From positions 4,453 to 68,452 of the forward strand of contig JBBRBD010000003.1 in assembly GCA_038206135.1 (NCBI GenBank): a stretch of DNA of 64,000 nucleotides. Reading direction: 5' to 3'. Of this stretch, positions 1-64,000 are shown piece by piece. Every line of letters begins with the position of its first letter. Positions within the stretch are counted from its first letter, which is position 1. A program made the position numbers and the translations under genes. Source of the stretch: Patescibacteria group bacterium (lineage in GTDB: Bacteria; Patescibacteriota; Microgenomatia; UBA8517). A model generated the notes under the pieces. It was not told the DNA's origin. It did no database searches and saw nothing but the letters and a program-made list of their open reading frames with translations.

Positions 1-3000
1 AATTCTCTTGTATTAGATGCAACAACATCAATCGCATTTGGAGCTTCAAATTACAATTTTACCTTTACAAACAATGGAACTGGAAATGAAATCCACAACC
101 TAAGTTCAACTGGAGACTTACTTATTCAAGATAACGGCACAACATTTGCAACATTTAACAATGCAGGTGGAATTGATTTCAGCCCAAATGGCACAAGTAA
201 CCTAACAATCAATACAGACAGCGACTCTGCGCTTAAAGTTACGGGACTCGCCTCAGGTTCCGGTTCAGCAATTTGTATTGATGGAAGTAACAATATCGTA
301 ACCTGTACGACAGGTTCGGGTGGGTTGTCAGGGAGCGGTACAAGCGGTCAAATTGCTTATTTCAATGGAGCAACATCTGCAACTTCAGAAGCTAGCGGTT
401 TCAGCTGGGACGCAACGAATAATAGACTTGGAATCGGAACGGATACACCAAACGCAGTTTTGCACGTAAGTAGCGCCTCGATCGGAAAAGCACTTGCAAT
501 ATTTAATGAAACAGGTGACCAAGATATATTGACAGCAAGTGCTTCAGGCACAACAGTTTTTACAGTGGCACGCACAGGCCAAATAACTGCTAGTTCATCT
601 ACTGCAAATGCTGATAGTATCAAAATATCTCCAAATGCATCAGGTTCTAACACTTTCACGGGTACACTAACATCAGCTGATTTAACTGGAAATGTTACCT
701 GGACTCTCCCCGACTCATCTGGCACAGTAATCCTTTCAGGACACACATTTACAGGGGATGTTACGGGAACACTCGGAGCTGGTGGAACAACAGCACTTAC
801 TATTGCCGCCGACTCTGTTGCTCTTGGAACTGATACAACTGGAAACTACATAGCAAGTATTACCGGCAACAGCCAAGTTGCAGTCAGCGGCTCAGGATCA
901 GAGTCTGCTGCCGTTTCCCTTTCCATCAATGGAAACTCGATTGATACCGTACAACTGGCAAGTACCTTAACTTTTTCAGATGGCGACCTAATTGATCTTT
1001 CTTCAATAAATACGAGCTCAACAGTTGAAGGCTTACTATTACCTCAGGCAACAAGTTGCAGTGCCGGAACTGCCGAGGGTCAGGTTTGTTGGGACACAGA
1101 TAATGACTTCCTTTCTGTTGGAACAGGAAGTGGAACAGTAGCATTACTTGGAAGCACAAGCTCGTTGTTTACGCTTGCCGCAACATCTGGCTCATCACAA
1201 ACAATAAGCGCTGGAGACACGGCAACCATTGCAGCGGGTACTGGTATTACAACAACAGCAGGATCAACAGATACAGTCACAATTGCAGCAACACTCGGAA
1301 CCTCTATTTCAAATGCAGAAATAGATGCAAACACAATTAATTGGGATTCAATTGCAGATGCGATGACTCTTGATGCAAACACGAGTATTACCGCAGCTAG
1401 TGCTCTCTCACTCACCATTGGAAATAATGTAACACTCACAACCAGTGGTACAGGATCAATTGTCGCAACAGATCTGAGTTGTACTGACTGTGTTGCTTTA
1501 GGATCTGAAACAACCGGGAACTATGTAGCAACAGTGACCGGCAATAGCCAAGTTGCGGTCAGCGGCTCTGGATCTGAATCAGCTGGAATTTCCCTTTCAA
1601 TAAATAACAACTCAATTGACACAGCGCAACTTGCAAGCACACTTACCTTCGCTGACGGTGATTTATTAGATCTTTCTTCGATTAACACAAGCTCAACAAC
1701 CGAAGGTTTAAAGCTTCCCCAAAATGCAACAGCCTGTTCGAGTGGAACAGCGGAAGGCCAGGTTTGTTGGGATAGCAGTACAGACACGTTATATATTGGC
1801 AACGGAACGAGCGCCACTGCAGTTGGAGGCGGATCATCATTTACGAGCTTTACAGCAGCTGGTGACAGTGGAAGTAATCAGACTATCTCAAACGGTAACA
1901 CATTGAGTGTGCTTGGCGGTTCAAATGGAATTGACACAGTCGGCTCTGCTACCGACACAATCACCTTGAATCTGGATACGACTGAAATTGGCTCAACTAC
2001 TTTTGGCACTGGATCTGCAATCACCTGGACCTTTGATGCGTCAGGAGGAACTGACACGACCATTGCATTTGGAAATGATACTCAGACTTTTACTGCAGGC
2101 ACAGCTGCTTTTAGCGGAACGGTAAATCTTTCAAGCGGTGTACTTCAAACTGGAGGCACACAACGATTAAGTAATGCTGGAGCCCTCAGCAACATTACCG
2201 GTTTTACACAAACAAGTGGATCTTTTAATTCAACACTTTCTACGACAAACGCGGCGACATTCAACTCAAGTACTGCAAATTCTGACAGTTTAGCGCTCCT
2301 TCCTCAATCAACCGTAAATACCAACAGCTTCACAGGGACAATTACAACAGTGGATCTTACCGCAGCACGTACATGGACACTTCCAGATGCAACCGGAACC
2401 GTGTGTTTAACAACAGGCAACTGTGCAGGCTCAGGAGGAGGAATTACTGGGTCTGGAACATCAGGTCAGATTGCATTTTTTAATGGAGCGGGAACAATAA
2501 CATCAGAGTCAACAGGTTTTTCTTGGGATGCGACAAATAAAAAACTAGGAATTGGAACAGATACTCCGAATGGACTACTTCAGGTAACAGGTGCAGCTGT
2601 TGGAAAGTCCCTTGCAATATTTAATGAAACTGGAGATCAGAACATATTGACGGCAAGCGCTTCTGGCACAACCGTTGCATCAATTGATAGAACCGGACAG
2701 ATTACTTTGAATACAACTACAGCAAATGCAGATAAACTCGCTCTTGTTGGTAATGCGACAGGTAGTAACTCGTTTACAGGCACAGTCACACCGACAGATC
2801 TTACTGCTAACAGAACATATACACTTCCAGACGCAACGGGTGACTTTTGTTTGAGTAGTGGAAACTGTGCCGGAGTTGGTGGAGTTGGAAATGTGAGTGG
2901 TCCAGGCTCTTCGACAGACAATGCAATTGCAAGGTTTGATTTAGCAACTGGAAAGATTATTAAAAACAGCGGTGTAATTATTGATAACTCAAACAACATT

Positions 3001-6000
3001 ACAGGAATAAATTCAATAGACACAATCTCGACGAGCGCAACTGCGCTTGGATTCGCAGGTGCTGGAACAATTACATCAACTGGAACAAGTGCACTCACCC
3101 TCGATTCAGGCACAACAGGGGTAGTTAATATTGCTACAGGAACCAGTGGCAAGACAATTAACATTGCAACGGACAATACAAATGCAGATACCATAAACAT
3201 TGGGTCAGCTCTCGACAGTGTCGCAGTTCTCGGAACAAGTACAATTACAGGGGCTACTACGGTAAATGGATCTGGTTCAGCCGCCACAAATATTGGAACT
3301 GGCACAAGTACCGGTACAATCACCATAGGTAGAGTCACTGGAACTGATCTTGCTTTGAATGATGCAAACTGGAATGTTACAGGAGCAGGCGCCGCGAACT
3401 TTGTTAGTTTTGGTGCAACAACTCCAGGCACTGGAGCATTCACGACCCTTTCTTCAACTGGTAACACAACAATCGGAGATGCAAACTCAGATACCTTAAC
3501 AATTAATGCAGGGAGTTCAGGGACAGGAATTATTCTTGCCGATACGAGCTTTGCAAATTGTTCTACCCTCTCAACAGTTTCAAACATAGTTACTTGTGGG
3601 GCAGCTGGAGGCAGTATGAGCAGTTTTACCGCTGCAGGCGACACAGGAACACCTCAAACAATATCAGACAGTAACACTCTCTCTATTGTCGGAGGGACAA
3701 ACGGTATCGACACAGTAGCAAGTGCAACAGATACTATTACATTAAATCTTGATACCACTGAGATTGGTTCAACTACATTTGGAACTGGAAGCGCTTCTAC
3801 TTGGACATTCGATGCTTCTGCTGGAACAGATACTACAATTGCTTTTGGAAATGATACACAAACATTTACAACAGGAACTGCGACCTTCACGGGAAACGTT
3901 GCAGTAAACGGTGGATCTTTAACTACAACTGCTAGTACCGCCACTTTATTTAACACAAATGCAGCGACGCTTTCAATTGGTGGTGCCTCCACTACAGCAC
4001 TTAACATTGGAACTGGAAACACTGCATACACTGCAATTAACTTGGGTACTGGAACTGGAGGAAACGCTATTAACATTGGAACAAACAACACAAATGCTGA
4101 CACCATTGGAATTGGAAGTGCACTTGATACCCTTACAATTGCTGGCACTACAGGGGTGACGGGTGCTACTACAATTAACGGGTCTGGTTCATCAGCCACA
4201 AATATCGGGACAGGAACCTCAACTGGAACTATTACGATTGGCAGAGTCACTGGAACAGACCTCGCTTTGAATGATGCAAACTGGAATATTACTGGAGCAG
4301 GTGCCGCGAACTTTGTTAGTGTTGGTGCAACAACTCCGGGCACTGGAGCATTCACAACGCTCTCTAGTACAGGAGCCACAACAATTGGAAACAATTCGTC
4401 TACAGTCGCGATTGACTCGACTTCATGGGATATTTCAAGTGCTGGTGTTGCTTCTGGATTTACAGGTCTCACTTCAAGCGGAACAATCAATTTTTCTGGG
4501 CTTACTGCTTCAAGTGGTGTGTATACCGATGGAAGTAAAAACTTAACATCAACAGCACCTACTTCTGGAACACTTGGATACTGGAGTAGAACTGGAACAA
4601 CACTTTCTCCTTCTAATGCGGGTGACGCTGTAACCACCACCGGAAACATTTCAACAACAAGTACTGGAACTATTACTTCAGCTGGACTTCTAACTGGACA
4701 ACTCGGACTCACGGCAAGTGGAGCTGCGATAAACTTAAACGCTGCAAGTAACTTTGTAACCAACATCAACACTGGTAGTTCAACTGGAAGTGTAACAATC
4801 GGTGGTGGTTCAAATGCACTTGCAACAAATTCAACAACACTTGATATGGCTGCAACAGGGGCTATTCAAATCAACTCATCGGCAGGAACAATTGGAATTG
4901 GTAACAATGCAGTTGCACAAGCTATTAACATTGGAACAGGAGCTGCAGCCAGAACAATTACCATAGGAAACAATACTGGTGCAAGTGCACTCGCCTTAAC
5001 TTCAGGAACTGGTTCTCAGTCTTTCACCAGTTCTGCAACCACAAATAATGCATTTGCATTTGTTGATAATGCGTTAACTTCAGCAAACTTATTGGCTTTG
5101 TCCTCCACTTCAACTGCACTTACGAGTGGAAAAATTGGCTCATTCGATTGGAGCCCGACAAGTGCAACAACTGCAACAGGAGACTTGTTTAATATAAACA
5201 TTGGAGCAAACGGAACAACAACTGGGAACATCTTCTCAGTATCTGACTCTGGGTCAAATCTCTTTACAGTTTCTGAAACGGGTATTACGGCAAATGTACC
5301 AGCATCATTTACCTCTGCAGGTGATGTCTCTATGGCGTATGACTTGCAATTTACAAATCAAACTGCAAGTTATATCAAAAGTAAAGCTCCCCTCTACATC
5401 GATACCGGAGAAAGTTTTGAGAGTAATGATCTAACACTGAGAACATATAATTCAGGAAAGATTGTCCTTGATAATGTAAGTGGTGGATATGCCACTTTAA
5501 GTTTTGCCACAAAAGCAACGACAGGTGACCCATCAACTTGTGCGATTGGAGATGTGTACTTTAATAGTACTGATGCCACAATCAAAGCTTGTACAACGGT
5601 AAACACATGGGCAACCCTTAATGGTGCCGCTGGTGGAACAATCACCGGATCTGGAACTACTGGAACACTTCCAAAATTCACAAGCGGAACTGCAATTGGT
5701 GACTCACTGATTTCTGAATCCGGATCAACAATTTCACTCAGTACAGCGGCAACAATCACTGCAAGTTCACTTGCTACATTTACAAGCTCAACGGCACTTA
5801 GTCTGAATCCAAATACAGGCACTTCATATACGCTCGGAACAACGGCAACAACATTGGATCTATTCAACGCAACACCAACAACTATCAACTTTGGCGGTGC
5901 AGCAACAACTGCCTTAAATATAGGTAACGGAAGTGGCGCATACACTGCAATTAACCTCGGTTCTGGAAGTGGCACACATACAATTAACATTGCAGGCACA

Positions 6001-8883
6001 GGTGCAACATCTGCAGACACAGTGAACATTGGAACAGGTGGAACTTCAGCCGATACTATTAACATTGGAGGCAATGCTTCAACAACTGCTTTGAACTTAA
6101 CATCAGGAACGGGCGCACAAACATTCAGGAGCTCTGTTGCAACTGGTACAACAACAAGTGCTGCTTGGGTATTTAATGATACTGCTTTGACTTCAGGAAC
6201 AGGTTTATATTTGACTTCTTCTGGTTCAAGTCAAACATCAGACAAGCTTGTCGACATCTCCCAGTCAGGAGTTACAACAGGGTTCACTGGTAACTTACTT
6301 AATCTTAATTCGACAAGCACAACGGGTGCAGCAACATTTATAAATCTTACGGCAAACGCTTCCACAGTTGGAACTGGAGAAAGTATTGCAATGAATGCGC
6401 TTACAACCGGTAAAGTGCTTGGGTTGAGTAGTAGCTCAACTGCAATCACAACTGCTGGCTCAAACATAGGCTCACTCCTCGACTTAACAGCAAGTGGTGC
6501 AATGACTGCATTTACTGGCTCAATTGCAAACATTAACGTCGCAAACGCAAGTAACGCAGGAGACACTGGAAACGCACTTAACATTAACCTTGGTGGCGCT
6601 GCTCAAATAATGAAAGCTCTAAACATTGCAGATGCTACAACTGGAAACCTTTCAACAACTGGTGCTGTTGCAATCAGTATGAGTGGCGCCCACACCGGAA
6701 CTGCAATCGCTGTCACAGATGCGACTGCTACTGGAAAAATCCAAACGCTTATCGGCAATAGTCTTACCTCGGGCACCGCAGTACAAATTAGTTCCACGGC
6801 AACCGGACTAACTACTGCAGGTTCAAATATTGGCTCGCTATTTGACATTACGGAAAGTGGTGCAATGACTGCTATGACTGGAAACATTGCAAACATAAAT
6901 CTTTCTGGAGCAAATGCTGTCGGTTCAACTGGAAACGCACTTAACATTAACATCGCAGGAACTGCGCAACTCATGAAAGGTATTAGCTTTACTGATGCAA
7001 CTACTGGAAACCTTGGAACAACAGCAGGTACCAGTGGTGGAGTGTTATTCTCATTTACAGGGGCACATACCGGATATGGACTTCAGGTTTCAGATGCAAC
7101 AGCAACTGGAACGGCATTTGCATTGAATGCAAACTCACTTACTTCTGGAGTCGGTCAAAGTATTCTCTCAACAGCAACTGGAGTAACATCAGGTAACTTA
7201 CTGAGCTCATCTCTGACTGGTGCATCTGCTTTTACCGGAAATCTTAATTATTTTGATTGGACTCCTGGAAGCTCAACAACTGCAACAGGAGATTTACTCC
7301 GTGTTCATATTGGAGCAAACGGATCAACAAGTGGATATCTATTCAATGTTGTAGATGATACAACTTCTGACTTCTCTGTTTCAGAAACACAAATCACCAG
7401 TGCGTTGCCACATCAGTTCACGGCAGCTGGTGACGTTTCAATGGCATACGATCTACAATTCACAAATCAAACTGCAAGCTATATTAAAAGTAATGCACCA
7501 CTCTACTTACAAGCTGGAGAGACGTTTGAAAACAACAATTTAACATTACAAACGTATGGAACGGGTGCCATAGTTTCAAGTGGTAAATTCTCATTCGGTT
7601 CGCAAAACACGCTTACTGCAAATAGCACTACCCCATCTGTAACTACTGGCGACTATTTTGTCACGGCAAATACATCCACTACACTTATTTCAAACTTCAC
7701 CAGTGGAACAGTGGGTCAAGAGATTTTTGTAAACATTGCCGATGCAAACACAGATTTTGATTGTACAAGTTCAAATATTGCTTGCGGAACTACAGATATC
7801 ACAACCCCTGCAAGCGGTGACATCCTACACTTTATCTATGATGGAACAAATTGGTCGCTCCTTGGCTGGATGCGAAATACAGCAAATAACAGTAACCCAA
7901 CAAACGGTGTTGACTTGGCAGAGTTCTATCCAAGTTCAGAATCACTTCAGGCTGCTGATGTAATTAGTGTAGATTCAACAAATCCAGTCACCATTAAAAA
8001 GGCTACAGATGCAGACGGTCAAAAGGTGTTTGGAGTAATTTCAACCCAGCCAGGGCTTATTCTCGGTGAAGATGCAGTGAACTCATATAAAGTTGCTCTT
8101 GCCGGACGGGTCCCAGTAGCAATCGATCCAGCTTCAGAGACAATTCAAGCTGGCGACCTGATTGGAGCCTCGAGTGTGTCAGGGAAAGCAAAGAAAGTAA
8201 CAAGCGGATATATCATCGGACGTGCCTTAGAGGCTTGGACCACAGGTTCGTCAAATCAACTAACAGTATTCGTGAATCCAATTTATGTGAACGGTGACTC
8301 AATTGATAACAGTCAGTTTGACTCTAGACTCACTACACTTGAGAACAATTTTGCTACGGTAAGCGCTTCACTCACCGCTTCAGCAAGTGGAGTGCTCGCA
8401 AACTTTAGTGATGTACATACAAATACTCTTTCAGTACTTGGAGACTCTACACTTTCTGATACAGTTATCAATGGTAAGTTGAATGTGGGAGCTATGGTAT
8501 TTGATAATGTAGATCAAAGTATCAATGCAATTGGCACTTTAAAGATTCAAAGCCTTGCACTTGGGAATATAGAGCTTGAAAATGGACTCGTTACGATTGA
8601 CACACTTGGTAATGTTGTAGTGAATACAATAACTGCTCAGAAGTACAAAGTAGCAGGAACTTCTGCAGGAACAAACACAATGGGCGCTGGTACCAACCAA
8701 GTTACTATAAATACAACTGCGGTCACTGCAAACTCGCTCATCTTTGTAACACCGAAGAAGACTATTGCTCACCCAATGGCTGTAACTCAGAAAGTAGATG
8801 GTACGAGCTTTACCGTTTCAATAAGCAGTATCGAACTGCAAGACATTGAATTCGACTGGTGGATAGTCGACAAGACTAACTGA
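1..8883 (+). CDS. Giant repetitive cell-surface protein, 5'-partial (>2,950 aa). Thr/Gly/Ser/Asn-rich and probably beta-helical or fibrous. Several internally duplicated ~100-130 aa modules plus a distinct C-terminal domain.
   Basis: The 325..8883 ORF begins at TTG, but the same frame stays open and compositionally identical back to nt 1, so the gene continues upstream of the window. Duplicated modules include SGQIA[YF]FNG...FSWDATN..LGIGTDTPN (nt ~325 and ~2447) and LG.[DE]TTGNY[IV]A..TGNSQVAVSGSGSES...TAEGQVCWD (nt ~820 and ~1495). Further pairs are SFTAAGD..QTIS...TITLNLDTTEIGSTTFGTGSA (nt ~1843 and ~3619) and VSMAYDLQFTNQTASYIKS.APLY (nt ~5330 and ~7440). There are paired Cys motifs (CLTTGNCAG). 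The protein has essentially no hydrophobic core segments and no LPXTG motif. Confidence 0.8.
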   Translation, partial: NSLVLDATTSIAFGASNYNFTFTNNGTGNEIHNLSSTGDLLIQDNGTTFATFNNAGGIDFSPNGTSNLTINTDSDSALKVTGLASGSGSAICIDGSNNIVTCTTGSGGLSGSGTSGQIAYFNGATSATSEASGFSWDATNNRLGIGTDTPNAVLHVSSASIGKALAIFNETGDQDILTASASGTTVFTVARTGQITASSSTANADSIKISPNASGSNTFTGTLTSADLTGNVTWTLPDSSGTVILSGHTFTGDVTGTLGAGGTTALTIAADSVALGTDTTGNYIASITGNSQVAVSGSGSESAAVSLSINGNSIDTVQLASTLTFSDGDLIDLSSINTSSTVEGLLLPQATSCSAGTAEGQVCWDTDNDFLSVGTGSGTVALLGSTSSLFTLAATSGSSQTISAGDTATIAAGTGITTTAGSTDTVTIAATLGTSISNAEIDANTINWDSIADAMTLDANTSITAASALSLTIGNNVTLTTSGTGSIVATDLSCTDCVALGSETTGNYVATVTGNSQVAVSGSGSESAGISLSINNNSIDTAQLASTLTFADGDLLDLSSINTSSTTEGLKLPQNATACSSGTAEGQVCWDSSTDTLYIGNGTSATAVGGGSSFTSFTAAGDSGSNQTISNGNTLSVLGGSNGIDTVGSATDTITLNLDTTEIGSTTFGTGSAITWTFDASGGTDTTIAFGNDTQTFTAGTAAFSGTVNLSSGVLQTGGTQRLSNAGALSNITGFTQTSGSFNSTLSTTNAATFNSSTANSDSLALLPQSTVNTNSFTGTITTVDLTAARTWTLPDATGTVCLTTGNCAGSGGGITGSGTSGQIAFFNGAGTITSESTGFSWDATNKKLGIGTDTPNGLLQVTGAAVGKSLAIFNETGDQNILTASASGTTVASIDRTGQITLNTTTANADKLALVGNATGSNSFTGTVTPTDLTANRTYTLPDATGDFCLSSGNCAGVGGVGNVSGPGSSTDNAIARFDLATGKIIKNSGVIIDNSNNITGINSIDTISTSATALGFAGAGTITSTGTSALTLDSGTTGVVNIATGTSGKTINIATDNTNADTINIGSALDSVAVLGTSTITGATTVNGSGSAATNIGTGTSTGTITIGRVTGTDLALNDANWNVTGAGAANFVSFGATTPGTGAFTTLSSTGNTTIGDANSDTLTINAGSSGTGIILADTSFANCSTLSTVSNIVTCGAAGGSMSSFTAAGDTGTPQTISDSNTLSIVGGTNGIDTVASATDTITLNLDTTEIGSTTFGTGSASTWTFDASAGTDTTIAFGNDTQTFTTGTATFTGNVAVNGGSLTTTASTATLFNTNAATLSIGGASTTALNIGTGNTAYTAINLGTGTGGNAINIGTNNTNADTIGIGSALDTLTIAGTTGVTGATTINGSGSSATNIGTGTSTGTITIGRVTGTDLALNDANWNITGAGAANFVSVGATTPGTGAFTTLSSTGATTIGNNSSTVAIDSTSWDISSAGVASGFTGLTSSGTINFSGLTASSGVYTDGSKNLTSTAPTSGTLGYWSRTGTTLSPSNAGDAVTTTGNISTTSTGTITSAGLLTGQLGLTASGAAINLNAASNFVTNINTGSSTGSVTIGGGSNALATNSTTLDMAATGAIQINSSAGTIGIGNNAVAQAINIGTGAAARTITIGNNTGASALALTSGTGSQSFTSSATTNNAFAFVDNALTSANLLALSSTSTALTSGKIGSFDWSPTSATTATGDLFNINIGANGTTTGNIFSVSDSGSNLFTVSETGITANVPASFTSAGDVSMAYDLQFTNQTASYIKSKAPLYIDTGESFESNDLTLRTYNSGKIVLDNVSGGYATLSFATKATTGDPSTCAIGDVYFNSTDATIKACTTVNTWATLNGAAGGTITGSGTTGTLPKFTSGTAIGDSLISESGSTISLSTAATITASSLATFTSSTALSLNPNTGTSYTLGTTATTLDLFNATPTTINFGGAATTALNIGNGSGAYTAINLGSGSGTHTINIAGTGATSADTVNIGTGGTSADTINIGGNASTTALNLTSGTGAQTFRSSVATGTTTSAAWVFNDTALTSGTGLYLTSSGSSQTSDKLVDISQSGVTTGFTGNLLNLNSTSTTGAATFINLTANASTVGTGESIAMNALTTGKVLGLSSSSTAITTAGSNIGSLLDLTASGAMTAFTGSIANINVANASNAGDTGNALNINLGGAAQIMKALNIADATTGNLSTTGAVAISMSGAHTGTAIAVTDATATGKIQTLIGNSLTSGTAVQISSTATGLTTAGSNIGSLFDITESGAMTAMTGNIANINLSGANAVGSTGNALNINIAGTAQLMKGISFTDATTGNLGTTAGTSGGVLFSFTGAHTGYGLQVSDATATGTAFALNANSLTSGVGQSILSTATGVTSGNLLSSSLTGASAFTGNLNYFDWTPGSSTTATGDLLRVHIGANGSTSGYLFNVVDDTTSDFSVSETQITSALPHQFTAAGDVSMAYDLQFTNQTASYIKSNAPLYLQAGETFENNNLTLQTYGTGAIVSSGKFSFGSQNTLTANSTTPSVTTGDYFVTANTSTTLISNFTSGTVGQEIFVNIADANTDFDCTSSNIACGTTDITTPASGDILHFIYDGTNWSLLGWMRNTANNSNPTNGVDLAEFYPSSESLQAADVISVDSTNPVTIKKATDADGQKVFGVISTQPGLILGEDAVNSYKVALAGRVPVAIDPASETIQAGDLIGASSVSGKAKKVTSGYIIGRALEAWTTGSSNQLTVFVNPIYVNGDSIDNSQFDSRLTTLENNFATVSASLTASASGVLANFSDVHTNTLSVLGDSTLSDTVINGKLNVGAMVFDNVDQSINAIGTLKIQSLALGNIELENGLVTIDTLGNVVVNTITAQKYKVAGTSAGTNTMGAGTNQVTINTTAVTANSLIFVTPKKTIAHPMAVTQKVDGTSFTVSISSIELQDIEFDWWIVDKTN
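3194..3478 (+). repeat. Intragenic repeat unit D1 inside the giant surface-protein gene (~85% nt identity to D2)
   Basis: Protein segment INIGSALDSVAVLGTSTITGATTVNGSGSAATNIGTGTSTGTITIGRVTGTDLALNDANWNVTGAGAANFVSFGATTPGTGAFTTLSSTGNTTIG. The DNA is almost the same as 4106..4390. Confidence 0.8.
4106..4390 (+). repeat. Intragenic repeat unit D2 (copy of D1)
   Basis: Protein segment IGIGSALDTLTIAGTTGVTGATTINGSGSSATNIGTGTSTGTITIGRVTGTDLALNDANWNITGAGAANFVSVGATTPGTGAFTTLSSTGATTIG. There are long runs of identical nucleotides shared with 3194..3478. Confidence 0.8.
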
Positions 8884-9207
8884 TAAATAGATATACTTCC
8901 TCAATATGAAGTAATGATCGATTTATATAAACAATGCAGTAACCACATACTTCGTCAGGTAGTTTGCATTAAGTATCATCACTTCATTTATCGAATGTAA
9001 CTTCTACCTACTGTTTTAGAATATAGTATTTTTAATACTTAGAATATCTTTATGTATATTAATATATAAAAGTATGCGAATCTATCTCAAAGTAACACAG
9101 GTCTGTTGTTGTCTTAAGATGCGTAAATTCAATGTTGTTGGTTGCTAACAATAGCTTAATTACAAAAAATGCTAACACTGAGAACTTCTCTATCCAATAA
9201 TAGTACT

Positions 9208-9233
9208 CCCCGGACTCACGTCCGGGGTTTCTT
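9208..9233 (+). terminator. Rho-independent terminator: 8-bp GC stem CCCCGGAC/GTCCGGGG, 4-nt loop, TTTCTT tail
   Basis: Read directly in the sequence: ccccggac tcac gtccgggg tttctt. It lies ~325 nt downstream of the giant gene's stop. The T-tract is on the plus strand only, so the terminator is unidirectional. Confidence 0.6.
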
Positions 9234-10367
9234 GAATAACATCATTCGAATTCAAGCCTAGATTGTTTTGGGAGTTCTTCTTTCCCTTGATATTCAATAT
9301 ATCGGCGGAACAACTCCTCGTTGAGGCAAATGGTAAAAGAAAAGTATCCAACACTCCAAATACTCCTCTCCAGATACATACGCCGAATGAATGGGTATCT
9401 CTCATTCAGTGCTCGGCACTTTAAATCTTCAGGAGCAAAGCTTATCGAATATTAAAACACTCAAATGACGAATAAGGTTTTTAATAACATAGATATCTAT
9501 AGAATGAAACCAAAACTCTCAAGGCTGCCTCTTTAGAAGAAAAAAACCAATATGAATTGGGAAAGCAAAAAAAGTATACAAGAATAGTATGCATACACAA
9601 AAGATATGAAGTTTCAAAAATTGTGAAAATTAAATATTTTTATAATCTTTGGGGTTTATTGTTTAAAGAAATATACTTGAGCACCTCACTTTTTTTAATT
9701 TTTGATAAATTTCAAGTAAATTAAAAAAAAACAGGCTTCACAAAATGCGTTTTAAGATACTTGTTTTTACATATATGAGTGGTTAGTCGTTTCAGTAAAT
9801 GCGAAAATTTGAATAATTCGAACCTACAGCTCCATTCAACGAATTGTCTCGACAAGAATTTACTACTCAAATTAATCAATAGCAATCGCTAGTCAAAGAT
9901 AAACTCAAAATGCCCAATATTTATTTCCAGTAATACAAATTCTCATATATTCAGACTGCTAGATACTGGGTATTTGATTGATTTCCAACGAGGGTCGTCA
10001 AAATAATTCATACCTAATTCAAGAAAAGATGTATACAGAAAAACACAAACACTTTTATTACCCAGAGAGGCTCAAGTCCCCGAACTGCAGCCACAATACT
10101 GAAAACAGTGTCGCTTTTGCGAGCTGAAACGTCATGTGAAGTATAAATTAAAAACAAACTTCTTATTAAATCTATTGATTGAAATTTTTTAGAAAATACT
10201 TTTTATTACTCAATCTTACAATTAAATTCGATAAAATAGGTGTTAGACGACAAATACAAATATATTAAATTTAGACAGGATTCGTGCTTGGACAGGTTTG
10301 CGTTTTTCCTGTATCTTTTAAGTGAGGACATTGCTCCTCTGGTTTTGTTTGGAAGAAAAATCTTTCT

Positions 10368-13300
10368 ATGAGTGATTACCCAAAATCGTTGAATATAACT
10401 AAACATTTTCTTAAATTAATTAAAAAAGTGCATTTGCGTACATGGATCGGAATATTCCTGATTGCAATACTTTTACCTGTCATAATTCTCTCTCTTTATA
10501 AGTCACAGAGTTCACAAGCCGCATGGTTTGATGATGGATGGACATATCGTATGAAAGTCCCTATTACGGCACATACAGGTGCAGAAACGAATAAATATTT
10601 CTCAGTGACCGTTGACACAAGCGATACCACAAAATTTCAAGCAGATTGTGGAGATATCAGATTCCTAAATAGTAGTGGAGATCTTTTGAACTATTACATT
10701 TCAAGCGGTTGTAGCAGTGCATCAACCATTATTCATGTTTTGGTTCCCTCTTTCCCCGCAGGGGCCTCAAACTACTATATGTATTATGGAAACCCAACAG
10801 TCGCGAATGGATTTTCATCCTCCGATTTCAGCGCAGGTACTGGTATAACAGTGGGAACTGTCGGAAGCGAAGAAAAAGGTACAGGTCCAATTCTTTATTG
10901 GAGTATGGACGAAGGATATGGAACAACAACGTATGATTCAACTTCAAACCGAAATAATGGAACGCTTACTGGAGCATGGGAGTCTGAACAATATTGTGTT
11001 ACGGGAAAGTGTATTTTTCTGAGCAATAGTAGCACCCAAGGATTAGGAACTGCGACTGTGAGTCCTCTCAGTAAACTTACATCAGGATCCGTTTCAATAT
11101 GGGCCAAGTACACCGGTGTAAACAGATATCAAGATATCTTTAATCTGTATAGAGGGGCTGACACGACAGCGACCGGTTTTGAATTAAACTTTGATAACCG
11201 AACAAGTGGTGGGGTAAACATCAAAGGTACAGCATCTAAAGATGGTTCATTGAAATGGGAGTTTACTGTGGCAAGCGCAGACTTTAATGCAATAACTGAA
11301 ACGAATAAATGGCACTTATATACATTAGTTCACGATGGTACAACCCCTTCACTCTATATTGATGGCAAACCTATTAATATTACATTTACAACAACAACAG
11401 ATAAAACAGTTTGGTTCAAGGCATTTCTAACAGATGCCACATCAAAAGCCGATACATTAGCTATTGGACTTGTAGTTGCAAATAACACTCCATTTAATCC
11501 AGCCACCGCATTTTTTGATGATTTTAAAATCTATCCATATGCTCGATCGGCAACTCAGCTTAAGGCTGACTATATCTCAAGAGGTACAAACGAAGGTGTG
11601 TCTGCTCAATTTGGAAATACAGACCAAAAGTATCTTTCCGATGGGCTTGTAGCGTACTGGAAATTTGATGAGTCAAGCAGTACTGCATCTGACTCGTCCG
11701 GAAATGGACTTACACTTACAAATAATGGAACTACTCCCTACACAGACGGGAAGTTTGGAAATGCACCAACATATAATGGTAGTACCCGATATTTTAGTAC
11801 TGCAACAACCATTTCAGGCGTTCAAAGTGTTTCTTTTTGGACATATCCAGGATCCACTACTGATAATTTTATCAATTTAGCAAGCGGGGTGTATGTGAGC
11901 GCATCAGGTGGTACCTTGTCAGCAACTGGTTTCACAAATCCCACTATTTACGTTAATGGTGTCCAGACAACAACGATCGCTGCAAGTGTTTGGCAGTACA
12001 TAACTATCACTACTTCTAGTTCCATTTCTGGAAGTGCAGTAAACATTGGTCGTGCCAATAGCACTGTCGCTGTTAATAATTCTAGAACTGATGATGTTCG
12101 CTTTTATAATCGTATCTTGTCTGCACAAGAAGTTAGTAAGCTTTACAACTGGGCGCCAGGCCCTATCGGATACTGGCAATTTGATGAAAACACTGGAACA
12201 ACATTACATGACGCAAGTGGAAACGGGAATGGAGCGACTATAACAGATACGGCAAACGTCGGAAAATGGACTTCGGGTCAATATGGATCAGCATATGACA
12301 TGGAAGGTAATGAAACCTCCGATGTAATGGCTCTTGATAATACCATAGATCTCGGAACCAGAAACACAATAGCATACTGGGTATATTTTGTTAATAGTAC
12401 TAATTCACCAGTTATTGGTGGCAACTATAGTACAACTGAAGGTTATATGAGCTACCGTGAATCGACTACGTTATATTCTAGACCAGGAACGGGAGTTAGT
12501 GCAGCAAGCGTGTCTTATACAACAGCGATAAATACTTGGTATCACATCGAAGTTGTGAGAGACAACACTAGTATTAAGTTTTACGTTAATGGAATTCAGG
12601 CCGGCTCAACACAAACACTTGATGCAAACCCTAATTTCACTTTATATAGTCTCACAAACTATGTGACTGGAGTGACGAACTATCCCCTCGAGGGAAGACT
12701 GGATGATGTGCGAGTTTACAATTATCCACGATCTTCACAGCAAGTGATTGAGGATATGAATGGTGGTCACCCTGCTGGGGGTTCTCCGCTTGGCTCTCAA
12801 ATAATGTATTGGAAACTCGATGAACAAAATGGAAATACCATTAATAATTCTGGCTTTGGAACTTCTACATATAATGGTACAAATTCCGGAGCTACATGGC
12901 TGCAGAATAACAGCTGTAAGGTAAATGGTTGTTTATATTTTGATACAACAACAGACTCAGTGAGTGCCGGAGATGTGGCATACATAGATGGTTTAACTGG
13001 ATTCACCACCAGCTTTTGGCTTAATCCACAAACGCTGGCCACAAACAAAATGATTGTAAGTAAAGCAAATACAACCACTCAGCGGGTATTTCAAATAAAA
13101 ACTGATGATACAACTGCAGCAAAACTAAAAGTAATGATTTCCTCAAGTGCCGCTGACACTTCCAACTATTGTGTAACGGCATCTTCAGTTTTAAGTGCAT
13201 CAACTTGGCAACACGTTACTGTTGTATATGATGGAACAGCAACAACAGGTAATGATCAACGGGTCAAAGTGTATGTAAACGGGGCACCAACAAGTTGTAC

Positions 13301-14831
13301 GGTAACAGGAACTATTCCAACGTCACTCGTTTCATCGACCACTTCAAATTTTAAGCTTGGGCAAGGTGATGACACAACACCAACGGCATTAATTTCATAT
13401 ATTGATGAACTAAAAATCTATACTTCAGCGCTTACCGCAGATCAAGTTAAAATCGAAGCGCAATATGGAAGCACTATAGACTTTGGCACAGGACAGAATG
13501 AAACTACACAAATTACCGGAACAGCAGAAACTGGTCCAATTCTATATCTTCCGCTTGATGAAAATACGGGAACTACTGCTGCAGACAAAAGTGGAAACGG
13601 TTTGAATGGAACACTTACAAACGGTCCTGTTTGGTCGCTCGGAAAAATTGGAGAGGCTGTTTTCTTTGACGGCTCAAATGATCAAATTCAAGTTTCACAC
13701 AATTCTCTCCTAAATGTAGTGACTGGCTATACTGTTGAAGGATGGGTGAAACCTACTGCTGGTAATGGATCATATCGAGATATTCTGGTAAAAGGGATAG
13801 ATACTGCTGGCGGCGAAACATCTACTTTTTATATGCAGATTACTGACACAAATCAATTTGAAGGAGGTCACAAAGCAAACACCTTTTTCAGATATGCGGA
13901 CTCGACGACAACTGCAAGTTTAAACACTTGGTACCATGTCACCATTACGAATAACAGTAGTAACACGAGTGTCAAAATATATATCAATGGAAAACTGGAG
14001 GCAACAACAGCATATACAACAGACGCACCACTCACTCAAAGCAGTCCTTTATTAATTGGGGTTGGAAATGGTTCCAATTATAGACCATTTACTGGATATA
14101 TTGATGATATTAAGGTCTATAACTACGAACGAACACCTGCACAAGTTGCATATGATTACAATCGTGGTGCACCTATCGGGTGGTGGAAATTTGATGAAGG
14201 CAATGGGACTATTTCAAATGATTCATCTGAAAACAGTTATACTGGCACGCTGACAGGGACTCCTTCATGGGTTGATGGCAAGTTTAACACTGGAATCAGC
14301 TTAAACGGCAGTAGTCAGTACTCAACTGTTACTGATGCTGCAAATATTCGATTTGATAGCGCAACTCAAAATTTTTCTGTGTTTGCATGGGTGAAACGGG
14401 CTGCAACAGGATCTGAAATGGACATTGTGAGCAAGGAAGATGCAGACAATGATGGATATCGACTTGAATTTACAAGTGGAAACATTGTTCGTTGTAGTGC
14501 AAATAGCACAGACGTGGATAGCACTGCTACGATTACAGATACGACTACTTGGCATCTGGTTGGTTGCAGTATGAACAGAAGTGGAACCGGGCAAATATAT
14601 ATTGATGGATATCCTTCTGGAACAGCCACCTCAATTAGTGCAATTACCATGTCCACAACGGCAAATATTTTAATAGGTGCCCGCTCATATACCACCGCGA
14701 ATTACTTTAATGGAACAATTGATGGTGTACGGCTCTATAATTACGCGCTTACATTGTCACAAATCAAAAAACTTTATAATGAAGGTTCAAGCGTTCGTTT
14801 TGGACCAACACAAGGAACTCCAGCGCCATGA
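10368..14831 (+). CDS. Membrane-anchored surface protein with an N-terminal DUF2341-like domain followed by ~7 tandem Laminin_G_3 (ConA-like lectin/glucanase) domains
   Basis: There is an N-terminal TM helix (IGIFLIAILLPVIILSLY). After it comes WTYRMKVPI...CGDIRF...GNPTVANGF, which is DUF2341-like. The LamG_3 hallmark then repeats: GYWQFDE..GTT..D.SGNGN.GT at the start of each unit and [IL]DD[VI][RK][VI]YN[YR]..[ST]..Q[VI] at the end. Confidence 0.75.
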   Translation: MSDYPKSLNITKHFLKLIKKVHLRTWIGIFLIAILLPVIILSLYKSQSSQAAWFDDGWTYRMKVPITAHTGAETNKYFSVTVDTSDTTKFQADCGDIRFLNSSGDLLNYYISSGCSSASTIIHVLVPSFPAGASNYYMYYGNPTVANGFSSSDFSAGTGITVGTVGSEEKGTGPILYWSMDEGYGTTTYDSTSNRNNGTLTGAWESEQYCVTGKCIFLSNSSTQGLGTATVSPLSKLTSGSVSIWAKYTGVNRYQDIFNLYRGADTTATGFELNFDNRTSGGVNIKGTASKDGSLKWEFTVASADFNAITETNKWHLYTLVHDGTTPSLYIDGKPINITFTTTTDKTVWFKAFLTDATSKADTLAIGLVVANNTPFNPATAFFDDFKIYPYARSATQLKADYISRGTNEGVSAQFGNTDQKYLSDGLVAYWKFDESSSTASDSSGNGLTLTNNGTTPYTDGKFGNAPTYNGSTRYFSTATTISGVQSVSFWTYPGSTTDNFINLASGVYVSASGGTLSATGFTNPTIYVNGVQTTTIAASVWQYITITTSSSISGSAVNIGRANSTVAVNNSRTDDVRFYNRILSAQEVSKLYNWAPGPIGYWQFDENTGTTLHDASGNGNGATITDTANVGKWTSGQYGSAYDMEGNETSDVMALDNTIDLGTRNTIAYWVYFVNSTNSPVIGGNYSTTEGYMSYRESTTLYSRPGTGVSAASVSYTTAINTWYHIEVVRDNTSIKFYVNGIQAGSTQTLDANPNFTLYSLTNYVTGVTNYPLEGRLDDVRVYNYPRSSQQVIEDMNGGHPAGGSPLGSQIMYWKLDEQNGNTINNSGFGTSTYNGTNSGATWLQNNSCKVNGCLYFDTTTDSVSAGDVAYIDGLTGFTTSFWLNPQTLATNKMIVSKANTTTQRVFQIKTDDTTAAKLKVMISSSAADTSNYCVTASSVLSASTWQHVTVVYDGTATTGNDQRVKVYVNGAPTSCTVTGTIPTSLVSSTTSNFKLGQGDDTTPTALISYIDELKIYTSALTADQVKIEAQYGSTIDFGTGQNETTQITGTAETGPILYLPLDENTGTTAADKSGNGLNGTLTNGPVWSLGKIGEAVFFDGSNDQIQVSHNSLLNVVTGYTVEGWVKPTAGNGSYRDILVKGIDTAGGETSTFYMQITDTNQFEGGHKANTFFRYADSTTTASLNTWYHVTITNNSSNTSVKIYINGKLEATTAYTTDAPLTQSSPLLIGVGNGSNYRPFTGYIDDIKVYNYERTPAQVAYDYNRGAPIGWWKFDEGNGTISNDSSENSYTGTLTGTPSWVDGKFNTGISLNGSSQYSTVTDAANIRFDSATQNFSVFAWVKRAATGSEMDIVSKEDADNDGYRLEFTSGNIVRCSANSTDVDSTATITDTTTWHLVGCSMNRSGTGQIYIDGYPSGTATSISAITMSTTANILIGARSYTTANYFNGTIDGVRLYNYALTLSQIKKLYNEGSSVRFGPTQGTPAP

Positions 14832-17800
14832 GTAAAAAGTCATTTTTCAAGTCTCACCTTTCAAAAGTTAAACTACGTACATATGTTGCACTGGGATTAT
14901 TATTTATATTACTTCCCGTTATACTTATTTCCCTTTTTAGACCACAAAACTCGACTGCTACATGGATGGATGACTCATGGACATACAGAATAAAAGTTCC
15001 AGTAACTGCACACACAGCAGTTGAAACGAATAAATATTTTACCAAAACTGTAGACACGAGTGACACGACAAAGTTTCAATCAGATTGTGGAGACATACGC
15101 TTCACTGATGCAAATGGAAAAGTTTTGCAATATTACATTGCTTCTGGATGTAGTAGTGCTTCAACTGTTGTTCATGTACTAGTTCCCTCTTTCCCAGCAG
15201 GAGCATCGGACTACTATATGTATTATGGTAATGTAACCGCTGCAAACGGCTTTAGCTTAAGTGACTTTACGGCCGGAAGTGCAGTGACTGTAGGAAGTGT
15301 GGGAGGTGAAGAAAAAGGAACTGGGCCAATTTCCTATTGGAGTATGGATTCAGGAACTGGAACAACTGCCTATGATTCACAAAACGTAAACAATGGCACC
15401 TTTGGCGCAAGTACTGCCGCTCCAACTTGGCAAACAGAAGACATGTGTGTAAGCGGAAAGTGTATATACTTTGATGGCAGTAATGACTATATAGAAAAAA
15501 CTTCTGCAAAAAACCTCCCATTAGGAGCGACTCCTCGAACGGTTGAAGCTTGGGTAAGATACAACGGAAGTATTGCCTATCAATATATTTTGGCTTACGG
15601 GACACAAAGTAACGGGAATTGGTTTGGATTAGCAATCGAGTCAACAGGGAAAATATATATAGATACCTGGTCAAATGACACACCAGGAACAGCAACCACG
15701 ATTAATGACAATAAGTGGCATCATGTTGCAGCAACATACAATGGCAGTACTTCAGTTAGTTTCTATGTCGATGGAAATTTTGTTGAAACGGACAGTATTT
15801 CCGCTCCAGCAAACACAACCGGAACAACATTGCGAATTGGGAGTTCTACTTCAAATGACTATTTTTTGAAAGGTTATATTGACGAACCAAAAATTTACAA
15901 TTATGCAAAAACCGCTGCTCAAATAAAAGCCGCATATAACTCAAAAGGCTCAAATGAAGGTGCGACATCAACCGTTGGTAATGCTAATCAAAAGTTTCTA
16001 TCAGATGGACTCGTTGGATATTGGAAAATGGATGAAAGTAGTTGGACAAACAATTGTTCAGCTACCTCTGTTACTGATAGTTCAGGAAACGGAAACAACG
16101 CAAAAGCATGCCCTGCCTCAACCGGCCCGACAGGTGCCGCAGTTGGGAAATTTGGTAATGCAGGAAGTTTTGATGGTTCTGATGATTATGTTGAGGTTCC
16201 AAACACAACAAACATCCATCCCGGCGACACTTTCACACTCGCAGCCTGGGTAAAACGAAGCTCAACTGGCACATTTGATGCAATCTTTGGAACTGCTACA
16301 AATGATTTCCAACTCGCGTTTGTCAATGACAATATAAAGCTTTCAAAACAATCAAGTAGTGATGTTTTTGTCAGTACGAGTACATACACAGATACAACAA
16401 GTTGGCACCAAATTGTTGCAGTCAAAAATGGTTCTCAATTTGCAAAAGTATATTACGATGGAGTCGAGATTGCAGGAACATTCACAAATCAAACAATATC
16501 AGCGGGTTCATCGTCTGTTTACATCGGTGGGGATTCTGTTTCAAATGATGTTTTTGCAGGTTCCATTGATGAGGCTCGTATATACAATAGGGCACTTTCA
16601 GCCCAGGAAGTTCGTAAACTGTACATTTGGGCTCCAGGGCCAGTGGGTTATTGGAATCTAGATGAAAAAACTGGAACTACTGCCTCAGATACAAGCAGCA
16701 ATAATAATACGGGGACATTAACCAATGGCCCCACGTGGAGTTCTGGAAAGTTTGGCTCAAGCGTTTCATTTGATGGTGTCGATGATGTAGTCGATGCTGG
16801 ATCTGGGTCAACCCTTGATGACATGCCTGCCATGACTCTTGAAGCATGGATTTATACAAGGTCGCTCGGCGGTGGTGGATTAGGTCGTATTATGGAAAAA
16901 CAATCGAGTGTCACTGATAACGGTTTTAGATTCCAATTAAATACAAGTAATGCCATTATTTTTAGTCAAGATTACTCGACAACAGATATTAGTCATGCAA
17001 CTGCAACTAATGTTTTCGCACTTAATACATGGCAACATGTGACGGCTACCTGGGATGGGTCCGCTACTGCACAAAATATTCATATTTATGTTAACGGTGT
17101 TGAGGTTTCTTCTTATATAACAACAACAAACGGTTCGGGATCCCGAGTAACAGATGCTGCGCAAAACCTTCGCATTGGTAATACAAATAATGGATCAAGA
17201 GGCTTTGATGGAATGATTGACGATGCTCGGATTTACAATTATGTTCGTACTCAATCTCAAGTTATTGAAGATATGAATGCAGGTCATCCAACTGCTGGAG
17301 GTTTTGTCGGTTCATACACTTCATATTGGAATATGGATGAGTCGAATGGAACAACAGCACATGACAGTAACAGCACACTTGCAAATGACATCACGCTTTC
17401 AACCTCCTCATGGAATCTTTCAGGAAAAACAAATAGTGCATGGAACGGGGTTGGAACAAATTGGCTCTCTCGCGCTGATGATGATGATTTTGATTTCACC
17501 GCCTCAGATAACTTGTCTATCTCTTTGTGGTTTAAATCTGACTCAGCAAGTAATCCCGGAACGACGGAATATTTACTAGATAAATCCTTGTCAGGTGCTG
17601 TTCAAGCCGCCGGATATGCGATCTACGCAAAAACGAGTGGTTTGGTATGTTTTGGTATTGATGATGACACAACCTGGTCCCCGGGCGATGAGGCATGCAG
17701 TACCAGTGATATATATGATGCAACTTGGCACCACATAGTGGTAACTAAAACCGGTACCAGCGAAATTCGAATATACGTCGATGGTTTAAGTAGTGGATCT

Positions 17801-19321
17801 GACATTTCACTCGCCACAACAGGAACATTGACTAACTCAAAAATTTTATATCTTGGTGATCGCGATGGCGTGGACAACAGTGATGAATTTAATGGAGACA
17901 TTGATGAAGTAAAAATATATCGTTCAGTATTAACTCAGGACCAAGTTTTACTGGATATGAATGCGGGCTCTTCACAAAATTTTGGTGTTACTGCATTAAC
18001 AGAAGCATCACAGTTTTTAGATGGCGCTGGTAACTCACCTGTCGGGTATTGGAATTTGGATGAAAAAACTGGCACATCCGCAAATGATAAAAGTGGAAAT
18101 GAAAACACTGGAACACTTAACAATACCCCTACTTGGGGATCCAGTCAGATGTGTAAAACAGGTTCTTGTCTCTCATTCGTAAGTAGTAGTAGCCAAGATG
18201 TGACGGTCAGTACTACTATTTCAGGAGTAAAAACTGTTTCCTTTTGGGTCTATCCCACCTCCACAACGTCAAGCATCTTACAACTTCAGGCAACAGGCGC
18301 AGTTGCAATTACGGCCAGTAGTGGAACAATTTCATTTACTGGTTTTACCTCACCGACAAAATATATAAATGGTGTGCAATGTACATCTTGTACGCTTACC
18401 GCAAACACTTGGCAATACATTACCGTTACGACGGGTACCTCAATTAGTGCATCACAAATTAAGTTTGGGCATTCGAATAGTACCTATTTTGACGGCAGAA
18501 TTGATGATATAAAATTCTACGACTACGCCAGAACACAGTCCCAAGTGTCATATGATTATAACCGGGGCTTACCAACAGGCTGGTGGCAATTTGATGAATG
18601 CCAAGGCTCAACAGCATATGACAATAGCGGAAATGGAAATAACGCTACTCTGACATATGGTGGCGGAACATACACTCAAACGGGAACATGCAATTCAGGA
18701 ACTTCGTCAGATGCGTGGTTCGGAGGGGTGAGCGGAAAATTCAATAGTTCACTTGCCATGGACACAACAACTGATACGATTAGTGTCGGAGATATTAGCA
18801 TGTATGCATTTGACCGCAGCAACGCCTTTTCTCTTTCTGCTTGGGAAAAAACCACAACAAATGGTGCTGCGACACTTATTTCTAAACAAGACAGTAGCGC
18901 TCCTTTCACTGGTTGGAATATGCAAACTGGTTCAAATGGATTTGTCTATCTTCAATTGGTAAACACCTATAGCACCAATGCACTCGAAGTTCACAGCACA
19001 AACGACGTGAATTATTACGATGGAAATTGGCATCTAATTACCATGACATATGACGGCTCAAGTACTGATGCAGGTGTAAAAATTTACATGGATGGAAATG
19101 CAGTGCCAACGACCGCTTCATTCACCAGTACTCTTGCCTCAGCTATTACAAATTCTATATCTGTGTATATAGGGTCTAGAAATGCAGTTGGACAGAAATT
19201 TGGTGGACAGCTGGACGACGTCCGAATCTACAACTATGTTTTGTCTGCCACACAAGCTAAACAGATATATTCCGGTAATGGCGGTGCTGTGTTCTATGGT
19301 CCACCTACGGGCCAGCCTTGA
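14828..19321 (+). CDS. Paralog of the upstream gene: TM anchor + DUF2341-like domain + ~7 Laminin_G_3 domains
   Basis: The N-terminus is nearly superimposable on 10368..14831 (WTYRIKVPVTAHTAVETNKYFTKTVDTSDTTKFQSDCGDIRFTD...). LamG_3 end motifs repeat (IDEARIYNRALSAQEV, IDDARIYNYVRTQSQV, LDDVRIYNYVLSATQA). The start ATG overlaps the upstream stop (ATGA), indicating translational coupling. Confidence 0.75.
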   Translation: MSKKSFFKSHLSKVKLRTYVALGLLFILLPVILISLFRPQNSTATWMDDSWTYRIKVPVTAHTAVETNKYFTKTVDTSDTTKFQSDCGDIRFTDANGKVLQYYIASGCSSASTVVHVLVPSFPAGASDYYMYYGNVTAANGFSLSDFTAGSAVTVGSVGGEEKGTGPISYWSMDSGTGTTAYDSQNVNNGTFGASTAAPTWQTEDMCVSGKCIYFDGSNDYIEKTSAKNLPLGATPRTVEAWVRYNGSIAYQYILAYGTQSNGNWFGLAIESTGKIYIDTWSNDTPGTATTINDNKWHHVAATYNGSTSVSFYVDGNFVETDSISAPANTTGTTLRIGSSTSNDYFLKGYIDEPKIYNYAKTAAQIKAAYNSKGSNEGATSTVGNANQKFLSDGLVGYWKMDESSWTNNCSATSVTDSSGNGNNAKACPASTGPTGAAVGKFGNAGSFDGSDDYVEVPNTTNIHPGDTFTLAAWVKRSSTGTFDAIFGTATNDFQLAFVNDNIKLSKQSSSDVFVSTSTYTDTTSWHQIVAVKNGSQFAKVYYDGVEIAGTFTNQTISAGSSSVYIGGDSVSNDVFAGSIDEARIYNRALSAQEVRKLYIWAPGPVGYWNLDEKTGTTASDTSSNNNTGTLTNGPTWSSGKFGSSVSFDGVDDVVDAGSGSTLDDMPAMTLEAWIYTRSLGGGGLGRIMEKQSSVTDNGFRFQLNTSNAIIFSQDYSTTDISHATATNVFALNTWQHVTATWDGSATAQNIHIYVNGVEVSSYITTTNGSGSRVTDAAQNLRIGNTNNGSRGFDGMIDDARIYNYVRTQSQVIEDMNAGHPTAGGFVGSYTSYWNMDESNGTTAHDSNSTLANDITLSTSSWNLSGKTNSAWNGVGTNWLSRADDDDFDFTASDNLSISLWFKSDSASNPGTTEYLLDKSLSGAVQAAGYAIYAKTSGLVCFGIDDDTTWSPGDEACSTSDIYDATWHHIVVTKTGTSEIRIYVDGLSSGSDISLATTGTLTNSKILYLGDRDGVDNSDEFNGDIDEVKIYRSVLTQDQVLLDMNAGSSQNFGVTALTEASQFLDGAGNSPVGYWNLDEKTGTSANDKSGNENTGTLNNTPTWGSSQMCKTGSCLSFVSSSSQDVTVSTTISGVKTVSFWVYPTSTTSSILQLQATGAVAITASSGTISFTGFTSPTKYINGVQCTSCTLTANTWQYITVTTGTSISASQIKFGHSNSTYFDGRIDDIKFYDYARTQSQVSYDYNRGLPTGWWQFDECQGSTAYDNSGNGNNATLTYGGGTYTQTGTCNSGTSSDAWFGGVSGKFNSSLAMDTTTDTISVGDISMYAFDRSNAFSLSAWEKTTTNGAATLISKQDSSAPFTGWNMQTGSNGFVYLQLVNTYSTNALEVHSTNDVNYYDGNWHLITMTYDGSSTDAGVKIYMDGNAVPTTASFTSTLASAITNSISVYIGSRNAVGQKFGGQLDDVRIYNYVLSATQAKQIYSGNGGAVFYGPPTGQP

Positions 19322-19352
19322 TCCACATCTAACACTAGAATAATATGTAATT

Positions 19353-22016
19353 ATGCGTACTATCTATTTCTTATCACTGTTTTTTTTAATCTTTCTTTTT
19401 ACATTCCCGACTAATATTTATGCTGATGGTACATATTCACAGCTAAACACCAGTGCTGGCTCGACTGGTAGCCCTGATGCTGTTACCTGGTCGACTGGAA
19501 ACCCAATCATGATTGACTCGTTTGGAAAATATATAGTTCCAGTCCAGACAAATGGTGACTCGAACTATCATTTTGTGTTTAGTAATAACGCGGGTTCATC
19601 TTGGACCGAGACCTCAGGCCTTACAAACCCTGGCCGAGTGTCCGCAGTATATGACTCTAAAAACGATAAAATTCACGTACTAAATAGTGGCGGCACAAGT
19701 ACAGGTACCACATACCGAAGGTTTAGTATCATTCGAGATACTTCATACAATATTACCTCAATTATTGTTGATCCAATGCTGACCGCAATGTCTATTGACA
19801 CACAAGGGGTGTGTTCGAGTTTTGACTCAGGGGACCCGATAATTCTTTTTAAAGACAATGGGACAGACCAAAAACTAATTATTTTTTGGTCTGTTACCAA
19901 AACTTGTAGTGCAGTAAGCGTGACTGAAACACGAGCCTCAATGCGAATTTTATCAAATGATTCAAACGATGGCACACAGGGAAACTGGCTTGCATTAAAT
20001 GGCACTTCTGACTCAAGTGGTGCGACAGGACCCGCTTTAATTGCATACAACAAAATTTATACATACACAGGATCTCATGTGTTTTTTCAACAATCGGCCA
20101 TGATTCTTGGAGGAAGCACTGCAAAACAAGATGATATTTATTACTTTAATATTGATGAAAATAGTACACATGGATTTAGGAGACTTGTGTGGAATAGTGG
20201 AAGCAATAACTGGTCGGGATCATGGACTTCTCGCTCTACTTTTGGAGGAGACGTAAACAATGGTCAAGGATATAACTTAAAAAGCGAACTATTAAGTAAA
20301 CCTGTATATGCTTCAGCTCAAGAGAAAGTCTATGTAGGAATTGCCCGATGGCTTGATAACACAAATGGAGACACTCAAAGTATGTATTCTGTCGACAGTT
20401 CTGACACAATTGCATTAGCATCAGACGTCTACTCAGCGAGTGGCACACATTGTATTTATCCGACCTTCGACTTGTCGTATGACAGTAGTCAAGACAAGGT
20501 ATATTTCTTCTACGATATTTCAGGAAGTGGTTCCACTTGTGGAAATGTTTACTACAAAACATACGATGGCTCGAGTCTTTCATCTGCGACTGCTTTCTAT
20601 ACTGTTGCTGATAGATCTGTAGACATTCCAATCACCTATCCATCTCGGTACAACGACAAAATTCTTTTGTTCTTTAGACTAAATAATGCATTAAACTCAG
20701 GTACTCCACCACACGATATTTATTTCGGATCAGTTAGTCTAAACTCAACAAGTACCGCTGCTTCCCAAACAGTATCCACACCCTATGCTGCAACAACATA
20801 TTCAGATTTTTATAAAACATGTACAACACTTTCAACGACACAAGTCATAAATAACAGCGGTGGTGAGATTGCAATTCCTGGTAGTTTTAGGGATGATTTT
20901 GAAACGCCAACTTCTCCATATACAGCGCTTTTTTCTGAGTGGGATCATGGAACCTGGTCTGGTGGTAGTTATACCCCAGCACCAAGTGGAACTCTCCTCG
21001 TTTACGGCGCAAATGGCGCATATATACTAGGGACCACTTCGTATACCAGAAAAGTTCTCGAATTTCGAGCCAAATTTACAGCACACGACTTTCAACATGT
21101 CGGCTGGGCCAATGGCACCTCATTTAATGAGTATTCAATGTTTAGTACAGCGTCTAACGGACAGTTAAACGCGAGAGCTGAAGCCGGAAGTGGTGAAACT
21201 GCAACTGCGCTTGGTTCGTCATACCTAGGCTCATATCACAAATACAAAATCGATTGGGGAACTAGTGACTCGAAGTTTTATATAGACGATACTCTTGTAG
21301 CTACAATTAATACATCAAACGCGAGCGGAATGTATATGATAGCTTCAAATAACACTACAACATCAGGCTCAGATCTAACAGTAGACTGGATGCGAATATT
21401 AAATTTCCCTTCAACCACCGGCACATATCTTTCTTGCCCGCTTGACTCACAAGTGGCTGGAAACATTTGGGGGGCGCTTACTTTTAGCTCGACACTCCCA
21501 ACAAGTACAGCACTTACAGTGAAAACAAGAACTTCATCTGATAACAGCACTTGGTCTTCATATTCGTCAGCCATAAGTAGTGGAGACACAGTGTCAAGCT
21601 CGCCGGATAGATATTTACAATATCAAGTAACCCTAACAGGAACCTCATCGGATACCCCTACATTTGATTCAATTTCCCTTCCATTCGCGTCTCCAACACC
21701 GTCACCAAGCGCAACCACTACATCTACTCCAACAGCATCAACCTCTCAGGTAAGTGGTGCACCACAATGCAACGCAAGTACTCCTTTAGGAATTCCATAT
21801 ATTTCTGAAGCGATGCCAATAAGTTCAACAGAACTGAAGCTTATTTATAGTAATTGGAGTAGCTATTACACGATTGAATATGGTGAAAATCAAACAACAT
21901 TTACGAATGCTGTTTCTGGAGTTCTTGGAGGAAGCTTTAATATAAAAGCATTAAAGGCAAATACTACTTATTATTTTAGGGTTGCTGAGAAAAATGATTG
22001 CACAATTGGAGCATGA
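19353..22016 (+). CDS. Secreted 887-aa protein: cleavable signal peptide, a possible BNR/Asp-box-like motif, a central ConA-like (GH16/LamG-like) beta-sandwich region and a C-terminal FN3-like domain
   Basis: Signal peptide MRTIYFLSLFFLIFLFTFPTNIYA. The motif FSNNAGSSWTE resembles an Asp-box (S-x-D-x-G-x-T-W). The 520-690 aa region (…KYKIDWGTSDSKFYIDDTLVATIN…LTVDWMRILNF) looks like a concanavalin-like fold. The C-terminus (…ANTTYYFRVAEKNDC) is FN3-like. Confidence 0.5.
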   Translation: MRTIYFLSLFFLIFLFTFPTNIYADGTYSQLNTSAGSTGSPDAVTWSTGNPIMIDSFGKYIVPVQTNGDSNYHFVFSNNAGSSWTETSGLTNPGRVSAVYDSKNDKIHVLNSGGTSTGTTYRRFSIIRDTSYNITSIIVDPMLTAMSIDTQGVCSSFDSGDPIILFKDNGTDQKLIIFWSVTKTCSAVSVTETRASMRILSNDSNDGTQGNWLALNGTSDSSGATGPALIAYNKIYTYTGSHVFFQQSAMILGGSTAKQDDIYYFNIDENSTHGFRRLVWNSGSNNWSGSWTSRSTFGGDVNNGQGYNLKSELLSKPVYASAQEKVYVGIARWLDNTNGDTQSMYSVDSSDTIALASDVYSASGTHCIYPTFDLSYDSSQDKVYFFYDISGSGSTCGNVYYKTYDGSSLSSATAFYTVADRSVDIPITYPSRYNDKILLFFRLNNALNSGTPPHDIYFGSVSLNSTSTAASQTVSTPYAATTYSDFYKTCTTLSTTQVINNSGGEIAIPGSFRDDFETPTSPYTALFSEWDHGTWSGGSYTPAPSGTLLVYGANGAYILGTTSYTRKVLEFRAKFTAHDFQHVGWANGTSFNEYSMFSTASNGQLNARAEAGSGETATALGSSYLGSYHKYKIDWGTSDSKFYIDDTLVATINTSNASGMYMIASNNTTTSGSDLTVDWMRILNFPSTTGTYLSCPLDSQVAGNIWGALTFSSTLPTSTALTVKTRTSSDNSTWSSYSSAISSGDTVSSSPDRYLQYQVTLTGTSSDTPTFDSISLPFASPTPSPSATTTSTPTASTSQVSGAPQCNASTPLGIPYISEAMPISSTELKLIYSNWSSYYTIEYGENQTTFTNAVSGVLGGSFNIKALKANTTYYFRVAEKNDCTIGA

Positions 22017-22265
22017 TCGAATGTACTAAAAGCAAAAACACCAGGGTTTGGAGGTCTTTTTGTTTCTTCATATATAAAGCCTGTTATCAAAACAAACTCT
22101 CCATTAATCAGTAATTTCATTCCATCGCGTTCACCAACTCCGAATATCACGGCAACAAGTGTCCCAGTTCCAGTGACAACAACAGCGCCCCAAACAGTAC
22201 AAAAAAATGAGAGTATATTTGCAAAAATACTAAATTTCTTTAAAAGAATTTTCTAATTGAAGGGG

Positions 22266-22730
22266 TTAAGCTCGTTCTTCATCACCATAGACTAGAACAT
22301 CTGAAGCGCTTACGTAGTCAAACAATTCGTGTTTCTCAAACATCAAACCAATTTCTTTTTGAGCTGATTCAGCTGAATCGGAAGCATGAATAAGGTTTTG
22401 CTGCCCACTCATTGCAAAGTCTCCTCGAATTGATCCTGCTTCTGCTTCTCGTCCTTTAGTAACTCCAATAATCTTTCGAACTGCAGCAACCCCTTCCAGT
22501 CCTTCCCAAACCATTGCAACAATTGGCGTCCAAGTCATGTATTTTTTAAGATCCGTGAAAAATGACTTGTCTTTGTGGTGTGCGTACCATTCATCTAAAA
22601 TATTATCGTCAAGCTGCATCATTTTAACAGCAATCAACTTCATACCCTTTCGTTCAAATCTATGCATAATCTCTCCTACAAGTCCTCGTTGCAGCCCATC
22701 TGGTTTAATTAGTACTACAGTGCGTTCCAT
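22266..22730 (-). CDS. ndk: Nucleoside diphosphate kinase
   Basis: VLIKPDG...NLIHASD...: the conserved NDK active-site region with the catalytic His. Length is 154 aa. Confidence 0.9.
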   Translation of the reverse strand: MERTVVLIKPDGLQRGLVGEIMHRFERKGMKLIAVKMMQLDDNILDEWYAHHKDKSFFTDLKKYMTWTPIVAMVWEGLEGVAAVRKIIGVTKGREAEAGSIRGDFAMSGQQNLIHASDSAESAQKEIGLMFEKHELFDYVSASDVLVYGDEERA

Positions 22731-22736
22731 ATGTGT

Positions 22737-24020
22737 TCAAGCTGATTTTAATACGTTCTCAAACTCTTTACTAGACTCAAATGGTCCAATGATAGCCAGA
22801 TTAAGTTTTTCGTTTACGAAAAGTTCGTTTGCGAGTGTGTATATCTCATCAACGGTGACCGCATCAATTGAAGTAAAATCTTCTTCTGGTGTAGTCGTTT
22901 TTTTAATTAAAAGCTCATCGTAACCAAAATAGTTTCCAACGCTTTTAGTGTTCTCAAGTGAAAGCGCAATATGTCCCTTTATATAATCTTTCGCCTTTTG
23001 CAGTTCTTCGTTTGTAATAGGCTTTGTTTTTTTGGAAAGTGAACTGAGCTCATCTAGGATAACCTTCAATGCTTCAGGTGCTTTCTTGGGATCAGTTCCT
23101 GTGTAGGTAGAAATCGCTCCAATATCAGTAAAATGGTCACTTCCCATTCGCACCGTATAGCAAAGTCCTCTCTTTTCGCGTACTTCTGTAAACAATCTGC
23201 TACTCATACCTCCTCCAAGAATTGTTTCTAAAAGAGACTCCGCATATCGCGATTCATCATCAAGCGGTTTTCCGATGTGTCCAACTATAAAATGTGCTTG
23301 TTCAATTTTTTTATTTATTAACCTTATCTGTGCCTTCTCTTGCTTAAACACAAACTTCGATGCGGTTGAACTATCATTTCCTAAATCAATTTTATTAAAG
23401 TACTTTTCAGTAAGTTTCATTGAGTCCTCTTCAGTAATGCCACCCGCTACTGTAATTACAATGTTTTGGGCATGATAATGTTTGTTTCTAAAATCTAAGA
23501 AGTTTTGTCGATTAATTGTTTTTCCAACTGTTTCTTTATTACCTATAATGTCTACTCCGAGTGGATTTCCTTCGAAAATAAGTTGTTCAAAAACGTCGCC
23601 AATTCGGTACATTGGTGTGTCTTCGTACATATTCATTTCCTCAATTACTACTCCCCGCTCTTTTTCTATTTCTTCTGACTTTAAAAGTGGAGACAGTACC
23701 ATATCTGAAAGTACATCAAACGCTTTATCCATCAGTCCACTCTGAGCTTTGATATAAAAATTTGTGTAGTCTTTTGAAGTACCAGCGTTAAATTCAGCAC
23801 CCATTGCATCAATTGTTTCAGAAATAACTTTAGCTGATGTGTACTTCTCTCCTCCTTTAAATACCATGTGTTCTAAAAAATGAGAAATACCCGATATTTT
23901 GGCTTCTTCGTATCGAGAACCAACACCGACCCAAACGGTAACTGTTGCACTTGTCAGACTTGGCATTGGAATAGTAAGAAGCCTCAAACCTGAAGAAAAT
24001 GTGTGCTTGTGAGCTTGCAT
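22737..24020 (-). CDS. M16 family (insulinase/pitrilysin-like) zinc peptidase
   Basis: Inverted zinc-binding motif HFLEHMVFKG (HxxEH) near the N-terminus. Length ~427 aa. Lies 6 nt upstream of ndk on the same strand. Confidence 0.8.
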   Translation of the reverse strand: MQAHKHTFSSGLRLLTIPMPSLTSATVTVWVGVGSRYEEAKISGISHFLEHMVFKGGEKYTSAKVISETIDAMGAEFNAGTSKDYTNFYIKAQSGLMDKAFDVLSDMVLSPLLKSEEIEKERGVVIEEMNMYEDTPMYRIGDVFEQLIFEGNPLGVDIIGNKETVGKTINRQNFLDFRNKHYHAQNIVITVAGGITEEDSMKLTEKYFNKIDLGNDSSTASKFVFKQEKAQIRLINKKIEQAHFIVGHIGKPLDDESRYAESLLETILGGGMSSRLFTEVREKRGLCYTVRMGSDHFTDIGAISTYTGTDPKKAPEALKVILDELSSLSKKTKPITNEELQKAKDYIKGHIALSLENTKSVGNYFGYDELLIKKTTTPEEDFTSIDAVTVDEIYTLANELFVNEKLNLAIIGPFESSKEFENVLKSA

Positions 24021-24071
24021 GAGACAAAGTATAGCGCTAAAACCGGCAATCGCATACTGGCAGGAAGGAAA

Positions 24072-25742
24072 TTACATCTTTTCGGGGACCTCAATGCCGA
24101 GAAGAGACAAGCCGTTAGTAAGAACAATTTCTACGGCTTTACTTATAGATAAAAACTCAGCCTCGCGATCATTTCCAATTATTCTATTTGAATCATAAAA
24201 AGTGTTGAATGTTTGGGCTAGTGAATACAAATATTCGGCCAAATATGCAGGTTGATATTTATTCGCAGCAAAGTTTACTACCTCAGGAAACTGAATAAGT
24301 TTATGGGCAAGGAGTGAATCTTCTTCCGAAATTAAATTCACCGGAGAGATTAATATTTCTGATTTTGAAAGCAGGCTTCGAATTCTCACAACTGTATATT
24401 GCATATAGGGGCCAGAATTCCCTTTCATATTTAGTATTTCATCCCAATCAAAAATAATATCGGAGATAGGATCACGTTTCAGCTCATTCCATTTCAATGC
24501 ACCGATGGAAATTGTCTCAGCAGATTCTGAATTTTCGGATGATAGTAGTTTTGCCTTCTCAAATGCTTCATGTAATACCTCTTCAAGCCAAATAACATTC
24601 CCTTTCCTGGTAGACATTTTTTTGTCTTTGAAACGAAATAGTCCGTGTTTCAAATGGACTCGTTGACCTGACTTTACCCAACCAAGTATTTTTTCGACTT
24701 CATACAACTGTTGAAAATATAGTGCTTGATCACCACCAACTTCATTAATAATAGTTACATCTTTTCCATAATTTAAAAATCTCCATTTGTCAGCTGCTAA
24801 ATCCCGAGTCGCATATAAGCTTGCTCCGTCTTTTTTAACAACCATTAATGGTGGGTATTTTTCATTATCAAAAAATACAAGTTGAGCCCCCTCTTCGCCA
24901 TTTCTAAGCATTTGTTTTTCCACTAACTCTTCTAATACAATCTGCATTTTGTCTTCAAAAAAACTTTCTCCGTATCCTCTTCCATTGTTCTCAGTAAAAA
25001 CTACCCCAAGTTTTTTATAAATTTTGTCAAATTCTAAAAATGACCAATCAATGCATTTTTGCCAAATCCTTTTAGCTTCGGCGTCACCTTCTTCGAGTTT
25101 TTTAAACCAAGCTCTGCCCTTGTCATCAAGGGTAGAATCTTTTTCAGCTTCTTCATGAAATTTTATATATAAGCTCACGAGTTCCTTGACCGGATTGTCA
25201 CTTTTTTCAATTTGCTCTTCATTTCCCCATGTTTTTATCGCATAAATTTGTTTACCAAATTGCGTTCCCCAGTCCCCTAAATGATTATCTCGAAAAACAG
25301 TAAACCCTTGGAACGTGAGTAAATTAGCAACAGCATCTCCAATAATTGTTGAGCGAAAATGGCCAATATTGAACGGTTTGGCAATATTTGGAGAACTATA
25401 TTCGACAATCACTTTATTGTCAGGGGTATTTTTTTCTTTTCCAAAGTTTCCTTTTTCAGAAAGGGCAGTATTTAATCCTTCTAAAACAACCTTATCTTTT
25501 AAATAGAAATTAATAAAACCTGGACCCGCAATTTCAATTTTTGAAATAATTTCTTTGATGCTTTCGTTTGTTTCTAACCTTTTTAACAACTCAGACGCAA
25601 ATTCTCGAGGATTTTTACCACTCTGCATTGCAATATTTGTAGTGTAATCGCCATGTTCAGGTTTATCCGCAAAGACAAGCTGAATGTTGTCGACACCTGT
25701 TTCTTTTAAAAGTATTTTTACGATTGTTTCTCGAATCTTCAT
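24072..25742 (-). CDS. argS: Arginine--tRNA ligase
   Basis: SSPNIAKPFNIGHFRS (class I HIGH-region variant typical of ArgRS) and the KMSTRKGN (KMSK) motif. The protein has a C-terminal anticodon-binding (DALR-like) region. Length 556 aa. Confidence 0.9.
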   Translation of the reverse strand: MKIRETIVKILLKETGVDNIQLVFADKPEHGDYTTNIAMQSGKNPREFASELLKRLETNESIKEIISKIEIAGPGFINFYLKDKVVLEGLNTALSEKGNFGKEKNTPDNKVIVEYSSPNIAKPFNIGHFRSTIIGDAVANLLTFQGFTVFRDNHLGDWGTQFGKQIYAIKTWGNEEQIEKSDNPVKELVSLYIKFHEEAEKDSTLDDKGRAWFKKLEEGDAEAKRIWQKCIDWSFLEFDKIYKKLGVVFTENNGRGYGESFFEDKMQIVLEELVEKQMLRNGEEGAQLVFFDNEKYPPLMVVKKDGASLYATRDLAADKWRFLNYGKDVTIINEVGGDQALYFQQLYEVEKILGWVKSGQRVHLKHGLFRFKDKKMSTRKGNVIWLEEVLHEAFEKAKLLSSENSESAETISIGALKWNELKRDPISDIIFDWDEILNMKGNSGPYMQYTVVRIRSLLSKSEILISPVNLISEEDSLLAHKLIQFPEVVNFAANKYQPAYLAEYLYSLAQTFNTFYDSNRIIGNDREAEFLSISKAVEIVLTNGLSLLGIEVPEKM

Positions 25743-25943
25743 TTGGCAATTGTATCAGAATAAACAAACTCTTTCTTGCTTAAATATCACTATGGGCACA
25801 CAAAGCCTTATCATATTTTTCTTCTCAAAACTGTGTGTTTCAACCTCCTCTATTTTTCTTTTCTTTCAAAGAAGTATCATATTTCATGATTAAAACAACG
25901 CTCATGCATACGCGCTTTTTTTAGATTATTATGAAGGTGCACC

Positions 25944-28481
25944 ATGAAATCATCAAAAAACTATGCATACCAACCCGTTGAGAGCGTGCTTACAGAGTTT
26001 CATGTAAACAAAGACAAAGGGTTGACGAGCGCTCAAGCAACTGAACATTTGCGAAAATTTGGACATAACTCTATTTCTACACACGTAAAACGTCACATTG
26101 TTTTTGAGTTTTTAACAAACTTCACAAACCCGCTTATTGTTATTTTATTGGTAATTGTCGTAGTTTCTTTTGTGCTGGGAGATACTATAAATGGAATTAT
26201 TGTAATGGCAATGATTCTACTGAGTGTTTGCTTGAACTTTTATCAAGAATACAAAGCGAGTAATTCTGCAGAAAAACTGAAGGAAAAAGTTGCACTCATT
26301 ACGACAGTCATTCGAGATGGTGTTGAAAAAAACATTCGAGCAAGTCAAGTGTGCGTGGGAGATATATTATTTTTAAATGCAGGCGACCTCATTCCAGCCG
26401 ACTCCAGAATTATTGAAACGAAAGATTTTTTCGTCAATCAGTCAGCACTAACTGGGGAAAGCTTCCCTGTTGAAAAATCATCAATTGCAGAAAACTCTAA
26501 AGATATTGGAATTTCGTCAGTTAAAAGCATGATTTTTTCAGGTACAAGCGTTGTCACGGGAACCGCAAAAGCAATTGTTGTTGCAACTGGAGCAAATACA
26601 GAGTTTGGACATATCGCGGTTGAACTTGATCAAAAGGAAGTACAAAACAGTTTTACAAGAGGTGTCAAGGGTTTTAGTTTTTTTATTCTTCGAATTGTTT
26701 TAGTATTTGTACTCTTTATATTTGCAGTAAATGCATTTATTAAACAAGATATTTTAGAGTCTCTCACTTTTGCAATTGCTGTTGCAGTAGGATTGACCCC
26801 AGAATTTTTACCTATGATTATGACCGTTACCATGAGTAAGGGTGCAGTCCTTATGGCTAAAAAAGGGGTGATCGTGAAAAAGCTCACTGCCATTCCTACG
26901 TTCGGTAGTATGAATATATTGTGTACTGACAAAACAGGCACCATTACACAAGACAAAATTGAATTAGTTAAATGCGTTGATTTTAAAGGCGAGAATTCTG
27001 AAGAAGTACTTACAAAAGCATATATAAACAGTAAAATGCAGACCGGTATCAATAATCCCCTCGACGAAGCAATCAAGAGATTTAAGACATTTAAGCTAGA
27101 TGCATACAAAAAACTTGATGAGATTCCGTTTGATTTCACCAGGCGCCGTATGAGCGTCGTTGTTTCTGAAAAAGGAGTTGCCTGTTTAATTTCAAAAGGT
27201 GCACCTGAATCGATGATTTCCCAATGCACCACTATATTAATGGGTAAAACAGTCACGAAACTCACAGAGCGTTTAAAGGCAGATGCAATTGCTCAATATC
27301 AATTTCTAAGCACAGATGGATTCCGAGTTTTAGCACTTGCTCAAAAACAATTTAAGAAACCACATGAAAGTTATTCGCAAAGCGATGAGAAAGGAATGAC
27401 ATTACTTGGTTTTACAGCCTTTTTAGACCCTGTAAAACCTAATGTAAAGAAGGCTATTGATGCTCTTGAAGCAATTGGTATCGAAGTAAAAGTTGTCACC
27501 GGAGACAACGAACTTGTGACGAAGAAAGCATGTGCCGACGCAGACATTTTTGTAAAAGGAGTTTTACTTGGACATGAAATCACAAATATGTCTGACCATG
27601 AGCTTTCTATAAAAGCACAATCAATAACCATTTTTGCCCGTTTTTCCCCGAGTGAAAAGGAACGAGTTATAAAAGCACTGAGAATGAGTGGAAATGTTGT
27701 TGGATACATGGGAGATGGAATAAACGATGCTCCTTCTATCAAGGCCGCTGATGTAGGGATTTCAGTCAATAATGCTGTTGACGTTGCGAAAGAATCAGCA
27801 GACTTTATTCTCACGCATAAAAGCTTATTGGAGCTAAAGGATGGGGTTTCAGAAGGCAGAACCATTTTTGGAAATACCATGAAGTACATCATGATGGGAC
27901 TTTCAAGTAACTTTGGGAACATGTTTTCTGTGCTCGGTGCTGTTCTTTTTTTGCCATTTCTTCCAATGCTTCCTATTCAGATTCTTTTGAATAATTTCTT
28001 GTATGACTTATCACAAGTAACCATTCCCACTGATACTGTCGACGAGGAATATTTGAAAGGCCCGAAGCGATGGAACATGCAGTTTATCCGTCGATTTATG
28101 TTTATTTTTGGACCAATAAGCTCTGTCTTTGACTTTGTTACTTTCTACTTTCTCTATCAGACATTTCATTTATCACCTTCAGCATTTCAAACAGGCTGGT
28201 TCATGGAGTCGCTTGCTACACAAGCTTTGGTTATCCATATTATCCGTACAAAGAAAATTCCATTTGTACAAAGTAGAGCAAGTTTGGCACTTATGATTTC
28301 TACCTTTGTAATCGTGACATTTGGATGGATGCTACCCTATTTACCTTTTGGGAAATACTTTAACCTAGTGCCACTTCCACTCACTACAATTCTTGTACTA
28401 GCCGGTATAGTTGCTATTTATTTGGTTGTTGTGGAATTTGGAAAAAGAATCTTCTACCGAAATTTACAAATGGAAATATAA
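25944..28481 (+). CDS. mgtA: P-type ATPase, MgtA-like magnesium-importing subtype (P3B)
   Basis: CTDKTGTITQDK phosphorylation motif, MGDGINDAPSIKAADVGISV hinge, ~10 TM helices, and the MgtA-type N-terminus. Subtype assignment is by similarity pattern only. Confidence 0.75.
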   Translation: MKSSKNYAYQPVESVLTEFHVNKDKGLTSAQATEHLRKFGHNSISTHVKRHIVFEFLTNFTNPLIVILLVIVVVSFVLGDTINGIIVMAMILLSVCLNFYQEYKASNSAEKLKEKVALITTVIRDGVEKNIRASQVCVGDILFLNAGDLIPADSRIIETKDFFVNQSALTGESFPVEKSSIAENSKDIGISSVKSMIFSGTSVVTGTAKAIVVATGANTEFGHIAVELDQKEVQNSFTRGVKGFSFFILRIVLVFVLFIFAVNAFIKQDILESLTFAIAVAVGLTPEFLPMIMTVTMSKGAVLMAKKGVIVKKLTAIPTFGSMNILCTDKTGTITQDKIELVKCVDFKGENSEEVLTKAYINSKMQTGINNPLDEAIKRFKTFKLDAYKKLDEIPFDFTRRRMSVVVSEKGVACLISKGAPESMISQCTTILMGKTVTKLTERLKADAIAQYQFLSTDGFRVLALAQKQFKKPHESYSQSDEKGMTLLGFTAFLDPVKPNVKKAIDALEAIGIEVKVVTGDNELVTKKACADADIFVKGVLLGHEITNMSDHELSIKAQSITIFARFSPSEKERVIKALRMSGNVVGYMGDGINDAPSIKAADVGISVNNAVDVAKESADFILTHKSLLELKDGVSEGRTIFGNTMKYIMMGLSSNFGNMFSVLGAVLFLPFLPMLPIQILLNNFLYDLSQVTIPTDTVDEEYLKGPKRWNMQFIRRFMFIFGPISSVFDFVTFYFLYQTFHLSPSAFQTGWFMESLATQALVIHIIRTKKIPFVQSRASLALMISTFVIVTFGWMLPYLPFGKYFNLVPLPLTTILVLAGIVAIYLVVVEFGKRIFYRNLQMEI

Positions 28482-28503
28482 ACAGTATAATTTGACTATA
28501 CTT

Positions 28504-29112
28504 ATGAATAAATTTTTTAAAGTCACCTTAGTCGTAGGAACGTTATTTCTAACTTCTGCAAGTGCTGTCTTTGGCTACGATGGTCATGTAAACCTCACAA
28601 ATAGAGTGGGAGAAGATGGTAGATGTTGGGCACCAACAGTACTCATGCAAGATCAAACATACAAAGTCTTATTGTCTTGTCGAGATATTACGTATCCTGG
28701 TGGAAATGAAGTTTTCTACTATGTTGTTTGGGCAAATCTCGCAAGCGGAGCAAAACCAGAGCGACTTGGAAGTCTAGGACTTGGAAAAGCTGAATTTCAA
28801 ACTAGAAACGAGTTTACCTCACTATTTATTACTAAGGAAAAAAGTGCAAACGCAAGTACTCCAACTGGACAAGTTGTAATGCAAGGAACGCTCCAAGCGG
28901 AAGATCTTTTGCAAGAGCGAGGTAAAGAGACAGCAACAACACCTGCTCAAACACCAAATCCAATTAGCGGAGACAATCAAGTTGTTACTGCAACACCCAT
29001 TACAACACCACAACCTCGAACTGGAATTGCAAAGTTTCTAACAAGTGGAATTTTGGCAGTACTTGGTATTGGAGGTCTTATCTTTGTCGTGTTTCTCGTT
29101 ACAAAAAGATAA
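28504..29112 (+). CDS. Small secreted protein with a C-terminal membrane anchor and a variant sorting-signal-like tail (…PQPRTGIAKF + TM + TKR)
   Basis: The ORF tool starts this ORF at 28411, inside the ATPase gene's 3' end. The ATG at 28504 gives the signal peptide MNKFFKVTLVVGTLFLTSASAVFG. The C-terminus is RTGIAKFLTSGILAVLGIGGLIFVVFLVTKR. Confidence 0.6.
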   Translation: MNKFFKVTLVVGTLFLTSASAVFGYDGHVNLTNRVGEDGRCWAPTVLMQDQTYKVLLSCRDITYPGGNEVFYYVVWANLASGAKPERLGSLGLGKAEFQTRNEFTSLFITKEKSANASTPTGQVVMQGTLQAEDLLQERGKETATTPAQTPNPISGDNQVVTATPITTPQPRTGIAKFLTSGILAVLGIGGLIFVVFLVTKR

Positions 29113-31593
29113 TTAAACTACGAAGTTTACGATTTTCCCCTTCACATAAATTGTCTTTCTGATACTTTTATCCTCAAGCCATTTTGCAACTTGTTCATCT
29201 ACTTTCGCTTTTAACGTAACTTTCTCTTCATTTTCGCTTTCTTCTTTTGAAATTTCAATTTGTCCTCTCAACTTTCCGTTTATTTGTACAGCAACCACAA
29301 TTTGATCTGGAATAATTTTTGACTCATCATGCATTGGCCAAGGTGCTGTGTGTACGCTTCCAGATTCGTTCAAAACCTCACGCCACACTTCTTCTGTTAG
29401 ATGTGGAGTAAAGGGAGCAAGTAGTGTTGTAAGTGTTTTTAAAGCTTCCTTCCATGTTTCCTTGTCGTCCCCGATTTCCGAATCTTTCAATTCATTTACA
29501 AACTCCATGAGTCCAGAAATTGCAGTGTTATAATGGAAAACGTTAATATCATCAGTTACCTTCTTAACTGTTTGGTGCATTTTAGAAACAATGGCAGAGA
29601 CATCTTTTTTTGAAACTCCTCTATTAACATCATTCAATAAATCCCAAACTCTGTTAGTAAATCGCTGCATCCCTTCAATTCCAGTATCACGAAAGTCAGG
29701 GCTTCCATCCATTGGCCCTAAAAACATAATATAAAGTCTTAGTGTATCTGCTCCAAATTTAGTAATATATTCATCAGGGTTCACGACATTCCCTTTCGAC
29801 TTACTCATTTTTGCCCCATCTTTAATCATTAATCCGTGCGCATAAAGATGTGGGAATGGTTCTTCAAATGAAACTTTCTTTTGATCAAACAAAACTTGAT
29901 TCATAAACCTTGCATACAACAAGTGTAAAACTGAATGCTCTGCACCTCCAAAATACAAATCAACCGGCAGCCACTTTTTAGTAACTTCAAGATCAAATGG
30001 TACTTCAGAAGAATTTGAAAGTCCCACTGTTGGATATCGCAAGTAGTACCACGATGAATCCACAAACGTATCCATAACGTCAGTCTCTCTTTCGGCTTTT
30101 TCTCCACACTTGGGACATACAGTCTCATAAAACTCTTTGTGATTGGCCAACGGACCTTTCCCTTCTCCTTTTGGTTTGTAATCAGTAATTTCAGGTAATA
30201 AGACTGGAAGGTTTTCTTCGGAGACCGTGTACCATCCAGCTGCATTCCATGTTCCACTTTTTACTTCACCATCACCTTTTTGGGCACAAGTCTCGCAAAA
30301 GACCATTGGAATTGGTGCTCCCCAATATCGCTGCCTGGAAATCAACCAATCACGTAAATGATAATTTGTTTGTGGTTCTGCGAGTCGTTGTTCGACGAGC
30401 CACTTTCTCACCGCATCTTTGCCTTCTCCGTTTGAAGAAAGACCGTTGAAATCTCCTGAGTTTGTAAGTGCGCCCGGCTCTTCACTTGAACGCTCATTTT
30501 TCTTGATACTTTGATTAATCTCAGAATTCGCATATGAGACAACTGGTACTATCGGCAAATTGAATTTTTTTGCAAATTCGAAATCTCTCGAATCATGTGC
30601 CGGTACTCCCATGACTGCACCAGTTCCGACGCCTTCAATTACATAGTCAGCCACATAAACTGGTATTTGATCTTTAGTTGCTGGATTTAATACGGTAAGC
30701 CCTGTATTTTCACCTGTTTTTTTTCTGTTTGTACGTCGTTCGTCGGCGCTCTTTTCCAAAGCGTGTTCAGCATACCGAATAGATTCTACAGAGACATCAG
30801 GAGCAAGTTTTGACAACAAATATTCAGGAGAAACGACTAAAAATGTCGCTCCAAAAATAGTTTCCCAATAGGTTGTCCAAACAGCAATATTGCTAAATTT
30901 AATTTCAAGACCTTCACCTTTTCCTATCCACTGCTTTTGGGCCTGTTTAATCTTTGATGGCCATTCAATATTTTCTAAATTATTTAAAAGTCTATCTGCA
31001 TATTTAGTAATAGACAAAAACCATTGTGTTAAATCCTTACGTTCTACAACAGTCCCACATCTTTCGCATTTTCCATCTATTACTTGTTCATCAGAAAGAA
31101 CAGTCTTACAAGATGGGCACCAGTTAACCTTCGCTTCCTTTCTATATGCAAGACCTGCCTTAAAACAAAGCGTAAAAAGCCACTGTGTCCATTTATAGTA
31201 ATCAGGGTCTGATGTCGTTACTGTTCTTTTCCAATCATACCCGTGTCCAAGAGATCTAAGCTGCTCTTCAAAATGTTTAGTTGTCCGTGACAACATAAAC
31301 TGAGGTGTTTGTCCAACTTTAATAGCATAGTTTTCAGAATGAATTCCAAAAGAATCGTATCCCATTGGTTGGAACACAGTTTTCCCATGCATACGCATAA
31401 ATCTTCCATAAATATCACTGCCGGTGGATGAAAAAGCATGACCTGCGTGCAATCCTTCCGCTGAAGGATATGGAAACATGAATAAGTTATAAAAAGGGTT
31501 TTCAATGTCTTTCATATCGGCTGCAGAATACAAAGATTCGGTGTCCCATTTCATTTGCCATTTCTTTTCAATCAATTGGTGTTCGTATTTCAT
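29113..31593 (-). CDS. leuS: Leucine--tRNA ligase
   Basis: FPYPSAEGLHAGH (HIGH region) and KMSKSKGN. CP1 editing-domain and zinc-knuckle cysteines are present. Length 826 aa. Confidence 0.9.
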   Translation of the reverse strand: MKYEHQLIEKKWQMKWDTESLYSAADMKDIENPFYNLFMFPYPSAEGLHAGHAFSSTGSDIYGRFMRMHGKTVFQPMGYDSFGIHSENYAIKVGQTPQFMLSRTTKHFEEQLRSLGHGYDWKRTVTTSDPDYYKWTQWLFTLCFKAGLAYRKEAKVNWCPSCKTVLSDEQVIDGKCERCGTVVERKDLTQWFLSITKYADRLLNNLENIEWPSKIKQAQKQWIGKGEGLEIKFSNIAVWTTYWETIFGATFLVVSPEYLLSKLAPDVSVESIRYAEHALEKSADERRTNRKKTGENTGLTVLNPATKDQIPVYVADYVIEGVGTGAVMGVPAHDSRDFEFAKKFNLPIVPVVSYANSEINQSIKKNERSSEEPGALTNSGDFNGLSSNGEGKDAVRKWLVEQRLAEPQTNYHLRDWLISRQRYWGAPIPMVFCETCAQKGDGEVKSGTWNAAGWYTVSEENLPVLLPEITDYKPKGEGKGPLANHKEFYETVCPKCGEKAERETDVMDTFVDSSWYYLRYPTVGLSNSSEVPFDLEVTKKWLPVDLYFGGAEHSVLHLLYARFMNQVLFDQKKVSFEEPFPHLYAHGLMIKDGAKMSKSKGNVVNPDEYITKFGADTLRLYIMFLGPMDGSPDFRDTGIEGMQRFTNRVWDLLNDVNRGVSKKDVSAIVSKMHQTVKKVTDDINVFHYNTAISGLMEFVNELKDSEIGDDKETWKEALKTLTTLLAPFTPHLTEEVWREVLNESGSVHTAPWPMHDESKIIPDQIVVAVQINGKLRGQIEISKEESENEEKVTLKAKVDEQVAKWLEDKSIRKTIYVKGKIVNFVV

Positions 31594-31643
31594 GATTATT
31601 TAAACTAATGCTACTATTGTATATAAATTAGAGCTTACACGCA

Positions 31644-32468
31644 ATGAAATATCATCCAGACGATCTTACAAAAAATTTTAAATCACAGCTGAGACAACAA
31701 AAACTTTCAGAGGGAACAATTCGTTTTTATATTTCCGATGTTAGAGTGTTTTTGAGGTTTATTTATCAAGTTTCTGGTGACTATGAAATTACCCCAGAGA
31801 TGTTTGAATCGTATGAAAATTTTTTAAAGTCAGGTACTCTACCTACAAAAACAATTAATCGAAAGCTTTCTTCACTCCGCATATTTAGCACATTTCTTTT
31901 GAAACAAGGTTTTTTGAAAGAAAATTTTATGAACAAAGTAAAAAACAACAAATCCAAAGGTGGAAATACACGGCCATTTAAAGCCTCTCCAACAATTATT
32001 TTGTTGTCCGTATTTATTATCGTTCTCCTCGTTGGAAGCTTTGTTTTTACAGCAGGTAACAAAGATATTTTTTCTATCACAACTTCTCCAATTATTGACC
32101 AACAAAAGCCGATAACTTTAACTGACACATTAAAAACTACTACTTCGAAACCTCCTGAAATACTTCAAGCACAAAGTATCAATGACATAACTGTCGAAGG
32201 AAATGTTCCAGAAAAAGAAGCTACCGTTACTACGTATGGAAAGGACGCAATAAATTCTGGAAAACAGGAAGTTAAAATAGTTACTGCTAGTACCAATAGT
32301 TCAGATCTTATGTTTATTACACCTACTTCTCCAATAGACAGTAGTTTTTATGTCGAACAGAAGTCTGGAGTCTTTGTTGTACATTTACAACAAACGCAAC
32401 AAAAAGATTTTACTTTTAACTGGATGCTCGTTTCAAATCAATTACCTATTGACAAACTTCCACGCTAA
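31644..32468 (+). CDS. Membrane protein with an N-terminal tyrosine-recombinase core-binding (phage integrase N-terminal SAM-like) domain, one TM helix and an extracytoplasmic Thr-rich region. No catalytic domain.
   Basis: Residues ~14-95 (LSEGTIRFYISDVRVFLRFI...TKTINRKLSSLRIFSTFLLKQGFLKENF) match the XerC/XerD N-terminal CB-domain pattern. They are followed by TIILLSVFIIVLLVGSFVFTA. There are no R-K-H-R-H-Y catalytic residues. Confidence 0.55.
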   Translation: MKYHPDDLTKNFKSQLRQQKLSEGTIRFYISDVRVFLRFIYQVSGDYEITPEMFESYENFLKSGTLPTKTINRKLSSLRIFSTFLLKQGFLKENFMNKVKNNKSKGGNTRPFKASPTIILLSVFIIVLLVGSFVFTAGNKDIFSITTSPIIDQQKPITLTDTLKTTTSKPPEILQAQSINDITVEGNVPEKEATVTTYGKDAINSGKQEVKIVTASTNSSDLMFITPTSPIDSSFYVEQKSGVFVVHLQQTQQKDFTFNWMLVSNQLPIDKLPR

Positions 32469-32494
32469 AAGTTAGTCTTACACATAAGATTATA

Positions 32495-34522
32495 TTGGAT
32501 TATATGTTAAACAACGGCACAAAATTAAAACAAATCGAGAATATAATACTGATTTCTTTTTTTGTTCTCTTCCCAATTTTCCTCATGCCATCTGTTCAAA
32601 ATCCTGTTGTAACTGCAAAATTGATACTTCTCGCGCTTGCTCTCGCTTTTGTCGTTGTCTTAAAAGCTGTTCGCAATTTAACATCCAAAACCAAAGGGTT
32701 AGTCTTTGCAACATCAAGTTTAGATCTTCCAATAATTCTTCTTGCGATTTCATATATTGTCAGTGGATATTTAGTAACACCTAATAGACTAGAAGCATTT
32801 TGGCTTCCAGGGTCTGCTTCTTTTGTCGTAGGAGGTGCAATATTATATTTTATAATTCGACAACTAACTGAGCGTGGCAGAATTGCAATACGACTCGGTC
32901 TTCTCGGTGGCGGTTCACTTTTAGCATTTTACTCAGTATTAAGCGCTTCAGGAATATTAAAAAGTATCCAGTCTTTTCCTGAATACTTAAAAAGCGACGC
33001 TTTCACACCAGCAGGAAGTGTTTTTGTCTCTGCAATTATCTTTATAGCTATAGCCCCTATTGCGATAGACTTAATTCTCCATGCAGAAAAGTATGTAATT
33101 AAAGTTGGAGCCGGAGTTGCTGCGGGATTATTTGTACTTGCCTTTGTAATATCCTTGTCGGGTGCCATAAAGAATTGGAATGAAACTCAACTTCCAACAA
33201 TGGCTACATCATGGGTAGTTGCGACCGAAAGTTTGAAGTTAAGTCCTTTTACTGGAGTTGGTTCAGGGAACTACTTAAGCGCATTTTCGAGATTTATTCC
33301 TATTTCATACAATGCAACACCACAGTGGAGTATTCGGTTCTCCAATGCTAATAATTTTTATCTGACAGCAATAACTGAAACTGGTCTTATTGGACTCGCT
33401 TCTCTTGTTGTACTGCTAATTGCATTTTATAAAGTTGCCCGTAAGTCGACAACAGATGGGTCAATCTTTGAATATGTCCCAGCAGCCTTATTGTTAGTAG
33501 CACTGTTAATTTTTCCTGGCACTCCAGTTCTAGTTGTACTCTTATTTACTTTACTAGCGCTCACCGGCAGAACTCATATTGTTCATCTCTTTACGCCAGC
33601 TCACGAAGCCGCAACTGCTTCGACTGAAGGCAAATTTGCAACAAACGTAACAGCCGTACCATTTATTGCAGTTGCACTATTTTCATTGTTTCTAGTAAGC
33701 CGTGAGGCTCGCGCTGAAATAACATTTCAAAGATCATTGAATGCCGTAACAGCACAAGATGGGAAACTTGCATATGACACATTGCAATCCGCAATTAATC
33801 AAAGCCCTTATAACGATCGATTCCATCTTACTTATTCACAATTAAACCTTCTTTTGGCAAACACGATAACACAAAAAAAGGAGCTTACTGATGATGATAA
33901 AAATACAATTTCGCAATTAGTTCAGCAAGCTGTTCGAGAAGGTAGAGTTGCAGTTGCACTTAACTCAGATCGATCTGGAAACTGGGTGAACCTCGGAAGT
34001 ATTTATAGAGCTGTTATTCCGCTCGCAAAAGGTGCTGACCAATTTGCTTTGCAAACTTATTCTCAGGCTGTTGTTCTCGATCCTATTAACCCGAATGTCA
34101 GAGTTGCTCTTGGAGGTGTGTACTACGGCTTAAAGCGATATGAAGAAGCAATCGATGTCTTTAGACTTGCAACCAGTGCCAAGCCAGACTTTGCAAACGC
34201 TCACTACAACTTAGCAATTGCATATAGAGACAATGGTCAGTACGACAAAGCCCTTGCCGAATTAACCGGAACTCTTTCGCTCGTACAAAAAGACTCGACA
34301 GATTATCAAGCGATTCAAAAGGAAATTGAAAATGTAAAGAGTAAAGCACCTCAAAAAGCTGCGGCACCTGTACAAACTGATAACCTTACTCCTCCGACAA
34401 AAATTGATGAAAATAAAAACTTAGATGAAAAGATTGCGCTACCAACTGATGCAACACCTGAGGCTGCAATAAATCCAACGCCTGTTGTCACAGCTTCTCC
34501 ACAAGATTCAAGTGCACAATAA
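32495..34522 (+). CDS. Polytopic membrane protein with a Wzy_C/O-antigen-ligase-like core and C-terminal TPR repeats (PglL/PilO-like O-oligosaccharyltransferase candidate)
   Basis: About 10 TM helices. NANNFYLTAITETGLIGL resembles the Wzy_C motif (xHNxyLxxxxExG). The C-terminal TPRs include NAHYNLAIAYRDNGQYDKALAEL. Confidence 0.55.
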   Translation: MDYMLNNGTKLKQIENIILISFFVLFPIFLMPSVQNPVVTAKLILLALALAFVVVLKAVRNLTSKTKGLVFATSSLDLPIILLAISYIVSGYLVTPNRLEAFWLPGSASFVVGGAILYFIIRQLTERGRIAIRLGLLGGGSLLAFYSVLSASGILKSIQSFPEYLKSDAFTPAGSVFVSAIIFIAIAPIAIDLILHAEKYVIKVGAGVAAGLFVLAFVISLSGAIKNWNETQLPTMATSWVVATESLKLSPFTGVGSGNYLSAFSRFIPISYNATPQWSIRFSNANNFYLTAITETGLIGLASLVVLLIAFYKVARKSTTDGSIFEYVPAALLLVALLIFPGTPVLVVLLFTLLALTGRTHIVHLFTPAHEAATASTEGKFATNVTAVPFIAVALFSLFLVSREARAEITFQRSLNAVTAQDGKLAYDTLQSAINQSPYNDRFHLTYSQLNLLLANTITQKKELTDDDKNTISQLVQQAVREGRVAVALNSDRSGNWVNLGSIYRAVIPLAKGADQFALQTYSQAVVLDPINPNVRVALGGVYYGLKRYEEAIDVFRLATSAKPDFANAHYNLAIAYRDNGQYDKALAELTGTLSLVQKDSTDYQAIQKEIENVKSKAPQKAAAPVQTDNLTPPTKIDENKNLDEKIALPTDATPEAAINPTPVVTASPQDSSAQ

Positions 34523-35096
34523 TCCCCCGGCTCTCTATCGAGAGACGAGGGTACCATACAGTTTTTATTTCTTACACTAACAACATTGGGCAATTTCATT
34601 CGGAATTGAGTAGAAGCAAGCCCATCCGGCTAATTTCCATGGTTCTGTTTGAAATTCGATGTCTGAATCAATTCTCAGGAAACGCTGAAGGATCACCCCT
34701 TCTACACTTCCAAAAACAATCCCCATAACTGACAATCCTTCCGGGAAAGTTGTCTCTGTTAAAACATATAATAGTTCTCCTTCTAATAATTGAGCATGTA
34801 GATCATCAAAAGTATTTCCTCTGATCTGTCGTGCGTTTTCACATACAGCTTTTGATCCAGAAATACATTTACGCCCAAGATATGCAGCCATTTGAAAAAT
34901 ATCCTTCCGAGTAGTTTTCCTAAATGAGTTAGAAGAAAGACCATTTTATGACAAATGGAGCACGAACGCAAACTGTGGACCCAGCCGTAATCGAAACGGC
35001 GACTATGCAATGCGAATGCACCGGTATACCACTTACCTATGGGCCCGAATTATATGATCACAGGACTTATTCTCAGCAGTAGTATATAAAAGAAGT

Positions 35097-36203
35097 TTAG
35101 TTCAACACAGTTAGTGGACTAATGCGAGTTGCGCCCTTATACACCTCAAAATGCAAGTGAGTACCAGTTGATCGACCCGTTGACCCCATCTGTCCAACAG
35201 CAGAGCCACGACTCACTGTTTGACCTACAACAACATACAACTTCTGGAGATGGGCATATCTTGTCCTGTATCCATTTCCATGATCGATAAGGACCATGTT
35301 TCCATATCCCGTATTATCCCATCCTGAAGCAATTACTTTTCCACTATCTGCTGCAACTACCTGAGGAGAAGCAGGGTTTGCGATATCAATTCCTGGGTGG
35401 TACCAATAGAACTTCTGTGAAATCACCCCTTGTGTTGGCCAAACGAATGAGCCAGATGCAACCACTGTTCCTGCATTTGGAGTAATCTGTTTTACTCGAG
35501 CAACTGGAGACCATGGAATCTCGTCTTGTTTCACTCCATCCGGAACTATTAACAGCTGACCAATTGCAAGGTCGAAGGTCTCATCATTTACAAAAGTGTT
35601 AAAGGGAAAGTCGACAATAGCTTGCTTGTTAGCATCATATTTTTTAGCGATTGAGTCGAGAGTGTCCCCTTTTTGTACTTTGTGTGAAACTCCAGTCACT
35701 GGCAAAATTTGAAGAACTTGATTTAGTTTTATTGAGTCCTTGGACAGGAGACTGTTTTGCCATCTAATTGTGTCAGTTGAAACATCAAATTTTTGAGCAA
35801 TAGAGCTCACCGTATCTCCATTTTGGACGGTGTACTCTATAATTGAGTCACGGTACTGCTGTTCTGAGAAGTCAGTTGATACACTCGGATCTTCTGTTGA
35901 AGCAGAAAGCACAACAGATGGACTTGGAGCATCCCACGGGTTAACCCCTTGCGACTCAAGTTGTTTCACGAGTACTGGTGCAACCATAATTCCAAGCGCA
36001 GTGATACCAGCCATACTGGAGTGAACAAATCGGGTGGCATGTTTTCCACGCTGCTTATAGAGCTTTGTTACAAAAATTCCTTTTCCAGTTTCAAAGCGCA
36101 AAAATTGGGTTCGAAGAACTTCAACCAAAAATTTATATAACTCACGAAGAAAAACACTGAAGTCTGACAAAAAAATCCTTACCTGTGGTAAAAGCGCTTT
36201 CAT
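35097..36203 (-). CDS. Cell-wall hydrolase: 2x LysM + M23 (LytM) peptidase
   Basis: YTVQNGDTVSSIAQKF and HKVQKGDTLDSIAKKY are LysM motifs. The C-terminal M23 signature is GYRTRYAHL...GSTGRSTGTHLHFEV. Confidence 0.85.
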   Translation of the reverse strand: MKALLPQVRIFLSDFSVFLRELYKFLVEVLRTQFLRFETGKGIFVTKLYKQRGKHATRFVHSSMAGITALGIMVAPVLVKQLESQGVNPWDAPSPSVVLSASTEDPSVSTDFSEQQYRDSIIEYTVQNGDTVSSIAQKFDVSTDTIRWQNSLLSKDSIKLNQVLQILPVTGVSHKVQKGDTLDSIAKKYDANKQAIVDFPFNTFVNDETFDLAIGQLLIVPDGVKQDEIPWSPVARVKQITPNAGTVVASGSFVWPTQGVISQKFYWYHPGIDIANPASPQVVAADSGKVIASGWDNTGYGNMVLIDHGNGYRTRYAHLQKLYVVVGQTVSRGSAVGQMGSTGRSTGTHLHFEVYKGATRISPLTVLN

Positions 36204-36224
36204 CTGTTGCAGGATAACAAACTA

Positions 36225-37439
36225 TCAAACAGTTTTCAAACTCGTAAGGAAACTTTTATTTTCATCTGTCTTTTCAAGCTTAGACAAAAGCATCTCAGTT
36301 CTCTCATCATCACTCATCATGTCAAGCATCCGTCGCAAAGTTAGAATTTGCTGCATCGTCTCTTTCCCATACAAAAGCTCTTCTTGTCTGGTTCCAGATC
36401 GGGTTACATTAATTGCTGGGAATACTCGTCGCTCTGCAAGTCTTCGGTCTAAATGCAGTTCCATGTTGCCGGTTCCCTTAAATTCTTCATAAACCAAGTC
36501 ATCCATACGTGAACCAGTATCAATTAAACAGGTTCCAATCATAGTGAGTGATCCTCCATTTTCAATTTTTCGTGCTGCTCCAAAGAATTTCTTTGCAGGT
36601 TGCAAAGCTTCAGTGTTAAAACCACCACTCAATGTTCTTCCCGTGTTTGGAAGAGCCAAGTTATAAGCACGAGCTAAACGAGTAATTGAGTCTAGTACAA
36701 TTACGACATCTTTTCCTTCTTCGACAAGTCTCTTTGCACGATCCAAAGCAAGTTCTCCGGCTCGGGTTTGTTCATGAACATCATCGTCAAAATTACTTGC
36801 AGCAACTTGACCTTTACCACCAGTCATTTCTTTCAAACTTCGAGAAATATCAGTTACTTCTTCAGGTCGCTCACCAATAAGCACTGCCATAATTTGCACA
36901 TCTGGATAATTTTTAGCAATTCCGGTGATAATGTCTTTAATAAGCCATGTTTTACCGGCTTTTGGAGGTGAAACGATGAGTCCTCGTTGTCCAAACCCAA
37001 TAGGGGCCACCAAATCAATCATTCTTGTTGTAAGAGTTTCTTTGTCCGTTTCAAGCTTAATTTGTTTGTCAGGATAAATTGCGGTGAGGTTATCAAATTC
37101 AGGGCGCTCTCTCATTTCAACAGCTTCATTTCCATTAACTGTTTCTACTTTCAAAAGTCCCCAGTATCGTTCGTTATCTTTTGGTCTGCGTGCGAGTCCT
37201 CCAACAAGGTCACCATTTCGTAAATTAAATCTTCGAATTTGAGAAGCAGAAATATAAATGTCTTGATTAGAAGGACTAAAATTTGGTCGCACGAGTCCAG
37301 AGCCTTCATTCGCAATGTCTAGAACACCTTCTACTTGTTCAGTTGGAAGGGTTGCATCAGGGATAACTCGATTGTCGACGACGAGCGGTTGCGATGAAGA
37401 CTCATTGTTGTTGTCTTGTGAACTATATTGTTGTGACAT
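36225..37439 (-). CDS. rho: Transcription termination factor Rho
   Basis: N-terminal cold-shock/OB RNA-binding region. Walker A (GLIVSPPKAGKT) and the Q/R loops are present. The stretch …GERPEEVTDI…VLDSITRLARAYN is typical of Rho. Confidence 0.9.
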   Translation of the reverse strand: MSQQYSSQDNNNESSSQPLVVDNRVIPDATLPTEQVEGVLDIANEGSGLVRPNFSPSNQDIYISASQIRRFNLRNGDLVGGLARRPKDNERYWGLLKVETVNGNEAVEMRERPEFDNLTAIYPDKQIKLETDKETLTTRMIDLVAPIGFGQRGLIVSPPKAGKTWLIKDIITGIAKNYPDVQIMAVLIGERPEEVTDISRSLKEMTGGKGQVAASNFDDDVHEQTRAGELALDRAKRLVEEGKDVVIVLDSITRLARAYNLALPNTGRTLSGGFNTEALQPAKKFFGAARKIENGGSLTMIGTCLIDTGSRMDDLVYEEFKGTGNMELHLDRRLAERRVFPAINVTRSGTRQEELLYGKETMQQILTLRRMLDMMSDDERTEMLLSKLEKTDENKSFLTSLKTV

Positions 37440-37609
37440 ATTGTCTAACTTGTCGGTAATGCTTTTTCAACTTAACAGAAGCTTTGGGCAAAAACTTGCT
37501 TGAAAAAAGTATTACAGAAGTAACTGTATTGTAACGAAAGGCATTCTGTAAGTCAAATGTGAATAGAAAGCACCCTCATTGTTTGTAAAGAAGGTGCTCT
37601 TGTCAAAAA

Positions 37610-37930
37610 TCACTTAGGAATAACCTTCAAAACAAGATCATCTGGACACCCTTCAAAATACTTGAGGCGTTCTGTCAATCCCGCTTTGATACGTTCAACA
37701 CGAGCTTCATCCATACCTGCAGGAACTTCAAGCCACGCCCACGAATTGGGTTTTGCCGTCATTTGGTCTTCTTCTACTGCAATGCTTCCAGGTAGCGGAT
37801 CTCTCAGCAATACCAAGAGTTCATGATTAAACTCATTTGCAATCCAAGCGCGAATGCTTTTTAAGACAACGTTATTTGGTGCAATATCTGACTGAGATAA
37901 GTTTGGTGTGTAAACTGTGACTATTTCCAC
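37610..37930 (-). CDS. Hypothetical small cytoplasmic protein
   Basis: 106-aa ORF with coding-like composition. No family was recognised. Confidence 0.4.
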   Translation of the reverse strand: MEIVTVYTPNLSQSDIAPNNVVLKSIRAWIANEFNHELLVLLRDPLPGSIAVEEDQMTAKPNSWAWLEVPAGMDEARVERIKAGLTERLKYFEGCPDDLVLKVIPK

Positions 37931-37969
37931 AAAACCCCTCCTTTGAGCACTTAGTCCGTTTCGCAGTTA

Positions 37970-38635
37970 TTATACAGGACTTGCAAATAAAAGTAGTCGT
38001 TTCCAACTTGTCCCCGGTGGATAACAAGTTTGAAGAATAAGCTCTTCTCCGTCTTTTGGCTCAAGCCAGGAAACATCAGTTGCAGAAACAATTTTCTGCC
38101 CAGTTGTTCTATATTGATATATTTTGCCATTGTAATAAATATCAATAGTCTCTCCATTTGGCACTTTTGAAAGATCGTAGAACAATGCATTGTATTTCTG
38201 AATATTTAAAATTGAATTCGTCGAATGGGCAAACAAAAAGATTCGTTCCCCTTGACCAGGAAGCCCTGTTCCTTTGGCTTGTGCTACTCCTTTACTCAAG
38301 GCGTCACTATATTCTTGTTCGTTAAATGGATCAACACTTACGAAAATGTCCGACTTTGTTTTTAAATATGGAATGTAAATTGAAAAAGAAGTGTCGTTTT
38401 TTTTCATTTCCGAGAAGGTTATTTCATTTGAAGCGGCAGATGCTTCTGTTACTTTGCCAACCTGCGTATCAGCGCCATTACTCGGAAGTATTTGAGACTG
38501 AGTAAGCGAACCAAACGAATAGATATAGAGTGCCATTGCAACGCTGGTAAGTCCGGCTCCAACAGTTCGCGTTAGCGTATCTTTTGCACTTCGTTTCCGG
38601 GGAGTAATTACAACACTTCCCTTCGTTTTTCCCAT
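37970..38635 (-). CDS. Sortase family transpeptidase
   Basis: Catalytic His context FLFAHS, the TLxTC-type motif LILQTCYPPG, and a conserved Arg (KRLLLF). N-terminal TM anchor (MGKTKGSVV...LTSVAMALYIYSF). The ORF track starts this ORF at 38725, which overlaps the upstream gene. The internal Met at 38635 is the more likely start. Confidence 0.7.
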   Translation of the reverse strand: MGKTKGSVVITPRKRSAKDTLTRTVGAGLTSVAMALYIYSFGSLTQSQILPSNGADTQVGKVTEASAASNEITFSEMKKNDTSFSIYIPYLKTKSDIFVSVDPFNEQEYSDALSKGVAQAKGTGLPGQGERIFLFAHSTNSILNIQKYNALFYDLSKVPNGETIDIYYNGKIYQYRTTGQKIVSATDVSWLEPKDGEELILQTCYPPGTSWKRLLLFASPV

Positions 38636-38672
38636 TGTGTGGTGATACAGCGTCCCAAAAGGCTTTGTGCCT

Positions 38673-39233
38673 TTATTCGGTGTCTTTTCGAGGTTTTTCA
38701 TAGAGGTATAGTCCATACATTCCAAGCCCTGCTATAAAGATACTTACCCAAAGTTCTGCTCCTGTTTTAGGCAGTGTTGTTCCACTTGTCGGTTTTGTTG
38801 TTGCTGTAGGCACGGCTGATGCATTCAAGCGAGAAACTGGAGTACTAGTCGGAATAACGGTTGGTACTGGTGTTGGGCTCGCAAAAGTTGGATTTCCAGC
38901 TTTATATAAATTACACGAATTTTCATTTTGCTTGACTCGGACTGCACATGACAATCCTTGAGATTGCGCAAAATACAACACTTGTCCGCAACCACTTGGT
39001 GGATTTGCACAAAATGAATCATTTCGACTATCGCTGACCGTTGCAGCACTGTCTTTCAAGTCACACACTCCATCCTGGTTTGTGTCCCCCTTCGGGCAAT
39101 TATATGTTTCACAACGGACGATAGAAGCTCCATCGGCGCACTGTGACCAGTATGTTGTTGTTTGCGCACTAACTACACCCACAGAAAGTGAGCCAATAAA
39201 TAAAGTTGTTGCGAGAGCTATCAAAGTTTTCAT
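38673..39233 (-). CDS. LPXTG cell-wall-anchored surface protein (Cys-rich domain + Thr/Pro linker + LPKTG sorting signal)
   Basis: The signal peptide MKTLIALATTLFIGSLSVGVVSA, 10 Cys in the mature domain, then …TTLPKTGAELWVSIFIAGLGMYGLYLYEKPRKDTE. This is a canonical LPXTG + hydrophobic + basic tail. It sits directly upstream of the sortase gene. Confidence 0.8.
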   Translation of the reverse strand: MKTLIALATTLFIGSLSVGVVSAQTTTYWSQCADGASIVRCETYNCPKGDTNQDGVCDLKDSAATVSDSRNDSFCANPPSGCGQVLYFAQSQGLSCAVRVKQNENSCNLYKAGNPTFASPTPVPTVIPTSTPVSRLNASAVPTATTKPTSGTTLPKTGAELWVSIFIAGLGMYGLYLYEKPRKDTE

Positions 39234-39379
39234 GAAATAAATGAATTGGCAAAAGATTTACCAAAAATGAAGAATTGATCATTCTATCCTATAAAGGAAC
39301 AATTGTCAATGCACCCAATAGAAAGCAAAAAAGCCAGTGAGTGTCCATCTCACTGGCTTAATAAAAAAACTACTAAAAA

Positions 39380-40102
39380 CTAGCGAATACTGACGGCATG
39401 TGGCCCGTCACATTGAAGGTGCGTGAGTGCGTTGTAAACGCTCACATAAACGTTCTTCACCTTCTTGTCTGACAATACCAAGTCAAAAGGCAAATTGTAG
39501 TGGTCGGACCCAATTCCGTAGCTCCCACTCAAATCCGGATCAGACTGAACAGACCATACTTTTGTGCCTTCAGTCGAGCTGACAACGACAGTATAGGGTC
39601 GAGCGCCTTCTCCCATCTTCTGGATAAACACGGTCAACGTATTCGACTTCTTGTCGTAGCTGACGGCAAAGCCGCTGGCCACATAAAAGCGACAGTCATC
39701 CACGCCGTGGCCCATCAGGGCATAATTGACACCCGGAACTGATGTTGTAGTTCCACCAGTTGTCGGAGGCGCGGGATCCCACTCGGGGATATGAACATTC
39801 AGTGATGAGCATTCAGTGCCCGGAACAGCCAAGGAAATCAACTGGTTATTCCGAGGTACAGCATTATAATCAAGGTCGATTCCTCCGCTCCAGCCATCGC
39901 CAACTGTAATAGTCGGACCATTCGGCCATGTCAACTGACCATCTGTGCCACCGGTGTGGACTTCAATTTCCACATGATTGACAGTTTGACTGACCTTAGT
40001 CACGGAGCACGCCGAATCTGCGGCCATTGTTGCTGCAACTGGAACCAAAGTCAGCAGGCTCGATACAAAAAATGCCAATGCCAAAACTAAATTGCGTTTC
40101 AT
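39380..40102 (-). CDS. Secreted hypothetical protein
   Basis: Signal peptide MKRNLVLALAFFVSSLLTLVPVAATMA. No anchor and no recognised domain. Confidence 0.5.
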   Translation of the reverse strand: MKRNLVLALAFFVSSLLTLVPVAATMAADSACSVTKVSQTVNHVEIEVHTGGTDGQLTWPNGPTITVGDGWSGGIDLDYNAVPRNNQLISLAVPGTECSSLNVHIPEWDPAPPTTGGTTTSVPGVNYALMGHGVDDCRFYVASGFAVSYDKKSNTLTVFIQKMGEGARPYTVVVSSTEGTKVWSVQSDPDLSGSYGIGSDHYNLPFDLVLSDKKVKNVYVSVYNALTHLQCDGPHAVSIR

Positions 40103-40191
40103 TGTGAAAAATCTCCCTACAAATATACGAATTATGAAACCTTTTGAGTTATGTACTCAAATGAGCTCCACAAGTTACTTACTATAGCATA

Positions 40192-43100
40192 CTATTTGGA
40201 TTTAATCAAGCTATAGGTTGCTACTATTAATATTCCAAATCCTAAAAACTCGAGAGCTTCTGGTAGATAAAAGATATATAAAATGTTCGTGTTTTCAGGC
40301 ACAACCCAACCGTTTTCCCAACCATTTACTGTTATGTGTTCAAGTTTTTTACCACTAACTGATAGTGCGATCCACCCATTCTCATACGCTTGATTAAATG
40401 CCACTATTCCCTTTCCAGTTGTTTCCACTTTAGTTATTAATCCAGCGCTTGCCGTATGTCTAACTTTCAGTTCGTTATTTGAAACAATCGATTCTTTTGG
40501 ACCAATTCCAATTTCAGAAAGCCAATTCAAGGGTATTGGTGAAAATGAAATTTCAGTAAGTGAATTTTGAGATGCAATAGAGTCAAAGGCTCTTGTTTCA
40601 AGATTTACAACATATCCACCATCACCACTGGCAAATGGTAATAATGTATATTCTTGTGAGAATGTATTTTTAGGAAGTAGTTCCTCCGTGTCCATGTGTT
40701 CAGATTGCTTATTTTCTAAATAAAACTTCACACTTCTTCCGGATTCGTTGTGTCCTGATATTTTCATGACATAAGCTTGGGTTTGTAATAGCTGAGGATA
40801 ATCGAAATAATCACAACTCACACCGTTATTGGAAGCTTTATATACTACTTCGTTCCCTATAAAGTTCTTAGTAACTTCCCCCTTTTCAGGAACCGAACAA
40901 TTAACCGCAGTTGAGTGCCCTCTTTGTAGTAAGAAGTTTTCTGAAATGATTTGGGACTCAAAATATGAGACTGAAATTTGGTGAACGCTCTCGAGAGGAA
41001 TATTCTGTTCACTCGCAAAGATGCCATAATTGGATCCAAAGTCTACATAATTCCGAGAAATTTCAGGGTAATACTTCAGATTTAAATTATCGTAAGTTGA
41101 CACTGAAGCTGCATTCGGCTGAGATTGTCCGACAAATGCAAACCAATAATTTCCCGACTCCAAAGGAGTCATTGATTTGATAGTACGCCCTCCAAAAACT
41201 TCTGTTGCGGTTGGTGGCAACACGTTCACACAACCGTCCTTCCCAATTTGGTTTAAACAAAAGAGGGAGCTACTCCCTGTTGGACTCATAAATGTAGTCT
41301 CATAGAGGGCTGATTTTGAAAGTGTCACGAGTGAGCCAATACAAACGGATTGATCATGACTGGTCAAACTAAATCCATTTGGAAGGGTTGTAAGTCCTCC
41401 TTCATTTGTCGGATCAATACACCAAGATGCATTTTTATCCTTTAGGTCAGATAAGAAACCTTTGTTTTCAATAGGATTTTTAGTAAATAATTGTAATTTT
41501 GTTTTCCCCGTTGAATTGACATCAATTACGCCTATCGCATGAAATGACTCGTCTGTTTGTATGTCTGAAATATCAAAAACTGTACTTTCTATTGCCAAAT
41601 ATCCTGCATTAGCATTACTCGACAAACTGGTCGTAATGTAAACGGGGCTTGAATCTAGTTCTTTTCCATCAATTGAAATTTTTGGTTGAATTAAATCTAG
41701 TCGCACACTTATGTTTAGTTTGGTTTTCAAGACAGAGACCTTAACCGGCAAAACCGCTTCACGCTTCACAATATTTGGGATAGTCAAACTTTGGTTTTTA
41801 AGCTCAGGTGTGGTTGCTTTCAGAGTAATCCAGTTGTTTTCGGATGTTGAATTCATTTCACGAGAATCAAAGTTTACGAATGGTTTCCATACTCCACCGA
41901 GCCCAGAAACATAAGTGCCATATTGATCAAATGCATAATCAACAGGAGAATACGTAGCATTTGCTGACACTTTTGAATATGGTGACGGGGTCGTAACATC
42001 CGACTGTTGAATATCTAACTTATATATTTCAATAAAACCATACGTAGCTACCTTTTGGATGTGTGGTACCTTTGACAAAAATTTCTCTGTATCTTTTGAT
42101 AATTTTGTTTTGTCAGTTACTCCTGGATCAAATATTGAACCATCAAGAACAAGATACTGTACTTGGTATTTTTCAAGAAGTGAGTGGAAAGTCTCGGTAT
42201 CATTTGCATAATACGAACGACTCAATTCTTTGTAAAAAGTTTCATTTTGTGCATTCCAACGATCGAAGTCTCGCGTTAGATACGGGTTATCAACTCCAAA
42301 CCAGAAGAACCCAGCACCTTGATATCCCCATGAGTTATATTGCCAACCCCACATGGTGTTTAAAGGCATTTGTGCAATTCTGCCTGTATTTCCCTTAAAC
42401 CAGTTAAATGCATCAAAGTATTCAGTCGGAATTGAGACACGCATTAAAGGGCTCACGAGACCGTCTGAAAATGCGGGCTTCATAAGTAACCCTAAACTGG
42501 AAAGAAGAAAAACAACTAGTACGAATGGAATTATTACTAACTTTTTAATTTTTGAAATAACTTCGAACAAAAATGCTAGAAAGAAAGCAGCATAATATGC
42601 CAAGAAGAAGCTAAATATCGTCGAGAACTTAGTAAAGGAGTCTCGAAAACCTTCGGCTAAAATACCACTGTGGCTTTGTAAAAATGTATAGAAACCTCCA
42701 AATGGACCGTTTATATTCATAAGTACAAATATAGACAGTACTGTTGGAATAATGAGTGAAACGCCTAATTTGTTTTTCTTAAAAATGGAAACTATGATTC
42801 CCAAAAGTGATAAAACCGCAAATAGAGTTGGGATAGCGGCAATTGCTGGATTTGATAAATGACTGTTCCAATTTGAAAGTAAATCAACGAATGCATTTTT
42901 TTGAAAGTCGTATGCTTGCCATGAGAATAAATAATTCTTTTGAGATATGACATTCACTAAACTCCCCCATGCTTCATTATGTAAAACAGCTTCAGGGGTA
43001 AACAATTCATTGATGTGAGCACTCGCAATTTCTTGCGACTGGTTTTTAATTGAATACAAATTTGGAAGGAGCCAATACGCGTTTGTCGCAAAAAGTGCAA

Positions 43101-43851
43101 CCAGAATAAGTGCTGCATTTCGAATAGCATTTTTATTGACTCTTGTTAACACTGCATACACCAAAATTGTTATTGAAAATAGGGCTGCATATGCGTAGAA
43201 AAGTGTTGCTGCATACGCTTGTGAACTGCCTAAGAAACTCGCAATTACAAAGGTCACCAGATATCTCTTTTTGCTTGTTTCTAAATAAGAAATGGCTGAC
43301 AAAAACAACCACGGCAAAACCGCAAACTGAGTGGTGAACATTTCAAATGGAACTGCAAAACGTTGGACTGTTCCCAGATTAAGTACATAACTAGCAGCAC
43401 CAACTGTAGCAGCAAGGAGAGCCGCCGTGGAAGTACTTTTATTAAAGAACTTTTTAAGCGCAAAAAACATTCCTACAGGCCCAACAATTAAACACAAGAA
43501 TACATATGAATAGCGTAAAAATTGAAGCGGCAACACAAATGAAGTTAATTTTAAGTATAAAAGTCTTGGCAATTCACTCATATGAGAGTGAGCGGCAATT
43601 GCACCTAACCCTTGGTCACTTCTCCATACACCATTTAAGACTGAGGAAAAAGCATGAGTAAAGTTAAATTCAGGGTGCAAAGTATCCCATCCGGTTAAAA
43701 ATGTGTTTGGAGTGTAGCTTTTAAAGCACAGCCAAAGTGTTATTAAAAAAATGGTGAACGGAAGCACCCACGAAGATATGCCTAAAGGCATAGTGGGCTT
43801 AACTATCTTTTTTCGAAGATGTGTGAATACTTTTGAAAGTATTTTTTTCAT
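40192..43851 (-). CDS. Large (1,219 aa) polytopic membrane protein: ~13 N-terminal TM helices, a ~650-aa extracytoplasmic domain and a C-terminal TM helix. GT-C-like glycosyltransferase candidate (YfhO/AftD-like).
   Basis: The hydrophobic helix pattern runs through residue ~480. There is a WD motif in the first extracytoplasmic loop (TGWDTLHPEF). A long beta-rich C-terminal region ends in LGFGILIVATYSLIKSK. The family assignment is inference only. Confidence 0.4.
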   Translation of the reverse strand: MKKILSKVFTHLRKKIVKPTMPLGISSWVLPFTIFLITLWLCFKSYTPNTFLTGWDTLHPEFNFTHAFSSVLNGVWRSDQGLGAIAAHSHMSELPRLLYLKLTSFVLPLQFLRYSYVFLCLIVGPVGMFFALKKFFNKSTSTAALLAATVGAASYVLNLGTVQRFAVPFEMFTTQFAVLPWLFLSAISYLETSKKRYLVTFVIASFLGSSQAYAATLFYAYAALFSITILVYAVLTRVNKNAIRNAALILVALFATNAYWLLPNLYSIKNQSQEIASAHINELFTPEAVLHNEAWGSLVNVISQKNYLFSWQAYDFQKNAFVDLLSNWNSHLSNPAIAAIPTLFAVLSLLGIIVSIFKKNKLGVSLIIPTVLSIFVLMNINGPFGGFYTFLQSHSGILAEGFRDSFTKFSTIFSFFLAYYAAFFLAFLFEVISKIKKLVIIPFVLVVFLLSSLGLLMKPAFSDGLVSPLMRVSIPTEYFDAFNWFKGNTGRIAQMPLNTMWGWQYNSWGYQGAGFFWFGVDNPYLTRDFDRWNAQNETFYKELSRSYYANDTETFHSLLEKYQVQYLVLDGSIFDPGVTDKTKLSKDTEKFLSKVPHIQKVATYGFIEIYKLDIQQSDVTTPSPYSKVSANATYSPVDYAFDQYGTYVSGLGGVWKPFVNFDSREMNSTSENNWITLKATTPELKNQSLTIPNIVKREAVLPVKVSVLKTKLNISVRLDLIQPKISIDGKELDSSPVYITTSLSSNANAGYLAIESTVFDISDIQTDESFHAIGVIDVNSTGKTKLQLFTKNPIENKGFLSDLKDKNASWCIDPTNEGGLTTLPNGFSLTSHDQSVCIGSLVTLSKSALYETTFMSPTGSSSLFCLNQIGKDGCVNVLPPTATEVFGGRTIKSMTPLESGNYWFAFVGQSQPNAASVSTYDNLNLKYYPEISRNYVDFGSNYGIFASEQNIPLESVHQISVSYFESQIISENFLLQRGHSTAVNCSVPEKGEVTKNFIGNEVVYKASNNGVSCDYFDYPQLLQTQAYVMKISGHNESGRSVKFYLENKQSEHMDTEELLPKNTFSQEYTLLPFASGDGGYVVNLETRAFDSIASQNSLTEISFSPIPLNWLSEIGIGPKESIVSNNELKVRHTASAGLITKVETTGKGIVAFNQAYENGWIALSVSGKKLEHITVNGWENGWVVPENTNILYIFYLPEALEFLGFGILIVATYSLIKSK

Positions 43852-43939
43852 CCCTCAACTAACAATATATAAATTATAAGTTCAGGTGATGATGGGGACG
43901 AGTTTTTAATACTCGTCCCCTCATTAGACAATTGAGGTT

Positions 43940-44881
43940 TTAAGGTGCAGGTGTTGCCGTCGCCGGAATAATATCAGTGGGTAACGGCGGCGCTGGTTTC
44001 AAGTACTCAGTTAAGTCCTCATAACCAGTTTTTTTATTATACGCACCGAACAATGCCGGTATCCAGTTCACACCGTCATAGGTGATAAAGGCGTGGATAT
44101 TCACGACATCACAATAGGTGATTTCGTTTTGTTTGGTACCTTTAATGCTCGCGCAGTTCTTTGGATTCAACTTAGCATAGGGCAACTCGCCTTTTGGCGT
44201 TTCTGCCCATGCTTTGATCGCGGGCTTACTTTCGTAAACCATCATCTTGATTTGTGCTGCCACCACAGAGCCTATTTCATCGCCGGTCAAACCATCTTTG
44301 CTGGAGTAATAACCCCAGTAGCAACCGTAACTTTCAACCAAGCCCAACGAGCCCGGAGCAATCGGTTTGCCAGACAAATTCACAAAGGTGGAGATGTCGG
44401 TCTCGCTACCCGTTAATCCAACGGCGCGCATCCCGACAGGGATCCAATTGCCTTCTCCAAGCCGTTTCATCAACGGATCAAATAAATCAGGCAAAATGGA
44501 ATACGGATATTCGCTGGCTTCGAGGCCGACAACGCCATATAGACTGGCATATTGAGCCTTCGTTCCTGCGGGCATATCCTGAAATAGGTATGGAGCGTCG
44601 CACGTCATGATAATACCGCTGTTATTTGGAAGTGCAATCGGACCAGAGGCCGCGGCACCTTCCTTTGTTGAACAGGGAAAACGGGTATCAAGAGGGTTCG
44701 CGTCGAAGCACTTTGGTGCAACGGGCACCCAGATTACAGAATCAACGGCATAGTCAGGCAGTTTATCAGCGCCAGTAGGCGGTGGAGGCACGGTAACCCG
44801 TTCCGCTCCAAGCACACTCCCCAGGCTGAAAACCGAAAACAAAATTGCCAAAGACAAACTTAAGAACAGTGACTTACGCAT
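43940..44881 (-). CDS. Secreted hypothetical protein
   Basis: Signal peptide MRKSLFLSLSLAILFSVFSLGSVLGA and a Pro-rich C-terminus. Confidence 0.5.
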   Translation of the reverse strand: MRKSLFLSLSLAILFSVFSLGSVLGAERVTVPPPPTGADKLPDYAVDSVIWVPVAPKCFDANPLDTRFPCSTKEGAAASGPIALPNNSGIIMTCDAPYLFQDMPAGTKAQYASLYGVVGLEASEYPYSILPDLFDPLMKRLGEGNWIPVGMRAVGLTGSETDISTFVNLSGKPIAPGSLGLVESYGCYWGYYSSKDGLTGDEIGSVVAAQIKMMVYESKPAIKAWAETPKGELPYAKLNPKNCASIKGTKQNEITYCDVVNIHAFITYDGVNWIPALFGAYNKKTGYEDLTEYLKPAPPLPTDIIPATATPAP

Positions 44882-44981
44882 AGCGTTTCTCCTTATTTTT
44901 TTACGTTTTGAACTGAAAAAACCTCTCTGGAAGCTTGTCTAGAGCTTATTTGCCAGAGTGAGTTTTTTCAGTATGTTTTTG

Positions 44982-45245
44982 TTAAAGTGCAGCTCTTTTT
45001 GATTTTAAATACAAAACACCAGAAAGAGTGACAAAAGCAAAACCAATGAGGGGCAAATTGAAGTCAGCAATTCCTGTTTTAACGGGGGTGTGAAACTCTG
45101 GAGTTGCTGCACCACAAACGACTGCTCCTCCGTACTGAGTAACACAGGTTGTTTCTGCATACGCAAAAACAGGGCTCATTAACATGGCCATCGATAAAAT
45201 AAAACTGATTACAAATTTTTTAATCATAAAATTCTTTAAAATCAC
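44982..45245 (-). CDS. Small (87 aa) secreted protein with a C-terminal sorting-signal-like tail (…TPVKTGIADF + TM + KSKR). Candidate sortase substrate.
   Basis: Signal peptide MILKNFMIKKFVISFILSMAMLMSPVFAYA. The mature ~57 aa carry 2 Cys. The C-terminus is KTGIADFNLPLIGFAFVTLSGVLYLKSKRAAL. Located immediately downstream of a sortase gene. Confidence 0.55.
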   Translation of the reverse strand: MILKNFMIKKFVISFILSMAMLMSPVFAYAETTCVTQYGGAVVCGAATPEFHTPVKTGIADFNLPLIGFAFVTLSGVLYLKSKRAAL

Positions 45246-45304
45246 AACTACCTGAAGGATTGAATACTATATCATGACATAAACCTATTGTCAACAACTA
45301 CAGG

Positions 45305-46009
45305 TTATACTTGCAACAACTTCGCATAAACAATTACTCGGATATCTGAAGTTAAGTCTTCACAAGTGTACAAAACAAGGTCAGCATTGTAATCAGTAAT
45401 TGTCTTTGATTCTTCTTTTTTGTATATGCCATACACGTATTTTCGCTGTCGCCAGACGATTTCAATGACGTCACCTTCTTTTACTTTTGGTAAATTATAA
45501 AAGGATTGATGTAATCTAAAATCTAAACTCCAGGCTAAATAGCCAAATCTATGTGCTGCAAGAATAGTTGGAGCCTCACGGTTATATGGCGTTCCAAAGT
45601 CATTCACCCGCCAAACGCCTTGTTTTAGAGCATCCTCATAATTACCGTCAAGTGCTTCTTCAATAGATGTTTTTATGCCTACAGATGATATTGAAATACT
45701 GTTTGTAACCGGTAAACTTGAATCAAATGCAGGCTGGTAACTATACCTTTTTTCGGCTGGCAAATCTTTCGCTGACACAGTTCCTCGTAAAATTGCAGAA
45801 ATTCCAGCACTTCCCTCTAGTGAATAATACAGAGATGGTCCGTATGAAATGGCCAGAAAAAGAAGCCCAACACCTGCAAGCGCAAATGAAATTTTTTGAG
45901 TTAGTGAGCGCATCTTTGGAGCAGCAATACCTTTAGCCTCGTATTCCACAACGAATGCCTCCGGGAAAGGAGGTGCTTCAAATAAACTAGCAGGTAAATA
46001 TAATTGCAT
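45305..46009 (-). CDS. Sortase family transpeptidase (second copy)
   Basis: Catalytic His TILAAHRFGY, the GDVIEIV…YVYGIY beta strands, the Cys motif LVLYTCEDL, and Arg IRVIVYA. The probable true start is the internal Met at 45913 (MRSLTQKISFALAGVGLLFLAI gives the TM anchor). Confidence 0.7.
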   Translation of the reverse strand: MQLYLPASLFEAPPFPEAFVVEYEAKGIAAPKMRSLTQKISFALAGVGLLFLAISYGPSLYYSLEGSAGISAILRGTVSAKDLPAEKRYSYQPAFDSSLPVTNSISISSVGIKTSIEEALDGNYEDALKQGVWRVNDFGTPYNREAPTILAAHRFGYLAWSLDFRLHQSFYNLPKVKEGDVIEIVWRQRKYVYGIYKKEESKTITDYNADLVLYTCEDLTSDIRVIVYAKLLQV

Positions 46010-46356
46010 AAGTGTATATAGTATTTTTGGAAGTGCTTAAAAAAATCAGCCGTGTGAGACGGAGGTAGTGTCACCTGCCCTTTGACACCAACCTCCGGCC
46101 CCCAAAGCCGATTCTCCTTTTACTTGACAACCCAATTCAATCAGGTTAGTCTTAAACTAATCAAATTTGCATCGCTTTCCGCTACGGTTCATTAGTCGTG
46201 TGTCGACTAACTTTCCCAACGATTGTGATGCTTTTTTGTGCGTAGCGTACTATATCATCCACAATGGTTTTTGTCAATTGAGCGTGGATGAATTTTTGTG
46301 GTTTTTAGGCACAAAAGGACCCCCAAACAGGGGGCCATCGAAAATCGAGAAAACCT

Positions 46357-46731
46357 CTATTTCAGAAGCGACAATACTTCTTTTGCAGCGGGTGGCTGTA
46401 ACCGCATAGTGTGCCACATTCCACAAAAAACAAAAACTACCTCTGCCTCAACTCTGAACCAGAGTTGGTTTGATCCATCGATCAAACGCTCGATGCGAAC
46501 ATGATCAATACTGGTAGTATTAACCCACTTATCCATTTCTGGATCAAATGCTTCAATTAATCTATCTGGGCGGCAGCGCACAAGCTTTTGAGGACAGCCA
46601 CTTTCCAGATCTTCCTTATGAAAGTAGGCAGCTATTCTCAAACAACCCACACCGGGACCGCCTTTCGGCAGTGTTGATTCCTCTGACATTGCAGTAACAA
46701 TCATATCTGCGTTCATGCGAAGTCTCCTCAT
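46357..46731 (-). CDS. Hypothetical protein
   Basis: 124-aa ORF downstream of radA. No recognised motif. Confidence 0.35.
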   Translation of the reverse strand: MRRLRMNADMIVTAMSEESTLPKGGPGVGCLRIAAYFHKEDLESGCPQKLVRCRPDRLIEAFDPEMDKWVNTTSIDHVRIERLIDGSNQLWFRVEAEVVFVFCGMWHTMRLQPPAAKEVLSLLK

Positions 46732-46848
46732 ATTGCCGCAGGTAAATCCTAAGGCGTTAAAAAAATGCCAAACCGTTTATATCAGATTAAAGCCTTATAG
46801 TGATATTATCGCACTAAAAGAGTTAATTATCAAGTTATGGGGTATAAC

Positions 46849-48162
46849 TTATCTGAATATTTTCTTCACTAATTGCTGTAAATTTGAGGCTGTTGAGTGA
46901 CTATATACTGTTTTTAGTCCTTGGCGCTTGGCTTGTCTCATACGCTCTCCTTCGCGCAACACCGGTCGAATTTCCCCTAGCAAACCGACCTCTCCAATTG
47001 CAATACTTCCGTCTGGAAGCGCTTTATTTAGAACTGAACTTGCAAGGGACAATGCGATTGCAAGATCTGCCCCCGGCTCTTTTACATTAATTCCCCCCAC
47101 TACATTTACAAATACATCGTGGTCATAAAGAGGAAGTCGAACATGTTTTGTTAAAACGGCCAAAATAACATCAACTCGTTTTGCGTCAACACCAGAAGCA
47201 ACTCTTCTTGGAATCGGCATTTTTGTCGGAACAACTAAAGACTGAACCTCAACCAGAAGCGGACGGGAGCCTTCAAGCACTGAGGTGACGACTGACCCCG
47301 GTGCCGCTTCATGTGCATTTAAAAAGGCAGATTCAATGTCCACAACATTTACTAACCCCTCTTCCTGCATTCTGAATACGCCAATCTCGTCAGTTGCTCC
47401 AAAGCGGTTTTTAATTGAGCGAAGTATTCGTAAGTCCCGTTCGGTTTCCCCTTCAAACCAGCAAACGGTATCAACCATATGTGCAAGTGTTGCAGGACCC
47501 GCGACTGAACCTCCTTTCGTGATTTGCCCAACAAGAACAATCGGTACTTTATGCTTTTTTGCAAAGCGGGTAAGCCGGTGAGCACACTCTCTCACCTGTC
47601 CCACTGACCCAGGAATGCCCATCAAGTCTCGTGTTGAAATAGTTTGAATAGAATCAACAACAACAAGGCTTGGTGGCTTTTGGGAGGTGACCATGTCTTC
47701 CAATGTTGAAATAACTACATCAACATCAGTTACATCGAGTATTTCAATGTGAGAGGCATCAAGCTTTAATCTGTCTGATCGAATTTTAATTTGTATTGGA
47801 GATTCTTCACCTGCCACATACATACAAAGGTTTGCTTTTGCAGCAACTTGCAGTAAAAGTGTGGACTTCCCAATGCCAGGTTCACCAGCTAAAAGCACCA
47901 CATGTCCGGGGACAAGACCTCCACCCAAAACTCTATCAAGTTCCTCAATATTTGTTTGAGTGCGAACCAATGTTTCATTTTTAAGTGATGACAATATAAC
48001 TGGAGTTGCTGATCTGGCTGAAGAACCTGAAGACTTTTGACTTTCTTCGGGAAGTGTTTCAACAAGTGTTCCCCACTGATCACAATTCGGGCATTTTCCA
48101 GCCCATTTTGATTGTGAGTATCCACAGTTTTGACAAACATACAGTGAGTGTACTTTGGCCAT
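46849..48162 (-). CDS. radA: DNA repair protein RadA/Sms
   Basis: N-terminal C4 zinc finger (CQNCGYSQSKWAGKCPNC), Walker A GEPGIGKST, the KNRFG motif, and a C-terminal Lon-protease-like domain. Confidence 0.9.
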   Translation of the reverse strand: MAKVHSLYVCQNCGYSQSKWAGKCPNCDQWGTLVETLPEESQKSSGSSARSATPVILSSLKNETLVRTQTNIEELDRVLGGGLVPGHVVLLAGEPGIGKSTLLLQVAAKANLCMYVAGEESPIQIKIRSDRLKLDASHIEILDVTDVDVVISTLEDMVTSQKPPSLVVVDSIQTISTRDLMGIPGSVGQVRECAHRLTRFAKKHKVPIVLVGQITKGGSVAGPATLAHMVDTVCWFEGETERDLRILRSIKNRFGATDEIGVFRMQEEGLVNVVDIESAFLNAHEAAPGSVVTSVLEGSRPLLVEVQSLVVPTKMPIPRRVASGVDAKRVDVILAVLTKHVRLPLYDHDVFVNVVGGINVKEPGADLAIALSLASSVLNKALPDGSIAIGEVGLLGEIRPVLREGERMRQAKRQGLKTVYSHSTASNLQQLVKKIFR

Positions 48163-48211
48163 ACTTACACAGTATACAGATGGTTTCTAAAAAAACTATT
48201 GAAGAGAAAAA

Positions 48212-48709
48212 TTAATATTCGCTCGCGTAGTGAGTCATTAAATGACCAACGTTCTTTTGAACTTGGACAATTTGCTTGGAATCGTTTGTTATTGCTTTAC
48301 CATTTTGGTCAACGAGTCTAATAAAAACGACATCTCCATCTTTGACGGAACTTGAGAGCAGTATCTCAACATTTTTAGTGTCACCAGTCTGTAATAAAGC
48401 GCTCTTGCCGATAACAGCTTCTTTACTGTCATTACGAATTACATATAAATATGAAGGCTGAGAGACAGATACCTCATCTGCTGTAACTTTGTTTCCTGGG
48501 TCTACAATACCCACACTAATTGTAAAACCACTGGTTGGTTCCGGGTTAGTTCGCGCCTCAACAGGTGGCAGTGTAGGTAAAGCTTCAGCAACAAACCTTG
48601 ATTGTTTACTATATAAAAATATAGCTGCAAGTAGAAAAAGAACCAATATAACAACAATCACTAAAGCGTTACCTGTCTTCGATTTCTTGGGGTAGGATGC
48701 GGTATTCAT
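48212..48709 (-). CDS. Membrane-anchored hypothetical protein
   Basis: The N-terminus is a signal-anchor (ALVIVVILVLFLLAAIFLY). No recognised domain. Confidence 0.45.
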   Translation of the reverse strand: MNTASYPKKSKTGNALVIVVILVLFLLAAIFLYSKQSRFVAEALPTLPPVEARTNPEPTSGFTISVGIVDPGNKVTADEVSVSQPSYLYVIRNDSKEAVIGKSALLQTGDTKNVEILLSSSVKDGDVVFIRLVDQNGKAITNDSKQIVQVQKNVGHLMTHYASEY

Positions 48710-48712
48710 ATC

Positions 48713-50539
48713 TTAGTTTTTCAGACCTAAGCCTGGGGCACAAGTAGATTCTTGATATTTGAATTGAACAAAGCTTCCAGACGTTGCTAATATGAGTCCT
48801 CCATATTGAGTCAAGCTTCCGGCATCCGAGGTATTTGCTGATGAAATTGTCTGCTTTACAACTCCTCCGTCCACTACGTTTCCATAGACATCTGTGTAGT
48901 AAGTCTGAGACTTTCCCTTGTTATACCACATAAGTGGTCCTGTATATGCTTCTCTTACACATCCTCTGTCCTGAGTCCGATCATCATTGAATTTAAAGAT
49001 TTGAGAACGAGCAAGTGGATCCCATGAATAAATAAGTTTAGTTTTGTCAGCAGGATCCATAACAGTAATTGGATCAAAAACGGCAGTCGACACAACTGCT
49101 GTTGCAACTGGATTCCCTTTATTAACAATACTTAAAGTGTCTAACCAAATTTCATACGGTGAATCAAGCTTACATCCAAGCCCCATGACCGTTCGTGATT
49201 GTCTAGGATCATCACAAATAGTTCCGACGTTCCCTACATCAGCAAGGCCCGCAATATCCATTCGTACACCAGTTGCAGTTCTTACATGAAAATCAAGTGA
49301 ATGGAACTGTGTCGTGAAACGACCGGCTCCTCCAGTACCCATATGGAAACAATAGTAAGTATCCATTAATGCAACTCCACCTTCATTATTAGTCAAACCC
49401 TTGTTTTGAACAAAACACTTAAATCCTACATGAGGCTCATCCATTCCAGCTAAATGTGGAACGTAGTCAAATGGAACTGGTCCTGCATAAATATTACTTT
49501 TTGCTGGATCATCGCCATGCTCGTGTGCAAACGTGCATTTCACGCCTGAGGGTTTTGCAGCGTCTACAGAAACTGTCTGTGGATGCCAAGTGCGGTACAG
49601 CACTCCATCTGGTCCACGAACAACATATCTGTCATGAACATTTGCAGGACAGTTGCCCAAGATATCAACAGAAGTTGCACCATAAATTGCTTCAGTTGAA
49701 GAGATAGGAGAAGCAGTTGGAGACATACTCATCGTAGGCGGCATTGTGGTTGTAGGTGTTGGTGATCCTCCACCGACAATTGGTGATGATGTTGGCCGTA
49801 AACTAGCCGTAGGAGCAACTGTCGCAGTTGCTGTTGGTTTTGCGGTCGCTGTAGGAGTAGGACTCGCAGTCGGTGTACTTGTTGCACCAGCACCAGTTGC
49901 ATACACAACTGTTAACTTCGGAGATTTTCCAGTTGAAGGGTTTCCATAAATGTCTTTTCTTCCCCATTGACCACCGCTCCCTTTTGCAATCAAAGTAATA
50001 AAAGTAGCTCCTTGTGAATTAACGAGCTCTGAAACTGGAGCAGTTACATCAAACGAATAAGTTGTATTTGCATCCCATTTTACGTTGTCTGAATAAGCCA
50101 TATTACTTGAAGTAAGCGTTCTGCTTGAAGGTTTAGAGCCAGAAGAAAAATTTCCGACTTTCGAGGTATCTGCATAAAAAGTAGAAGAAACTGTAATCCA
50201 AGAACCAGTAGCGGTGAACTCCACTTTTGCAGATTTGATCTGAGCATTAGCTGGAATATTACCACCAGTAAAATTCAATCCAAGATATGAGCTAGAAACG
50301 CTTTGTGCGTTCCCATACCATGCTTTATTTGCTCCCATCGTGAGTGTACTTCCATCTTGATTTGCAATAGCGTTCGCGCTTTCAATTGAAAATTGAGTAG
50401 AAGACTCAGAAAGAACTGCTGCATTACTTTTTGAATTAGCTTTGAATTGTGAAGAAAATACTGCAATTCCAACTGAAAGAATGCCGATAACTGCCAGTGC
50501 TGCTAAAGGTAGTGACCCTTTTCGGTTATTTAAACGCAT
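48713..50539 (-). CDS. Secreted hypothetical protein with a Thr/Pro/Ala-rich linker
   Basis: Signal peptide MRLNNRKGSLPLAALAVIGILSVGIAVFSS, the linker TSTPTASPTPTATAKPTATATVAPTAS…, and a Cys-containing C-terminal domain. Confidence 0.5.
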   Translation of the reverse strand: MRLNNRKGSLPLAALAVIGILSVGIAVFSSQFKANSKSNAAVLSESSTQFSIESANAIANQDGSTLTMGANKAWYGNAQSVSSSYLGLNFTGGNIPANAQIKSAKVEFTATGSWITVSSTFYADTSKVGNFSSGSKPSSRTLTSSNMAYSDNVKWDANTTYSFDVTAPVSELVNSQGATFITLIAKGSGGQWGRKDIYGNPSTGKSPKLTVVYATGAGATSTPTASPTPTATAKPTATATVAPTASLRPTSSPIVGGGSPTPTTTMPPTMSMSPTASPISSTEAIYGATSVDILGNCPANVHDRYVVRGPDGVLYRTWHPQTVSVDAAKPSGVKCTFAHEHGDDPAKSNIYAGPVPFDYVPHLAGMDEPHVGFKCFVQNKGLTNNEGGVALMDTYYCFHMGTGGAGRFTTQFHSLDFHVRTATGVRMDIAGLADVGNVGTICDDPRQSRTVMGLGCKLDSPYEIWLDTLSIVNKGNPVATAVVSTAVFDPITVMDPADKTKLIYSWDPLARSQIFKFNDDRTQDRGCVREAYTGPLMWYNKGKSQTYYTDVYGNVVDGGVVKQTISSANTSDAGSLTQYGGLILATSGSFVQFKYQESTCAPGLGLKN

Positions 50540-50589
50540 CTATCTATAGTAATTGAAAACAAAATATAGAGTCAAGACTTGAAGTCTTA

Positions 50590-51669
50590 TTACTTGTAGC
50601 CAATTGGCTTCGAAGTTGTAATTACGAGTCCAAGACTAATTTTGTGATCTCGCTCATTAATTTCTTCGATATATACTTGAATTTCCTGCCCCGTGGTAAG
50701 TTTTGTGCTTGGTGGGATTTTAGTCATATGGATCAAGCCTTCAATGCCAGGTTCAAGTTCAACAAATACTCCAAAATCACTGTTTTTAACAACACTTCCT
50801 TTAAGTCGATCTTCCACATGATATTTTTCTGATACAAGTTCCCATGGATCTGCTAGTGCTTGCTTCATTGAAAGTGCAAGTTTTCCGCTTTCAGTGTTTA
50901 TCGCAACAACTTGAACTTCATCACCTTCAGAAAGCATGTCTGCGGGGTGAACTGTCTTTCCCCATGCAAATTCTGAGACGTGCACTAATCCTTCGACTGG
51001 AGCACCTTCTACTTCGATTTGAACAAAAGCTCCAAATGAGGTTACTGTTGTAACAATTCCTTTATAAACTTTCCCTGACTCGACATGTTTCATGAGTTCC
51101 TTCAACTTCTTTTGATCAACAGCGTCATTTATTGCACGCTCAGACAATACAATTCTGTTTTTAATCGGATCAAGTTCAATAATTTGAACCTTAAAAGTAA
51201 CAGCAGTTGTACTATTTAAGTTTTCTGCGTGTTCAGGGGAAAGCTGCGTTGTCGGAATAAAAGCAGAAAGCCCACTTACCGTTACAGTAATTCCCTTGTC
51301 AGTTACCGTTTGGCCCGTTACCAAAATAGGTTCATTCTTATCAAAAATACGCTGAAGTTCAGTCCACAATTTCTCGTGTGCAGCATGACGCAAGGAAAGA
51401 AGAATTTTCCCGTCTTTTGTTTCTGGATCCATCACAACTGCATGTACTTTATCGCCAGTTTTAAGAGATTTAATTAAATCTTTTCCTTCTCTAAAGTGAT
51501 CGTCGGATACAACTGCTTCACTTTTACCACCAACATCAAAAATAGCTTGTTTTTTGTCCATTGAGACAAATGTTGCTGTAATATGATCAAACTTTTTGAA
51601 GCCTCGGAATCCGCTTGCATGTGCAAGCAAATCTTCCATTGTTAAATTTTTAGTGGGTTGTGTAGACAA
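50590..51669 (-). CDS. rpsA: 30S ribosomal protein S1 (short, 4 S1 domains)
   Basis: Four repeats of the S1 OB-fold pattern (G.vv.G.V..v..fGaFV.l..g..GL.H.S). Confidence 0.7.
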   Translation of the reverse strand: MSTQPTKNLTMEDLLAHASGFRGFKKFDHITATFVSMDKKQAIFDVGGKSEAVVSDDHFREGKDLIKSLKTGDKVHAVVMDPETKDGKILLSLRHAAHEKLWTELQRIFDKNEPILVTGQTVTDKGITVTVSGLSAFIPTTQLSPEHAENLNSTTAVTFKVQIIELDPIKNRIVLSERAINDAVDQKKLKELMKHVESGKVYKGIVTTVTSFGAFVQIEVEGAPVEGLVHVSEFAWGKTVHPADMLSEGDEVQVVAINTESGKLALSMKQALADPWELVSEKYHVEDRLKGSVVKNSDFGVFVELEPGIEGLIHMTKIPPSTKLTTGQEIQVYIEEINERDHKISLGLVITTSKPIGYK

Positions 51670-51778
51670 AGTTCATTTTCCTCGCTTTCTATATTAAGTA
51701 CGAGTAGTATACGGCAAAAGGAAAATCTATGCAACAAAAAAAAGCGCTAAGGTTAATTAGCGCTTTCAAATCTAAAAC

Positions 51779-53068
51779 TTAGCTTGTTTCAGACAAAACT
51801 GCAAAAATATCATCTTTCTCCTCTTTAGGCCTATTGGCGACAATATCATCGTAGATTTTTCTCCAAGTTATCATTGCTTTCATTGAGAAATGGCCAACTA
51901 ACAGAGAAAACAATAATACAAGCATTATTTCTGTTGTAGAAACAACGCTCAGAGTAACAGCCATTACAAGCACAAACGGAACAAGAATAAGGAGAACTAC
52001 AACAACTGCCTCTACCAACGGCTTGTATTTCAAATGCTTAAAACCCCAATTAGAAACATCTGTGACGACCACAAACGAGCCGACTATCGTCAAAAACATT
52101 CCAATTTCGGGCAAATGACTCTCAATTTGAGGATCGACCACAACTAAAGGGGCCCAATCCGGAAAATACGGGTAGATAACAGCGCTCATGGTAAAAAGAC
52201 CCAAATACAGAAGCATCACTATGCCTATATCCTTGGTTTTCATAGCCGGTTCACGCAAGTAATCGGTTGGGTTGTCCTTCCCCATCGTTTTGATAAACCC
52301 AATCACCATGAACAACAAAAAGAAAATAATCAGTTCAAAACGAAAGGATTGCAAAAAAGCATGAACAAGTACAATCACACTGACAACAACCATAATGGCT
52401 GCTACATACTTTTCTTTTTCCTCTCTCAGTGAGGCCATCATGCTCAGGTATATACGACCACCGTCTAATCCTCCAAGCGCAATCATATTGAATAAAACGA
52501 GGTTCAAATTAAAACCTGCAAGCATCAGATATGCCATCACGTTTTGGGAATCAACAATTGCCAGAAACCACCAAAAAATCGCCATCATGAAACTCCCGAA
52601 TGGTCCGAGAAGCAGCATAATTGACTTGTCCCAATGCTTCATTTTGTTGTAATTGGTGTCTGCCGTGACTGCTGCAGCACCAAGAAAGCCAATGAATACA
52701 ATGTAGAATGGCACCTTTGCCCTCATATATCCGTAACCATGAAACAATTCGTGAACCAATAGGCTCAGTAAAAATGCGAGTGCAATTTCAACCCGACCAC
52801 CAATAAATGGAATGAGTGTCAGGAAGCTCACACAGAGGGACCCAATAAGCACCATTCCCCACTTATTAGATGGTTCATCTCCAGCCCAATGGCACACTAA
52901 ATTAATGATGGTAAATATTGGACGAAATGGCGCAGAAAGCACATATGCCACAGGCCTGAGAATTACAACTCGGAGCGTAATCCACACAAGCATGACGACA
53001 ACCCACACAATTCTAAGTGGCAGTAGCCAAACACTTTCTAAAAACTTTGGAGCATGAAGTATATTCAC
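51779..53068 (-). CDS. M50 family site-2 protease-like zinc metalloprotease (membrane-embedded)
   Basis: HExxH within a TM segment (LLVHELFHGYG) and the LDGG motif (MIALGGLDGGRIY). The protein is polytopic. Confidence 0.65.
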   Translation of the reverse strand: MNILHAPKFLESVWLLPLRIVWVVVMLVWITLRVVILRPVAYVLSAPFRPIFTIINLVCHWAGDEPSNKWGMVLIGSLCVSFLTLIPFIGGRVEIALAFLLSLLVHELFHGYGYMRAKVPFYIVFIGFLGAAAVTADTNYNKMKHWDKSIMLLLGPFGSFMMAIFWWFLAIVDSQNVMAYLMLAGFNLNLVLFNMIALGGLDGGRIYLSMMASLREEKEKYVAAIMVVVSVIVLVHAFLQSFRFELIIFFLLFMVIGFIKTMGKDNPTDYLREPAMKTKDIGIVMLLYLGLFTMSAVIYPYFPDWAPLVVVDPQIESHLPEIGMFLTIVGSFVVVTDVSNWGFKHLKYKPLVEAVVVVLLILVPFVLVMAVTLSVVSTTEIMLVLLFSLLVGHFSMKAMITWRKIYDDIVANRPKEEKDDIFAVLSETS

Positions 53069-53208
53069 GAAATCACCCCTCTTTAAATGTAAAAGGACAA
53101 GAATTACTACGATATTCTAGTGTAATATTTCAATATTATCAAGCTATGGGGTTTAAAGGACATAAAAAAACGCTGCATGTACAGCGTTTTTAGTTTTTTT
53201 GCCTAAGT

Positions 53209-53574
53209 CTACATTCTATGAAAAATAGGCCAAGATAAGATGGAACTTACAAAACTGACAACACAGATAATCACTGCTGATACGAATGGTGATATATTAC
53301 CACCATGTTCGATTCCTATTCTCTTAGCCTCTTGCAATATCCACTCGGAACTCGATGTTTGCAAAGACAGAGAAAAAACAATATAACTGATCAAAGCAAC
53401 GCCCCATGCACTGGCAAAACAAATGAGAATATGGGTTCGAAACTTAATTTCAAATTCAAACTGATTATCGGCGAGATGCCAATCCTTAACCAAAATTTCC
53501 AAGCCACTAATACCAATCGACAATATAAAACCAATCACAATTGCCAATACAATTGTCATTGCAGTCTCATTCAT
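53209..53574 (-). CDS. Small membrane protein, hypothetical
   Basis: 121 aa with 3-4 predicted TM helices. Confidence 0.4.
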   Translation of the reverse strand: MNETAMTIVLAIVIGFILSIGISGLEILVKDWHLADNQFEFEIKFRTHILICFASAWGVALISYIVFSLSLQTSSSEWILQEAKRIGIEHGGNISPFVSAVIICVVSFVSSILSWPIFHRM

Positions 53575-53708
53575 TTTTAGACCCCTTAAATACTTAACTA
53601 TCTTTCTACACTGTGTATACTATAGCATAAAAGGAGTGAATAGTCAATATTATAGGTTCAGACGTGGTATACATTGAAGAACTAAACTAGTAACTTTGAA
53701 TCCAAAAT

Positions 53709-53830
53709 TGTCCCGGCAATGACCTATTCTCACACTCAGTTGCCCGAGCACTACCGTCGGCGCTGACGCGTTTCACTTCTCTGTTCGGAATGGGAAAAGG
53801 TGGTTCCACATCGCACTGATCACCGAGACA
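53709..53830 (-). rRNA. rrf: 5S ribosomal RNA
   Basis: The reverse complement aligns with bacterial 5S rRNA (…ctaccgtcggcgctgacgcgtttcacttctctgttcggaatggga…, cf. E. coli CTACCATCGGCGCTACGGCGTTTCACTTCTGAGTTCGGCATGGGG). Confidence 0.8.
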
Positions 53831-53943
53831 GTTTTGAATTCAAAATAAACTATAAAAGAACACTAATCTTATTTCTAAAAAATTTGTGCTCTAAAAGCTC
53901 AAGGAGAAAGGTCCGTAAGTCATTTTCGACTGATTCGTACATT

Positions 53944-57395
<3,452 letters not shown>

Positions 57396-57488
57396 TCCTT
57401 TGAGCTGTTAAAGTACAAACCTTTTTAGAAATAAATGAAAATAAAAGAAAAACTTCTCTTTCACTTTCATATACTTCTAATCACTAAC

Positions 57489-57565
57489 TGGTGGACCTGA
57501 AGGGACTCGAACCCTTGGCCTCATCATTGCAAATGATGCGCTCTAGCCAACTGAGCTACAGGCCC
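57489..57565 (-). tRNA. tRNA-Ala (anticodon TGC), CCA encoded
   Basis: Reverse complement: GGGCCTGTAGCTCAGTTGGCTAGAGCGCATCATTTGCAATGATGAGGCCAAGGGTTCGAGTCCCTTCAGGTCCACCA. It has a cloverleaf with the G3:U70 alanine identity pair, anticodon loop TTTGCAA, and a GTTCGAGTC T-loop. Confidence 0.9.
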
Positions 57566-57850
57566 AGAACGACTTCATTTTCTTGGGCATTACGAAAACA
57601 CAAAATGTGCAAAAAAAGTGCTGACGCCCTATACGTCAACGAAAGAACTATCAAACTATTTGGATGAGGGATTTCTTGGGCTGCAAGCGTATTAGACTTG
57701 AGCTAAGGGCATACCAACAAAAAGAAATGTCATCTGTTCGTAAAGGTAGAAGTATTATAGAGCCTTGTTTCTGGTAATTCAAGTGGAGTCTAAAAAGAAG
57801 AGTTCCCGCCTGTGTTTCAGGCGGGAAATGGAACTGTTTACCAACACTAT

Positions 57851-58045
57851 CTAATAATTCATAAAAAAGTCCTCTAAGACAACAGCTACTGCAAAGCCAA
57901 GAACCTCACAGGCGGAAACTACAAATAAGACAAGTCCTACTGTCTGCTCTTGAACTGGAATCAAGCTTGCCAAAAAGACGCATGGAACAATTGCAAACAT
58001 TGTTCCAAAAAACATGCGATGCATTACAACGTCCAGATATGACAT
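57851..58045 (-). CDS. Small (64 aa) two-TM membrane protein, hypothetical
   Basis: A hydrophobic ORF between the tRNA and a glycosyltransferase gene. Support is weak. Confidence 0.25.
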   Translation of the reverse strand: MSYLDVVMHRMFFGTMFAIVPCVFLASLIPVQEQTVGLVLFVVSACEVLGFAVAVVLEDFFMNY

Positions 58046-58096
58046 GTGATTCTCCTGCTGTAATCGAGTAAGAATTTGTATAAGGATTATACAGCA

Positions 58097-59332
58097 CTAT
58101 AGGAGATTACTCAATGTTTTCCAAAAATATTCTGCACCTCTCGAAGAGATTTCATTAGTCGTTTGGATTTCTGAAGCATATCCTTTCATGAAAGTCCCAT
58201 CGCTCAGGTTTTGTGCAATTTTTTCAGCAGCAACACCTGGATCGTTAGATAACAGGAACGCTCGCTTATCCATCAATCCATTTCGCTTAAGGAAACTCAT
58301 ATTGTCATATTCTTGCCGCCCCACAGGCTCTGCAAGTAAAAGGGTCACTCCACCGACTCGATCTCTCGAAATTAACGCCTTAAAACTTTGCTCACTCGGT
58401 TTTGTTATTTCAAATGCAATTGTAGTTGAGCACAATAAATCGTTGTAGTACTTCACAATTTCTCTATCATGATTTGAAGTAATTAGAGAGACGTAATGTC
58501 TTCTACCTAGCTTTACAAGAAACGGATGAGTGTACATGCTTTCTCGACTGACTATATAAAAGTAAAATCGAGGGTTTTTACGATACAAGCTACTCATAAG
58601 CTCATCCATATAATCGAGGTTTACCGCAGCCCCTGAAATTGGCACGCACACTTGGATTCGATCATTTGATTTTGGATCGTGCTGTTCCCGCCTCACACGA
58701 GCTTGTTTTAAACTTAATGACTCTGTAAGTCGTGGGCTGAGCGGGTATGGTAGTACCGCAAACGGTACTGATCTTAGTCCACCTCGTTTTCCATATAACT
58801 CGAGTGCACGCTTTGTTTCGAAGCTTGGAACAGTAATAAGGTCTGCTCCTTCTACATACCAAACCTTTTGAGGACTATCATCTGTTACGACAACGACAAG
58901 CACGATTTTTACGCCAAGCTTCCGAGACAACGCTTCTTTGGCTCCCGCAATTTGGTGTGCAAGCCCAAAGTGAGTTGCAACTATCACCACAGTCTTCACC
59001 ACGTTAAATTCCTGCTCAATAAGCGTTAATATTTCATGCTCAATTCCAGTGTGACTTAACCTCAAAAACAAGCGATAGCTTCGGGTGAAAACTTCTTCGG
59101 GCAGGCCATTTTGAGACCATTCTAATATCGAACGTGTAAAAGGGTGCAAACTAGTTAATCGGTGGAGAGTTGAGGCTGTTTGATCATGAGTACGCAGTAA
59201 ATGAGGGTATACTCCCTTTGTAGCAGCCTCAAACAACGCATTAGTCACCCGTAAATGCCCAAGTCCAGTTGACGCATACGCTAGAATAATTTCAACAGAA
59301 GGATCAGTTAACGGGACGGAAGACTTGGGCAT
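58097..59332 (-). CDS. Glycosyltransferase, GT28/MGDG-synthase-like (UgtP/MurG-fold) candidate
   Basis: The N-terminal ILAYASTGLGHLRVTNAL resembles the MGDG_synth/UgtP N-domain G-x-G-H motif. There is a Rossmann-like alternation over ~410 aa. The assignment is tentative. Confidence 0.4.
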   Translation of the reverse strand: MPKSSVPLTDPSVEIILAYASTGLGHLRVTNALFEAATKGVYPHLLRTHDQTASTLHRLTSLHPFTRSILEWSQNGLPEEVFTRSYRLFLRLSHTGIEHEILTLIEQEFNVVKTVVIVATHFGLAHQIAGAKEALSRKLGVKIVLVVVVTDDSPQKVWYVEGADLITVPSFETKRALELYGKRGGLRSVPFAVLPYPLSPRLTESLSLKQARVRREQHDPKSNDRIQVCVPISGAAVNLDYMDELMSSLYRKNPRFYFYIVSRESMYTHPFLVKLGRRHYVSLITSNHDREIVKYYNDLLCSTTIAFEITKPSEQSFKALISRDRVGGVTLLLAEPVGRQEYDNMSFLKRNGLMDKRAFLLSNDPGVAAEKIAQNLSDGTFMKGYASEIQTTNEISSRGAEYFWKTLSNLL

Positions 59333-59724
59333 AAATCATTGTAACCTAACTAATACAACCGATAATAGGTACTTGACAATTTCAGATTATGGGGTATACT
59401 TTATCTAGAGTTAAGTAAGAGCAGCAGAGAGGAATAAAAGAATATAGGTCTTGACAATTAGCACTCTCTGGTATACACTGCTAATATCTTCAGTTAAGTT
59501 ACTTCTTAGTACAGCTAAGGTTCACCGGTTCTGGTTAGACGGGGAGCTATAAAAATAAAAAATTATAATCCCCCGTCTGGGCAGTACAAAGCTCAGAGAC
59601 TAGAGATATGACTTGCTAATTGCAGCTTAAACCATATCTCGCACATTAAAAAAAACTAGAAGAGAGAGAAACTTTCACAAGCTTGGATAGTGAGGCGTGA
59701 AGGAGCAAGAGGCTTCGAATCAAT

Positions 59725-60735
59725 TTGATTTGGGCGTCTTACTCCTCTCGCGCCTCATTAAGCACAAAGCTTGTGACAAGTCGACAGGCCACAAGCCAGA
59801 TCGAAACCGGCGCACCCGTTCTTATAATGTTAGAGGAGAAAAAGATTGTGAAGAGCTTACTAAAGTACGGAATAGTCGGGATCATCGTATCGATGTTTTT
59901 TGCATTGCCAATCGTGAATCCACTATTGGCTGTTCAATTGGGTCAGGCTCACTCAGTGGGAGCTTGGCACGGGAGCACTACTCCAACTTCCGATTGCGGA
60001 GGATGGATTGTCGAAGTAGATACGACATGGTCAGGCTATGTCGGAAGCATCGACAGTTCTTCGAACTTAACCGGCAGTTGGACAGATGGTCAAACATCCG
60101 TTAACTGGTCAGTTACTGTTCGTTGGGCAACTGGCGAAACCTGGAGCGATAGCGGCACCATTAGCAAAATGGGTGATTGCACACCCCAGGTTCTTACTCG
60201 TGAAGCGTCAAAGTGCGATGGCACTACCTACGTTTCATGGAAAGAACAAAGTACTGATGGTGGAAAAACATGGACGAAGGTCGATGGAATCGAAAATCGT
60301 GAGGAAAATTCCACAAAGTGTGGATATGTTCCTCCGACCAAGCCTACAGGACATTGGTGTTTGGAATGCCAGAAGGTAACCGTTCCTCCACAATCTACTG
60401 ATTGTGTCTTCCCATTGGGAGGGACAGTTCTTTCAGTGAAAGACGGCAAGTCAGACGTTGCATTCAATCAGATGCCTTGGGGAATTCAGTTCACGGACGG
60501 AGATCGCATGAATGCGAAACCCGTTTTGAATTATGAAATGTCCACAGGCGAGAAGATAACAATGCAAATGACACCCGGTGTCACCTATGATCCAGATCGT
60601 AAAGGTTGCTACATGGCAACGTCTTCCTTCCACCCGGAAGGATTCAAGGCAGGTTCAATTCTGCAAATCACCAGCGCCAACGGTGCAGGTGACCCATGTG
60701 TCTACGTTTTAGTTTGGGTTGAAGACAAACCCTAA
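59725..60735 (+). CDS. Membrane-anchored or secreted Cys-containing hypothetical protein (likely start near 59830, MLEEKKIVKSLLKYGIVGIIVSMFFALP)
   Basis: A TM/signal-anchor is followed by a 270-aa hydrophilic domain with 10 Cys. The overlapping alternative-frame ORF 59697..60104 is less coding-like. Confidence 0.45.
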   Translation: MIWASYSSRASLSTKLVTSRQATSQIETGAPVLIMLEEKKIVKSLLKYGIVGIIVSMFFALPIVNPLLAVQLGQAHSVGAWHGSTTPTSDCGGWIVEVDTTWSGYVGSIDSSSNLTGSWTDGQTSVNWSVTVRWATGETWSDSGTISKMGDCTPQVLTREASKCDGTTYVSWKEQSTDGGKTWTKVDGIENREENSTKCGYVPPTKPTGHWCLECQKVTVPPQSTDCVFPLGGTVLSVKDGKSDVAFNQMPWGIQFTDGDRMNAKPVLNYEMSTGEKITMQMTPGVTYDPDRKGCYMATSSFHPEGFKAGSILQITSANGAGDPCVYVLVWVEDKP

Positions 60736-60970
60736 CTCTCTCTTCCTGTCAGCAAGGTTTTTGCAAAATGCGATTTATCGTTTTGCGGTAAAGCTTCGCG
60801 TTGAGCAATTCCTTGACTGACAGTTTATATAAAGCATAAGGGGAATACAACGGTATTCCCCTTCATTAATGAAATCATTTGTTTTCAAGTGATTTGATTA
60901 TTGAATTAATTAGATTAAAAAAACACCCCTCTTCACTAACCAGAAAGGGGTGTTTTTGTGTCTGAAAAAG

Positions 60971-61210
60971 TTAACTAACACTAAAGCGTATTCTGTCAGT
61001 TGTTCGACGAAACTGCATAGGTAACCACTTCACCTTTCTCTCAAGATATAAATTACGCTTTTCGTGTGATGCGATCTTCTTTTCCAGATGCAAATTTTGT
61101 GTCTGTGAATTTGATATCTCTAGATCTTTGACAACTGCATATGTTGCAAAGATCATAAGAAACCAGAGACCAACTCCACAAATTAAAGCCACTACTCCAA
61201 CTGGATCCAT
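60971..61210 (-). CDS. Small bitopic membrane protein with a coiled-coil (FtsB/DivIC-like architecture)
   Basis: An N-terminal TM helix (VVALICGVGLWFLMIFATYAVV) followed by a heptad-like stretch (LEISNSQTQNLHLEKKIASHEKRNLYLERKV). Confidence 0.3.
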   Translation of the reverse strand: MDPVGVVALICGVGLWFLMIFATYAVVKDLEISNSQTQNLHLEKKIASHEKRNLYLERKVKWLPMQFRRTTDRIRFSVS

Positions 61211-61282
61211 TTGGCATCCTCCTTATATATAAAGCCCCAATAGATGAGCTATTTTAACATAGTGGGAAGAAATAATTGTGGG

Positions 61283-62815
61283 TTACCTTGTCACTTTAAT
61301 TGGAGTTTTTGGATCTAGTTCAGACTGAGCTTCTGCTTGAAGCCTTCCTGTTGCATCTGTGTATATTGTGTATTTGTGGTCATCATCTGTTCCTGTTAAC
61401 GGATCTTTTGGAATTATTGCTGTATAAGTTGGAGCAACTGCATATCCTTCAACACCCGCGTTTGCTAAGTCAAAACAGGAGGGGCCTGTTCCGATACAAG
61501 TCGCTTTTGTCGGAAAAGGCTTACTTCCAATAGCTGGTAACGTTCCGTTGTGGTCTGCCGCATATTGATAAATTGCGCTGGTAATGTTTAGAAGATCTGC
61601 TCTTCGTTGAGTGTCTCTCGCCTGTTCAATTTGTCTCGGTTCAGTAACAAGGTGCTCAGTCACTGAACCCATTGCACTGGTAAGTTCACTAAAAACATCT
61701 TGCCATGACTTGCTATCCGTTGGAATTTCAACAGGATCAGACTTTCCAAAATCAGAAAGTTTCATGACCGCCGCAACTTGAAAATCTGTTGAGGCAATCC
61801 CAGGTACCATTGAAAGTGCAGGAGTTAAAAGAGATCCATTCCCTTTTGAACCAAAGCTCAAAGTCACTTTACGAACAATGTATGTGCTTTTATCAACATA
61901 CACATCAAAATTAAAATCCTTTAATGAATCAAGCCATGAGCTACTTTGGGCTTTAACTTTGTCATCATCTGTGCCAAATTCTGCAACATACGCATTTACA
62001 AATTCAGCGTCAACAGTTGGGTGTAACTTATAAACGATATTGCCATCAAGAGTATCTGTGGTGAGCGCAATTTTAGACATTAACATTTTGTTATTTAAAA
62101 ATTGAGTTGCAGCTTCTGCAGGAGATTGGGCTGCTTTTGCATTAGCTTCTTCGGAAAGTTTTCGAGCTTCAGTGTCCAATGAATTTGAGTCCCACACAAT
62201 CCACTTTGAAAAAGCATTTGTCCACGTTTCCTCAGGGATCTGAATGAATGAAGAGATTAACTTTGACGGGAAGGTGTTTACCTTCGCATAGATCTTTTTA
62301 TCAGCTGATTTCAGGTCTGCTGCGAAAAGACTTCCCACTTCTAGGGAAAGGGATGACTTTACGTTGTTTACATCAGTGCGGTCTACTGTGCCTTTTAATG
62401 AAGCATCCATATTGTTTGACCCAGAAATAGTAAGCAGAGACGGAGATGTAAGTGCAACACTCGCGTCGAGTGACATCGTCTTAACCTCAGTCGTGGCAAT
62501 GGCCGATTTCTCGATTACATATGTTGCAGTTTTAGGAAGAAATGGTATAGACATGACCGCATCTCTGATGGCCATTTGCACTTTGGCGTTGCCTACAGTT
62601 ATTTTGTCATATGCAATCATTGAAGCTGCAACTCCACTTCCACCTACTAACAAAAACAAGATAAGGACACCAATAAGGACACCAACTTTACTTACTCCTT
62701 TTTTGGGCATTGGAACTGGCGCAATTTCTGGAATAGGTGTTTGTTGTGTTTCGCCCGTTGCAACAGGGACCCCGACTTGTGACGTTACAAATGTTTGTTG
62801 ATTATCCTGATTCAC
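61283..62815 (-). CDS. Membrane-anchored hypothetical protein with a C-terminal pilin-like motif
   Basis: Signal-anchor VLIGVLILFLLVGGSGVAASMIAY. Near the C-terminus, EQARDTQRRADLLNITSAIYQYAADHNGTLPA resembles the conserved post-helix motif of type IV pilins/pseudopilins (RD.QR..DL..I..AL..Y..dnG.YP). It is not at an N-terminus. Confidence 0.45.
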   Translation of the reverse strand: MNQDNQQTFVTSQVGVPVATGETQQTPIPEIAPVPMPKKGVSKVGVLIGVLILFLLVGGSGVAASMIAYDKITVGNAKVQMAIRDAVMSIPFLPKTATYVIEKSAIATTEVKTMSLDASVALTSPSLLTISGSNNMDASLKGTVDRTDVNNVKSSLSLEVGSLFAADLKSADKKIYAKVNTFPSKLISSFIQIPEETWTNAFSKWIVWDSNSLDTEARKLSEEANAKAAQSPAEAATQFLNNKMLMSKIALTTDTLDGNIVYKLHPTVDAEFVNAYVAEFGTDDDKVKAQSSSWLDSLKDFNFDVYVDKSTYIVRKVTLSFGSKGNGSLLTPALSMVPGIASTDFQVAAVMKLSDFGKSDPVEIPTDSKSWQDVFSELTSAMGSVTEHLVTEPRQIEQARDTQRRADLLNITSAIYQYAADHNGTLPAIGSKPFPTKATCIGTGPSCFDLANAGVEGYAVAPTYTAIIPKDPLTGTDDDHKYTIYTDATGRLQAEAQSELDPKTPIKVTR

Positions 62816-62855
62816 AGCTCTATCTTAGCAAAATAATTTATCTTTTGCGACAATA

Positions 62856-63332
62856 CTATATTGAAGGTTGAATATTAAGCTCAGTGTAATTACAGTGACA
62901 TACCGCAGTAGATGACTTATTTACAACGGCACCCCATTGCCATGACCCTTTTGCAGCTGCAGTATCTGGAGAGCTCCAATTCAAATCAAGCTGCCAACCG
63001 GCGCATGGACTTGGCTGACCTAAGACGATCGTTTGACCTGGCTTTAAAGTGACAATGTTACTCACATCCTGACAATAATCAGTATCATAACAATCTATCG
63101 CATAGGCAAAGCGAACCGAAATTTTTTGCGTATTGGTTATCTTAAAACAGTCCGTGTTATTCCAATTTCCACTACAAGGAACCACTGGTACTGGTGGTAA
63201 TGCAGCTTTGGTCCGTGAAAATTCAGTTGTTTTTGCCATTGCCACCAGACCGATTGAAAGCCCAAAAAGCAACACCAACAATCCTAAAAATCCTTTTTTT
63301 GAATACAGATGATTGTGATTATATTTGGCCAT
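62856..63332 (-). CDS. Membrane-anchored Cys-rich secreted protein, hypothetical
   Basis: N-terminal TM helix (GFLGLLVLLFGLSIGLVAMA). 8 Cys in 120 aa. Confidence 0.45.
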   Translation of the reverse strand: MAKYNHNHLYSKKGFLGLLVLLFGLSIGLVAMAKTTEFSRTKAALPPVPVVPCSGNWNNTDCFKITNTQKISVRFAYAIDCYDTDYCQDVSNIVTLKPGQTIVLGQPSPCAGWQLDLNWSSPDTAAAKGSWQWGAVVNKSSTAVCHCNYTELNIQPSI

Positions 63333-63344
63333 TTTTGTATATTT

Positions 63345-64000
63345 TTAATTCCCCCATGCAGTGCACGTCTTTACTCCCGAAATGGCATTGCAACTTCTAA
63401 ATCCACATTTATATGTACCTGCTGAATATGCAATTGGGAAACTTGCAAAGACTGCTCTTTGTGCTGCAACGATAGTGGAAGTCTTCGATACTTTCGTAGT
63501 TGTTGCTTTACCTGAAGCGTCAAAGTAAACACAGGAGAGCTCATATGAGACCTGGGTATTTAGGGGAGCTGATAAAACTGCAGGCATTGAACATATTGAA
63601 ACACTTCCTTTTTGGACTCTTCCATTCCCCACGATGTCACATCGTGCACCAGGAGTACAAGCATTAGGAATTGAAGTTGGTGCTGGTGTTGATGTTGGTG
63701 TTGATGACGGAGCTACAGTAGGCGTTACGGTAGGAGCCGGTGTAGACGCAGCAATTACATTAATGGTGAATGGTCTTGAACAATACAAGTTCATGTATCC
63801 AGGATATGTAGCATATTGATCAATTGTCATACTAACAGTGCCAACCTTAAGAGCTGTAACAGTAAGTGCAAGATATTGATATGTAGAGGGAGCATTAAGA
63901 AGTGACTTTCCATTAAACTGAACGGGATTTGTTGTTGCTATGGCTGGATTTGGATTTACAACAACCAACTTGTCCCAAGTTCCTTGTTGAACGGTGAAAC
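63345..64000 (-). CDS. Secreted protein with a Thr/Pro linker, partial (N-terminus beyond the window end)
   Basis: The frame stays open to nt 64000. The listed start is TTG, so the true start is upstream. The linker is APTVTPTVAPSSTPTSTPAPTS. Confidence 0.5.
   Translation of the reverse strand, partial: FTVQQGTWDKLVVVNPNPAIATTNPVQFNGKSLLNAPSTYQYLALTVTALKVGTVSMTIDQYATYPGYMNLYCSRPFTINVIAASTPAPTVTPTVAPSSTPTSTPAPTSIPNACTPGARCDIVGNGRVQKGSVSICSMPAVLSAPLNTQVSYELSCVYFDASGKATTTKVSKTSTIVAAQRAVFASFPIAYSAGTYKCGFRSCNAISGVKTCTAWGN

Follow-up and report, generated by a model that had tools for sequence, protein, structure and literature searches.

A conserved locus of a Woesebacteria-like patescibacterium encodes a putative phage-derived, cell-owned adhesion module

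Outside a few cultivated Saccharibacteria, little is known of how Patescibacteria locate hosts and attach to them. Very large, extracytoplasmic surface proteins rich in LamG domains, the SPEARE proteins, occur in DPANN archaea, which are likewise ultra-small, host-dependent prokaryotes. Large DUF2341/FhaB-containing proteins of Patescibacteria have been interpreted as adhesion or host-interaction factors (PMC11809585), and LamG-type domains are also present in TafC, a minor subunit of haloarchaeal Tat fimbriae (NF052521; PMC11821415). In phages, the roles of intramolecular chaperones in fibres have been described (PMC4690869). Proteins that unite a DNA-binding domain with at least one transmembrane (TM) helix have been surveyed as transmembrane transcription regulators (PMC10269533). 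In eukaryotes, MyRF is a transcription factor of the ER membrane that carries the ICA domain known from phage tailspikes (PMC8326128); within one polypeptide, it has domains for DNA binding and membrane anchoring together with a chaperone of phage origin that trimerises and cleaves itself. The literature that we searched holds no description of the architecture reported here.

We analysed a 64,000-nucleotide stretch of DNA from a Patescibacteria group bacterium (the window), which begins with the following features:

1-8883, plus strand: G1, open from base 1, with 2,960 codons within the window, the 3' 8.9 kb of a 10.7-kb gene
8884-10367, no strand: AT-rich, non-coding spacer between G1 and G2
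10368-14831, plus strand: G2, 1487 aa, a membrane protein with DUF2341 and Laminin_G_3 domains
14828-19321, plus strand: G3, 1497 aa, a paralog of G2
19353-22016, plus strand: G4, 887 aa, a secreted protein with propeller, ConA-like and FN3-like parts

The original prediction of four large plus-strand open reading frames across 1-22016 was borne out, each frame being uninterrupted by frameshift or internal stop; with the 5' part of G1 that lies outside the window, the surface module comprises ~24 kb of DNA. The genes had been called consecutive, and they do follow one another on the same strand, but a spacer of 1,484 nt breaks the contiguity between G1 and G2. The extracytoplasmic or membrane-anchored nature of the four products is supported, and a role in attachment is kept as the most economical reading. 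Taken together, we think it probable that the locus is a conserved, cell-owned, phage-derived adhesion module of an ultra-small, Woesebacteria-like bacterium.

The giant G1 protein, which had not been recognised as a member of a named family, can now be described by a MerR-type helix-turn-helix (HTH) and a TM anchor at one end and phage tail-fibre/tailspike modules at the other:

P0094 residues 44-106, outside the window: MerR-type HTH (MerR_1 43.1 bits, MerR 41.7 bits, both above their cut-offs)
P0094 residues 165-188, outside the window: TM helix, the sole hydrophobic segment
349-7575, plus strand: mosaic of anciently duplicated fibre modules (chunked self-BLASTP, 41-83% aa identity)
7912-8295, plus strand: phi29 gp12-related (Peptidase_G2-type) chaperone beta-barrel, by motif alignment, Foldseek and BFVD (AF2 pLDDT ~90)
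8308-8370, plus strand: long single alpha-helix after the barrel (window aa 2770-2790; DSSP helix 371-391 of model m39f6d97e8abb)
8662-8832, plus strand: K1-lyase_C-type beta-sandwich (PF24146) at the extreme C-terminus, with the family signature ending F-D-W-W-I-V-D-K

Full-length G1 is the 3,556-aa protein P0094 of a public protein library, whose C-terminal 2,960 residues are identical to the window part and which is encoded on the same 111,643-bp contig as G4. The HTH, a non-conserved linker and the TM helix are specified by the initial 596 codons, which precede the window. This HTH-TM N-terminus is found in 7/7 complete G1 orthologs, and the HTH is present in 26 of the 85 long representatives of the G1 C-terminal family. 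The ectodomain of ~3,370 aa is rich in Thr, Ser, Gly and Asn (T 18%, S 13%, G 13%, A 12%, N 8%; K+R+E ~3%). A sortase-type C-terminus, with LPXTG, a hydrophobic segment and a basic tail, is absent from G1, G2 and G4, which end in FDWWIVDKTN, TQGTPAP and NDCTIGA, respectively; a genuine LPKTG substrate is encoded elsewhere in the window. We predict that G1 is a type-II membrane protein with a cytoplasmic HTH, one TM anchor and an outward-facing ectodomain.

The chaperone barrel of G1 starts with the family-invariant D2638-L-A-E2641-F-Y (D3234/E3237 in the full-length protein), the D and E of which are invariant in 20 homologs, and a V|D self-cleavage site is predicted at nt 7909-7914. In gp12, the cleavage motif Ser|Asp-x-x-Glu stands at the start of the chaperone and Asp692 is residue 1 of the released chain. 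The G1 family profile puts D-l-A-E-y-f on residue 1 of the cleaved gp12 chaperone (3gqh_A 'DFAEYF', E 0.0053), and the same motif aligns on 'DYAEYF' of the Dpo31 D4 chaperone, such that the cleavage-site motif of Peptidase_G2-type chaperones is recognizable in G1 by alignment. The top Foldseek PDB match of the barrel is pre-mature gp12 (3suc, E 7.9e-5), and all significant PDB matches of the G1 C-terminus are phage structural proteins. BFVD gave 128 matches at E<=1e-3, including barrels of preneck appendage proteins (TM 0.63, 25-27% identity), tail-fibre-like proteins and K1-lyase_C proteins, and PA5oct-like jumbo phages have virion proteins with 37% identity to the barrel domain. The profile PF11962 (Peptidase_G2) does not match the G1 C-terminus even at E<=1, so that G1 is at best a distant Peptidase_G2 relative and the link is weak at the sequence level; among its homologs, P0014 reaches 26 bits (cut-off 25) and P0007 18.7 bits.

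The terminal sandwich exceeds the threshold for the C-terminal domain of the Klebsiella phage K1 lyase (34.6 bits, cut-off 27, E 2.6e-8) when the last 360 aa are scanned alone, a match that a scan of all 2,960 aa misses, and relatives were retrieved with the pattern FDW[FW]I[VM][DE]. The AF2 model of the G1 C-terminus is a monomer prediction with an overall pLDDT of 70 and a pTM of 0.35, within which pLDDT exceeds 90 at model residues 490-560, the K1-lyase_C part. By analogy with phage intramolecular chaperones (PMC4690869), the helix that follows the barrel is a candidate trimeric coiled-coil neck. At E<=1e-3 the C-terminal module has 7,609 representative clusters, and at E<=1e-30 it has 98; the HTH-TM head occurs in no fewer than 26 long clusters.

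G1 thus has in common with phi29 gp12 (3suc, 3gqh) and K1 lyase the C-terminal order of a beta-domain, a barrel with D-x-A-E-[YF]-[FY], a helix and a terminal beta-sandwich. Unlike gp12-type phage fibres, it is encoded in a cellular core locus, is anchored through an HTH-TM segment and is 4-5x longer than gp12; unlike phage tailspikes, it has no detectable lyase or hydrolase beta-helix and no detected PF11962, and its cleavage is predicted only. The Thr/Ser/Gly-rich beta shaft, with its 'GIGT..P...L.V' motifs, resembles many tail-fibre-like proteins. Within the shaft, duplicated modules pair at window aa 117-246/823-952, 271-400/496-627, 611-693/1203-1285, 1029-1170/1331-1473 and 1710-1822/2413-2525, and three tandem units of ~121 aa each occupy aa 2119-2415. 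At the DNA level, the copies are just 65-75% identical. A diversity-generating retroelement target was considered and rejected: mismatches between the repeats are evenly spread without an A bias, and no RT or Avd was found by Pfam among the window's ORFs of at least 90 aa. Avd-like genes were seen in relatives only.

The locus had been termed an island, and in the accessory sense this was contradicted by synteny. The fibre gene, with or without LamG genes, holds the same chromosomal position in many related genomes, so that the locus counts as conserved, its copy number and length being variable. Upstream lie the phosphoglycerate mutase (iPGM) gene and a 256-aa gene, and downstream either NDK-M16-ArgRS or Wzy_C/TPR-M23-Rho. 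Because this housekeeping neighbourhood is the same in many genomes despite protein identities of 40-55%, the fibre gene appears to be vertically inherited. In 21 of 30 distinct related loci, the fibre gene has one to three co-directional LamG-array genes as its immediate 3' neighbours, frequently with a stop/start overlap, as in L001, L011 and L016; the other nine loci have a fibre gene without an adjoining LamG gene, and a LamG/DUF2341 gene can also stand without a fibre gene directly upstream (L007). The fibre-LamG pair is chromosomally fixed, flanked by the same housekeeping genes, and its context points to vertical inheritance.

These observations bear on whether the genes are instead receptor-binding genes of a prophage, tailocin or phage remnant that lie in the chromosome by chance. 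Such an origin would account for a G1 C-terminus made of phage tailspike and fibre modules, and the barrel domain does occur on one IMG/VR contig, but this is 1 of 2.9 million viral contigs and the match covers 107 residues only. Capsid, portal, terminase, tail-tube, sheath and baseplate genes are absent within the window, and its sole integrase-related gene (31644-32468), at a distance of 10 kb, matches only the N-terminal domain Phage_int_SAM_1 and has a syntenic place in relatives. Moreover, the N-terminal HTH-TM anchors G1 in the cell's own membrane, whereas phage fibres have no such anchor. Together with the shared housekeeping neighbourhood, these findings make this reading extremely improbable.

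In the window, the tight fibre-LamG coupling of relatives is absent, since the 1.5-kb spacer and its terminator-like hairpin part G1 from G2. The spacer has a GC content of ~0.37 and no ORF longer than 71 aa, and contains the hairpin at 9208-9227 (CCCCGGAC..GTCCGGGG) followed by a T-rich tail. It has no Rfam match at E<=1, and it resembles neither other parts of the window nor the genes that relatives have at that position. The spacer is a probable site of both the terminator of G1 and the promoter for G2-G3-G4.

Plain adhesion leaves the cytoplasmic DNA-binding domain of G1 unexplained, and the HTH raises the possibility that contact may be sensed. G1 could be primarily a contact-sensing, one-component transmembrane transcription regulator. 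Binding or pulling of the fibre, or loss of the ectodomain, would then change the activity of the MerR HTH or set it free, for instance through intramembrane proteolysis, and attachment would in this way be coupled to gene expression; such a role does not conflict with adhesion but builds on it. The HTH and single TM helix of P0094 give G1 the defining topology of transmembrane transcription regulators (PMC10269533). As in ToxR/CadC-type one-component regulators, one TM helix connects an N-terminal DNA-binding domain in the cytoplasm to an extracytoplasmic part, but those regulators are OmpR-type with a small sensor, whereas G1 has a MerR-type domain and a predicted phage-like fibre of ~3,370 aa. 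Across 27 divergent clusters, less than 50% identical to each other, the HTH is under strong purifying selection and the linker is unconstrained. Its recurrence in the complete orthologs and long family representatives also fits a sensor, as does a site-2 protease (Peptidase_M50) gene in the window at 51779-53068. Of the full MerR layout (wHTH, dimerisation coiled coil and C-terminal effector-binding domain), however, only the HTH was matched, with no effector-binding domain detected, and the spacer adjoining G1 contains no conspicuous operator-like palindrome.

MyRF shows that a transcription factor in a membrane can make use of a chaperone domain from phage tailspikes (PMC8326128), and its combination of parts resembles that of G1. 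In MyRF, DNA binding is by an Ndt80-type domain and the ICA is of the S74 Ser-Lys kind, whereas the chaperone of G1 is G2-like, extracellular and at the far C-terminus. Because of this position, chaperone cleavage in G1 cannot free the HTH as it does in MyRF, and we found no evidence for common descent of the whole architecture. We also know of no precedent for a signal that travels along a fibre of ~3,370 aa and through one TM helix, which counts against sensing. On balance, we regard a sensory role of G1 as unlikely.

Returning to the adhesion module that we favour, G2 and G3 were confirmed as paralogs, with 35% identity over their full length and a real ATGA stop/start overlap at 14828-14831. 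Both have the predicted N-terminal anchor, a single hydrophobic segment each, directly upstream of a DUF2341 domain that scores above the cut-off in both. G2, by its topology a type-II membrane protein, has a short basic cytoplasmic N-terminus, a TM helix at ~aa 25-44, DUF2341 at aa 93-147 and six Laminin_G_3 domains that start at aa 177, 430, 602, 814, 1060 and 1272; G3 has the same plan, with a TM helix at ~aa 16-37, DUF2341 at aa 86-139 and six Laminin_G_3 domains. The expected number of about seven LamG units per paralog was too high: Laminin_G_3 (PF13385; G2 321.3 bits, G3 422.8 bits, cut-off 27.6) matches six stretches in each, and motif counts agree, with six [YW]W.[FLM]DE starts in G2 and six I/LD[DE].[RK][IVF][YF] ends in G3. 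DUF2341 (PF10102) scores 38.6 bits in G2 and 45.5 bits in G3 (cut-off 23.4), over profile positions 1-57 of 84.

Synonymous sites between G2 and G3 are saturated (pS 0.70-0.75), indicating that the duplication is old, and pN is 0.18 in the DUF2341 part and 0.45 in the LamG arrays. From these rates, the TM-proximal DUF2341 appears to be constrained and the LamG arrays free to diverge. Membership in TafC was rejected: NF052521 scores 130.4 bits for G2 and 197.2 bits for G3 against an equivalog cut-off of 410, and the partial matches, at profile ~150-360, cover the LamG part only. LamG-type domains are thus common to G2/G3 and TafC, but G2 and G3 have no Tat signal and differ in size and context. 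Compared with the DUF2341/FhaB and SPEARE reports, G2 and G3 are proteins of ~1,500 aa with a regular 1 + 6 plan and a conserved HTH-TM-fibre partner that is not described in those reports.

G4 starts 31 nt downstream of G3 in the same orientation. It had been predicted to be a binding protein with a ConA-like sandwich and an FN3 domain, and the lectin domain was indeed found, but a beta-propeller of ~500 aa had been overlooked, giving the protein a glycosidase-like propeller-lectin architecture. Its N-terminus resembles a signal peptide (aa 1-24). The propeller follows at aa 25-520, then comes a jelly roll of ConA-like/GH16-like type (~540-780) and, beyond a Pro/Thr/Ser linker, an FN3-like part (815-887), which is a small beta-sandwich in AF2 model meb7a289a8707 (pLDDT 82.9). 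The FN3 assignment falls below threshold: fn3 (PF00041) gives 19.6 bits (E 0.0011, gathering score 25) when aa 801-887 are scanned alone and no match in a whole-protein scan. Precomputed PF00041 matches exist for many G4 homologs. The jelly roll matches the fold of GH16 glucanases by Foldseek, and the GH16 profile scores 25.9-27 bits (cut-off 22), covering only positions 91-143 of 175. A competent GH16 enzyme was rejected on the basis of this partial coverage of a ConA-like fold and of the catalytic ExDxxE motif, which occurs nowhere in G4.

The best Foldseek PDB matches of G4 are propeller-lectin enzymes, namely trans-sialidases (E 3.6e-11), GH181, GH43 and GH32. With GH33, GH181, GH43 and GH32 enzymes, G4 shares an N-terminal propeller followed by a ConA-like sandwich (E 4e-11 to 1e-6). 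GH33 enzymes are recognized by a six-bladed propeller, several Asp-boxes, R-I/L-P, an Arg triad and a Tyr/Glu nucleophile; G4 agrees with GH33 sialidases and trans-sialidases in fold and domain order at ~10% identity, but has one Asp-box-like motif only (SNNAGSSW at aa 77), and its propeller matches no Pfam family, BNR/sialidase included, at E<=1. This architecture, the many invariant Asp, Arg and Tyr residues of the propeller, and the typical carbohydrate-binding folds of the LamG_3 and GH16-like domains would suit glycan harvesting or an envelope coat, with the fibre and LamG layer capturing polysaccharides and G4 acting as an exo-glycosidase that feeds a fermentative cell. One closest G4 homolog (L002) lies near GH130 genes. 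On the other hand, no catalytic motif was identifiable in G4, sugar transporter and catabolic genes are absent from the flanks of the locus, and G4 is missing from most fibre loci; we consider this reading quite improbable. Close G4 homologs (45-68% identity) lie in unrelated neighbourhoods, and G4 is only loosely linked to the fibre-LamG pair rather than a fixed member.

As an adhesion module, the locus is proposed to let the bacterium attach to and recognise a host cell or the surface of a polymer. G1 would trimerise from its C-terminal end, as phage fibres do, and may shed its chaperone at the predicted V|D site. The resulting fibre would project from the cell to a length in the range of ~100 nm or more, a figure roughly extrapolated from phage fibres. 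Beside it, the G2 and G3 arrays on their DUF2341 foot would probably provide multivalent, fast-evolving binding of glycans or proteins, and G4 may trim or bind surface glycans, should the four proteins cooperate. Going further, G1 and about two dozen or more relative clusters might form an undescribed receptor class, in which a self-assembling, trimeric phage-derived fibre of >3,000 residues is wired via a TM helix to a MerR-type domain. An episymbiont would thereby read host contact, or fibre loss or cleavage, as a transcriptional or chromosome-tethering signal, and the LamG partners would set ligand specificity. We offer this proposal tentatively and hold it to be doubtful. Should such a class sense contact, it might be a prokaryotic counterpart, in concept and not by descent, of MyRF/Notch-type tethered factors, a parallel that we draw with similar reserve.

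The analysis defines a concrete and widespread candidate for a host-grasping apparatus, and its fixed chromosomal address makes the locus easy to find in new genomes. The family offers testable parts, namely a predicted self-cleavage site, a conserved DNA-binding head, and a conserved DUF2341 foot with fast-diverging lectin arrays, and DUF2341 gains a reproducible genomic partner. Judged from their sequences, these genes suggest that cells have taken over the assembly modules of phage tail fibres and turned them into membrane-anchored organelles of their own. If the HTH signals, organisms with very few regulators would have a novel way to link contact at the surface with transcription.

Four large plus-strand ORFs, all uninterrupted, cover positions 1-22016, as the original prediction had stated:

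1..8883, + strand: G1, fibre gene, open from base 1, with 2,960 codons within the window
10368..14831, + strand: G2, LamG paralog, 1,487 aa
14828..19321, + strand: G3, LamG paralog, 1,497 aa
19353..22016, + strand: G4, secreted propeller protein, 887 aa

The ATGA start/stop overlap between G2 and G3 is present as described. The four genes are not contiguous, however: between G1 and G2 lie 1,484 nt of AT-rich non-coding DNA.

No Pfam or NCBIfam family matched the window part of G1 as a whole. The protein is rich in Thr (18%), Ser (13%), Gly (13%) and Asn (8%), with charged residues scarce, and is built as a mosaic from modules duplicated in the distant past (41-83% aa identity; DNA copies 65-75% identical). 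It had not been recognised as a member of any named family, but a separate scan of its last 360 aa detects K1-lyase_C (34.6 bits, cut-off 27), known as the C-terminal domain of a capsule lyase from a Klebsiella phage. Homologs of the C-terminal 560 aa occur in Gottesman-, Ames- and Woesebacteria and other Patescibacteria, and some of them bear Peptidase_G2 or Peptidase_S74 chaperone domains. When the last 561 aa were modelled with AlphaFold2 (pLDDT 70 overall, three domains at 80-95), all PDB structure matches of the model were phage structural proteins, the best being pre-mature phi29 gp12 (3suc). BFVD returned 128 viral matches at E<=1e-3, including a 'preneck appendage protein barrel' (TM 0.63, 25-27% identity), tail-fibre-like proteins and K1-lyase_C proteins, and in sequence the barrel shares 37% identity with virion proteins from PA5oct-like jumbo phages. 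The G1 family contains a D-x-A-E-[YF]-[FY] motif, in which D2638 and E2641 (window aa) are invariant in 20 homologs. A PDB sequence search with the single G1 C-terminus gave no match, and gp12 was reached by the family profile only. In this profile the motif falls exactly on residue 1 of 3gqh_A ('DFAEYF...', E 0.005) and is aligned with the 'DYAEYF' that opens the Dpo31 tailspike chaperone D4 (E 0.11), both matches being marginal in score and positionally exact. 3gqh_A comprises 163 residues (gp12 residues 692-854), which we take to be the gp12 autochaperone freed by self-cleavage before Asp692. Because the motif aligns on the starts of 3gqh_A and D4, and given the fold and K1-lyase_C matches, the G1 C-terminus is predicted to contain a distant relative of the phi29-type intramolecular chaperone, behind which come a helix and a K1-lyase_C sandwich. 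This assignment combines marginal sequence E-values with fold matches of a medium-confidence monomer model.

The N-terminus of G1 falls upstream of the window, and its sequence comes solely from an identical public protein, P0094, found by an exhaustive HMMER search with the last 331 aa of G1 against 1.84 billion representatives. P0094 has 3,556 aa, of which the final 2,960 are identical to the window translation, and is encoded on the same 111,643-bp NCBI contig as G4. It contains a MerR-type HTH at residues 44-106 (MerR_1 43.1, MerR 41.7 and HTH_17 32.7 bits, each above cut-off) and a sole hydrophobic helix at residues 165-188, which together predict that G1 is a type-II membrane protein (N-in) whose DNA-binding domain is cytoplasmic and whose ectodomain measures ~3,370 aa. 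The same HTH and TM start is found in 7/7 complete orthologs from genome contigs (1,472-3,420 aa). The 143 best representatives include 85 proteins of at least 1,000 aa, of which 26 have this head and the rest begin with an ordinary signal peptide. Across 27 clusters mutually <50% identical, the HTH is strongly conserved (sI.eaA..LgVS.kTLRRWE..Gk....RT.GGhRRy) while the HTH-to-TM linker is not, which argues that the HTH is under selection and no relic. A 'VLA' motif ~20 residues past the TM helix (P0094 residues ~205-209, upstream of the window) is the sole conserved feature between HTH and fibre in MerR-TM-fibre proteins and could be a processing or docking site.

Adhesion alone leaves this cytoplasmic HTH unexplained. 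With its HTH and TM, G1 is formally a transmembrane transcription regulator (PMC10269533), which suggests contact sensing, and MyRF, a membrane transcription factor with a phage tailspike chaperone, provides a conceptual precedent (PMC8326128). However, the G1 chaperone is predicted to lie across the membrane from that of MyRF and belongs to another family (PMC8326128), and we consider a sensing role unlikely. Attachment and recognition, our preferred reading, also draws on the other three genes.

G2 and G3 each have one hydrophobic anchor behind a short basic stretch, in line with the N-terminal anchors proposed for them. Pfam recovered the expected DUF2341 (38.6 and 45.5 bits, cut-off 23.4) and Laminin_G_3 domains (321 and 423 bits, cut-off 27.6), the latter in six stretches apiece and not the ~7 units first counted, and an end-to-end alignment with 35% identity confirmed that the two genes are paralogs. 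Type IV pilin-like N-termini were rejected, since no G|FTLIE-type motif was seen by eye and the anchors are plain signal anchors; TafC membership scored far below cut-off, and sortase anchoring of G1-G4 was dismissed as no LPXTG was found. The paralogs are old, with synonymous sites saturated throughout (pS 0.70-0.75). Near the TM, the DUF2341 part (aa 40-190; 65-74% identity) has a pN of 0.18, and the LamG arrays (25-55% identity) one of 0.45. DUF2341 is thus a constrained 'foot' and the LamG lectin-like arrays are diversifying, a pattern compatible with a common anchoring or partner-binding role for the former and divergent ligand binding by the latter. DUF2341 is known from very large Patescibacteria proteins treated as adhesion or host-interaction candidates (PMC11809585) and as an unexplained appendage on ExbB/TolQ-like proteins (PMC12505986).

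G4 was modeled with AlphaFold2 (pLDDT 82.9), giving the following predicted parts:

N-terminus, before aa 25: signal peptide
aa 25-520: propeller
aa ~540-780: ConA-like jelly roll
between jelly roll and sandwich: Pro/Thr/Ser linker
aa 815-887: small sandwich

The model and Foldseek bear out the ConA-like domain ascribed to G4, but the accompanying FN3 domain is sub-threshold (19.6 bits vs 25), and the ~500-aa beta-propeller that makes up most of the protein had been missed. Propeller plus lectin enzymes rank first in Foldseek (trans-sialidases E 4e-11, then GH181, GH43 and GH32), and GH16 glucanases match the jelly roll. A PDB sequence search with G4 gave no match. Because the jelly roll has no ExDxxE motif, the protein has one Asp-box-like motif and the propeller matches no Pfam family, we describe G4 as glycosidase-shaped and go no further. 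The G4 family is well conserved in Woesebacteria (45-68% identity over full length), its C-terminal additions vary (CarboxypepD_reg, FN3, LysM, PG_binding), and the closest homologs lie in unrelated gene neighbourhoods. At the same position before NDK in a Woesebacteria UBA5941 locus (L013, 16068-17727), a G4 homolog occupies two reading frames without the ConA-like domain, because the copy is decaying or the assembly is faulty.

We compared 30 distinct related loci in which a G1-like C-terminus is present and the downstream sequence is long enough, relying on our own ORF calling and BLAST labelling for the tally. Loci were scanned with the tighter alignment (A3), the 20 sequences of A2 being too divergent for this purpose. 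On the same strand and directly 3' of the fibre gene, 21/30 loci have one to three DUF2341/LamG-array genes. In the 9/30 without an adjoining LamG gene, the fibre gene abuts an NDK-M16, LeuRS or Wzy_C/TPR gene. Phosphoglycerate mutase and a 256-aa gene form the upstream flank across loci, and NDK-M16-ArgRS or Wzy_C/TPR-M23/LysM-Rho the downstream flank. Since these housekeeping flanks recur, the locus is best read as vertically inherited at a fixed chromosomal address, neither a prophage nor an accessory island. Fibre length (1,472 to 4,832 aa), LamG copies (0-3) and the presence of G4 vary among loci. A prophage or tailocin was rejected on conserved synteny, the lack of any other phage gene in the window and a viral-contig scan with one partial match. 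A diversity-generating retroelement was considered because bAvd/23S_rRNA_IVP-like genes lie between fibre and LamG genes in relatives; it was rejected for the window, as repeat pairs have no A-bias and no reverse transcriptase turned up when the larger ORFs were scanned with Pfam.

The spacer between G1 and G2 (8884-10367) is AT-rich and non-coding, with no ORF >71 aa, only trivial repeats and a terminator-like hairpin at 9208-9227. At this position, relatives have an overlap of fibre stop and LamG start (L001, L011, L016), a gap no longer than ~600 nt, or a set of two or three small genes (23S_rRNA_IVP/bAvd-like, PDDEXK_3 or a conserved 112-118-aa ORF), so that 1.5 kb is unusual in comparison. 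It was rejected as a decayed gene, mobile element or ncRNA, since tblastn with G1-G4 and the relatives' small genes gave no match and neither did Rfam. Small genes between or after fibre/LamG genes in L005 (2133-2516, 7896-8507), L008 (2987-3628, 9949-10623) and L010 (2549-3317) comprise 23S_rRNA_IVP/bAvd-like four-helix-bundle, PDDEXK_3 and the conserved 112-118-aa ORF, and in L005 a 152-aa ORF has been inserted into the LamG gene and splits it.

The Wzy_C (O-antigen-ligase-like) and TPR membrane protein has its window homolog at 32495-34522 on the + strand. Its ortholog follows fibre or fibre plus LamG in L015, L017, L018, L034, L037 and L044, directly in four of the six, with a short gap or a 257-aa ORF between in L034 and L017. 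A glycosylation link is conceivable, as the fibre is 31% Thr+Ser. Five loci (L014, L016, L017, L020, L022) come from MAG records titled 'uncultured Gammaproteobacteria', including an 810,692-bp 'chromosome' (OZ246419.1). L014, L016 and L017 have the Woesebacteria-type fibre plus LamG order and a MerR-TM-fibre gene, L020 has a MerR-TM-fibre gene and L022 a short C-terminal match only; the labels look wrong.

The remainder of the window consists of ordinary chromosomal genes from a small-genome Patescibacteria-type organism, with NDK (79% identical to UBA925), M16 peptidase, ArgRS (62% to UBA5941), P-type ATPase, LeuRS, Rho (75% to CP066693.1), RadA, S1, a site-2 protease and two sortases. In synteny, its closest relatives are MAGs under the name Candidatus Woesebacteria. 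As complete genomes of relatives measure 0.81-0.92 Mb, the full 23.8-kb locus would take up roughly 2.6-2.9% of a genome of that size. A 23S-5S pair without 16S lies at 53711-57565 (- strand), with tRNA-Ala(UGC) before the 23S and 5S after it. The 23S rRNA is 3,479 nt long against a 2,925-nt model, leaving ~550 nt extra (intervening sequence or intron), and is flanked by a 54-nt inverted repeat (53869-53920 / 57382-57434). A second surface locus (37970-46009, - strand) also encodes 240-, 1,219- and 313-aa proteins with no Pfam match, beside:

37970-38725 and 45305-46009, - strand: sortases
38673-39233, - strand: 186-aa secreted protein with a C-terminal LPKTG sorting signal

From architectures, topology signals, homologies and synteny we infer how G1-G4 may work. 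In phages, intramolecular chaperones start trimerisation at the C-terminus and are in many cases shed (PMC4690869). G1 would be inserted N-in, and its ectodomain would fold and trimerise starting at the C-terminal chaperone, in the manner of phage fibres. Shedding of this chaperone may occur at V|D and would leave the preceding Cys-containing beta-domain exposed at the tip of a fibre that would extend far beyond the envelope. Beside it, G2 and G3 would stand on their DUF2341 feet and bind multivalently, and G4 could act on, or bind, nearby glycans. Multi-LamG/DUF2341 surface proteins of Patescibacteria are known in outline. In the literature searched (full text), we found no description of a MerR-HTH/TM/giant phage-type fibre with a G2-type chaperone motif, of a conserved pairing of the fibre gene with DUF2341/LamG-array genes, or of its fixed chromosomal address, and nothing relevant on MerR-TM-fibre proteins in CPR/Patescibacteria. 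Together, G1-G4 probably, though by no means certainly, enable the cell to attach to, and recognise, a host or polymer, and the known kinds to which they relate are phage-like adhesive fibres and transmembrane transcription regulators.

Follow-up and report, generated by a model that had tools for sequence, protein, structure and literature searches.

Patescibacteria (CPR) are mostly uncultured epibionts, and the ways in which they recognise their partners are largely unknown. A stretch of 64,000 nt from a Microgenomates/Woesebacteria-like member of this group, analysed here and referred to as the window, opens within a giant gene rich in internal duplications, which raises the question of what kind of protein such a gene encodes and how its repeats have arisen and been kept. 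We consider it probable that it is a chromosomal gene for a giant surface fibre, built of old, shuffled modules and closed by a folding cassette of the phi29 gp12 type.

The extent of the gene had to be corrected. The initial annotation placed its start at position 325, which is merely the first start-like codon (TTG) printed by the ORF lister. Frame 1 is free of stop codons from nt 1 in the ORF check of the window and the giant proteins of relatives match residues 1-116 of the visible protein, so the gene start lies outside the window:

1..8883, + strand: 3′ part of the predicted giant fibre-protein gene, 2,960 codons plus stop, 5′ end beyond the window edge

The residues T, G, S, A and N make up 65% of the body of the protein, and its 18 cysteines are arranged as nine local pairs, which would fit an extracellular protein. 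The long ORFs on the minus strand of the gene, among them 2637-3644 and 3654-4772, are taken to be by-products of biased codon content. The gene belongs to a very large family and is itself uncharacterised. Neither the same gene nor the contig is present in a database of 5.8 billion proteins, where the closest match shows 52% identity, or in the GTDB genomes, and a 44-nt probe from the window start gave zero matches in JGI metagenomes. Searches of Pfam, PHROG and NCBIfam with the whole protein and nine segments yielded no significant match for the body (in Pfam, at E ≤ 10, only chance-level ones), phmmer with the body against PDB sequences returned only chance matches to RNase Sa (E 0.4), and the Pfam scans of the protein and its segments detected no Ig-like, cadherin, SLH, RTX, Big or sortase features.

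The six pairs of modules listed in the initial annotation are real and lie where they were placed. Self-blastn of nt 1-8883 recovered them with 69-75% nucleotide identity (E 1e-23 to 1e-63), together with a short seventh match (4024/5938):

346-616 and 2464-2734: self-blastn pair, 70% nucleotide identity
811-1094 and 1486-1772: self-blastn pair, 73% nucleotide identity
1846-2105 and 3622-3881: self-blastn pair, 71% nucleotide identity
3135-3477 and 4047-4389: self-blastn pair, 75% nucleotide identity
5143-5436 and 7252-7545: self-blastn pair, 69% nucleotide identity
6437-6659 and 6800-7022: self-blastn pair, 72% nucleotide identity

Self-blastp of the undivided protein gave the identity match only, and chunked queries were used. 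With these the modules widened to 83-200 aa (50-84% amino acid identity), and at least eight further, weaker repeat relations appeared beyond the six pairs, among them third copies of half of module A, of the segment at the B end/C start and of the D start. In total, repeats cover 1,849 of the 2,960 aa (62%). A self dot-plot (BLOSUM, threshold above three shuffles) displayed the same off-diagonals and was empty over the last ~430 aa. The modules, lettered A to F, are arranged as follows (the repeated C-terminal half of module A is called the G pair):

349..738, + strand: module A copy 1, aa 117-246, contains the LGIGTDTPN motif, 66% amino acid identity to copy 2 (E 5e-51)
811..1284, + strand: module B copy 1, aa 271-428, its last ~70 aa being the segment common to pelagiphage tail-fibre tips
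1486..1968, + strand: module B copy 2, aa 496-656, its end overlapping the start of C copy 1
1831..2079, + strand: module C copy 1, aa 611-693, 83-84% amino acid identity to copy 2
2215-2427: third copy of module A, C-terminal half only
2467..2856, + strand: module A copy 2, aa 823-952 (self-blastn and self-blastp)
3085..3510, + strand: module D copy 1, aa 1029-1170, short INIGT-type solenoid-like repeats
3607..3855, + strand: module C copy 2, aa 1203-1285 (self-blastn and self-blastp)
3991..4419, + strand: module D copy 2, aa 1331-1473 (self-blastn and self-blastp)
4993..5466, + strand: module E copy 1, aa 1665-1822, core DLQFTNQTASYIKS
5833-6156: third, partial copy of module D
6184..7311, + strand: module F tandem array, aa ~2062-2437, period ~121 aa, 3-4 units
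7135..7575, + strand: module E copy 2, aa 2379-2525 (self-blastn and self-blastp)

The description of the gene as a mosaic rather than a simple tandem array thus holds overall, with the exception of the sixth pair, F, which is itself a tandem array whose units recur every ~121 aa.

Synonymous sites are saturated in all module pairs (dS 1.3 to infinity), with dN/dS of 0.14-0.30; the A pair has a dS of 2.1 and a dN/dS of 0.14, and the C pair is saturated despite its 83-84% amino acid identity. The longest run of identical nucleotides between any two copies is 24 nt. The D pair had been singled out as a recent duplication retaining long identical runs, but its dS is 1.29, its nucleotide identity 71-75% and its longest run, at most 24 nt, equals that of the F pair. 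Judged from these substitution patterns, the duplications are old and purifying selection has preserved the copies. Their divergence is too great for efficient homologous recombination, and the portrayal of the gene as rapidly evolving and recombination-prone finds no support in these values.

Related giant genes in other Patescibacteria (L001-L005 and others) encode proteins of 2,061 to more than 3,694 aa, in which the same modules occur in other orders and copy numbers, and every relative has intragenic repeats of its own with 68-96% nucleotide identity. Module E is the best conserved body module in the relatives and is also present in two copies in L001, L003 and L004. This recurrence of the same modules in other orders and numbers shows that the length and composition of the fibre evolve by duplication, loss and shuffling of modules. 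An N-terminal MerR-type HTH (E 1e-10 to 1e-15) with a hydrophobic segment behind it was found in L003, L004, L005 and L014, and at least 33 of 62 large family members have such an N-terminus; a crude scan of the library matches detected an N-terminal TM-like segment in under half of them. A search with the C-terminal cassette yielded 25,477 representatives at E ≤ 1e-3, with 1,619 matches at E ≤ 1e-30, and in the top matches the cassette sits at or near the C-terminus of proteins of up to 5,727 aa. The window protein conforms to the family in that its cassette forms the extreme end of a large T/S/G-rich protein. Literature searches brought up no account of this architecture in CPR/Patescibacteria. 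New here are the identity given to the C-terminal cassette, the cleavage site predicted for it and the joining of HTH and TM in relatives; the intragenic duplications themselves are an ordinary trait of such proteins.

Two accounts of the repeats compete with that of old modules preserved by selection. The gene might be a contingency gene that recombines actively and diversifies fast, its repeats reflecting recent duplication and gene conversion, as the initial annotation saw it; module order and number do vary between relatives, both E copies of each genome cluster together in an NJ tree for L001, L003 and L004, and L005 has one 208-nt pair at 96% identity. In the gene studied, however, every pair shows the saturation, the constraint and the short identical runs given above, and for B, E and the G pair alike at least one copy is nearer to a copy in another genome than to its own partner, so that we regard this account as quite unlikely. 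That the repeats were collapsed or expanded during assembly is hardly conceivable. Apart from the general risk attached to metagenome assemblies nothing speaks for it, the copies differ at 25-42% of their nucleotides, the reading frame is intact over 8.9 kb and independently assembled relatives have repeats of like kind. Saturated dS and identical runs of at most 24 nt make assembly collapse in particular very unlikely.

The C-terminal region was described initially as non-repetitive and possibly anchoring or chaperone-like. It is indeed non-repetitive over ~325 aa, which open at a conserved D-L-A-E-F motif, and its first part belongs to the phi29 gp12 auto-chaperone type by both profile and Foldseek comparison. 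The features at this end of the gene are:

7633..7905, + strand: small non-repeated domain, aa ~2545-2635, directly 5′ of the predicted cleavage site
7912..7923, + strand: predicted autocleavage motif D2638-L-A-E2641, cut between V2637 and D2638
7912..8295, + strand: putative auto-chaperone core of the phi29 gp12/Peptidase_G2 type, aa 2638-2765
8308..8370, + strand: predicted helix, aa ~2770-2790 (DSSP helix 170-190 of the model)
8371..8880, + strand: terminal domain, the last ~75 aa of which are a K1-lyase_C-like beta-sandwich

The auto-chaperone core was modelled by AF2 with block-mean pLDDT of 84-96, and Foldseek aligned it with 3suc (E 1.5e-4) and 3gqh_A (E 2.8e-4), both with probability 1.0, and also, at E 4e-10 and an rmsd of 2.0 across 132 columns, with viral "preneck appendage" models. 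A profile built from A2, an alignment of eight sequences comprising the window protein and its closest homologues, matched 3gqh_A (E 2.6e-4) and Dpo31 D4 (E 1.4e-3) among PDB sequences, and tblastn found structural proteins of PA5oct-like jumbo phages with 37% identity in an alignment beginning at D38 of A2. The gp12 matches in the PDB are remote (E ~1e-4, 16-18% identity), and with the C-terminal 360 aa as query hmmscan (E ≤ 10) yielded PF24146 only, PF11962 (Peptidase_G2) not being reached; homologues P0007, P0014 and P0028 do carry PF11962. The window protein does not match Peptidase_S74 (PF13884), which takes the place of the G2-type domain in homologues P0009 and P0011. The motif residues D38 (D2638) and E41 (E2641) are invariant in A2 and align with D1 and E4 of 3gqh_A, the released phi29 gp12 fragment "DFAEYFE" whose residue 1 is D692; mature gp12* of phi29 ends at residue 691 (PMC6542822). 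In the profile match D2638 was also aligned onto the Dpo31 D4 chaperone (PMC13317679). The D-L-A-E motif occurs once in the whole visible protein. On these sequence and model comparisons, the most likely reading of aa 2638-2765 is an intramolecular chaperone of the phi29 gp12 type, predicted to be self-cleaving.

The chaperone domain is followed by ~170 highly conserved residues. From the model, the helix at aa ~2770-2790 is likely to be a trimeric coiled-coil linker. The terminal domain is the most conserved part of the protein among relatives (55-76% identity); it matches PF24146 (K1-lyase_C) at aa 2888-2944, i.e. residues 288-344 of the 360-aa query, with 34.6 bits against a cut-off of 27, a domain also precomputed on homologues P0003 and P0005-P0007, and its fold matches are the Pam1 tailspike, the K64-1 depolymerase and K1 lyase. 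The persistence of the last ~170 aa where the chaperone type has been swapped for Peptidase_S74 suggests that they have an independent function. These residues may have an anchoring role, although a C-terminal anchor as proposed in the initial annotation is unlikely given that the full-length relatives inspected (L003, L004, L005 and L014) have their hydrophobic TM-like segment at the N-terminus. On the other side of the predicted cut lies the small domain at aa ~2545-2635, to which the small proteins P0035-P0037 can be aligned by their C-termini; in the mature fibre it would form the distal tip. The AF2 monomer of E2 plus tip (aa 2379-2640) is of low confidence (pLDDT 66.5), with moderate confidence for the small domain, and its Foldseek matches to the CBA120 TSP4 N-terminus and the Mu fibre-chaperone complex (E ~0.01, TM ~0.2) are not significant.

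The early suggestion that the protein is fibre-like and akin to phage receptor-binding fibres has gained a concrete counterpart, in that the segment at the B end/C start is 57% identical over 70 aa to pelagiphage tail-fibre tips, among them the putative tail fibre of Pelagibacter phage HTVC034P; a tblastn search with modules A-C found nothing in 50,697 phage records. As the body matches nothing in Pfam, PHROG, NCBIfam or the PDB sequences, only the C-terminal chaperone and this one phage-fibre-like segment point to a trimeric fibre. The protein is most likely a membrane-anchored trimeric fibre that starts to fold at its C-terminal cassette and afterwards sheds it. The body is a chain of modules of 70-200 aa drawn from a family-wide repertoire, each represented here by two to four old copies. 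After export the cassette would bring three chains together and nucleate folding of the trimeric fibre from the C-terminal end, and autocleavage before D2638 would remove it, thereby exposing the domain at aa ~2545-2635 as a distal, probably ligand-binding, tip. The missing N-terminus probably bears a MerR-type HTH and a membrane-spanning anchor, as in the full-length relatives. The epibiotic lifestyle of CPR bacteria suggests contact with a host cell or a surface glycan as the likely role. A conserved giant-fibre locus with phage tail-spike machinery would offer a concrete candidate apparatus for partner recognition in CPR, and its module repertoire illustrates how fibre length and composition are varied.

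The genomic setting bears on whether such a gene belongs to the cell or to a phage. Downstream of the stop codon lies

9208..9227, + strand: terminator-like GC hairpin and T run, 325 nt past the stop codon

within a 1.48-kb spacer similar to neither the relatives nor the rest of the window. The order fibre, DUF2341/LamG giants, GH16-like, orf154, M16 and ArgRS is the same in Woesebacteria UBA5941 and is conserved across several Patescibacteria genomes, a Wzy-like protein adjoins the locus in the window and in some relatives, and the window also contains rRNA genes, tRNA genes and aminoacyl-tRNA synthetases. The sharing of the downstream genes with other Patescibacteria marks the gene as chromosomal rather than part of a prophage. 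We give very little credence to a phage or prophage tail-fibre gene sitting in a bacterial contig, for which the phage-type chaperone, the K1-lyase_C domain, a weak PHROG tail-fibre match and the similarity to pelagiphage fibres could be cited, since besides the conserved gene order and the rRNA genes there are no phage genes among the ten large ORFs scanned in the window (including ArgRS, LeuRS, a P-type ATPase and the M16 peptidase), the fibre of relatives is joined to an HTH and a TM segment at its N-terminus, and at 3,000 aa or more the protein far exceeds the matched phage proteins, such as the 401-aa pelagiphage fibres. Less improbable, but still unlikely, is a monomeric repeat adhesin or S-layer-associated protein in which the cassette does not cleave and has been reused for wall or S-layer anchoring or as a secretion/sorting signal. 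It would agree with the conservation of the last ~170 aa, the highest in the family, with their retention beside Peptidase_S74 in P0009 and P0011, and with a body that falls in no recognised trimeric-fibre family; against it stand the D-x-x-E motif, invariant in close homologues and aligned exactly with the gp12 cleavage product, the N-terminal anchoring of relatives and the failure to find Ig-like, cadherin, SLH or sortase motifs. An extension of the preferred trimeric fibre that we regard as doubtful is that a single polypeptide with a cytoplasmic MerR HTH, a membrane span, a giant extracellular fibre and a self-cleaving chaperone constitutes a contact-sensing transcription switch of epibiotic CPR. 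If so, binding or loss of the fibre would be relayed to the HTH, perhaps through regulated proteolysis of the kind seen in MYRF or ToxR-like systems, and the switch would have been built from domesticated phage host-recognition hardware.

Among known systems, phi29 gp12 (PF11962; 3suc, 3gqh) and Dpo31 D4 of the marine podovirus Carin-1 share the fold of aa 2638-2765. With gp12 the window protein further shares the D-x-A-E-aromatic motif where the chaperone fragment begins, the position of the chaperone C-terminal to a beta-rich receptor-binding protein and, by analogy, the expected role in trimerisation and folding followed by self-removal. It differs in that the host protein is cellular, at least 3,000 aa long and probably membrane-anchored, in that its domain is compact and lacks the ~45-aa insertion of gp12, and in a sequence similarity too low for the Pfam model PF11962. 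A helix and another ~170 conserved residues extend the chain beyond the domain, which sets it apart from phage auto-chaperones. The last ~60-75 aa resemble, by Pfam and fold, the sandwiches of phage tailspikes and depolymerases (Klebsiella phage K1 lyase 7w1c, K64-1 S2-4, cyanophage Pam1 tailspike 7eea). To judge by the Pfam name and the fold alignments, it is apparently this sandwich that closes the mature spike in phage proteins of the K1-lyase_C type, whereas here it lies 3′ of the predicted cut and would be lost together with the chaperone; neither a lyase nor a beta-helix catalytic domain was detected in the window protein. The T7-type fibres of HTVC034P-like pelagiphages have a C-terminal tip 57-58% identical over 70 aa to the segment present three times here, but they are 401-aa virion proteins, some with PF03906, and have this one segment in common with it. 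Endosialidase, T5 pb1 and MYRF follow the same logic with Peptidase_S74, a C-terminal self-cleaving trimerisation chaperone of fibrous proteins that differs from the G2 type in fold and catalytic dyad. MYRF, too, has a DNA-binding domain and spans the membrane, together with a chaperone of phage origin, and its cleavage frees the DNA-binding part, whereas that of the window protein would free an extracellular C-terminal piece only. Giant repeat adhesins of the Bap/RTX/Big-domain type are likewise large surface proteins with intragenic module duplication; in contrast to their long tandem arrays, the modules of the window protein are dispersed, and its termination cassette is of the phage type.

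The giant tail-fibre-like frame at nt 1-8883 (+) is open in frame 1 from nt 1 to its stop codon at 8881-8883, and residues 1-116 of its product already align with giant proteins of relatives; the gene is therefore truncated by the left edge of the window, and the visible part of the protein comprises at least 2,960 amino acids. The initial annotation had let the gene begin at nt 325, which is merely the first start-like codon (TTG) printed by the ORF lister. Its six module pairs were all recovered by self-blastn near the positions it had proposed (E 1e-23 to 1e-63), and the module borders at the protein level were set by chunked blastp of the fibre protein.

Duplicated modules of the fibre protein (starts of copies 1 and 2 and nucleotide identity from self-blastn; protein borders from chunked blastp)
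A: nt 346 and nt 2464, 70%; aa 117-246 and aa 823-952
B: nt 811 and nt 1486, 73%; aa 271-428 and aa 496-656
C: nt 1846 and nt 3622, 71%; aa 611-693 and aa 1203-1285
D: nt 3135 and nt 4047, 75%; aa 1029-1170 and aa 1331-1473
E: nt 5143 and nt 7252, 69%; aa 1665-1822 and aa 2379-2525
F: nt 6437 and nt 6800, 72%; aa 2119-2318 and aa 2240-2437

Copies of modules A-F share 50-84% protein identity, and chunked blastp revealed eight additional repeat relations, which include a third occurrence each for half of A, the B-end/C-start segment and the D start; altogether 62% of the visible protein is covered. A BLOSUM dot-plot with the threshold set above shuffles gave the same off-diagonal pattern and no signal in the last ~430 aa, so that the C-terminus is indeed non-repetitive. 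The description as a mosaic instead of a tandem array holds overall, with the exception of module F, whose units follow one another in tandem every ~121 aa.

Intragenic duplications as such are unremarkable among giant surface proteins, and two explanations of them had to be considered beside descent from old duplications. An assembly artefact, i.e. collapse or expansion of module copies by the assembler, is very unlikely because the copies differ at 25-42% of positions. The other is a contingency gene in active recombination, for which the supposedly recent origin of the D pair would have spoken; this pair is not recent and only marginally the least diverged, and its longest identical run (24 nt) is equalled in the F pair. 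In every pair pS is 0.62-0.77. With dS from 1.3 to saturation, dN/dS of 0.14-0.30 (Nei-Gojobori) and no identical run exceeding 24 nt, the duplications are old and have been maintained under purifying selection. Unlike the window gene, other members of the family do show gene conversion or recent duplication: in the related locus L005 a 208-nt intragenic pair (5738-5945 and 6635-6842) is 96% identical, and in L001, L003 and L004 the two E copies of a genome group with each other.

The modules of the window gene were found again in relatives at other positions and copy numbers: module C matches L003 at three places and L002 at two, and module E has two copies in each of L001, L003 and L004. Copies of A, C, D and F are most closely related to their partners within the window gene; of B, E and G (the C-terminal half of A, itself repeated), one copy or more is nearer to a copy from another genome. 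These comparisons show module shuffling among relatives. The E copies of L001, L003 and L004 cluster within each genome in noisy NJ trees, a pattern compatible with concerted evolution as well as with repeated duplication. Dispersed intragenic repeats of their own, mostly of 68-86% nucleotide identity, are present in 11 of the 12 relatives examined (none in L017), so that a mosaic build characterises the whole family.

The body of the protein consists to 65% of T, G, S, A and N and contains few charged residues; no family from Pfam, PHROG, NCBIfam or PDB sequences accounted for it. Its 18 cysteines form nine local pairs, which fit with an extracellular protein and suggest disulfide-stapled loops. 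They all lie within aa 92-2595 (nt 274-7785), with a spacing of 3-17 residues in a pair, often at module junctions (e.g. C-x-x-G-N-C). The B-end/C-start segment (aa 360-428, 586-656 and 1178-1248) is 57-58% identical over 70 aa to C-terminal tips of putative tail fibres of pelagiphages (401 aa; HTVC034P and a uvMED phage), some of which carry a PF03906 domain.

In the C-terminal cassette, alignment of homologues brought out a conserved G-x-D-[LI]-A-E-[FWY] motif, whose Asp is D2638, together with a beta-rich domain, a helix and a terminal domain that is likewise conserved. In the AF2 model of the C-terminus the mean pLDDT is 74 overall, and the block means rise to 84-96 in model residues 41-160 and to 92-96 in 291-350. 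The top Foldseek matches in the PDB were the pre-mature gp12 appendage protein of phi29 (3suc, E 1.5e-4) and its released C-terminal fragment (3gqh_A, 2.8e-4), and among viral models "preneck appendage protein" entries (lowest E 4e-10), one of which (E 1.3e-9) superimposed with an rmsd of 2.0 over 132 columns. The close-homologue profile matched both the gp12 fragment (E 2.6e-4) and, at E 1.4e-3, the "chaperon domain D4" of tailspike Dpo31, and aligned D2638 with residue 1 of the gp12 fragment ('DFAEYFE'). Mature gp12* terminates at residue 691 (PMC6542822), and D4 of Dpo31, which is lost upon expression, begins at Asp664 (PMC13317679). D2638 and E2641 are invariant among eight aligned sequences, the window protein and its closest homologues, the predicted cleavage motif occurs once in the whole protein, and tblastn alignments with virion structural proteins of PA5oct-like jumbo phages (37% identity) begin exactly at D2638. 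The suspicion of a chaperone-like C-terminus was thus borne out by profile, fold and motif, with no membership support from the Pfam model of the gp12 auto-chaperone. The last ~60 aa score above the Pfam cut-off for PF24146 (K1-lyase_C) and match by Foldseek the C-terminal sandwiches of Pam1 tailspike, K64-1 depolymerase and K1 lyase; the modelled cassette has a gp12-type auto-chaperone fold with the cleavage motif and a K1-lyase_C-like end. No part of the family is better conserved than this terminal domain (55-76% identity). Two homologues, P0009 and P0011, carry Peptidase_S74 instead of the G2-type domain upstream of it, which looks like an exchange of chaperone type inside one family.

Homologues of the C-terminal 360 aa in the protein library are Patescibacteria proteins. 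The related loci L001-L019 belong mainly to Woesebacteria, Daviesbacteria, Doudnabacteria, Moraniibacteria, Saccharibacteria and unclassified Patescibacteria MAGs; two are labelled Micavibrio and several 'uncultured Gammaproteobacteria', a label suspected to be wrong at least for L004 (0.81-Mb chromosome). In these loci the cassette match ends open frames of 2,061 to > 3,694 aa. Of 1.84 billion representatives searched with a profile, 25,477 matched at E<=1e-3 and 1,619 of these at E<=1e-30, the top matches having the cassette at or near the C-terminus of proteins of up to 5,727 aa. The full-length proteins of L003 (N-terminus at L003:794-1360), L004, L005 and L014 start with a MerR-type HTH (PF00376, E 1e-10 to 1e-15) followed by a ~100-aa linker and a hydrophobic, transmembrane-like segment, as do at least 33 of the 62 library matches of at least 1,500 aa, including P0158, P0159 and P0258. 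Since the 5' end of the window gene lies outside the window, we infer the same N-terminus for it by analogy. Such a fusion of a cytoplasmic DNA-binding domain to a giant extracellular fibre is unusual, and no description of the HTH/TM/giant fibre/auto-chaperone architecture was found in the searchable literature.

Features downstream of the fibre gene
8884-10367: spacer to the first LamG gene, 1.48 kb, 31% GC, no ORF > 71 aa
9208-9227: strong terminator-like hairpin in the spacer
10368-14831 and 14828-19321, +: two tandem paralogues of ~1,490 aa each, 4-nt overlap
19353-22016, +: 887-aa secreted-looking protein, weak GH16 match (E 8e-6)
32495-34522, +: Wzy_C (O-antigen-ligase-like) and TPR protein
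53911-57389: 23S rRNA gene, 3,479 nt long (model: 2,925 nt)

The window encodes ArgRS, LeuRS, a P-type ATPase, an M16 peptidase and the Wzy_C/TPR protein as well as 23S and 5S rRNA and two tRNA-Ala, and is therefore bacterial chromosome. No 16S gene adjoins the tRNA-Ala/23S/5S unit within the window. The 23S gene carries a group-I-intron-like insertion (54919-55373, -; E 8.5e-7, with 36 bits short of the 50 needed for gathering). In Woesebacteria UBA5941 (L002) the gene order is that of the window (fibre, LamG, GH16-like, orf154, M16, ArgRS), the GH16-like gene being kept 3' of the LamG genes, and ArgRS is 62% identical. The phage likenesses would suit a prophage fibre; the gene order shared with the relatives' loci argues for a conserved cellular locus and against a prophage.

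Each tandem paralogue contains an N-terminal TM helix, a DUF2341 domain and 5-6 LamG (Laminin_G_3) domains, and in relatives' loci DUF2341/LamG giants lie directly downstream of the fibre ORF. Because LamG genes follow the fibre gene in the window and at least seven related genomes, their products are probably its functional partners on the cell surface. Homologues of the Wzy_C/TPR protein near the fibre locus in L005, L006, L012 and L017 hint at a glycan-related surface gene neighbourhood. The spacer is only ~50-170 nt long in relatives; that of the window resembles neither the relatives' loci nor any other part of the window, and matched no Rfam family at gathering score.

We propose that the fibre protein would be exported via an N-terminal signal-anchor, and that the cassettes of three chains, last to emerge, may come together and seed a trimeric fibre that folds in the C-to-N direction. 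A cut ahead of D2638 would then remove the cassette (323 aa), leaving as distal tip a small domain (aa ~2545-2635) which is common to the ends of the small proteins P0035-P0037, and the fibre could mediate contact with a host or glycans. The competing reading of a monomeric adhesin without cleavage, which the strong conservation of the terminal domain would suit, is less likely: the motif at D2638 is invariant among close homologues and aligns with the start of the released gp12 fragment.

Among known systems, the fibre protein would work in the manner of those phage tailspikes and tail fibres that have an intramolecular chaperone. Profile, fold and motif place it in the gp12 auto-chaperone family, whereas the Pfam model does not. 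In contrast to phage tailspikes it is cellular and giant, probably membrane-anchored and HTH-fused by analogy with its relatives, and it possesses an extra conserved terminal domain past the chaperone.

Follow-up and report, generated by a model that had tools for sequence, protein, structure and literature searches.

A locus in a 64-kb stretch of DNA (hereafter the window) from a Microgenomates-type (CPR) genome is read here as two adjacent, autonomous cell-surface modules lodged in a conserved slot between radA and rho, the first of them coupled to glycosylation by a GT-C membrane protein, a reading to which, taken whole, we give an even chance. Module A comprises, in order, a structured RNA, a sortase (srt1), the mini-substrate p87, a variable secreted protein (p313), a giant AftD-like GT-C protein and the secreted protein p240, and module B consists of the sortase substrate p186 followed by a second sortase (srt2) (Table 1). 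Module A is a cell-surface assembly cluster, apparently undescribed and probably lineage-wide, in which a divergent sortase is paired with a minimal substrate bearing a candidate for a new recognition motif. Its tie to an AftD-like GT-C protein extends the AftD architecture well beyond Actinobacteria, and the locus adds an RNA absent from Rfam 15. The CPR, or Patescibacteria, represent a sizeable part of bacterial diversity, and hardly anything is known of how their envelopes are built. Sortases are nearly universal in Microgenomates (PMC6744442); their targets and partners there have not been described before.

Table 1. Features of the locus, with positions in the window
Feature	Position	Strand	Description
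srt2 (sortase 2)	37970..38725, or 37970..38635	-	Pfam PF04203, E 2e-17
p186, canonical sortase substrate	38673..39233	-	signal peptide, ~80 aa 8-Cys domain (GDTNxDG motif), Pro/Thr-rich stalk, LPKTG, TM segment, basic tail
sigma70-like promoter before p186	39281..39309	-	TTGACA-17-TAGAAT
intrinsic terminator-like hairpin	39331..39359	-	11-bp stem, 6 GC pairs, then T-run; directly after p240
p240, secreted two-repeat protein	39380..40102	-	signal-like N-terminus; last gene of first transcription unit
AftD-like GT-C glycosyltransferase, 1,219 aa	40192..43851	-	N-terminal TM bundle, mixed alpha/beta GT-C soluble domain, CBM-like beta-sandwiches, one C-terminal TM helix
p313, secreted	43940..44881	-	signal peptide, Pro/Thr-rich C-terminus; variable slot between p87 and GT-C
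p87 mini-substrate	44982..45245	-	signal peptide, C-x3-YGG-x3-C loop, H-T-P-V-K-T-G, TM segment, basic tail
sigma70-like promoter directly upstream of p87	45266..45294	-	TTGACA-17-TATAGT, extended TG
srt1 (sortase 1), 234 aa	45305..46009	-	membrane-anchored; Pfam PF04203, E 1.7e-10
conserved structured non-coding RNA or leader	46030..46284	-	own sigma70-like promoter; ends in long hairpin + U-run

The seven co-directional minus-strand genes of the preliminary description were all recovered as open reading frames at their coordinates on that strand, and for each of them database homologues or exact copies exist. That they form one seven-gene operon, as had also been proposed, is unlikely: a terminator and a promoter split p240 from p186, the same layout recurs in other sequence in the relative L081 (an analogous hairpin after the p240 equivalent and, at the equivalent position upstream of p186, a promoter-like TTGACT...TATACT), and p87 has a conserved promoter of its own. 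The latter matches 11 of 12 consensus positions, with TTGACA and -10-like elements at the same place before p87 in L081, L001, L005 and L012; intergenic gaps within module A measure 59–100 nt. As far as sequence can reveal it, the two-unit layout is shown by these terminator and promoter elements and by the separability of the modules in relatives. The full two-module layout is kept in L081, the p186–sortase pair recurs in L081–L085, and in L083–L085 this pair occurs without srt1 or the GT-C gene. Comparative genomics of the cluster, a check that had been suggested at the outset, thus found the gene set of module A conserved and at the same time divided what had been taken for one cluster into two separable modules.

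In module B, the portrayal of p186 as an LPKTG-anchored, Cys-rich protein is borne out by its LPKTG, hydrophobic stretch and basic tail (C-terminal end ...TLPKTGAELWVSIFIAGLGMYGLYLYEKPRKDTE) and by its relatives: 43 homologues were found, and in an alignment of 40 homologues all eight Cys and the L-P-x-T-G are invariant. The AF2 model places a small beta domain (pLDDT ~80–86) beside a disordered stalk and has no fold match in the PDB (best E 1.8). Of the pilin-like isopeptide or Ig folds for which the cargo was to be searched, the p186 model shows none, since its small beta domain, rich in Cys, matched neither a pilin nor an Ig fold. The adjoining srt2, whose start is uncertain (TTG 38725 or ATG 38635), has class C sortases as its closest solved relatives (E 3e-8), and its FAHS, LQTC and KRLLL align with the H, TC and R of the class C sortase 8t28. 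It is the putative dedicated partner of p186, whose LPKTG it would cleave, thereby fixing p186 to the wall.

Both sortase-like reading frames match the Pfam PF04203 Sortase profile (41.2 bits for srt1 and 63.6 for srt2, cutoff 26.6), and the catalytic His, Cys and Arg, whose lack had been named beforehand as grounds for rejecting the assignment, align in both with those of solved sortases. In srt1 the aligned segments are AAHRFGY, LYTC and IRV, with SrtA 3rcc as the counterpart, and all 15 members of its clade keep H153 and C216 and have either R or K at position 224. Assignment to a sortase class by the class HMMs failed for both proteins: no NCBIfam class model was reached, class C included, with srt1 far below all cutoffs (best 18.3 against 39.35) and srt2 below every one (SrtD-type 59.3 against 140, class D 51 against 165, class C 49.7 against 160). 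In a neighbor-joining (NJ) tree srt1 falls in a distinct, CPR-specific clade, and three sortase clades track their substrates; srt1 and srt2 both represent unclassified CPR clades. Known dedicated sortase–single-target pairs (class GN ‘marine’ TIGR03784; SrtD with its LPxTATN target, NF058671/NF058670) are alike in that one sortase gene adjoins one cognate substrate with a clade-specific motif and the clades co-vary with their substrates, but srt1 and srt2 score far below the cutoffs of all those models.

The substrate next to srt1 is p87, described earlier as an 87-aa secreted peptide with a sorting-signal-like tail and indeed endowed with a signal peptide and a tripartite tail scoring above the TIGR01167 cutoff (18.0 bits against 15.9), although its pentapeptide is P-V-K-T-G, not LPXTG. 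NCBI calls ATG 45227 (81 aa), the probable start, and the mature anchored peptide is predicted to be ~27 aa long (ETTCVTQYGGAVVCGAATPEFHTPVKT). Within the family, 62 of 82 unique tails fit the consensus H-x-P-V-[ED]-T-[GDA]-[LI]-[GA]-D, and no Lys is conserved. A C-x3-YGG-x3-C loop, found in 18 of 26 p87 and 26 of 39 f5 proteins and in 1 of 1264 other ORFs, is the sole element common to p87 and f5, and hhalign matches p87 with the N-terminal part of the DUF11 substrates at 94.8% probability. The substrate family as a whole combines this N-terminal loop with a sorting signal, most members being ~226 aa long with a DUF11 domain, and p87 is, by its motifs, a presumptive minimal form of it with a non-canonical H-x-P-V-E/K-T-G motif. 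WWE3-type members have a canonical LPKTG or LPETG and an adjoining sortase, and p87 lies directly downstream of srt1 in 55 of 63 metagenome loci. The divergent srt1 would process p87 at the H-x-P-V-(E/K)-T-G signal; we know of no described system that matches this motif together with a mature substrate of ~27 aa.

The two proteins previously listed as secreted, p313 and p240, do begin with signal-like segments, and a sorting signal was found in neither. For p313 there is no Pfam or NCBIfam match and, in a search of 5.8 billion proteins, no homologue outside its own genome; L001 holds a homologue (2e-20), and in relatives the slot is occupied by families (f8, f14, f17, f22) mutually without detectable homology. 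Homologues of p240 lie downstream of the GT-C gene in L001, L002 and L081, and hhalign connects p240 (85.5% probability, E 5.6e-6) with f27, a family located upstream of the GT-C gene in other loci.

Two sortases in one neighborhood bring to mind Gram-positive sortase-assembled pili of the SpaA type, which also have more than one sortase among their surface-protein genes, and the locus had at first been likened to them, with two sortases bracketing a shared cargo. They would then polymerize and afterwards anchor the enclosed secreted proteins, with the GT-C protein decorating the polymer, a scheme with which the class C pilus sortases that are the nearest solved relatives of srt2 and the DUF11 domain of the substrate family in relatives would accord. 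Yet p313 and p240 lack sorting signals, each sortase pairs with exactly one adjacent substrate of its own, and the modules are separable, with a terminator between them and p186–srt2 standing alone in L083–L085. The NCBIfam class C model is not reached (49.7 bits for srt2 and 14 for the other sortase, cutoff 160), p186 shows neither an Ig- nor a Cna-like fold, p87 is ~27 residues long when mature and lacks a conserved Lys, and the pilin-type Ig or Cna domains, pilin-motif Lys and E-box of such pili are missing from the locus. The bracketing description is not supported by these results, and we regard a pilus or fiber as very improbable indeed.

The largest protein of module A had been characterized as a 1,219-aa polytopic protein with a large outside domain, and the model agrees: TM helices are bundled at the N-terminus, the ectodomain of ~700 aa is rich in beta structure, and a single TM helix closes the C-terminus (NCBI calls the start at 43791, for 1,199 aa). 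Its supposed GT-C-like nature is upheld by a polytopic TM core joined to an outward-facing soluble domain and by AftD as the top match; the suggestion that it polymerizes the cargo is not, polymerization not being a GT-C activity. A GWD56xLHPE61 motif lies in the loop that follows TM1 in the model, its D56 and E61 invariant in sets of 32 and 62 homologues, and D56 is proposed to be the GT-C active site. The architecture of AftD (mycobacterial arabinofuranosyltransferase, PDB 6W98/6WBX, Pfam PF11847 GT-C_AftD), namely an N-terminal TM region, a long ectodomain with CBMs and a C-terminal TM region, is found in the window protein at 12–17% sequence identity, but with a single C-terminal helix where AftD has a multi-helix region and 16 TMs in total. 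No Pfam match was obtained for the window protein even at E 10, PF11847 included; 2 of 32 homologues match PF11847 (best 8.6e-6) and 2 of 32 match PF10131, and the family profile matches only the C-terminal domain of AftD (E 2.5e-5). AftD homologues have been reported only in Actinobacteria, whereas the window protein comes from a CPR bacterium, and AftD binds ACP, whereas no ACP partner is known for the window protein. We know of no arabinogalactan or LAM in CPR bacteria. No paper found in the literature links AftD to sortase substrates, to which the window protein is linked.

This last connection is one of gene order, kept over hundreds of related genomes. Of the 42 GT-C loci that extend 5 kb or more to each side, 41 have an f5 or p87 substrate gene on the GT-C strand (the median distance between the two being 1.6 kb over all 80 loci), and every srt1 metagenome locus that reaches 7 kb or more downstream, 21 in all, has the GT-C gene on the same strand, counts that do not represent independent events because the loci are phylogenetically related. 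The substrate gene precedes the GT-C gene in loci of the Woesebacteria and Levybacteria types and follows it in those of the WWE3 type; the linkage is kept in relatives with inverted radA and rho. In terms of gene neighborhood the substrate–GT-C linkage is shown to be near-obligate across these loci, though radA, rho and an M23 peptidase are syntenic in at least 40 loci, so that part of it could be inherited gene order.

It is conceivable, if on balance unlikely, that the genes are independent neighbors, the GT-C protein building or decorating a secondary cell-wall glycopolymer like AftD or YfhO and the sortase–substrate pairs being biochemically unrelated to it, all adjacent because envelope genes accumulated in a stable radA–rho slot. 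The CBM-like ectodomain and the top match to AftD are in keeping with this, as are the demonstrable independence of module B from the GT-C gene, the conservation of radA, rho, the M23 peptidase and a Wzy_C/TPR protein as further neighbors, and the Levybacteria-type loci, in which the substrate gene is present and no sortase lies within 10 kb. The substrate–GT-C pairing nonetheless outlasts inversions and reorderings that break the radA and rho arrangement, is tighter (41/42 and 21/21) than linkage to any housekeeping neighbor, and is always co-directional, with the short gaps noted above inside module A. Since a sortase is present in only 28 of the 42 GT-C loci, the substrate is linked more tightly to the GT-C gene than to a sortase, which, with the loop as the only element that p87 and f5 share, would also fit a role for these proteins not as sortase substrates but as membrane-tethered GT-C subunits or regulators binding through the YGG loop, in the manner of the small accessory subunits of OST or of AftD-bound ACP. 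The full tripartite sorting-signal architecture, the passing TIGR01167 score, the adjacency of p87 to srt1 and the WWE3-type members with canonical motifs beside a sortase all argue against this role, which we judge very unlikely.

If module A is instead coupled to GT-C glycosylation, the 1,219-aa protein would work on the outer membrane face, with a polyprenyl-phosphate sugar as its presumed donor and its CBM-like ectodomain holding a glycan acceptor. It would glycosylate either the YGG-loop substrate or some glycan that accompanies it, and the sortase would then attach the glycosylated product covalently to the wall; donor, acceptor and the biochemical coupling of the sortase substrate to the GT-C protein are what we infer. 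In a narrower version, which seems to us improbable, the ~27-aa mature p87 (and, in its larger DUF11 relatives, the N-terminal YGG loop) would serve as a peptide adaptor or primer on which the GT-C protein attaches or extends a glycan, with srt1 ligating the glycopeptide to peptidoglycan. A large AftD-type ectodomain with CBMs ordinarily binds glycans rather than peptides, so the acceptor may be some wall polysaccharide that has nothing to do with p87.

Pairing of a GT-A with a GT-C enzyme is a known logic of extracytoplasmic glycosylation (PMC8035078), and in CsbB/GtcA/YfhO-type systems a GT-A/GT2 enzyme makes the polyprenyl-phosphate sugar that a large GT-C protein with an extracellular carbohydrate-binding region transfers outside the membrane (PMC8035078). 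Similarly, a GT2 gene (PF00535, E 8e-30) adjoins the GT-C gene in 15 of 42 related loci, and 10 of the 42 have a PMT_2 GT-C gene next to it. Unlike those systems, the 64-kb window has no GT2 (f10 HMM search and Pfam scans) and no GtrA-type flippase, the small TM proteins beside p87 in relatives not being GtrA; their known acceptors, moreover, are teichoic acids or wall polysaccharides, and no characterized one is genetically coupled to a sortase and its substrate. A precedent for glycosylation of a sortase substrate at the membrane before wall anchoring is provided by SrtA–GspA–LcpA of Actinomyces oris (PMC6381275), although in that pathway an LCP phosphotransferase does the glycosylating instead of a GT-C protein, GspA is an LPXTG protein of normal size, unlike p87, and the genes form no conserved sortase–substrate–glycosyltransferase cluster. 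Because each component is compact and well delimited, the mature p87 being a 27-aa peptide, the sortase domain soluble and the GT-C protein modeled with confidence, the coupling of anchoring to glycosylation is directly testable in vitro without cultivation.

Upstream of srt1, finally, lies the structured RNA, with its promoter (TTGACA-17-TATAGT) at 46277–46249 and its terminal hairpin and U-run ~30 nt before the srt1 start codon. Its folding energy (MFE -75.8 kcal/mol) gives a z of -5.4 against shuffles, and it has no match in Rfam (Rfam 15). Iterative nhmmer found it in 105 of 166 sequences (165 fetched loci and the window), with 81% nucleotide identity to L081 and L001, and 20 of the 28 pairs of the 3′ hairpin have compensatory changes. 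Of 57 metagenome loci, 56 have it immediately before srt1, a position that could allow gating of the operon.

The locus lies in a genome of the CPR/Patescibacteria, Microgenomates/Woesebacteria type, and the closest relatives of the window proteins all come from Microgenomates/Woesebacteria-type MAGs. It is flanked by housekeeping genes, which include radA, rho, an M23/LysM peptidase, tRNA synthetases and an rRNA operon. The seven minus-strand ORFs listed in the preliminary description are present as described. They are unlikely to constitute the single operon that had been proposed: a hairpin with an 11-bp stem and a T-run stands directly 3' of p240, a secreted-type protein gene, and a promoter (TTGACA-17-TAGAAT) sits 5' of p186, the gene for the LPKTG protein. 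This terminator and promoter divide the locus into module A (from the sortase srt1 to p240) and module B (p186 and the sortase srt2), and comparative genomics concurs. Within module A, the gene for the 87-aa protein p87 has its own near-consensus promoter, kept in four relatives. The related locus L081 preserves the whole arrangement of the locus, including the terminator-then-promoter layout, with a different sequence, and in L083, L084 and L085 the order is radA, p186 homologue, sortase, rho. Because these last three loci hold the p186-sortase pair with neither srt1 nor the GT-C gene, module B is autonomous and, judged from gene content, p186 and srt2 are a dedicated sortase-substrate pair.

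Both sortase ORFs exceed the Pfam Sortase threshold and retain the aligned catalytic residues. For srt2, His, the TC motif and Arg line up with those of class C sortases of known structure (E 3e-8); srt1 is more divergent, yet its His, Cys and Arg still align to SrtA, and across 15 members of its clade H153 and C216 are invariant while position 224 is R or K. With the NCBIfam sortase-class models, neither protein comes near any cutoff. Three sortase clades are discernible, each tracking its substrates, with the window srt2 clustering with sortases adjacent to f5, a DUF11 substrate family, and srt1 with those adjacent to p87. The p186 protein bears a textbook LPKTG sorting signal. Its family consists of ~185-aa proteins that share eight invariant Cys and the motif GDTNxDG, and p186 itself is modeled as a small beta domain atop a disordered Pro/Thr stalk. 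The model matches no solved fold and p186 is not a pilin. Since, moreover, a p186-sortase pair stands alone in L083-L085, the notion of a sortase-bracketed, pilus-like locus is abandoned, and we regard a pilus reading as very improbable. The Pam pilus system of CPR (bioRxiv 10.64898/2026.03.03.709456) is unrelated: it relies on donor-strand exchange of a chaperone-usher-like kind, and its operon encodes neither a sortase nor a GT-C.

The 1,219-aa membrane protein of module A yielded no matches in Pfam and NCBIfam searches. Nevertheless, a profile of 32 of its homologues matches the C-terminal domain of mycobacterial AftD (E 2.5e-5), a few homologues touch PF11847 (GT-C_AftD) or PF10131, an AF2 model drawing on 62 homologues reaches very high confidence (pLDDT 93.1, pTM 0.90), and AftD is the top Foldseek match to that model over its whole length (E 5e-17). 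The catalytic acidic residue of GT-C enzymes sits in the first loop after TM1, the location of an invariant GWD56xLHPE61 motif in this family; in AftD, D41 is essential. The early guess of a GT-C enzyme is therefore borne out at the level of fold, on the strength of profile, model, structural match and motif. By sequence, however, the protein does not fall within the AftD family. Clustered at 50% identity, its own family has about 1,800 representatives.

Clustering the ORFs of 80 genome loci, each built around a GT-C homologue, brings out three recurrent arrangements: a Woesebacteria type (radA, srt1, p87, one to four secreted proteins, GT-C, rho), a WWE3 type (PMT_2 GT-C, GT-C, a 200-250-aa LPKTG/LPETG protein, sortase, rho), and a Levybacteria type (f5 of 200-250 aa, secreted proteins, often a GT2, GT-C) with radA and rho inverted. 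Of these loci, 42 extend 5 kb or more to either side of the GT-C gene; an f5 or p87 gene occurs on its strand in 41 of them, a sortase in 28, a GT2 in 15 and a PMT_2 GT-C in 10. Over all 80 loci, the substrate gene lies a median 1.6 kb from the GT-C gene. Reciprocally, in 80 metagenome loci with an srt1-type sortase at their centre, p87 is immediately 3' of the sortase in 55 of 63, and the GT-C gene follows downstream on the same strand in all 21 with enough sequence. Module A is thus a conserved cluster.

The f5 proteins are 200-250 aa long, with a DUF11 domain and, at the mature N-terminus, a C-x3-YGG-x3-C loop (YGG loop); p87 has this loop at the same spacing, followed directly by a sorting signal. 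Their N-termini align with 94.8% probability (hhalign), and the motif is found in 26 of 39 f5 and 18 of 26 p87 sequences as against 1 of 1,264 other ORFs, itself a p87 homologue. Membership of p186 in this family was rejected (9.7 bits only, loop motif absent). The tripartite p87 tail scores above the TIGR01167 cutoff; its consensus, H-[EKT]-P-V-[ED]-T-[GDA]-[LI]-[GA]-D followed by a TM segment and K/R residues, differs from LPXTG, and a reading of p87 and f5 as non-cleaved subunits of the GT-C protein finds little credence with us. The PVKTG-type peptide AATPEFHTPVKTGIADFN is a candidate srt1 substrate and ETTCVTQYGGAVVCGAATPEFHTPVKT a putative glycan-carrying peptide, with ~27 residues of p87 left after predicted signal-peptide and sortase cleavage. 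The other secreted proteins of module A, p313 and p240, begin with signal-like segments and lack a sorting signal. Only p313 itself was returned by a search of 5.8 billion proteins, which makes it either an orphan or a protein that evolves fast; common ancestry of the families occupying its slot between p87 and GT-C (f8, f14, f17, f22, p313) was rejected, all hhalign probabilities being at most 7%. In several relatives, a 100-165-aa protein with three or four TM segments directly follows p87. The window lacks a counterpart of this protein, which matches no Pfam family, and identity as a GtrA-type flippase lacks Pfam support.

GT-C enzymes all use a polyprenyl-phosphate sugar. We propose that the module A enzyme would take such a donor and, on the outer side of the membrane, pass its sugar to an acceptor linked to the YGG-loop protein, be it that protein itself or a glycan travelling with it, whereupon the sortase would fix the glycosylated product to the wall. 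The GT-A plus GT-C logic has been reviewed (PMC8035078), and the GT2 neighbours in relatives fit it. The GspA/LcpA/SrtA pathway of Actinomyces oris offers a precedent for glycosylation tied to sortase anchoring, albeit with a different enzyme class. In the main rival explanation, which we consider rather unlikely, the GT-C enzyme acts independently on wall polysaccharide and adjacency reflects a stable neighbourhood of envelope genes; radA, rho and the M23 peptidase are likewise syntenic, but the substrate-GT-C linkage is tighter than any other adjacency and persists through rearrangements that break others. The parts of the locus belong to known kinds; what is new, as variants of these, is their near-obligate association together with the mini-substrate and the motif that it carries; our literature search returned no paper linking AftD-type enzymes with sortases and no description of the module A cluster in Patescibacteria.

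Upstream of srt1 lies a conserved structured RNA whose folding energy has a z of -5.4 relative to shuffles, and which is 81% identical to that of two relatives whose proteins share 62-72% identity. Iterative nhmmer detected it in 105 of 166 sequences (165 fetched loci and the window). Compensatory changes occur in 20 of 28 pairs of its 3' hairpin; RNAalifold on a MAFFT alignment did not recover the 5' domain, whose helices P1 and P2, checked by hand, show three compensatory pairs each. Conservation extends to the loop motifs AGGACAGG and AGGGCAGG, and the conserved loops contain GGCAGG. Rfam 15 provides no match, E-value scans of the window and L089 giving chance miRNA-like matches only. Its place is always between radA and the sortase/GT-C cluster. 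It ends ~16 nt 5' of srt1, abutting the start codon, in 56 of 57 loci, a position pointing to control of module A by a leader or attenuator. The RNA precedes p186 in L083-85. In Levybacteria-type loci, however, it is downstream of the GT-C gene and faces convergent genes, so that it may not be a pure cis-leader; a novel sRNA and an operon leader are both candidate identities. The f16 ORFs (60 aa) of Levybacteria loci are probably artefacts of ORF calling across this RNA.

Positions of features in the window and in related loci (prefix L)
Feature	Position	Strand	Remarks
2,852-aa ORF	325-8883	plus	no Pfam domain at E 1e-4
Tandem paralogous giants, ~1,490 aa	10368-14831, 14828-19321	plus	five or six Laminin_G_3/ConA-like lectin repeats
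887-aa protein	19353-22016	plus	weak GH16 match; after the ~1,490-aa paralogues
675-aa protein	32495-34522	plus	10 TM, weak Wzy_C (O-antigen ligase-like), C-terminal TPR
rho	36225-37439		housekeeping flank
Structured RNA, ~250 nt	46030-46284	minus	own promoter 46277-46249 and terminator hairpin
Structured RNA, other loci	L089:9633-9926, L081:617-872, L037:13533-13848		
radA	46849-48162		housekeeping flank
Two secreted or membrane-anchored proteins	48212-50539	minus	just upstream of radA
23S rRNA match	53911-57389	minus	
tRNA-Ala(UGC)	57489-57565		
Small 3-4-TM protein after p87	L004:5416-5715, L007:1679-2035, L022:3936-4433, L049:3670-4005, L077:8540-8905		

Many public MAG records with this CPR-specific cluster (L002, L005, L008, L010 and others) bear the title 'uncultured Gammaproteobacteria bacterium', and some even name Bacteroidota or Methylococcaceae; they are likely mislabelled or mis-binned because their gene content and synteny are Microgenomates-like. 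In the window, the 23S rRNA match covers the 2,925-nt model end to end but spans 3,479 nt; the gene hence holds an intron or insertion of ~550 nt, a feature often described in rRNA genes of CPR bacteria. The window yielded no 16S rRNA. The 2,852-aa ORF has a few homologues in related loci (family f23, 6 members). Both ~1,490-aa paralogues also contain DUF2341 and a clostridial-toxin receptor-binding-like domain and, with the 887-aa protein, are probably surface adhesins or glycan-binding proteins. The proteins upstream of radA are a 165-aa DUF7282 protein and a 608-aa protein with no Pfam domain, whose long linker is rich in Pro, Thr and Ala, as is typical of O-glycosylated stalks. The 675-aa protein, a conserved neighbour on the rho/M23 side of the cluster (family f9, 21 loci), is another candidate envelope glycan enzyme of the neighbourhood.
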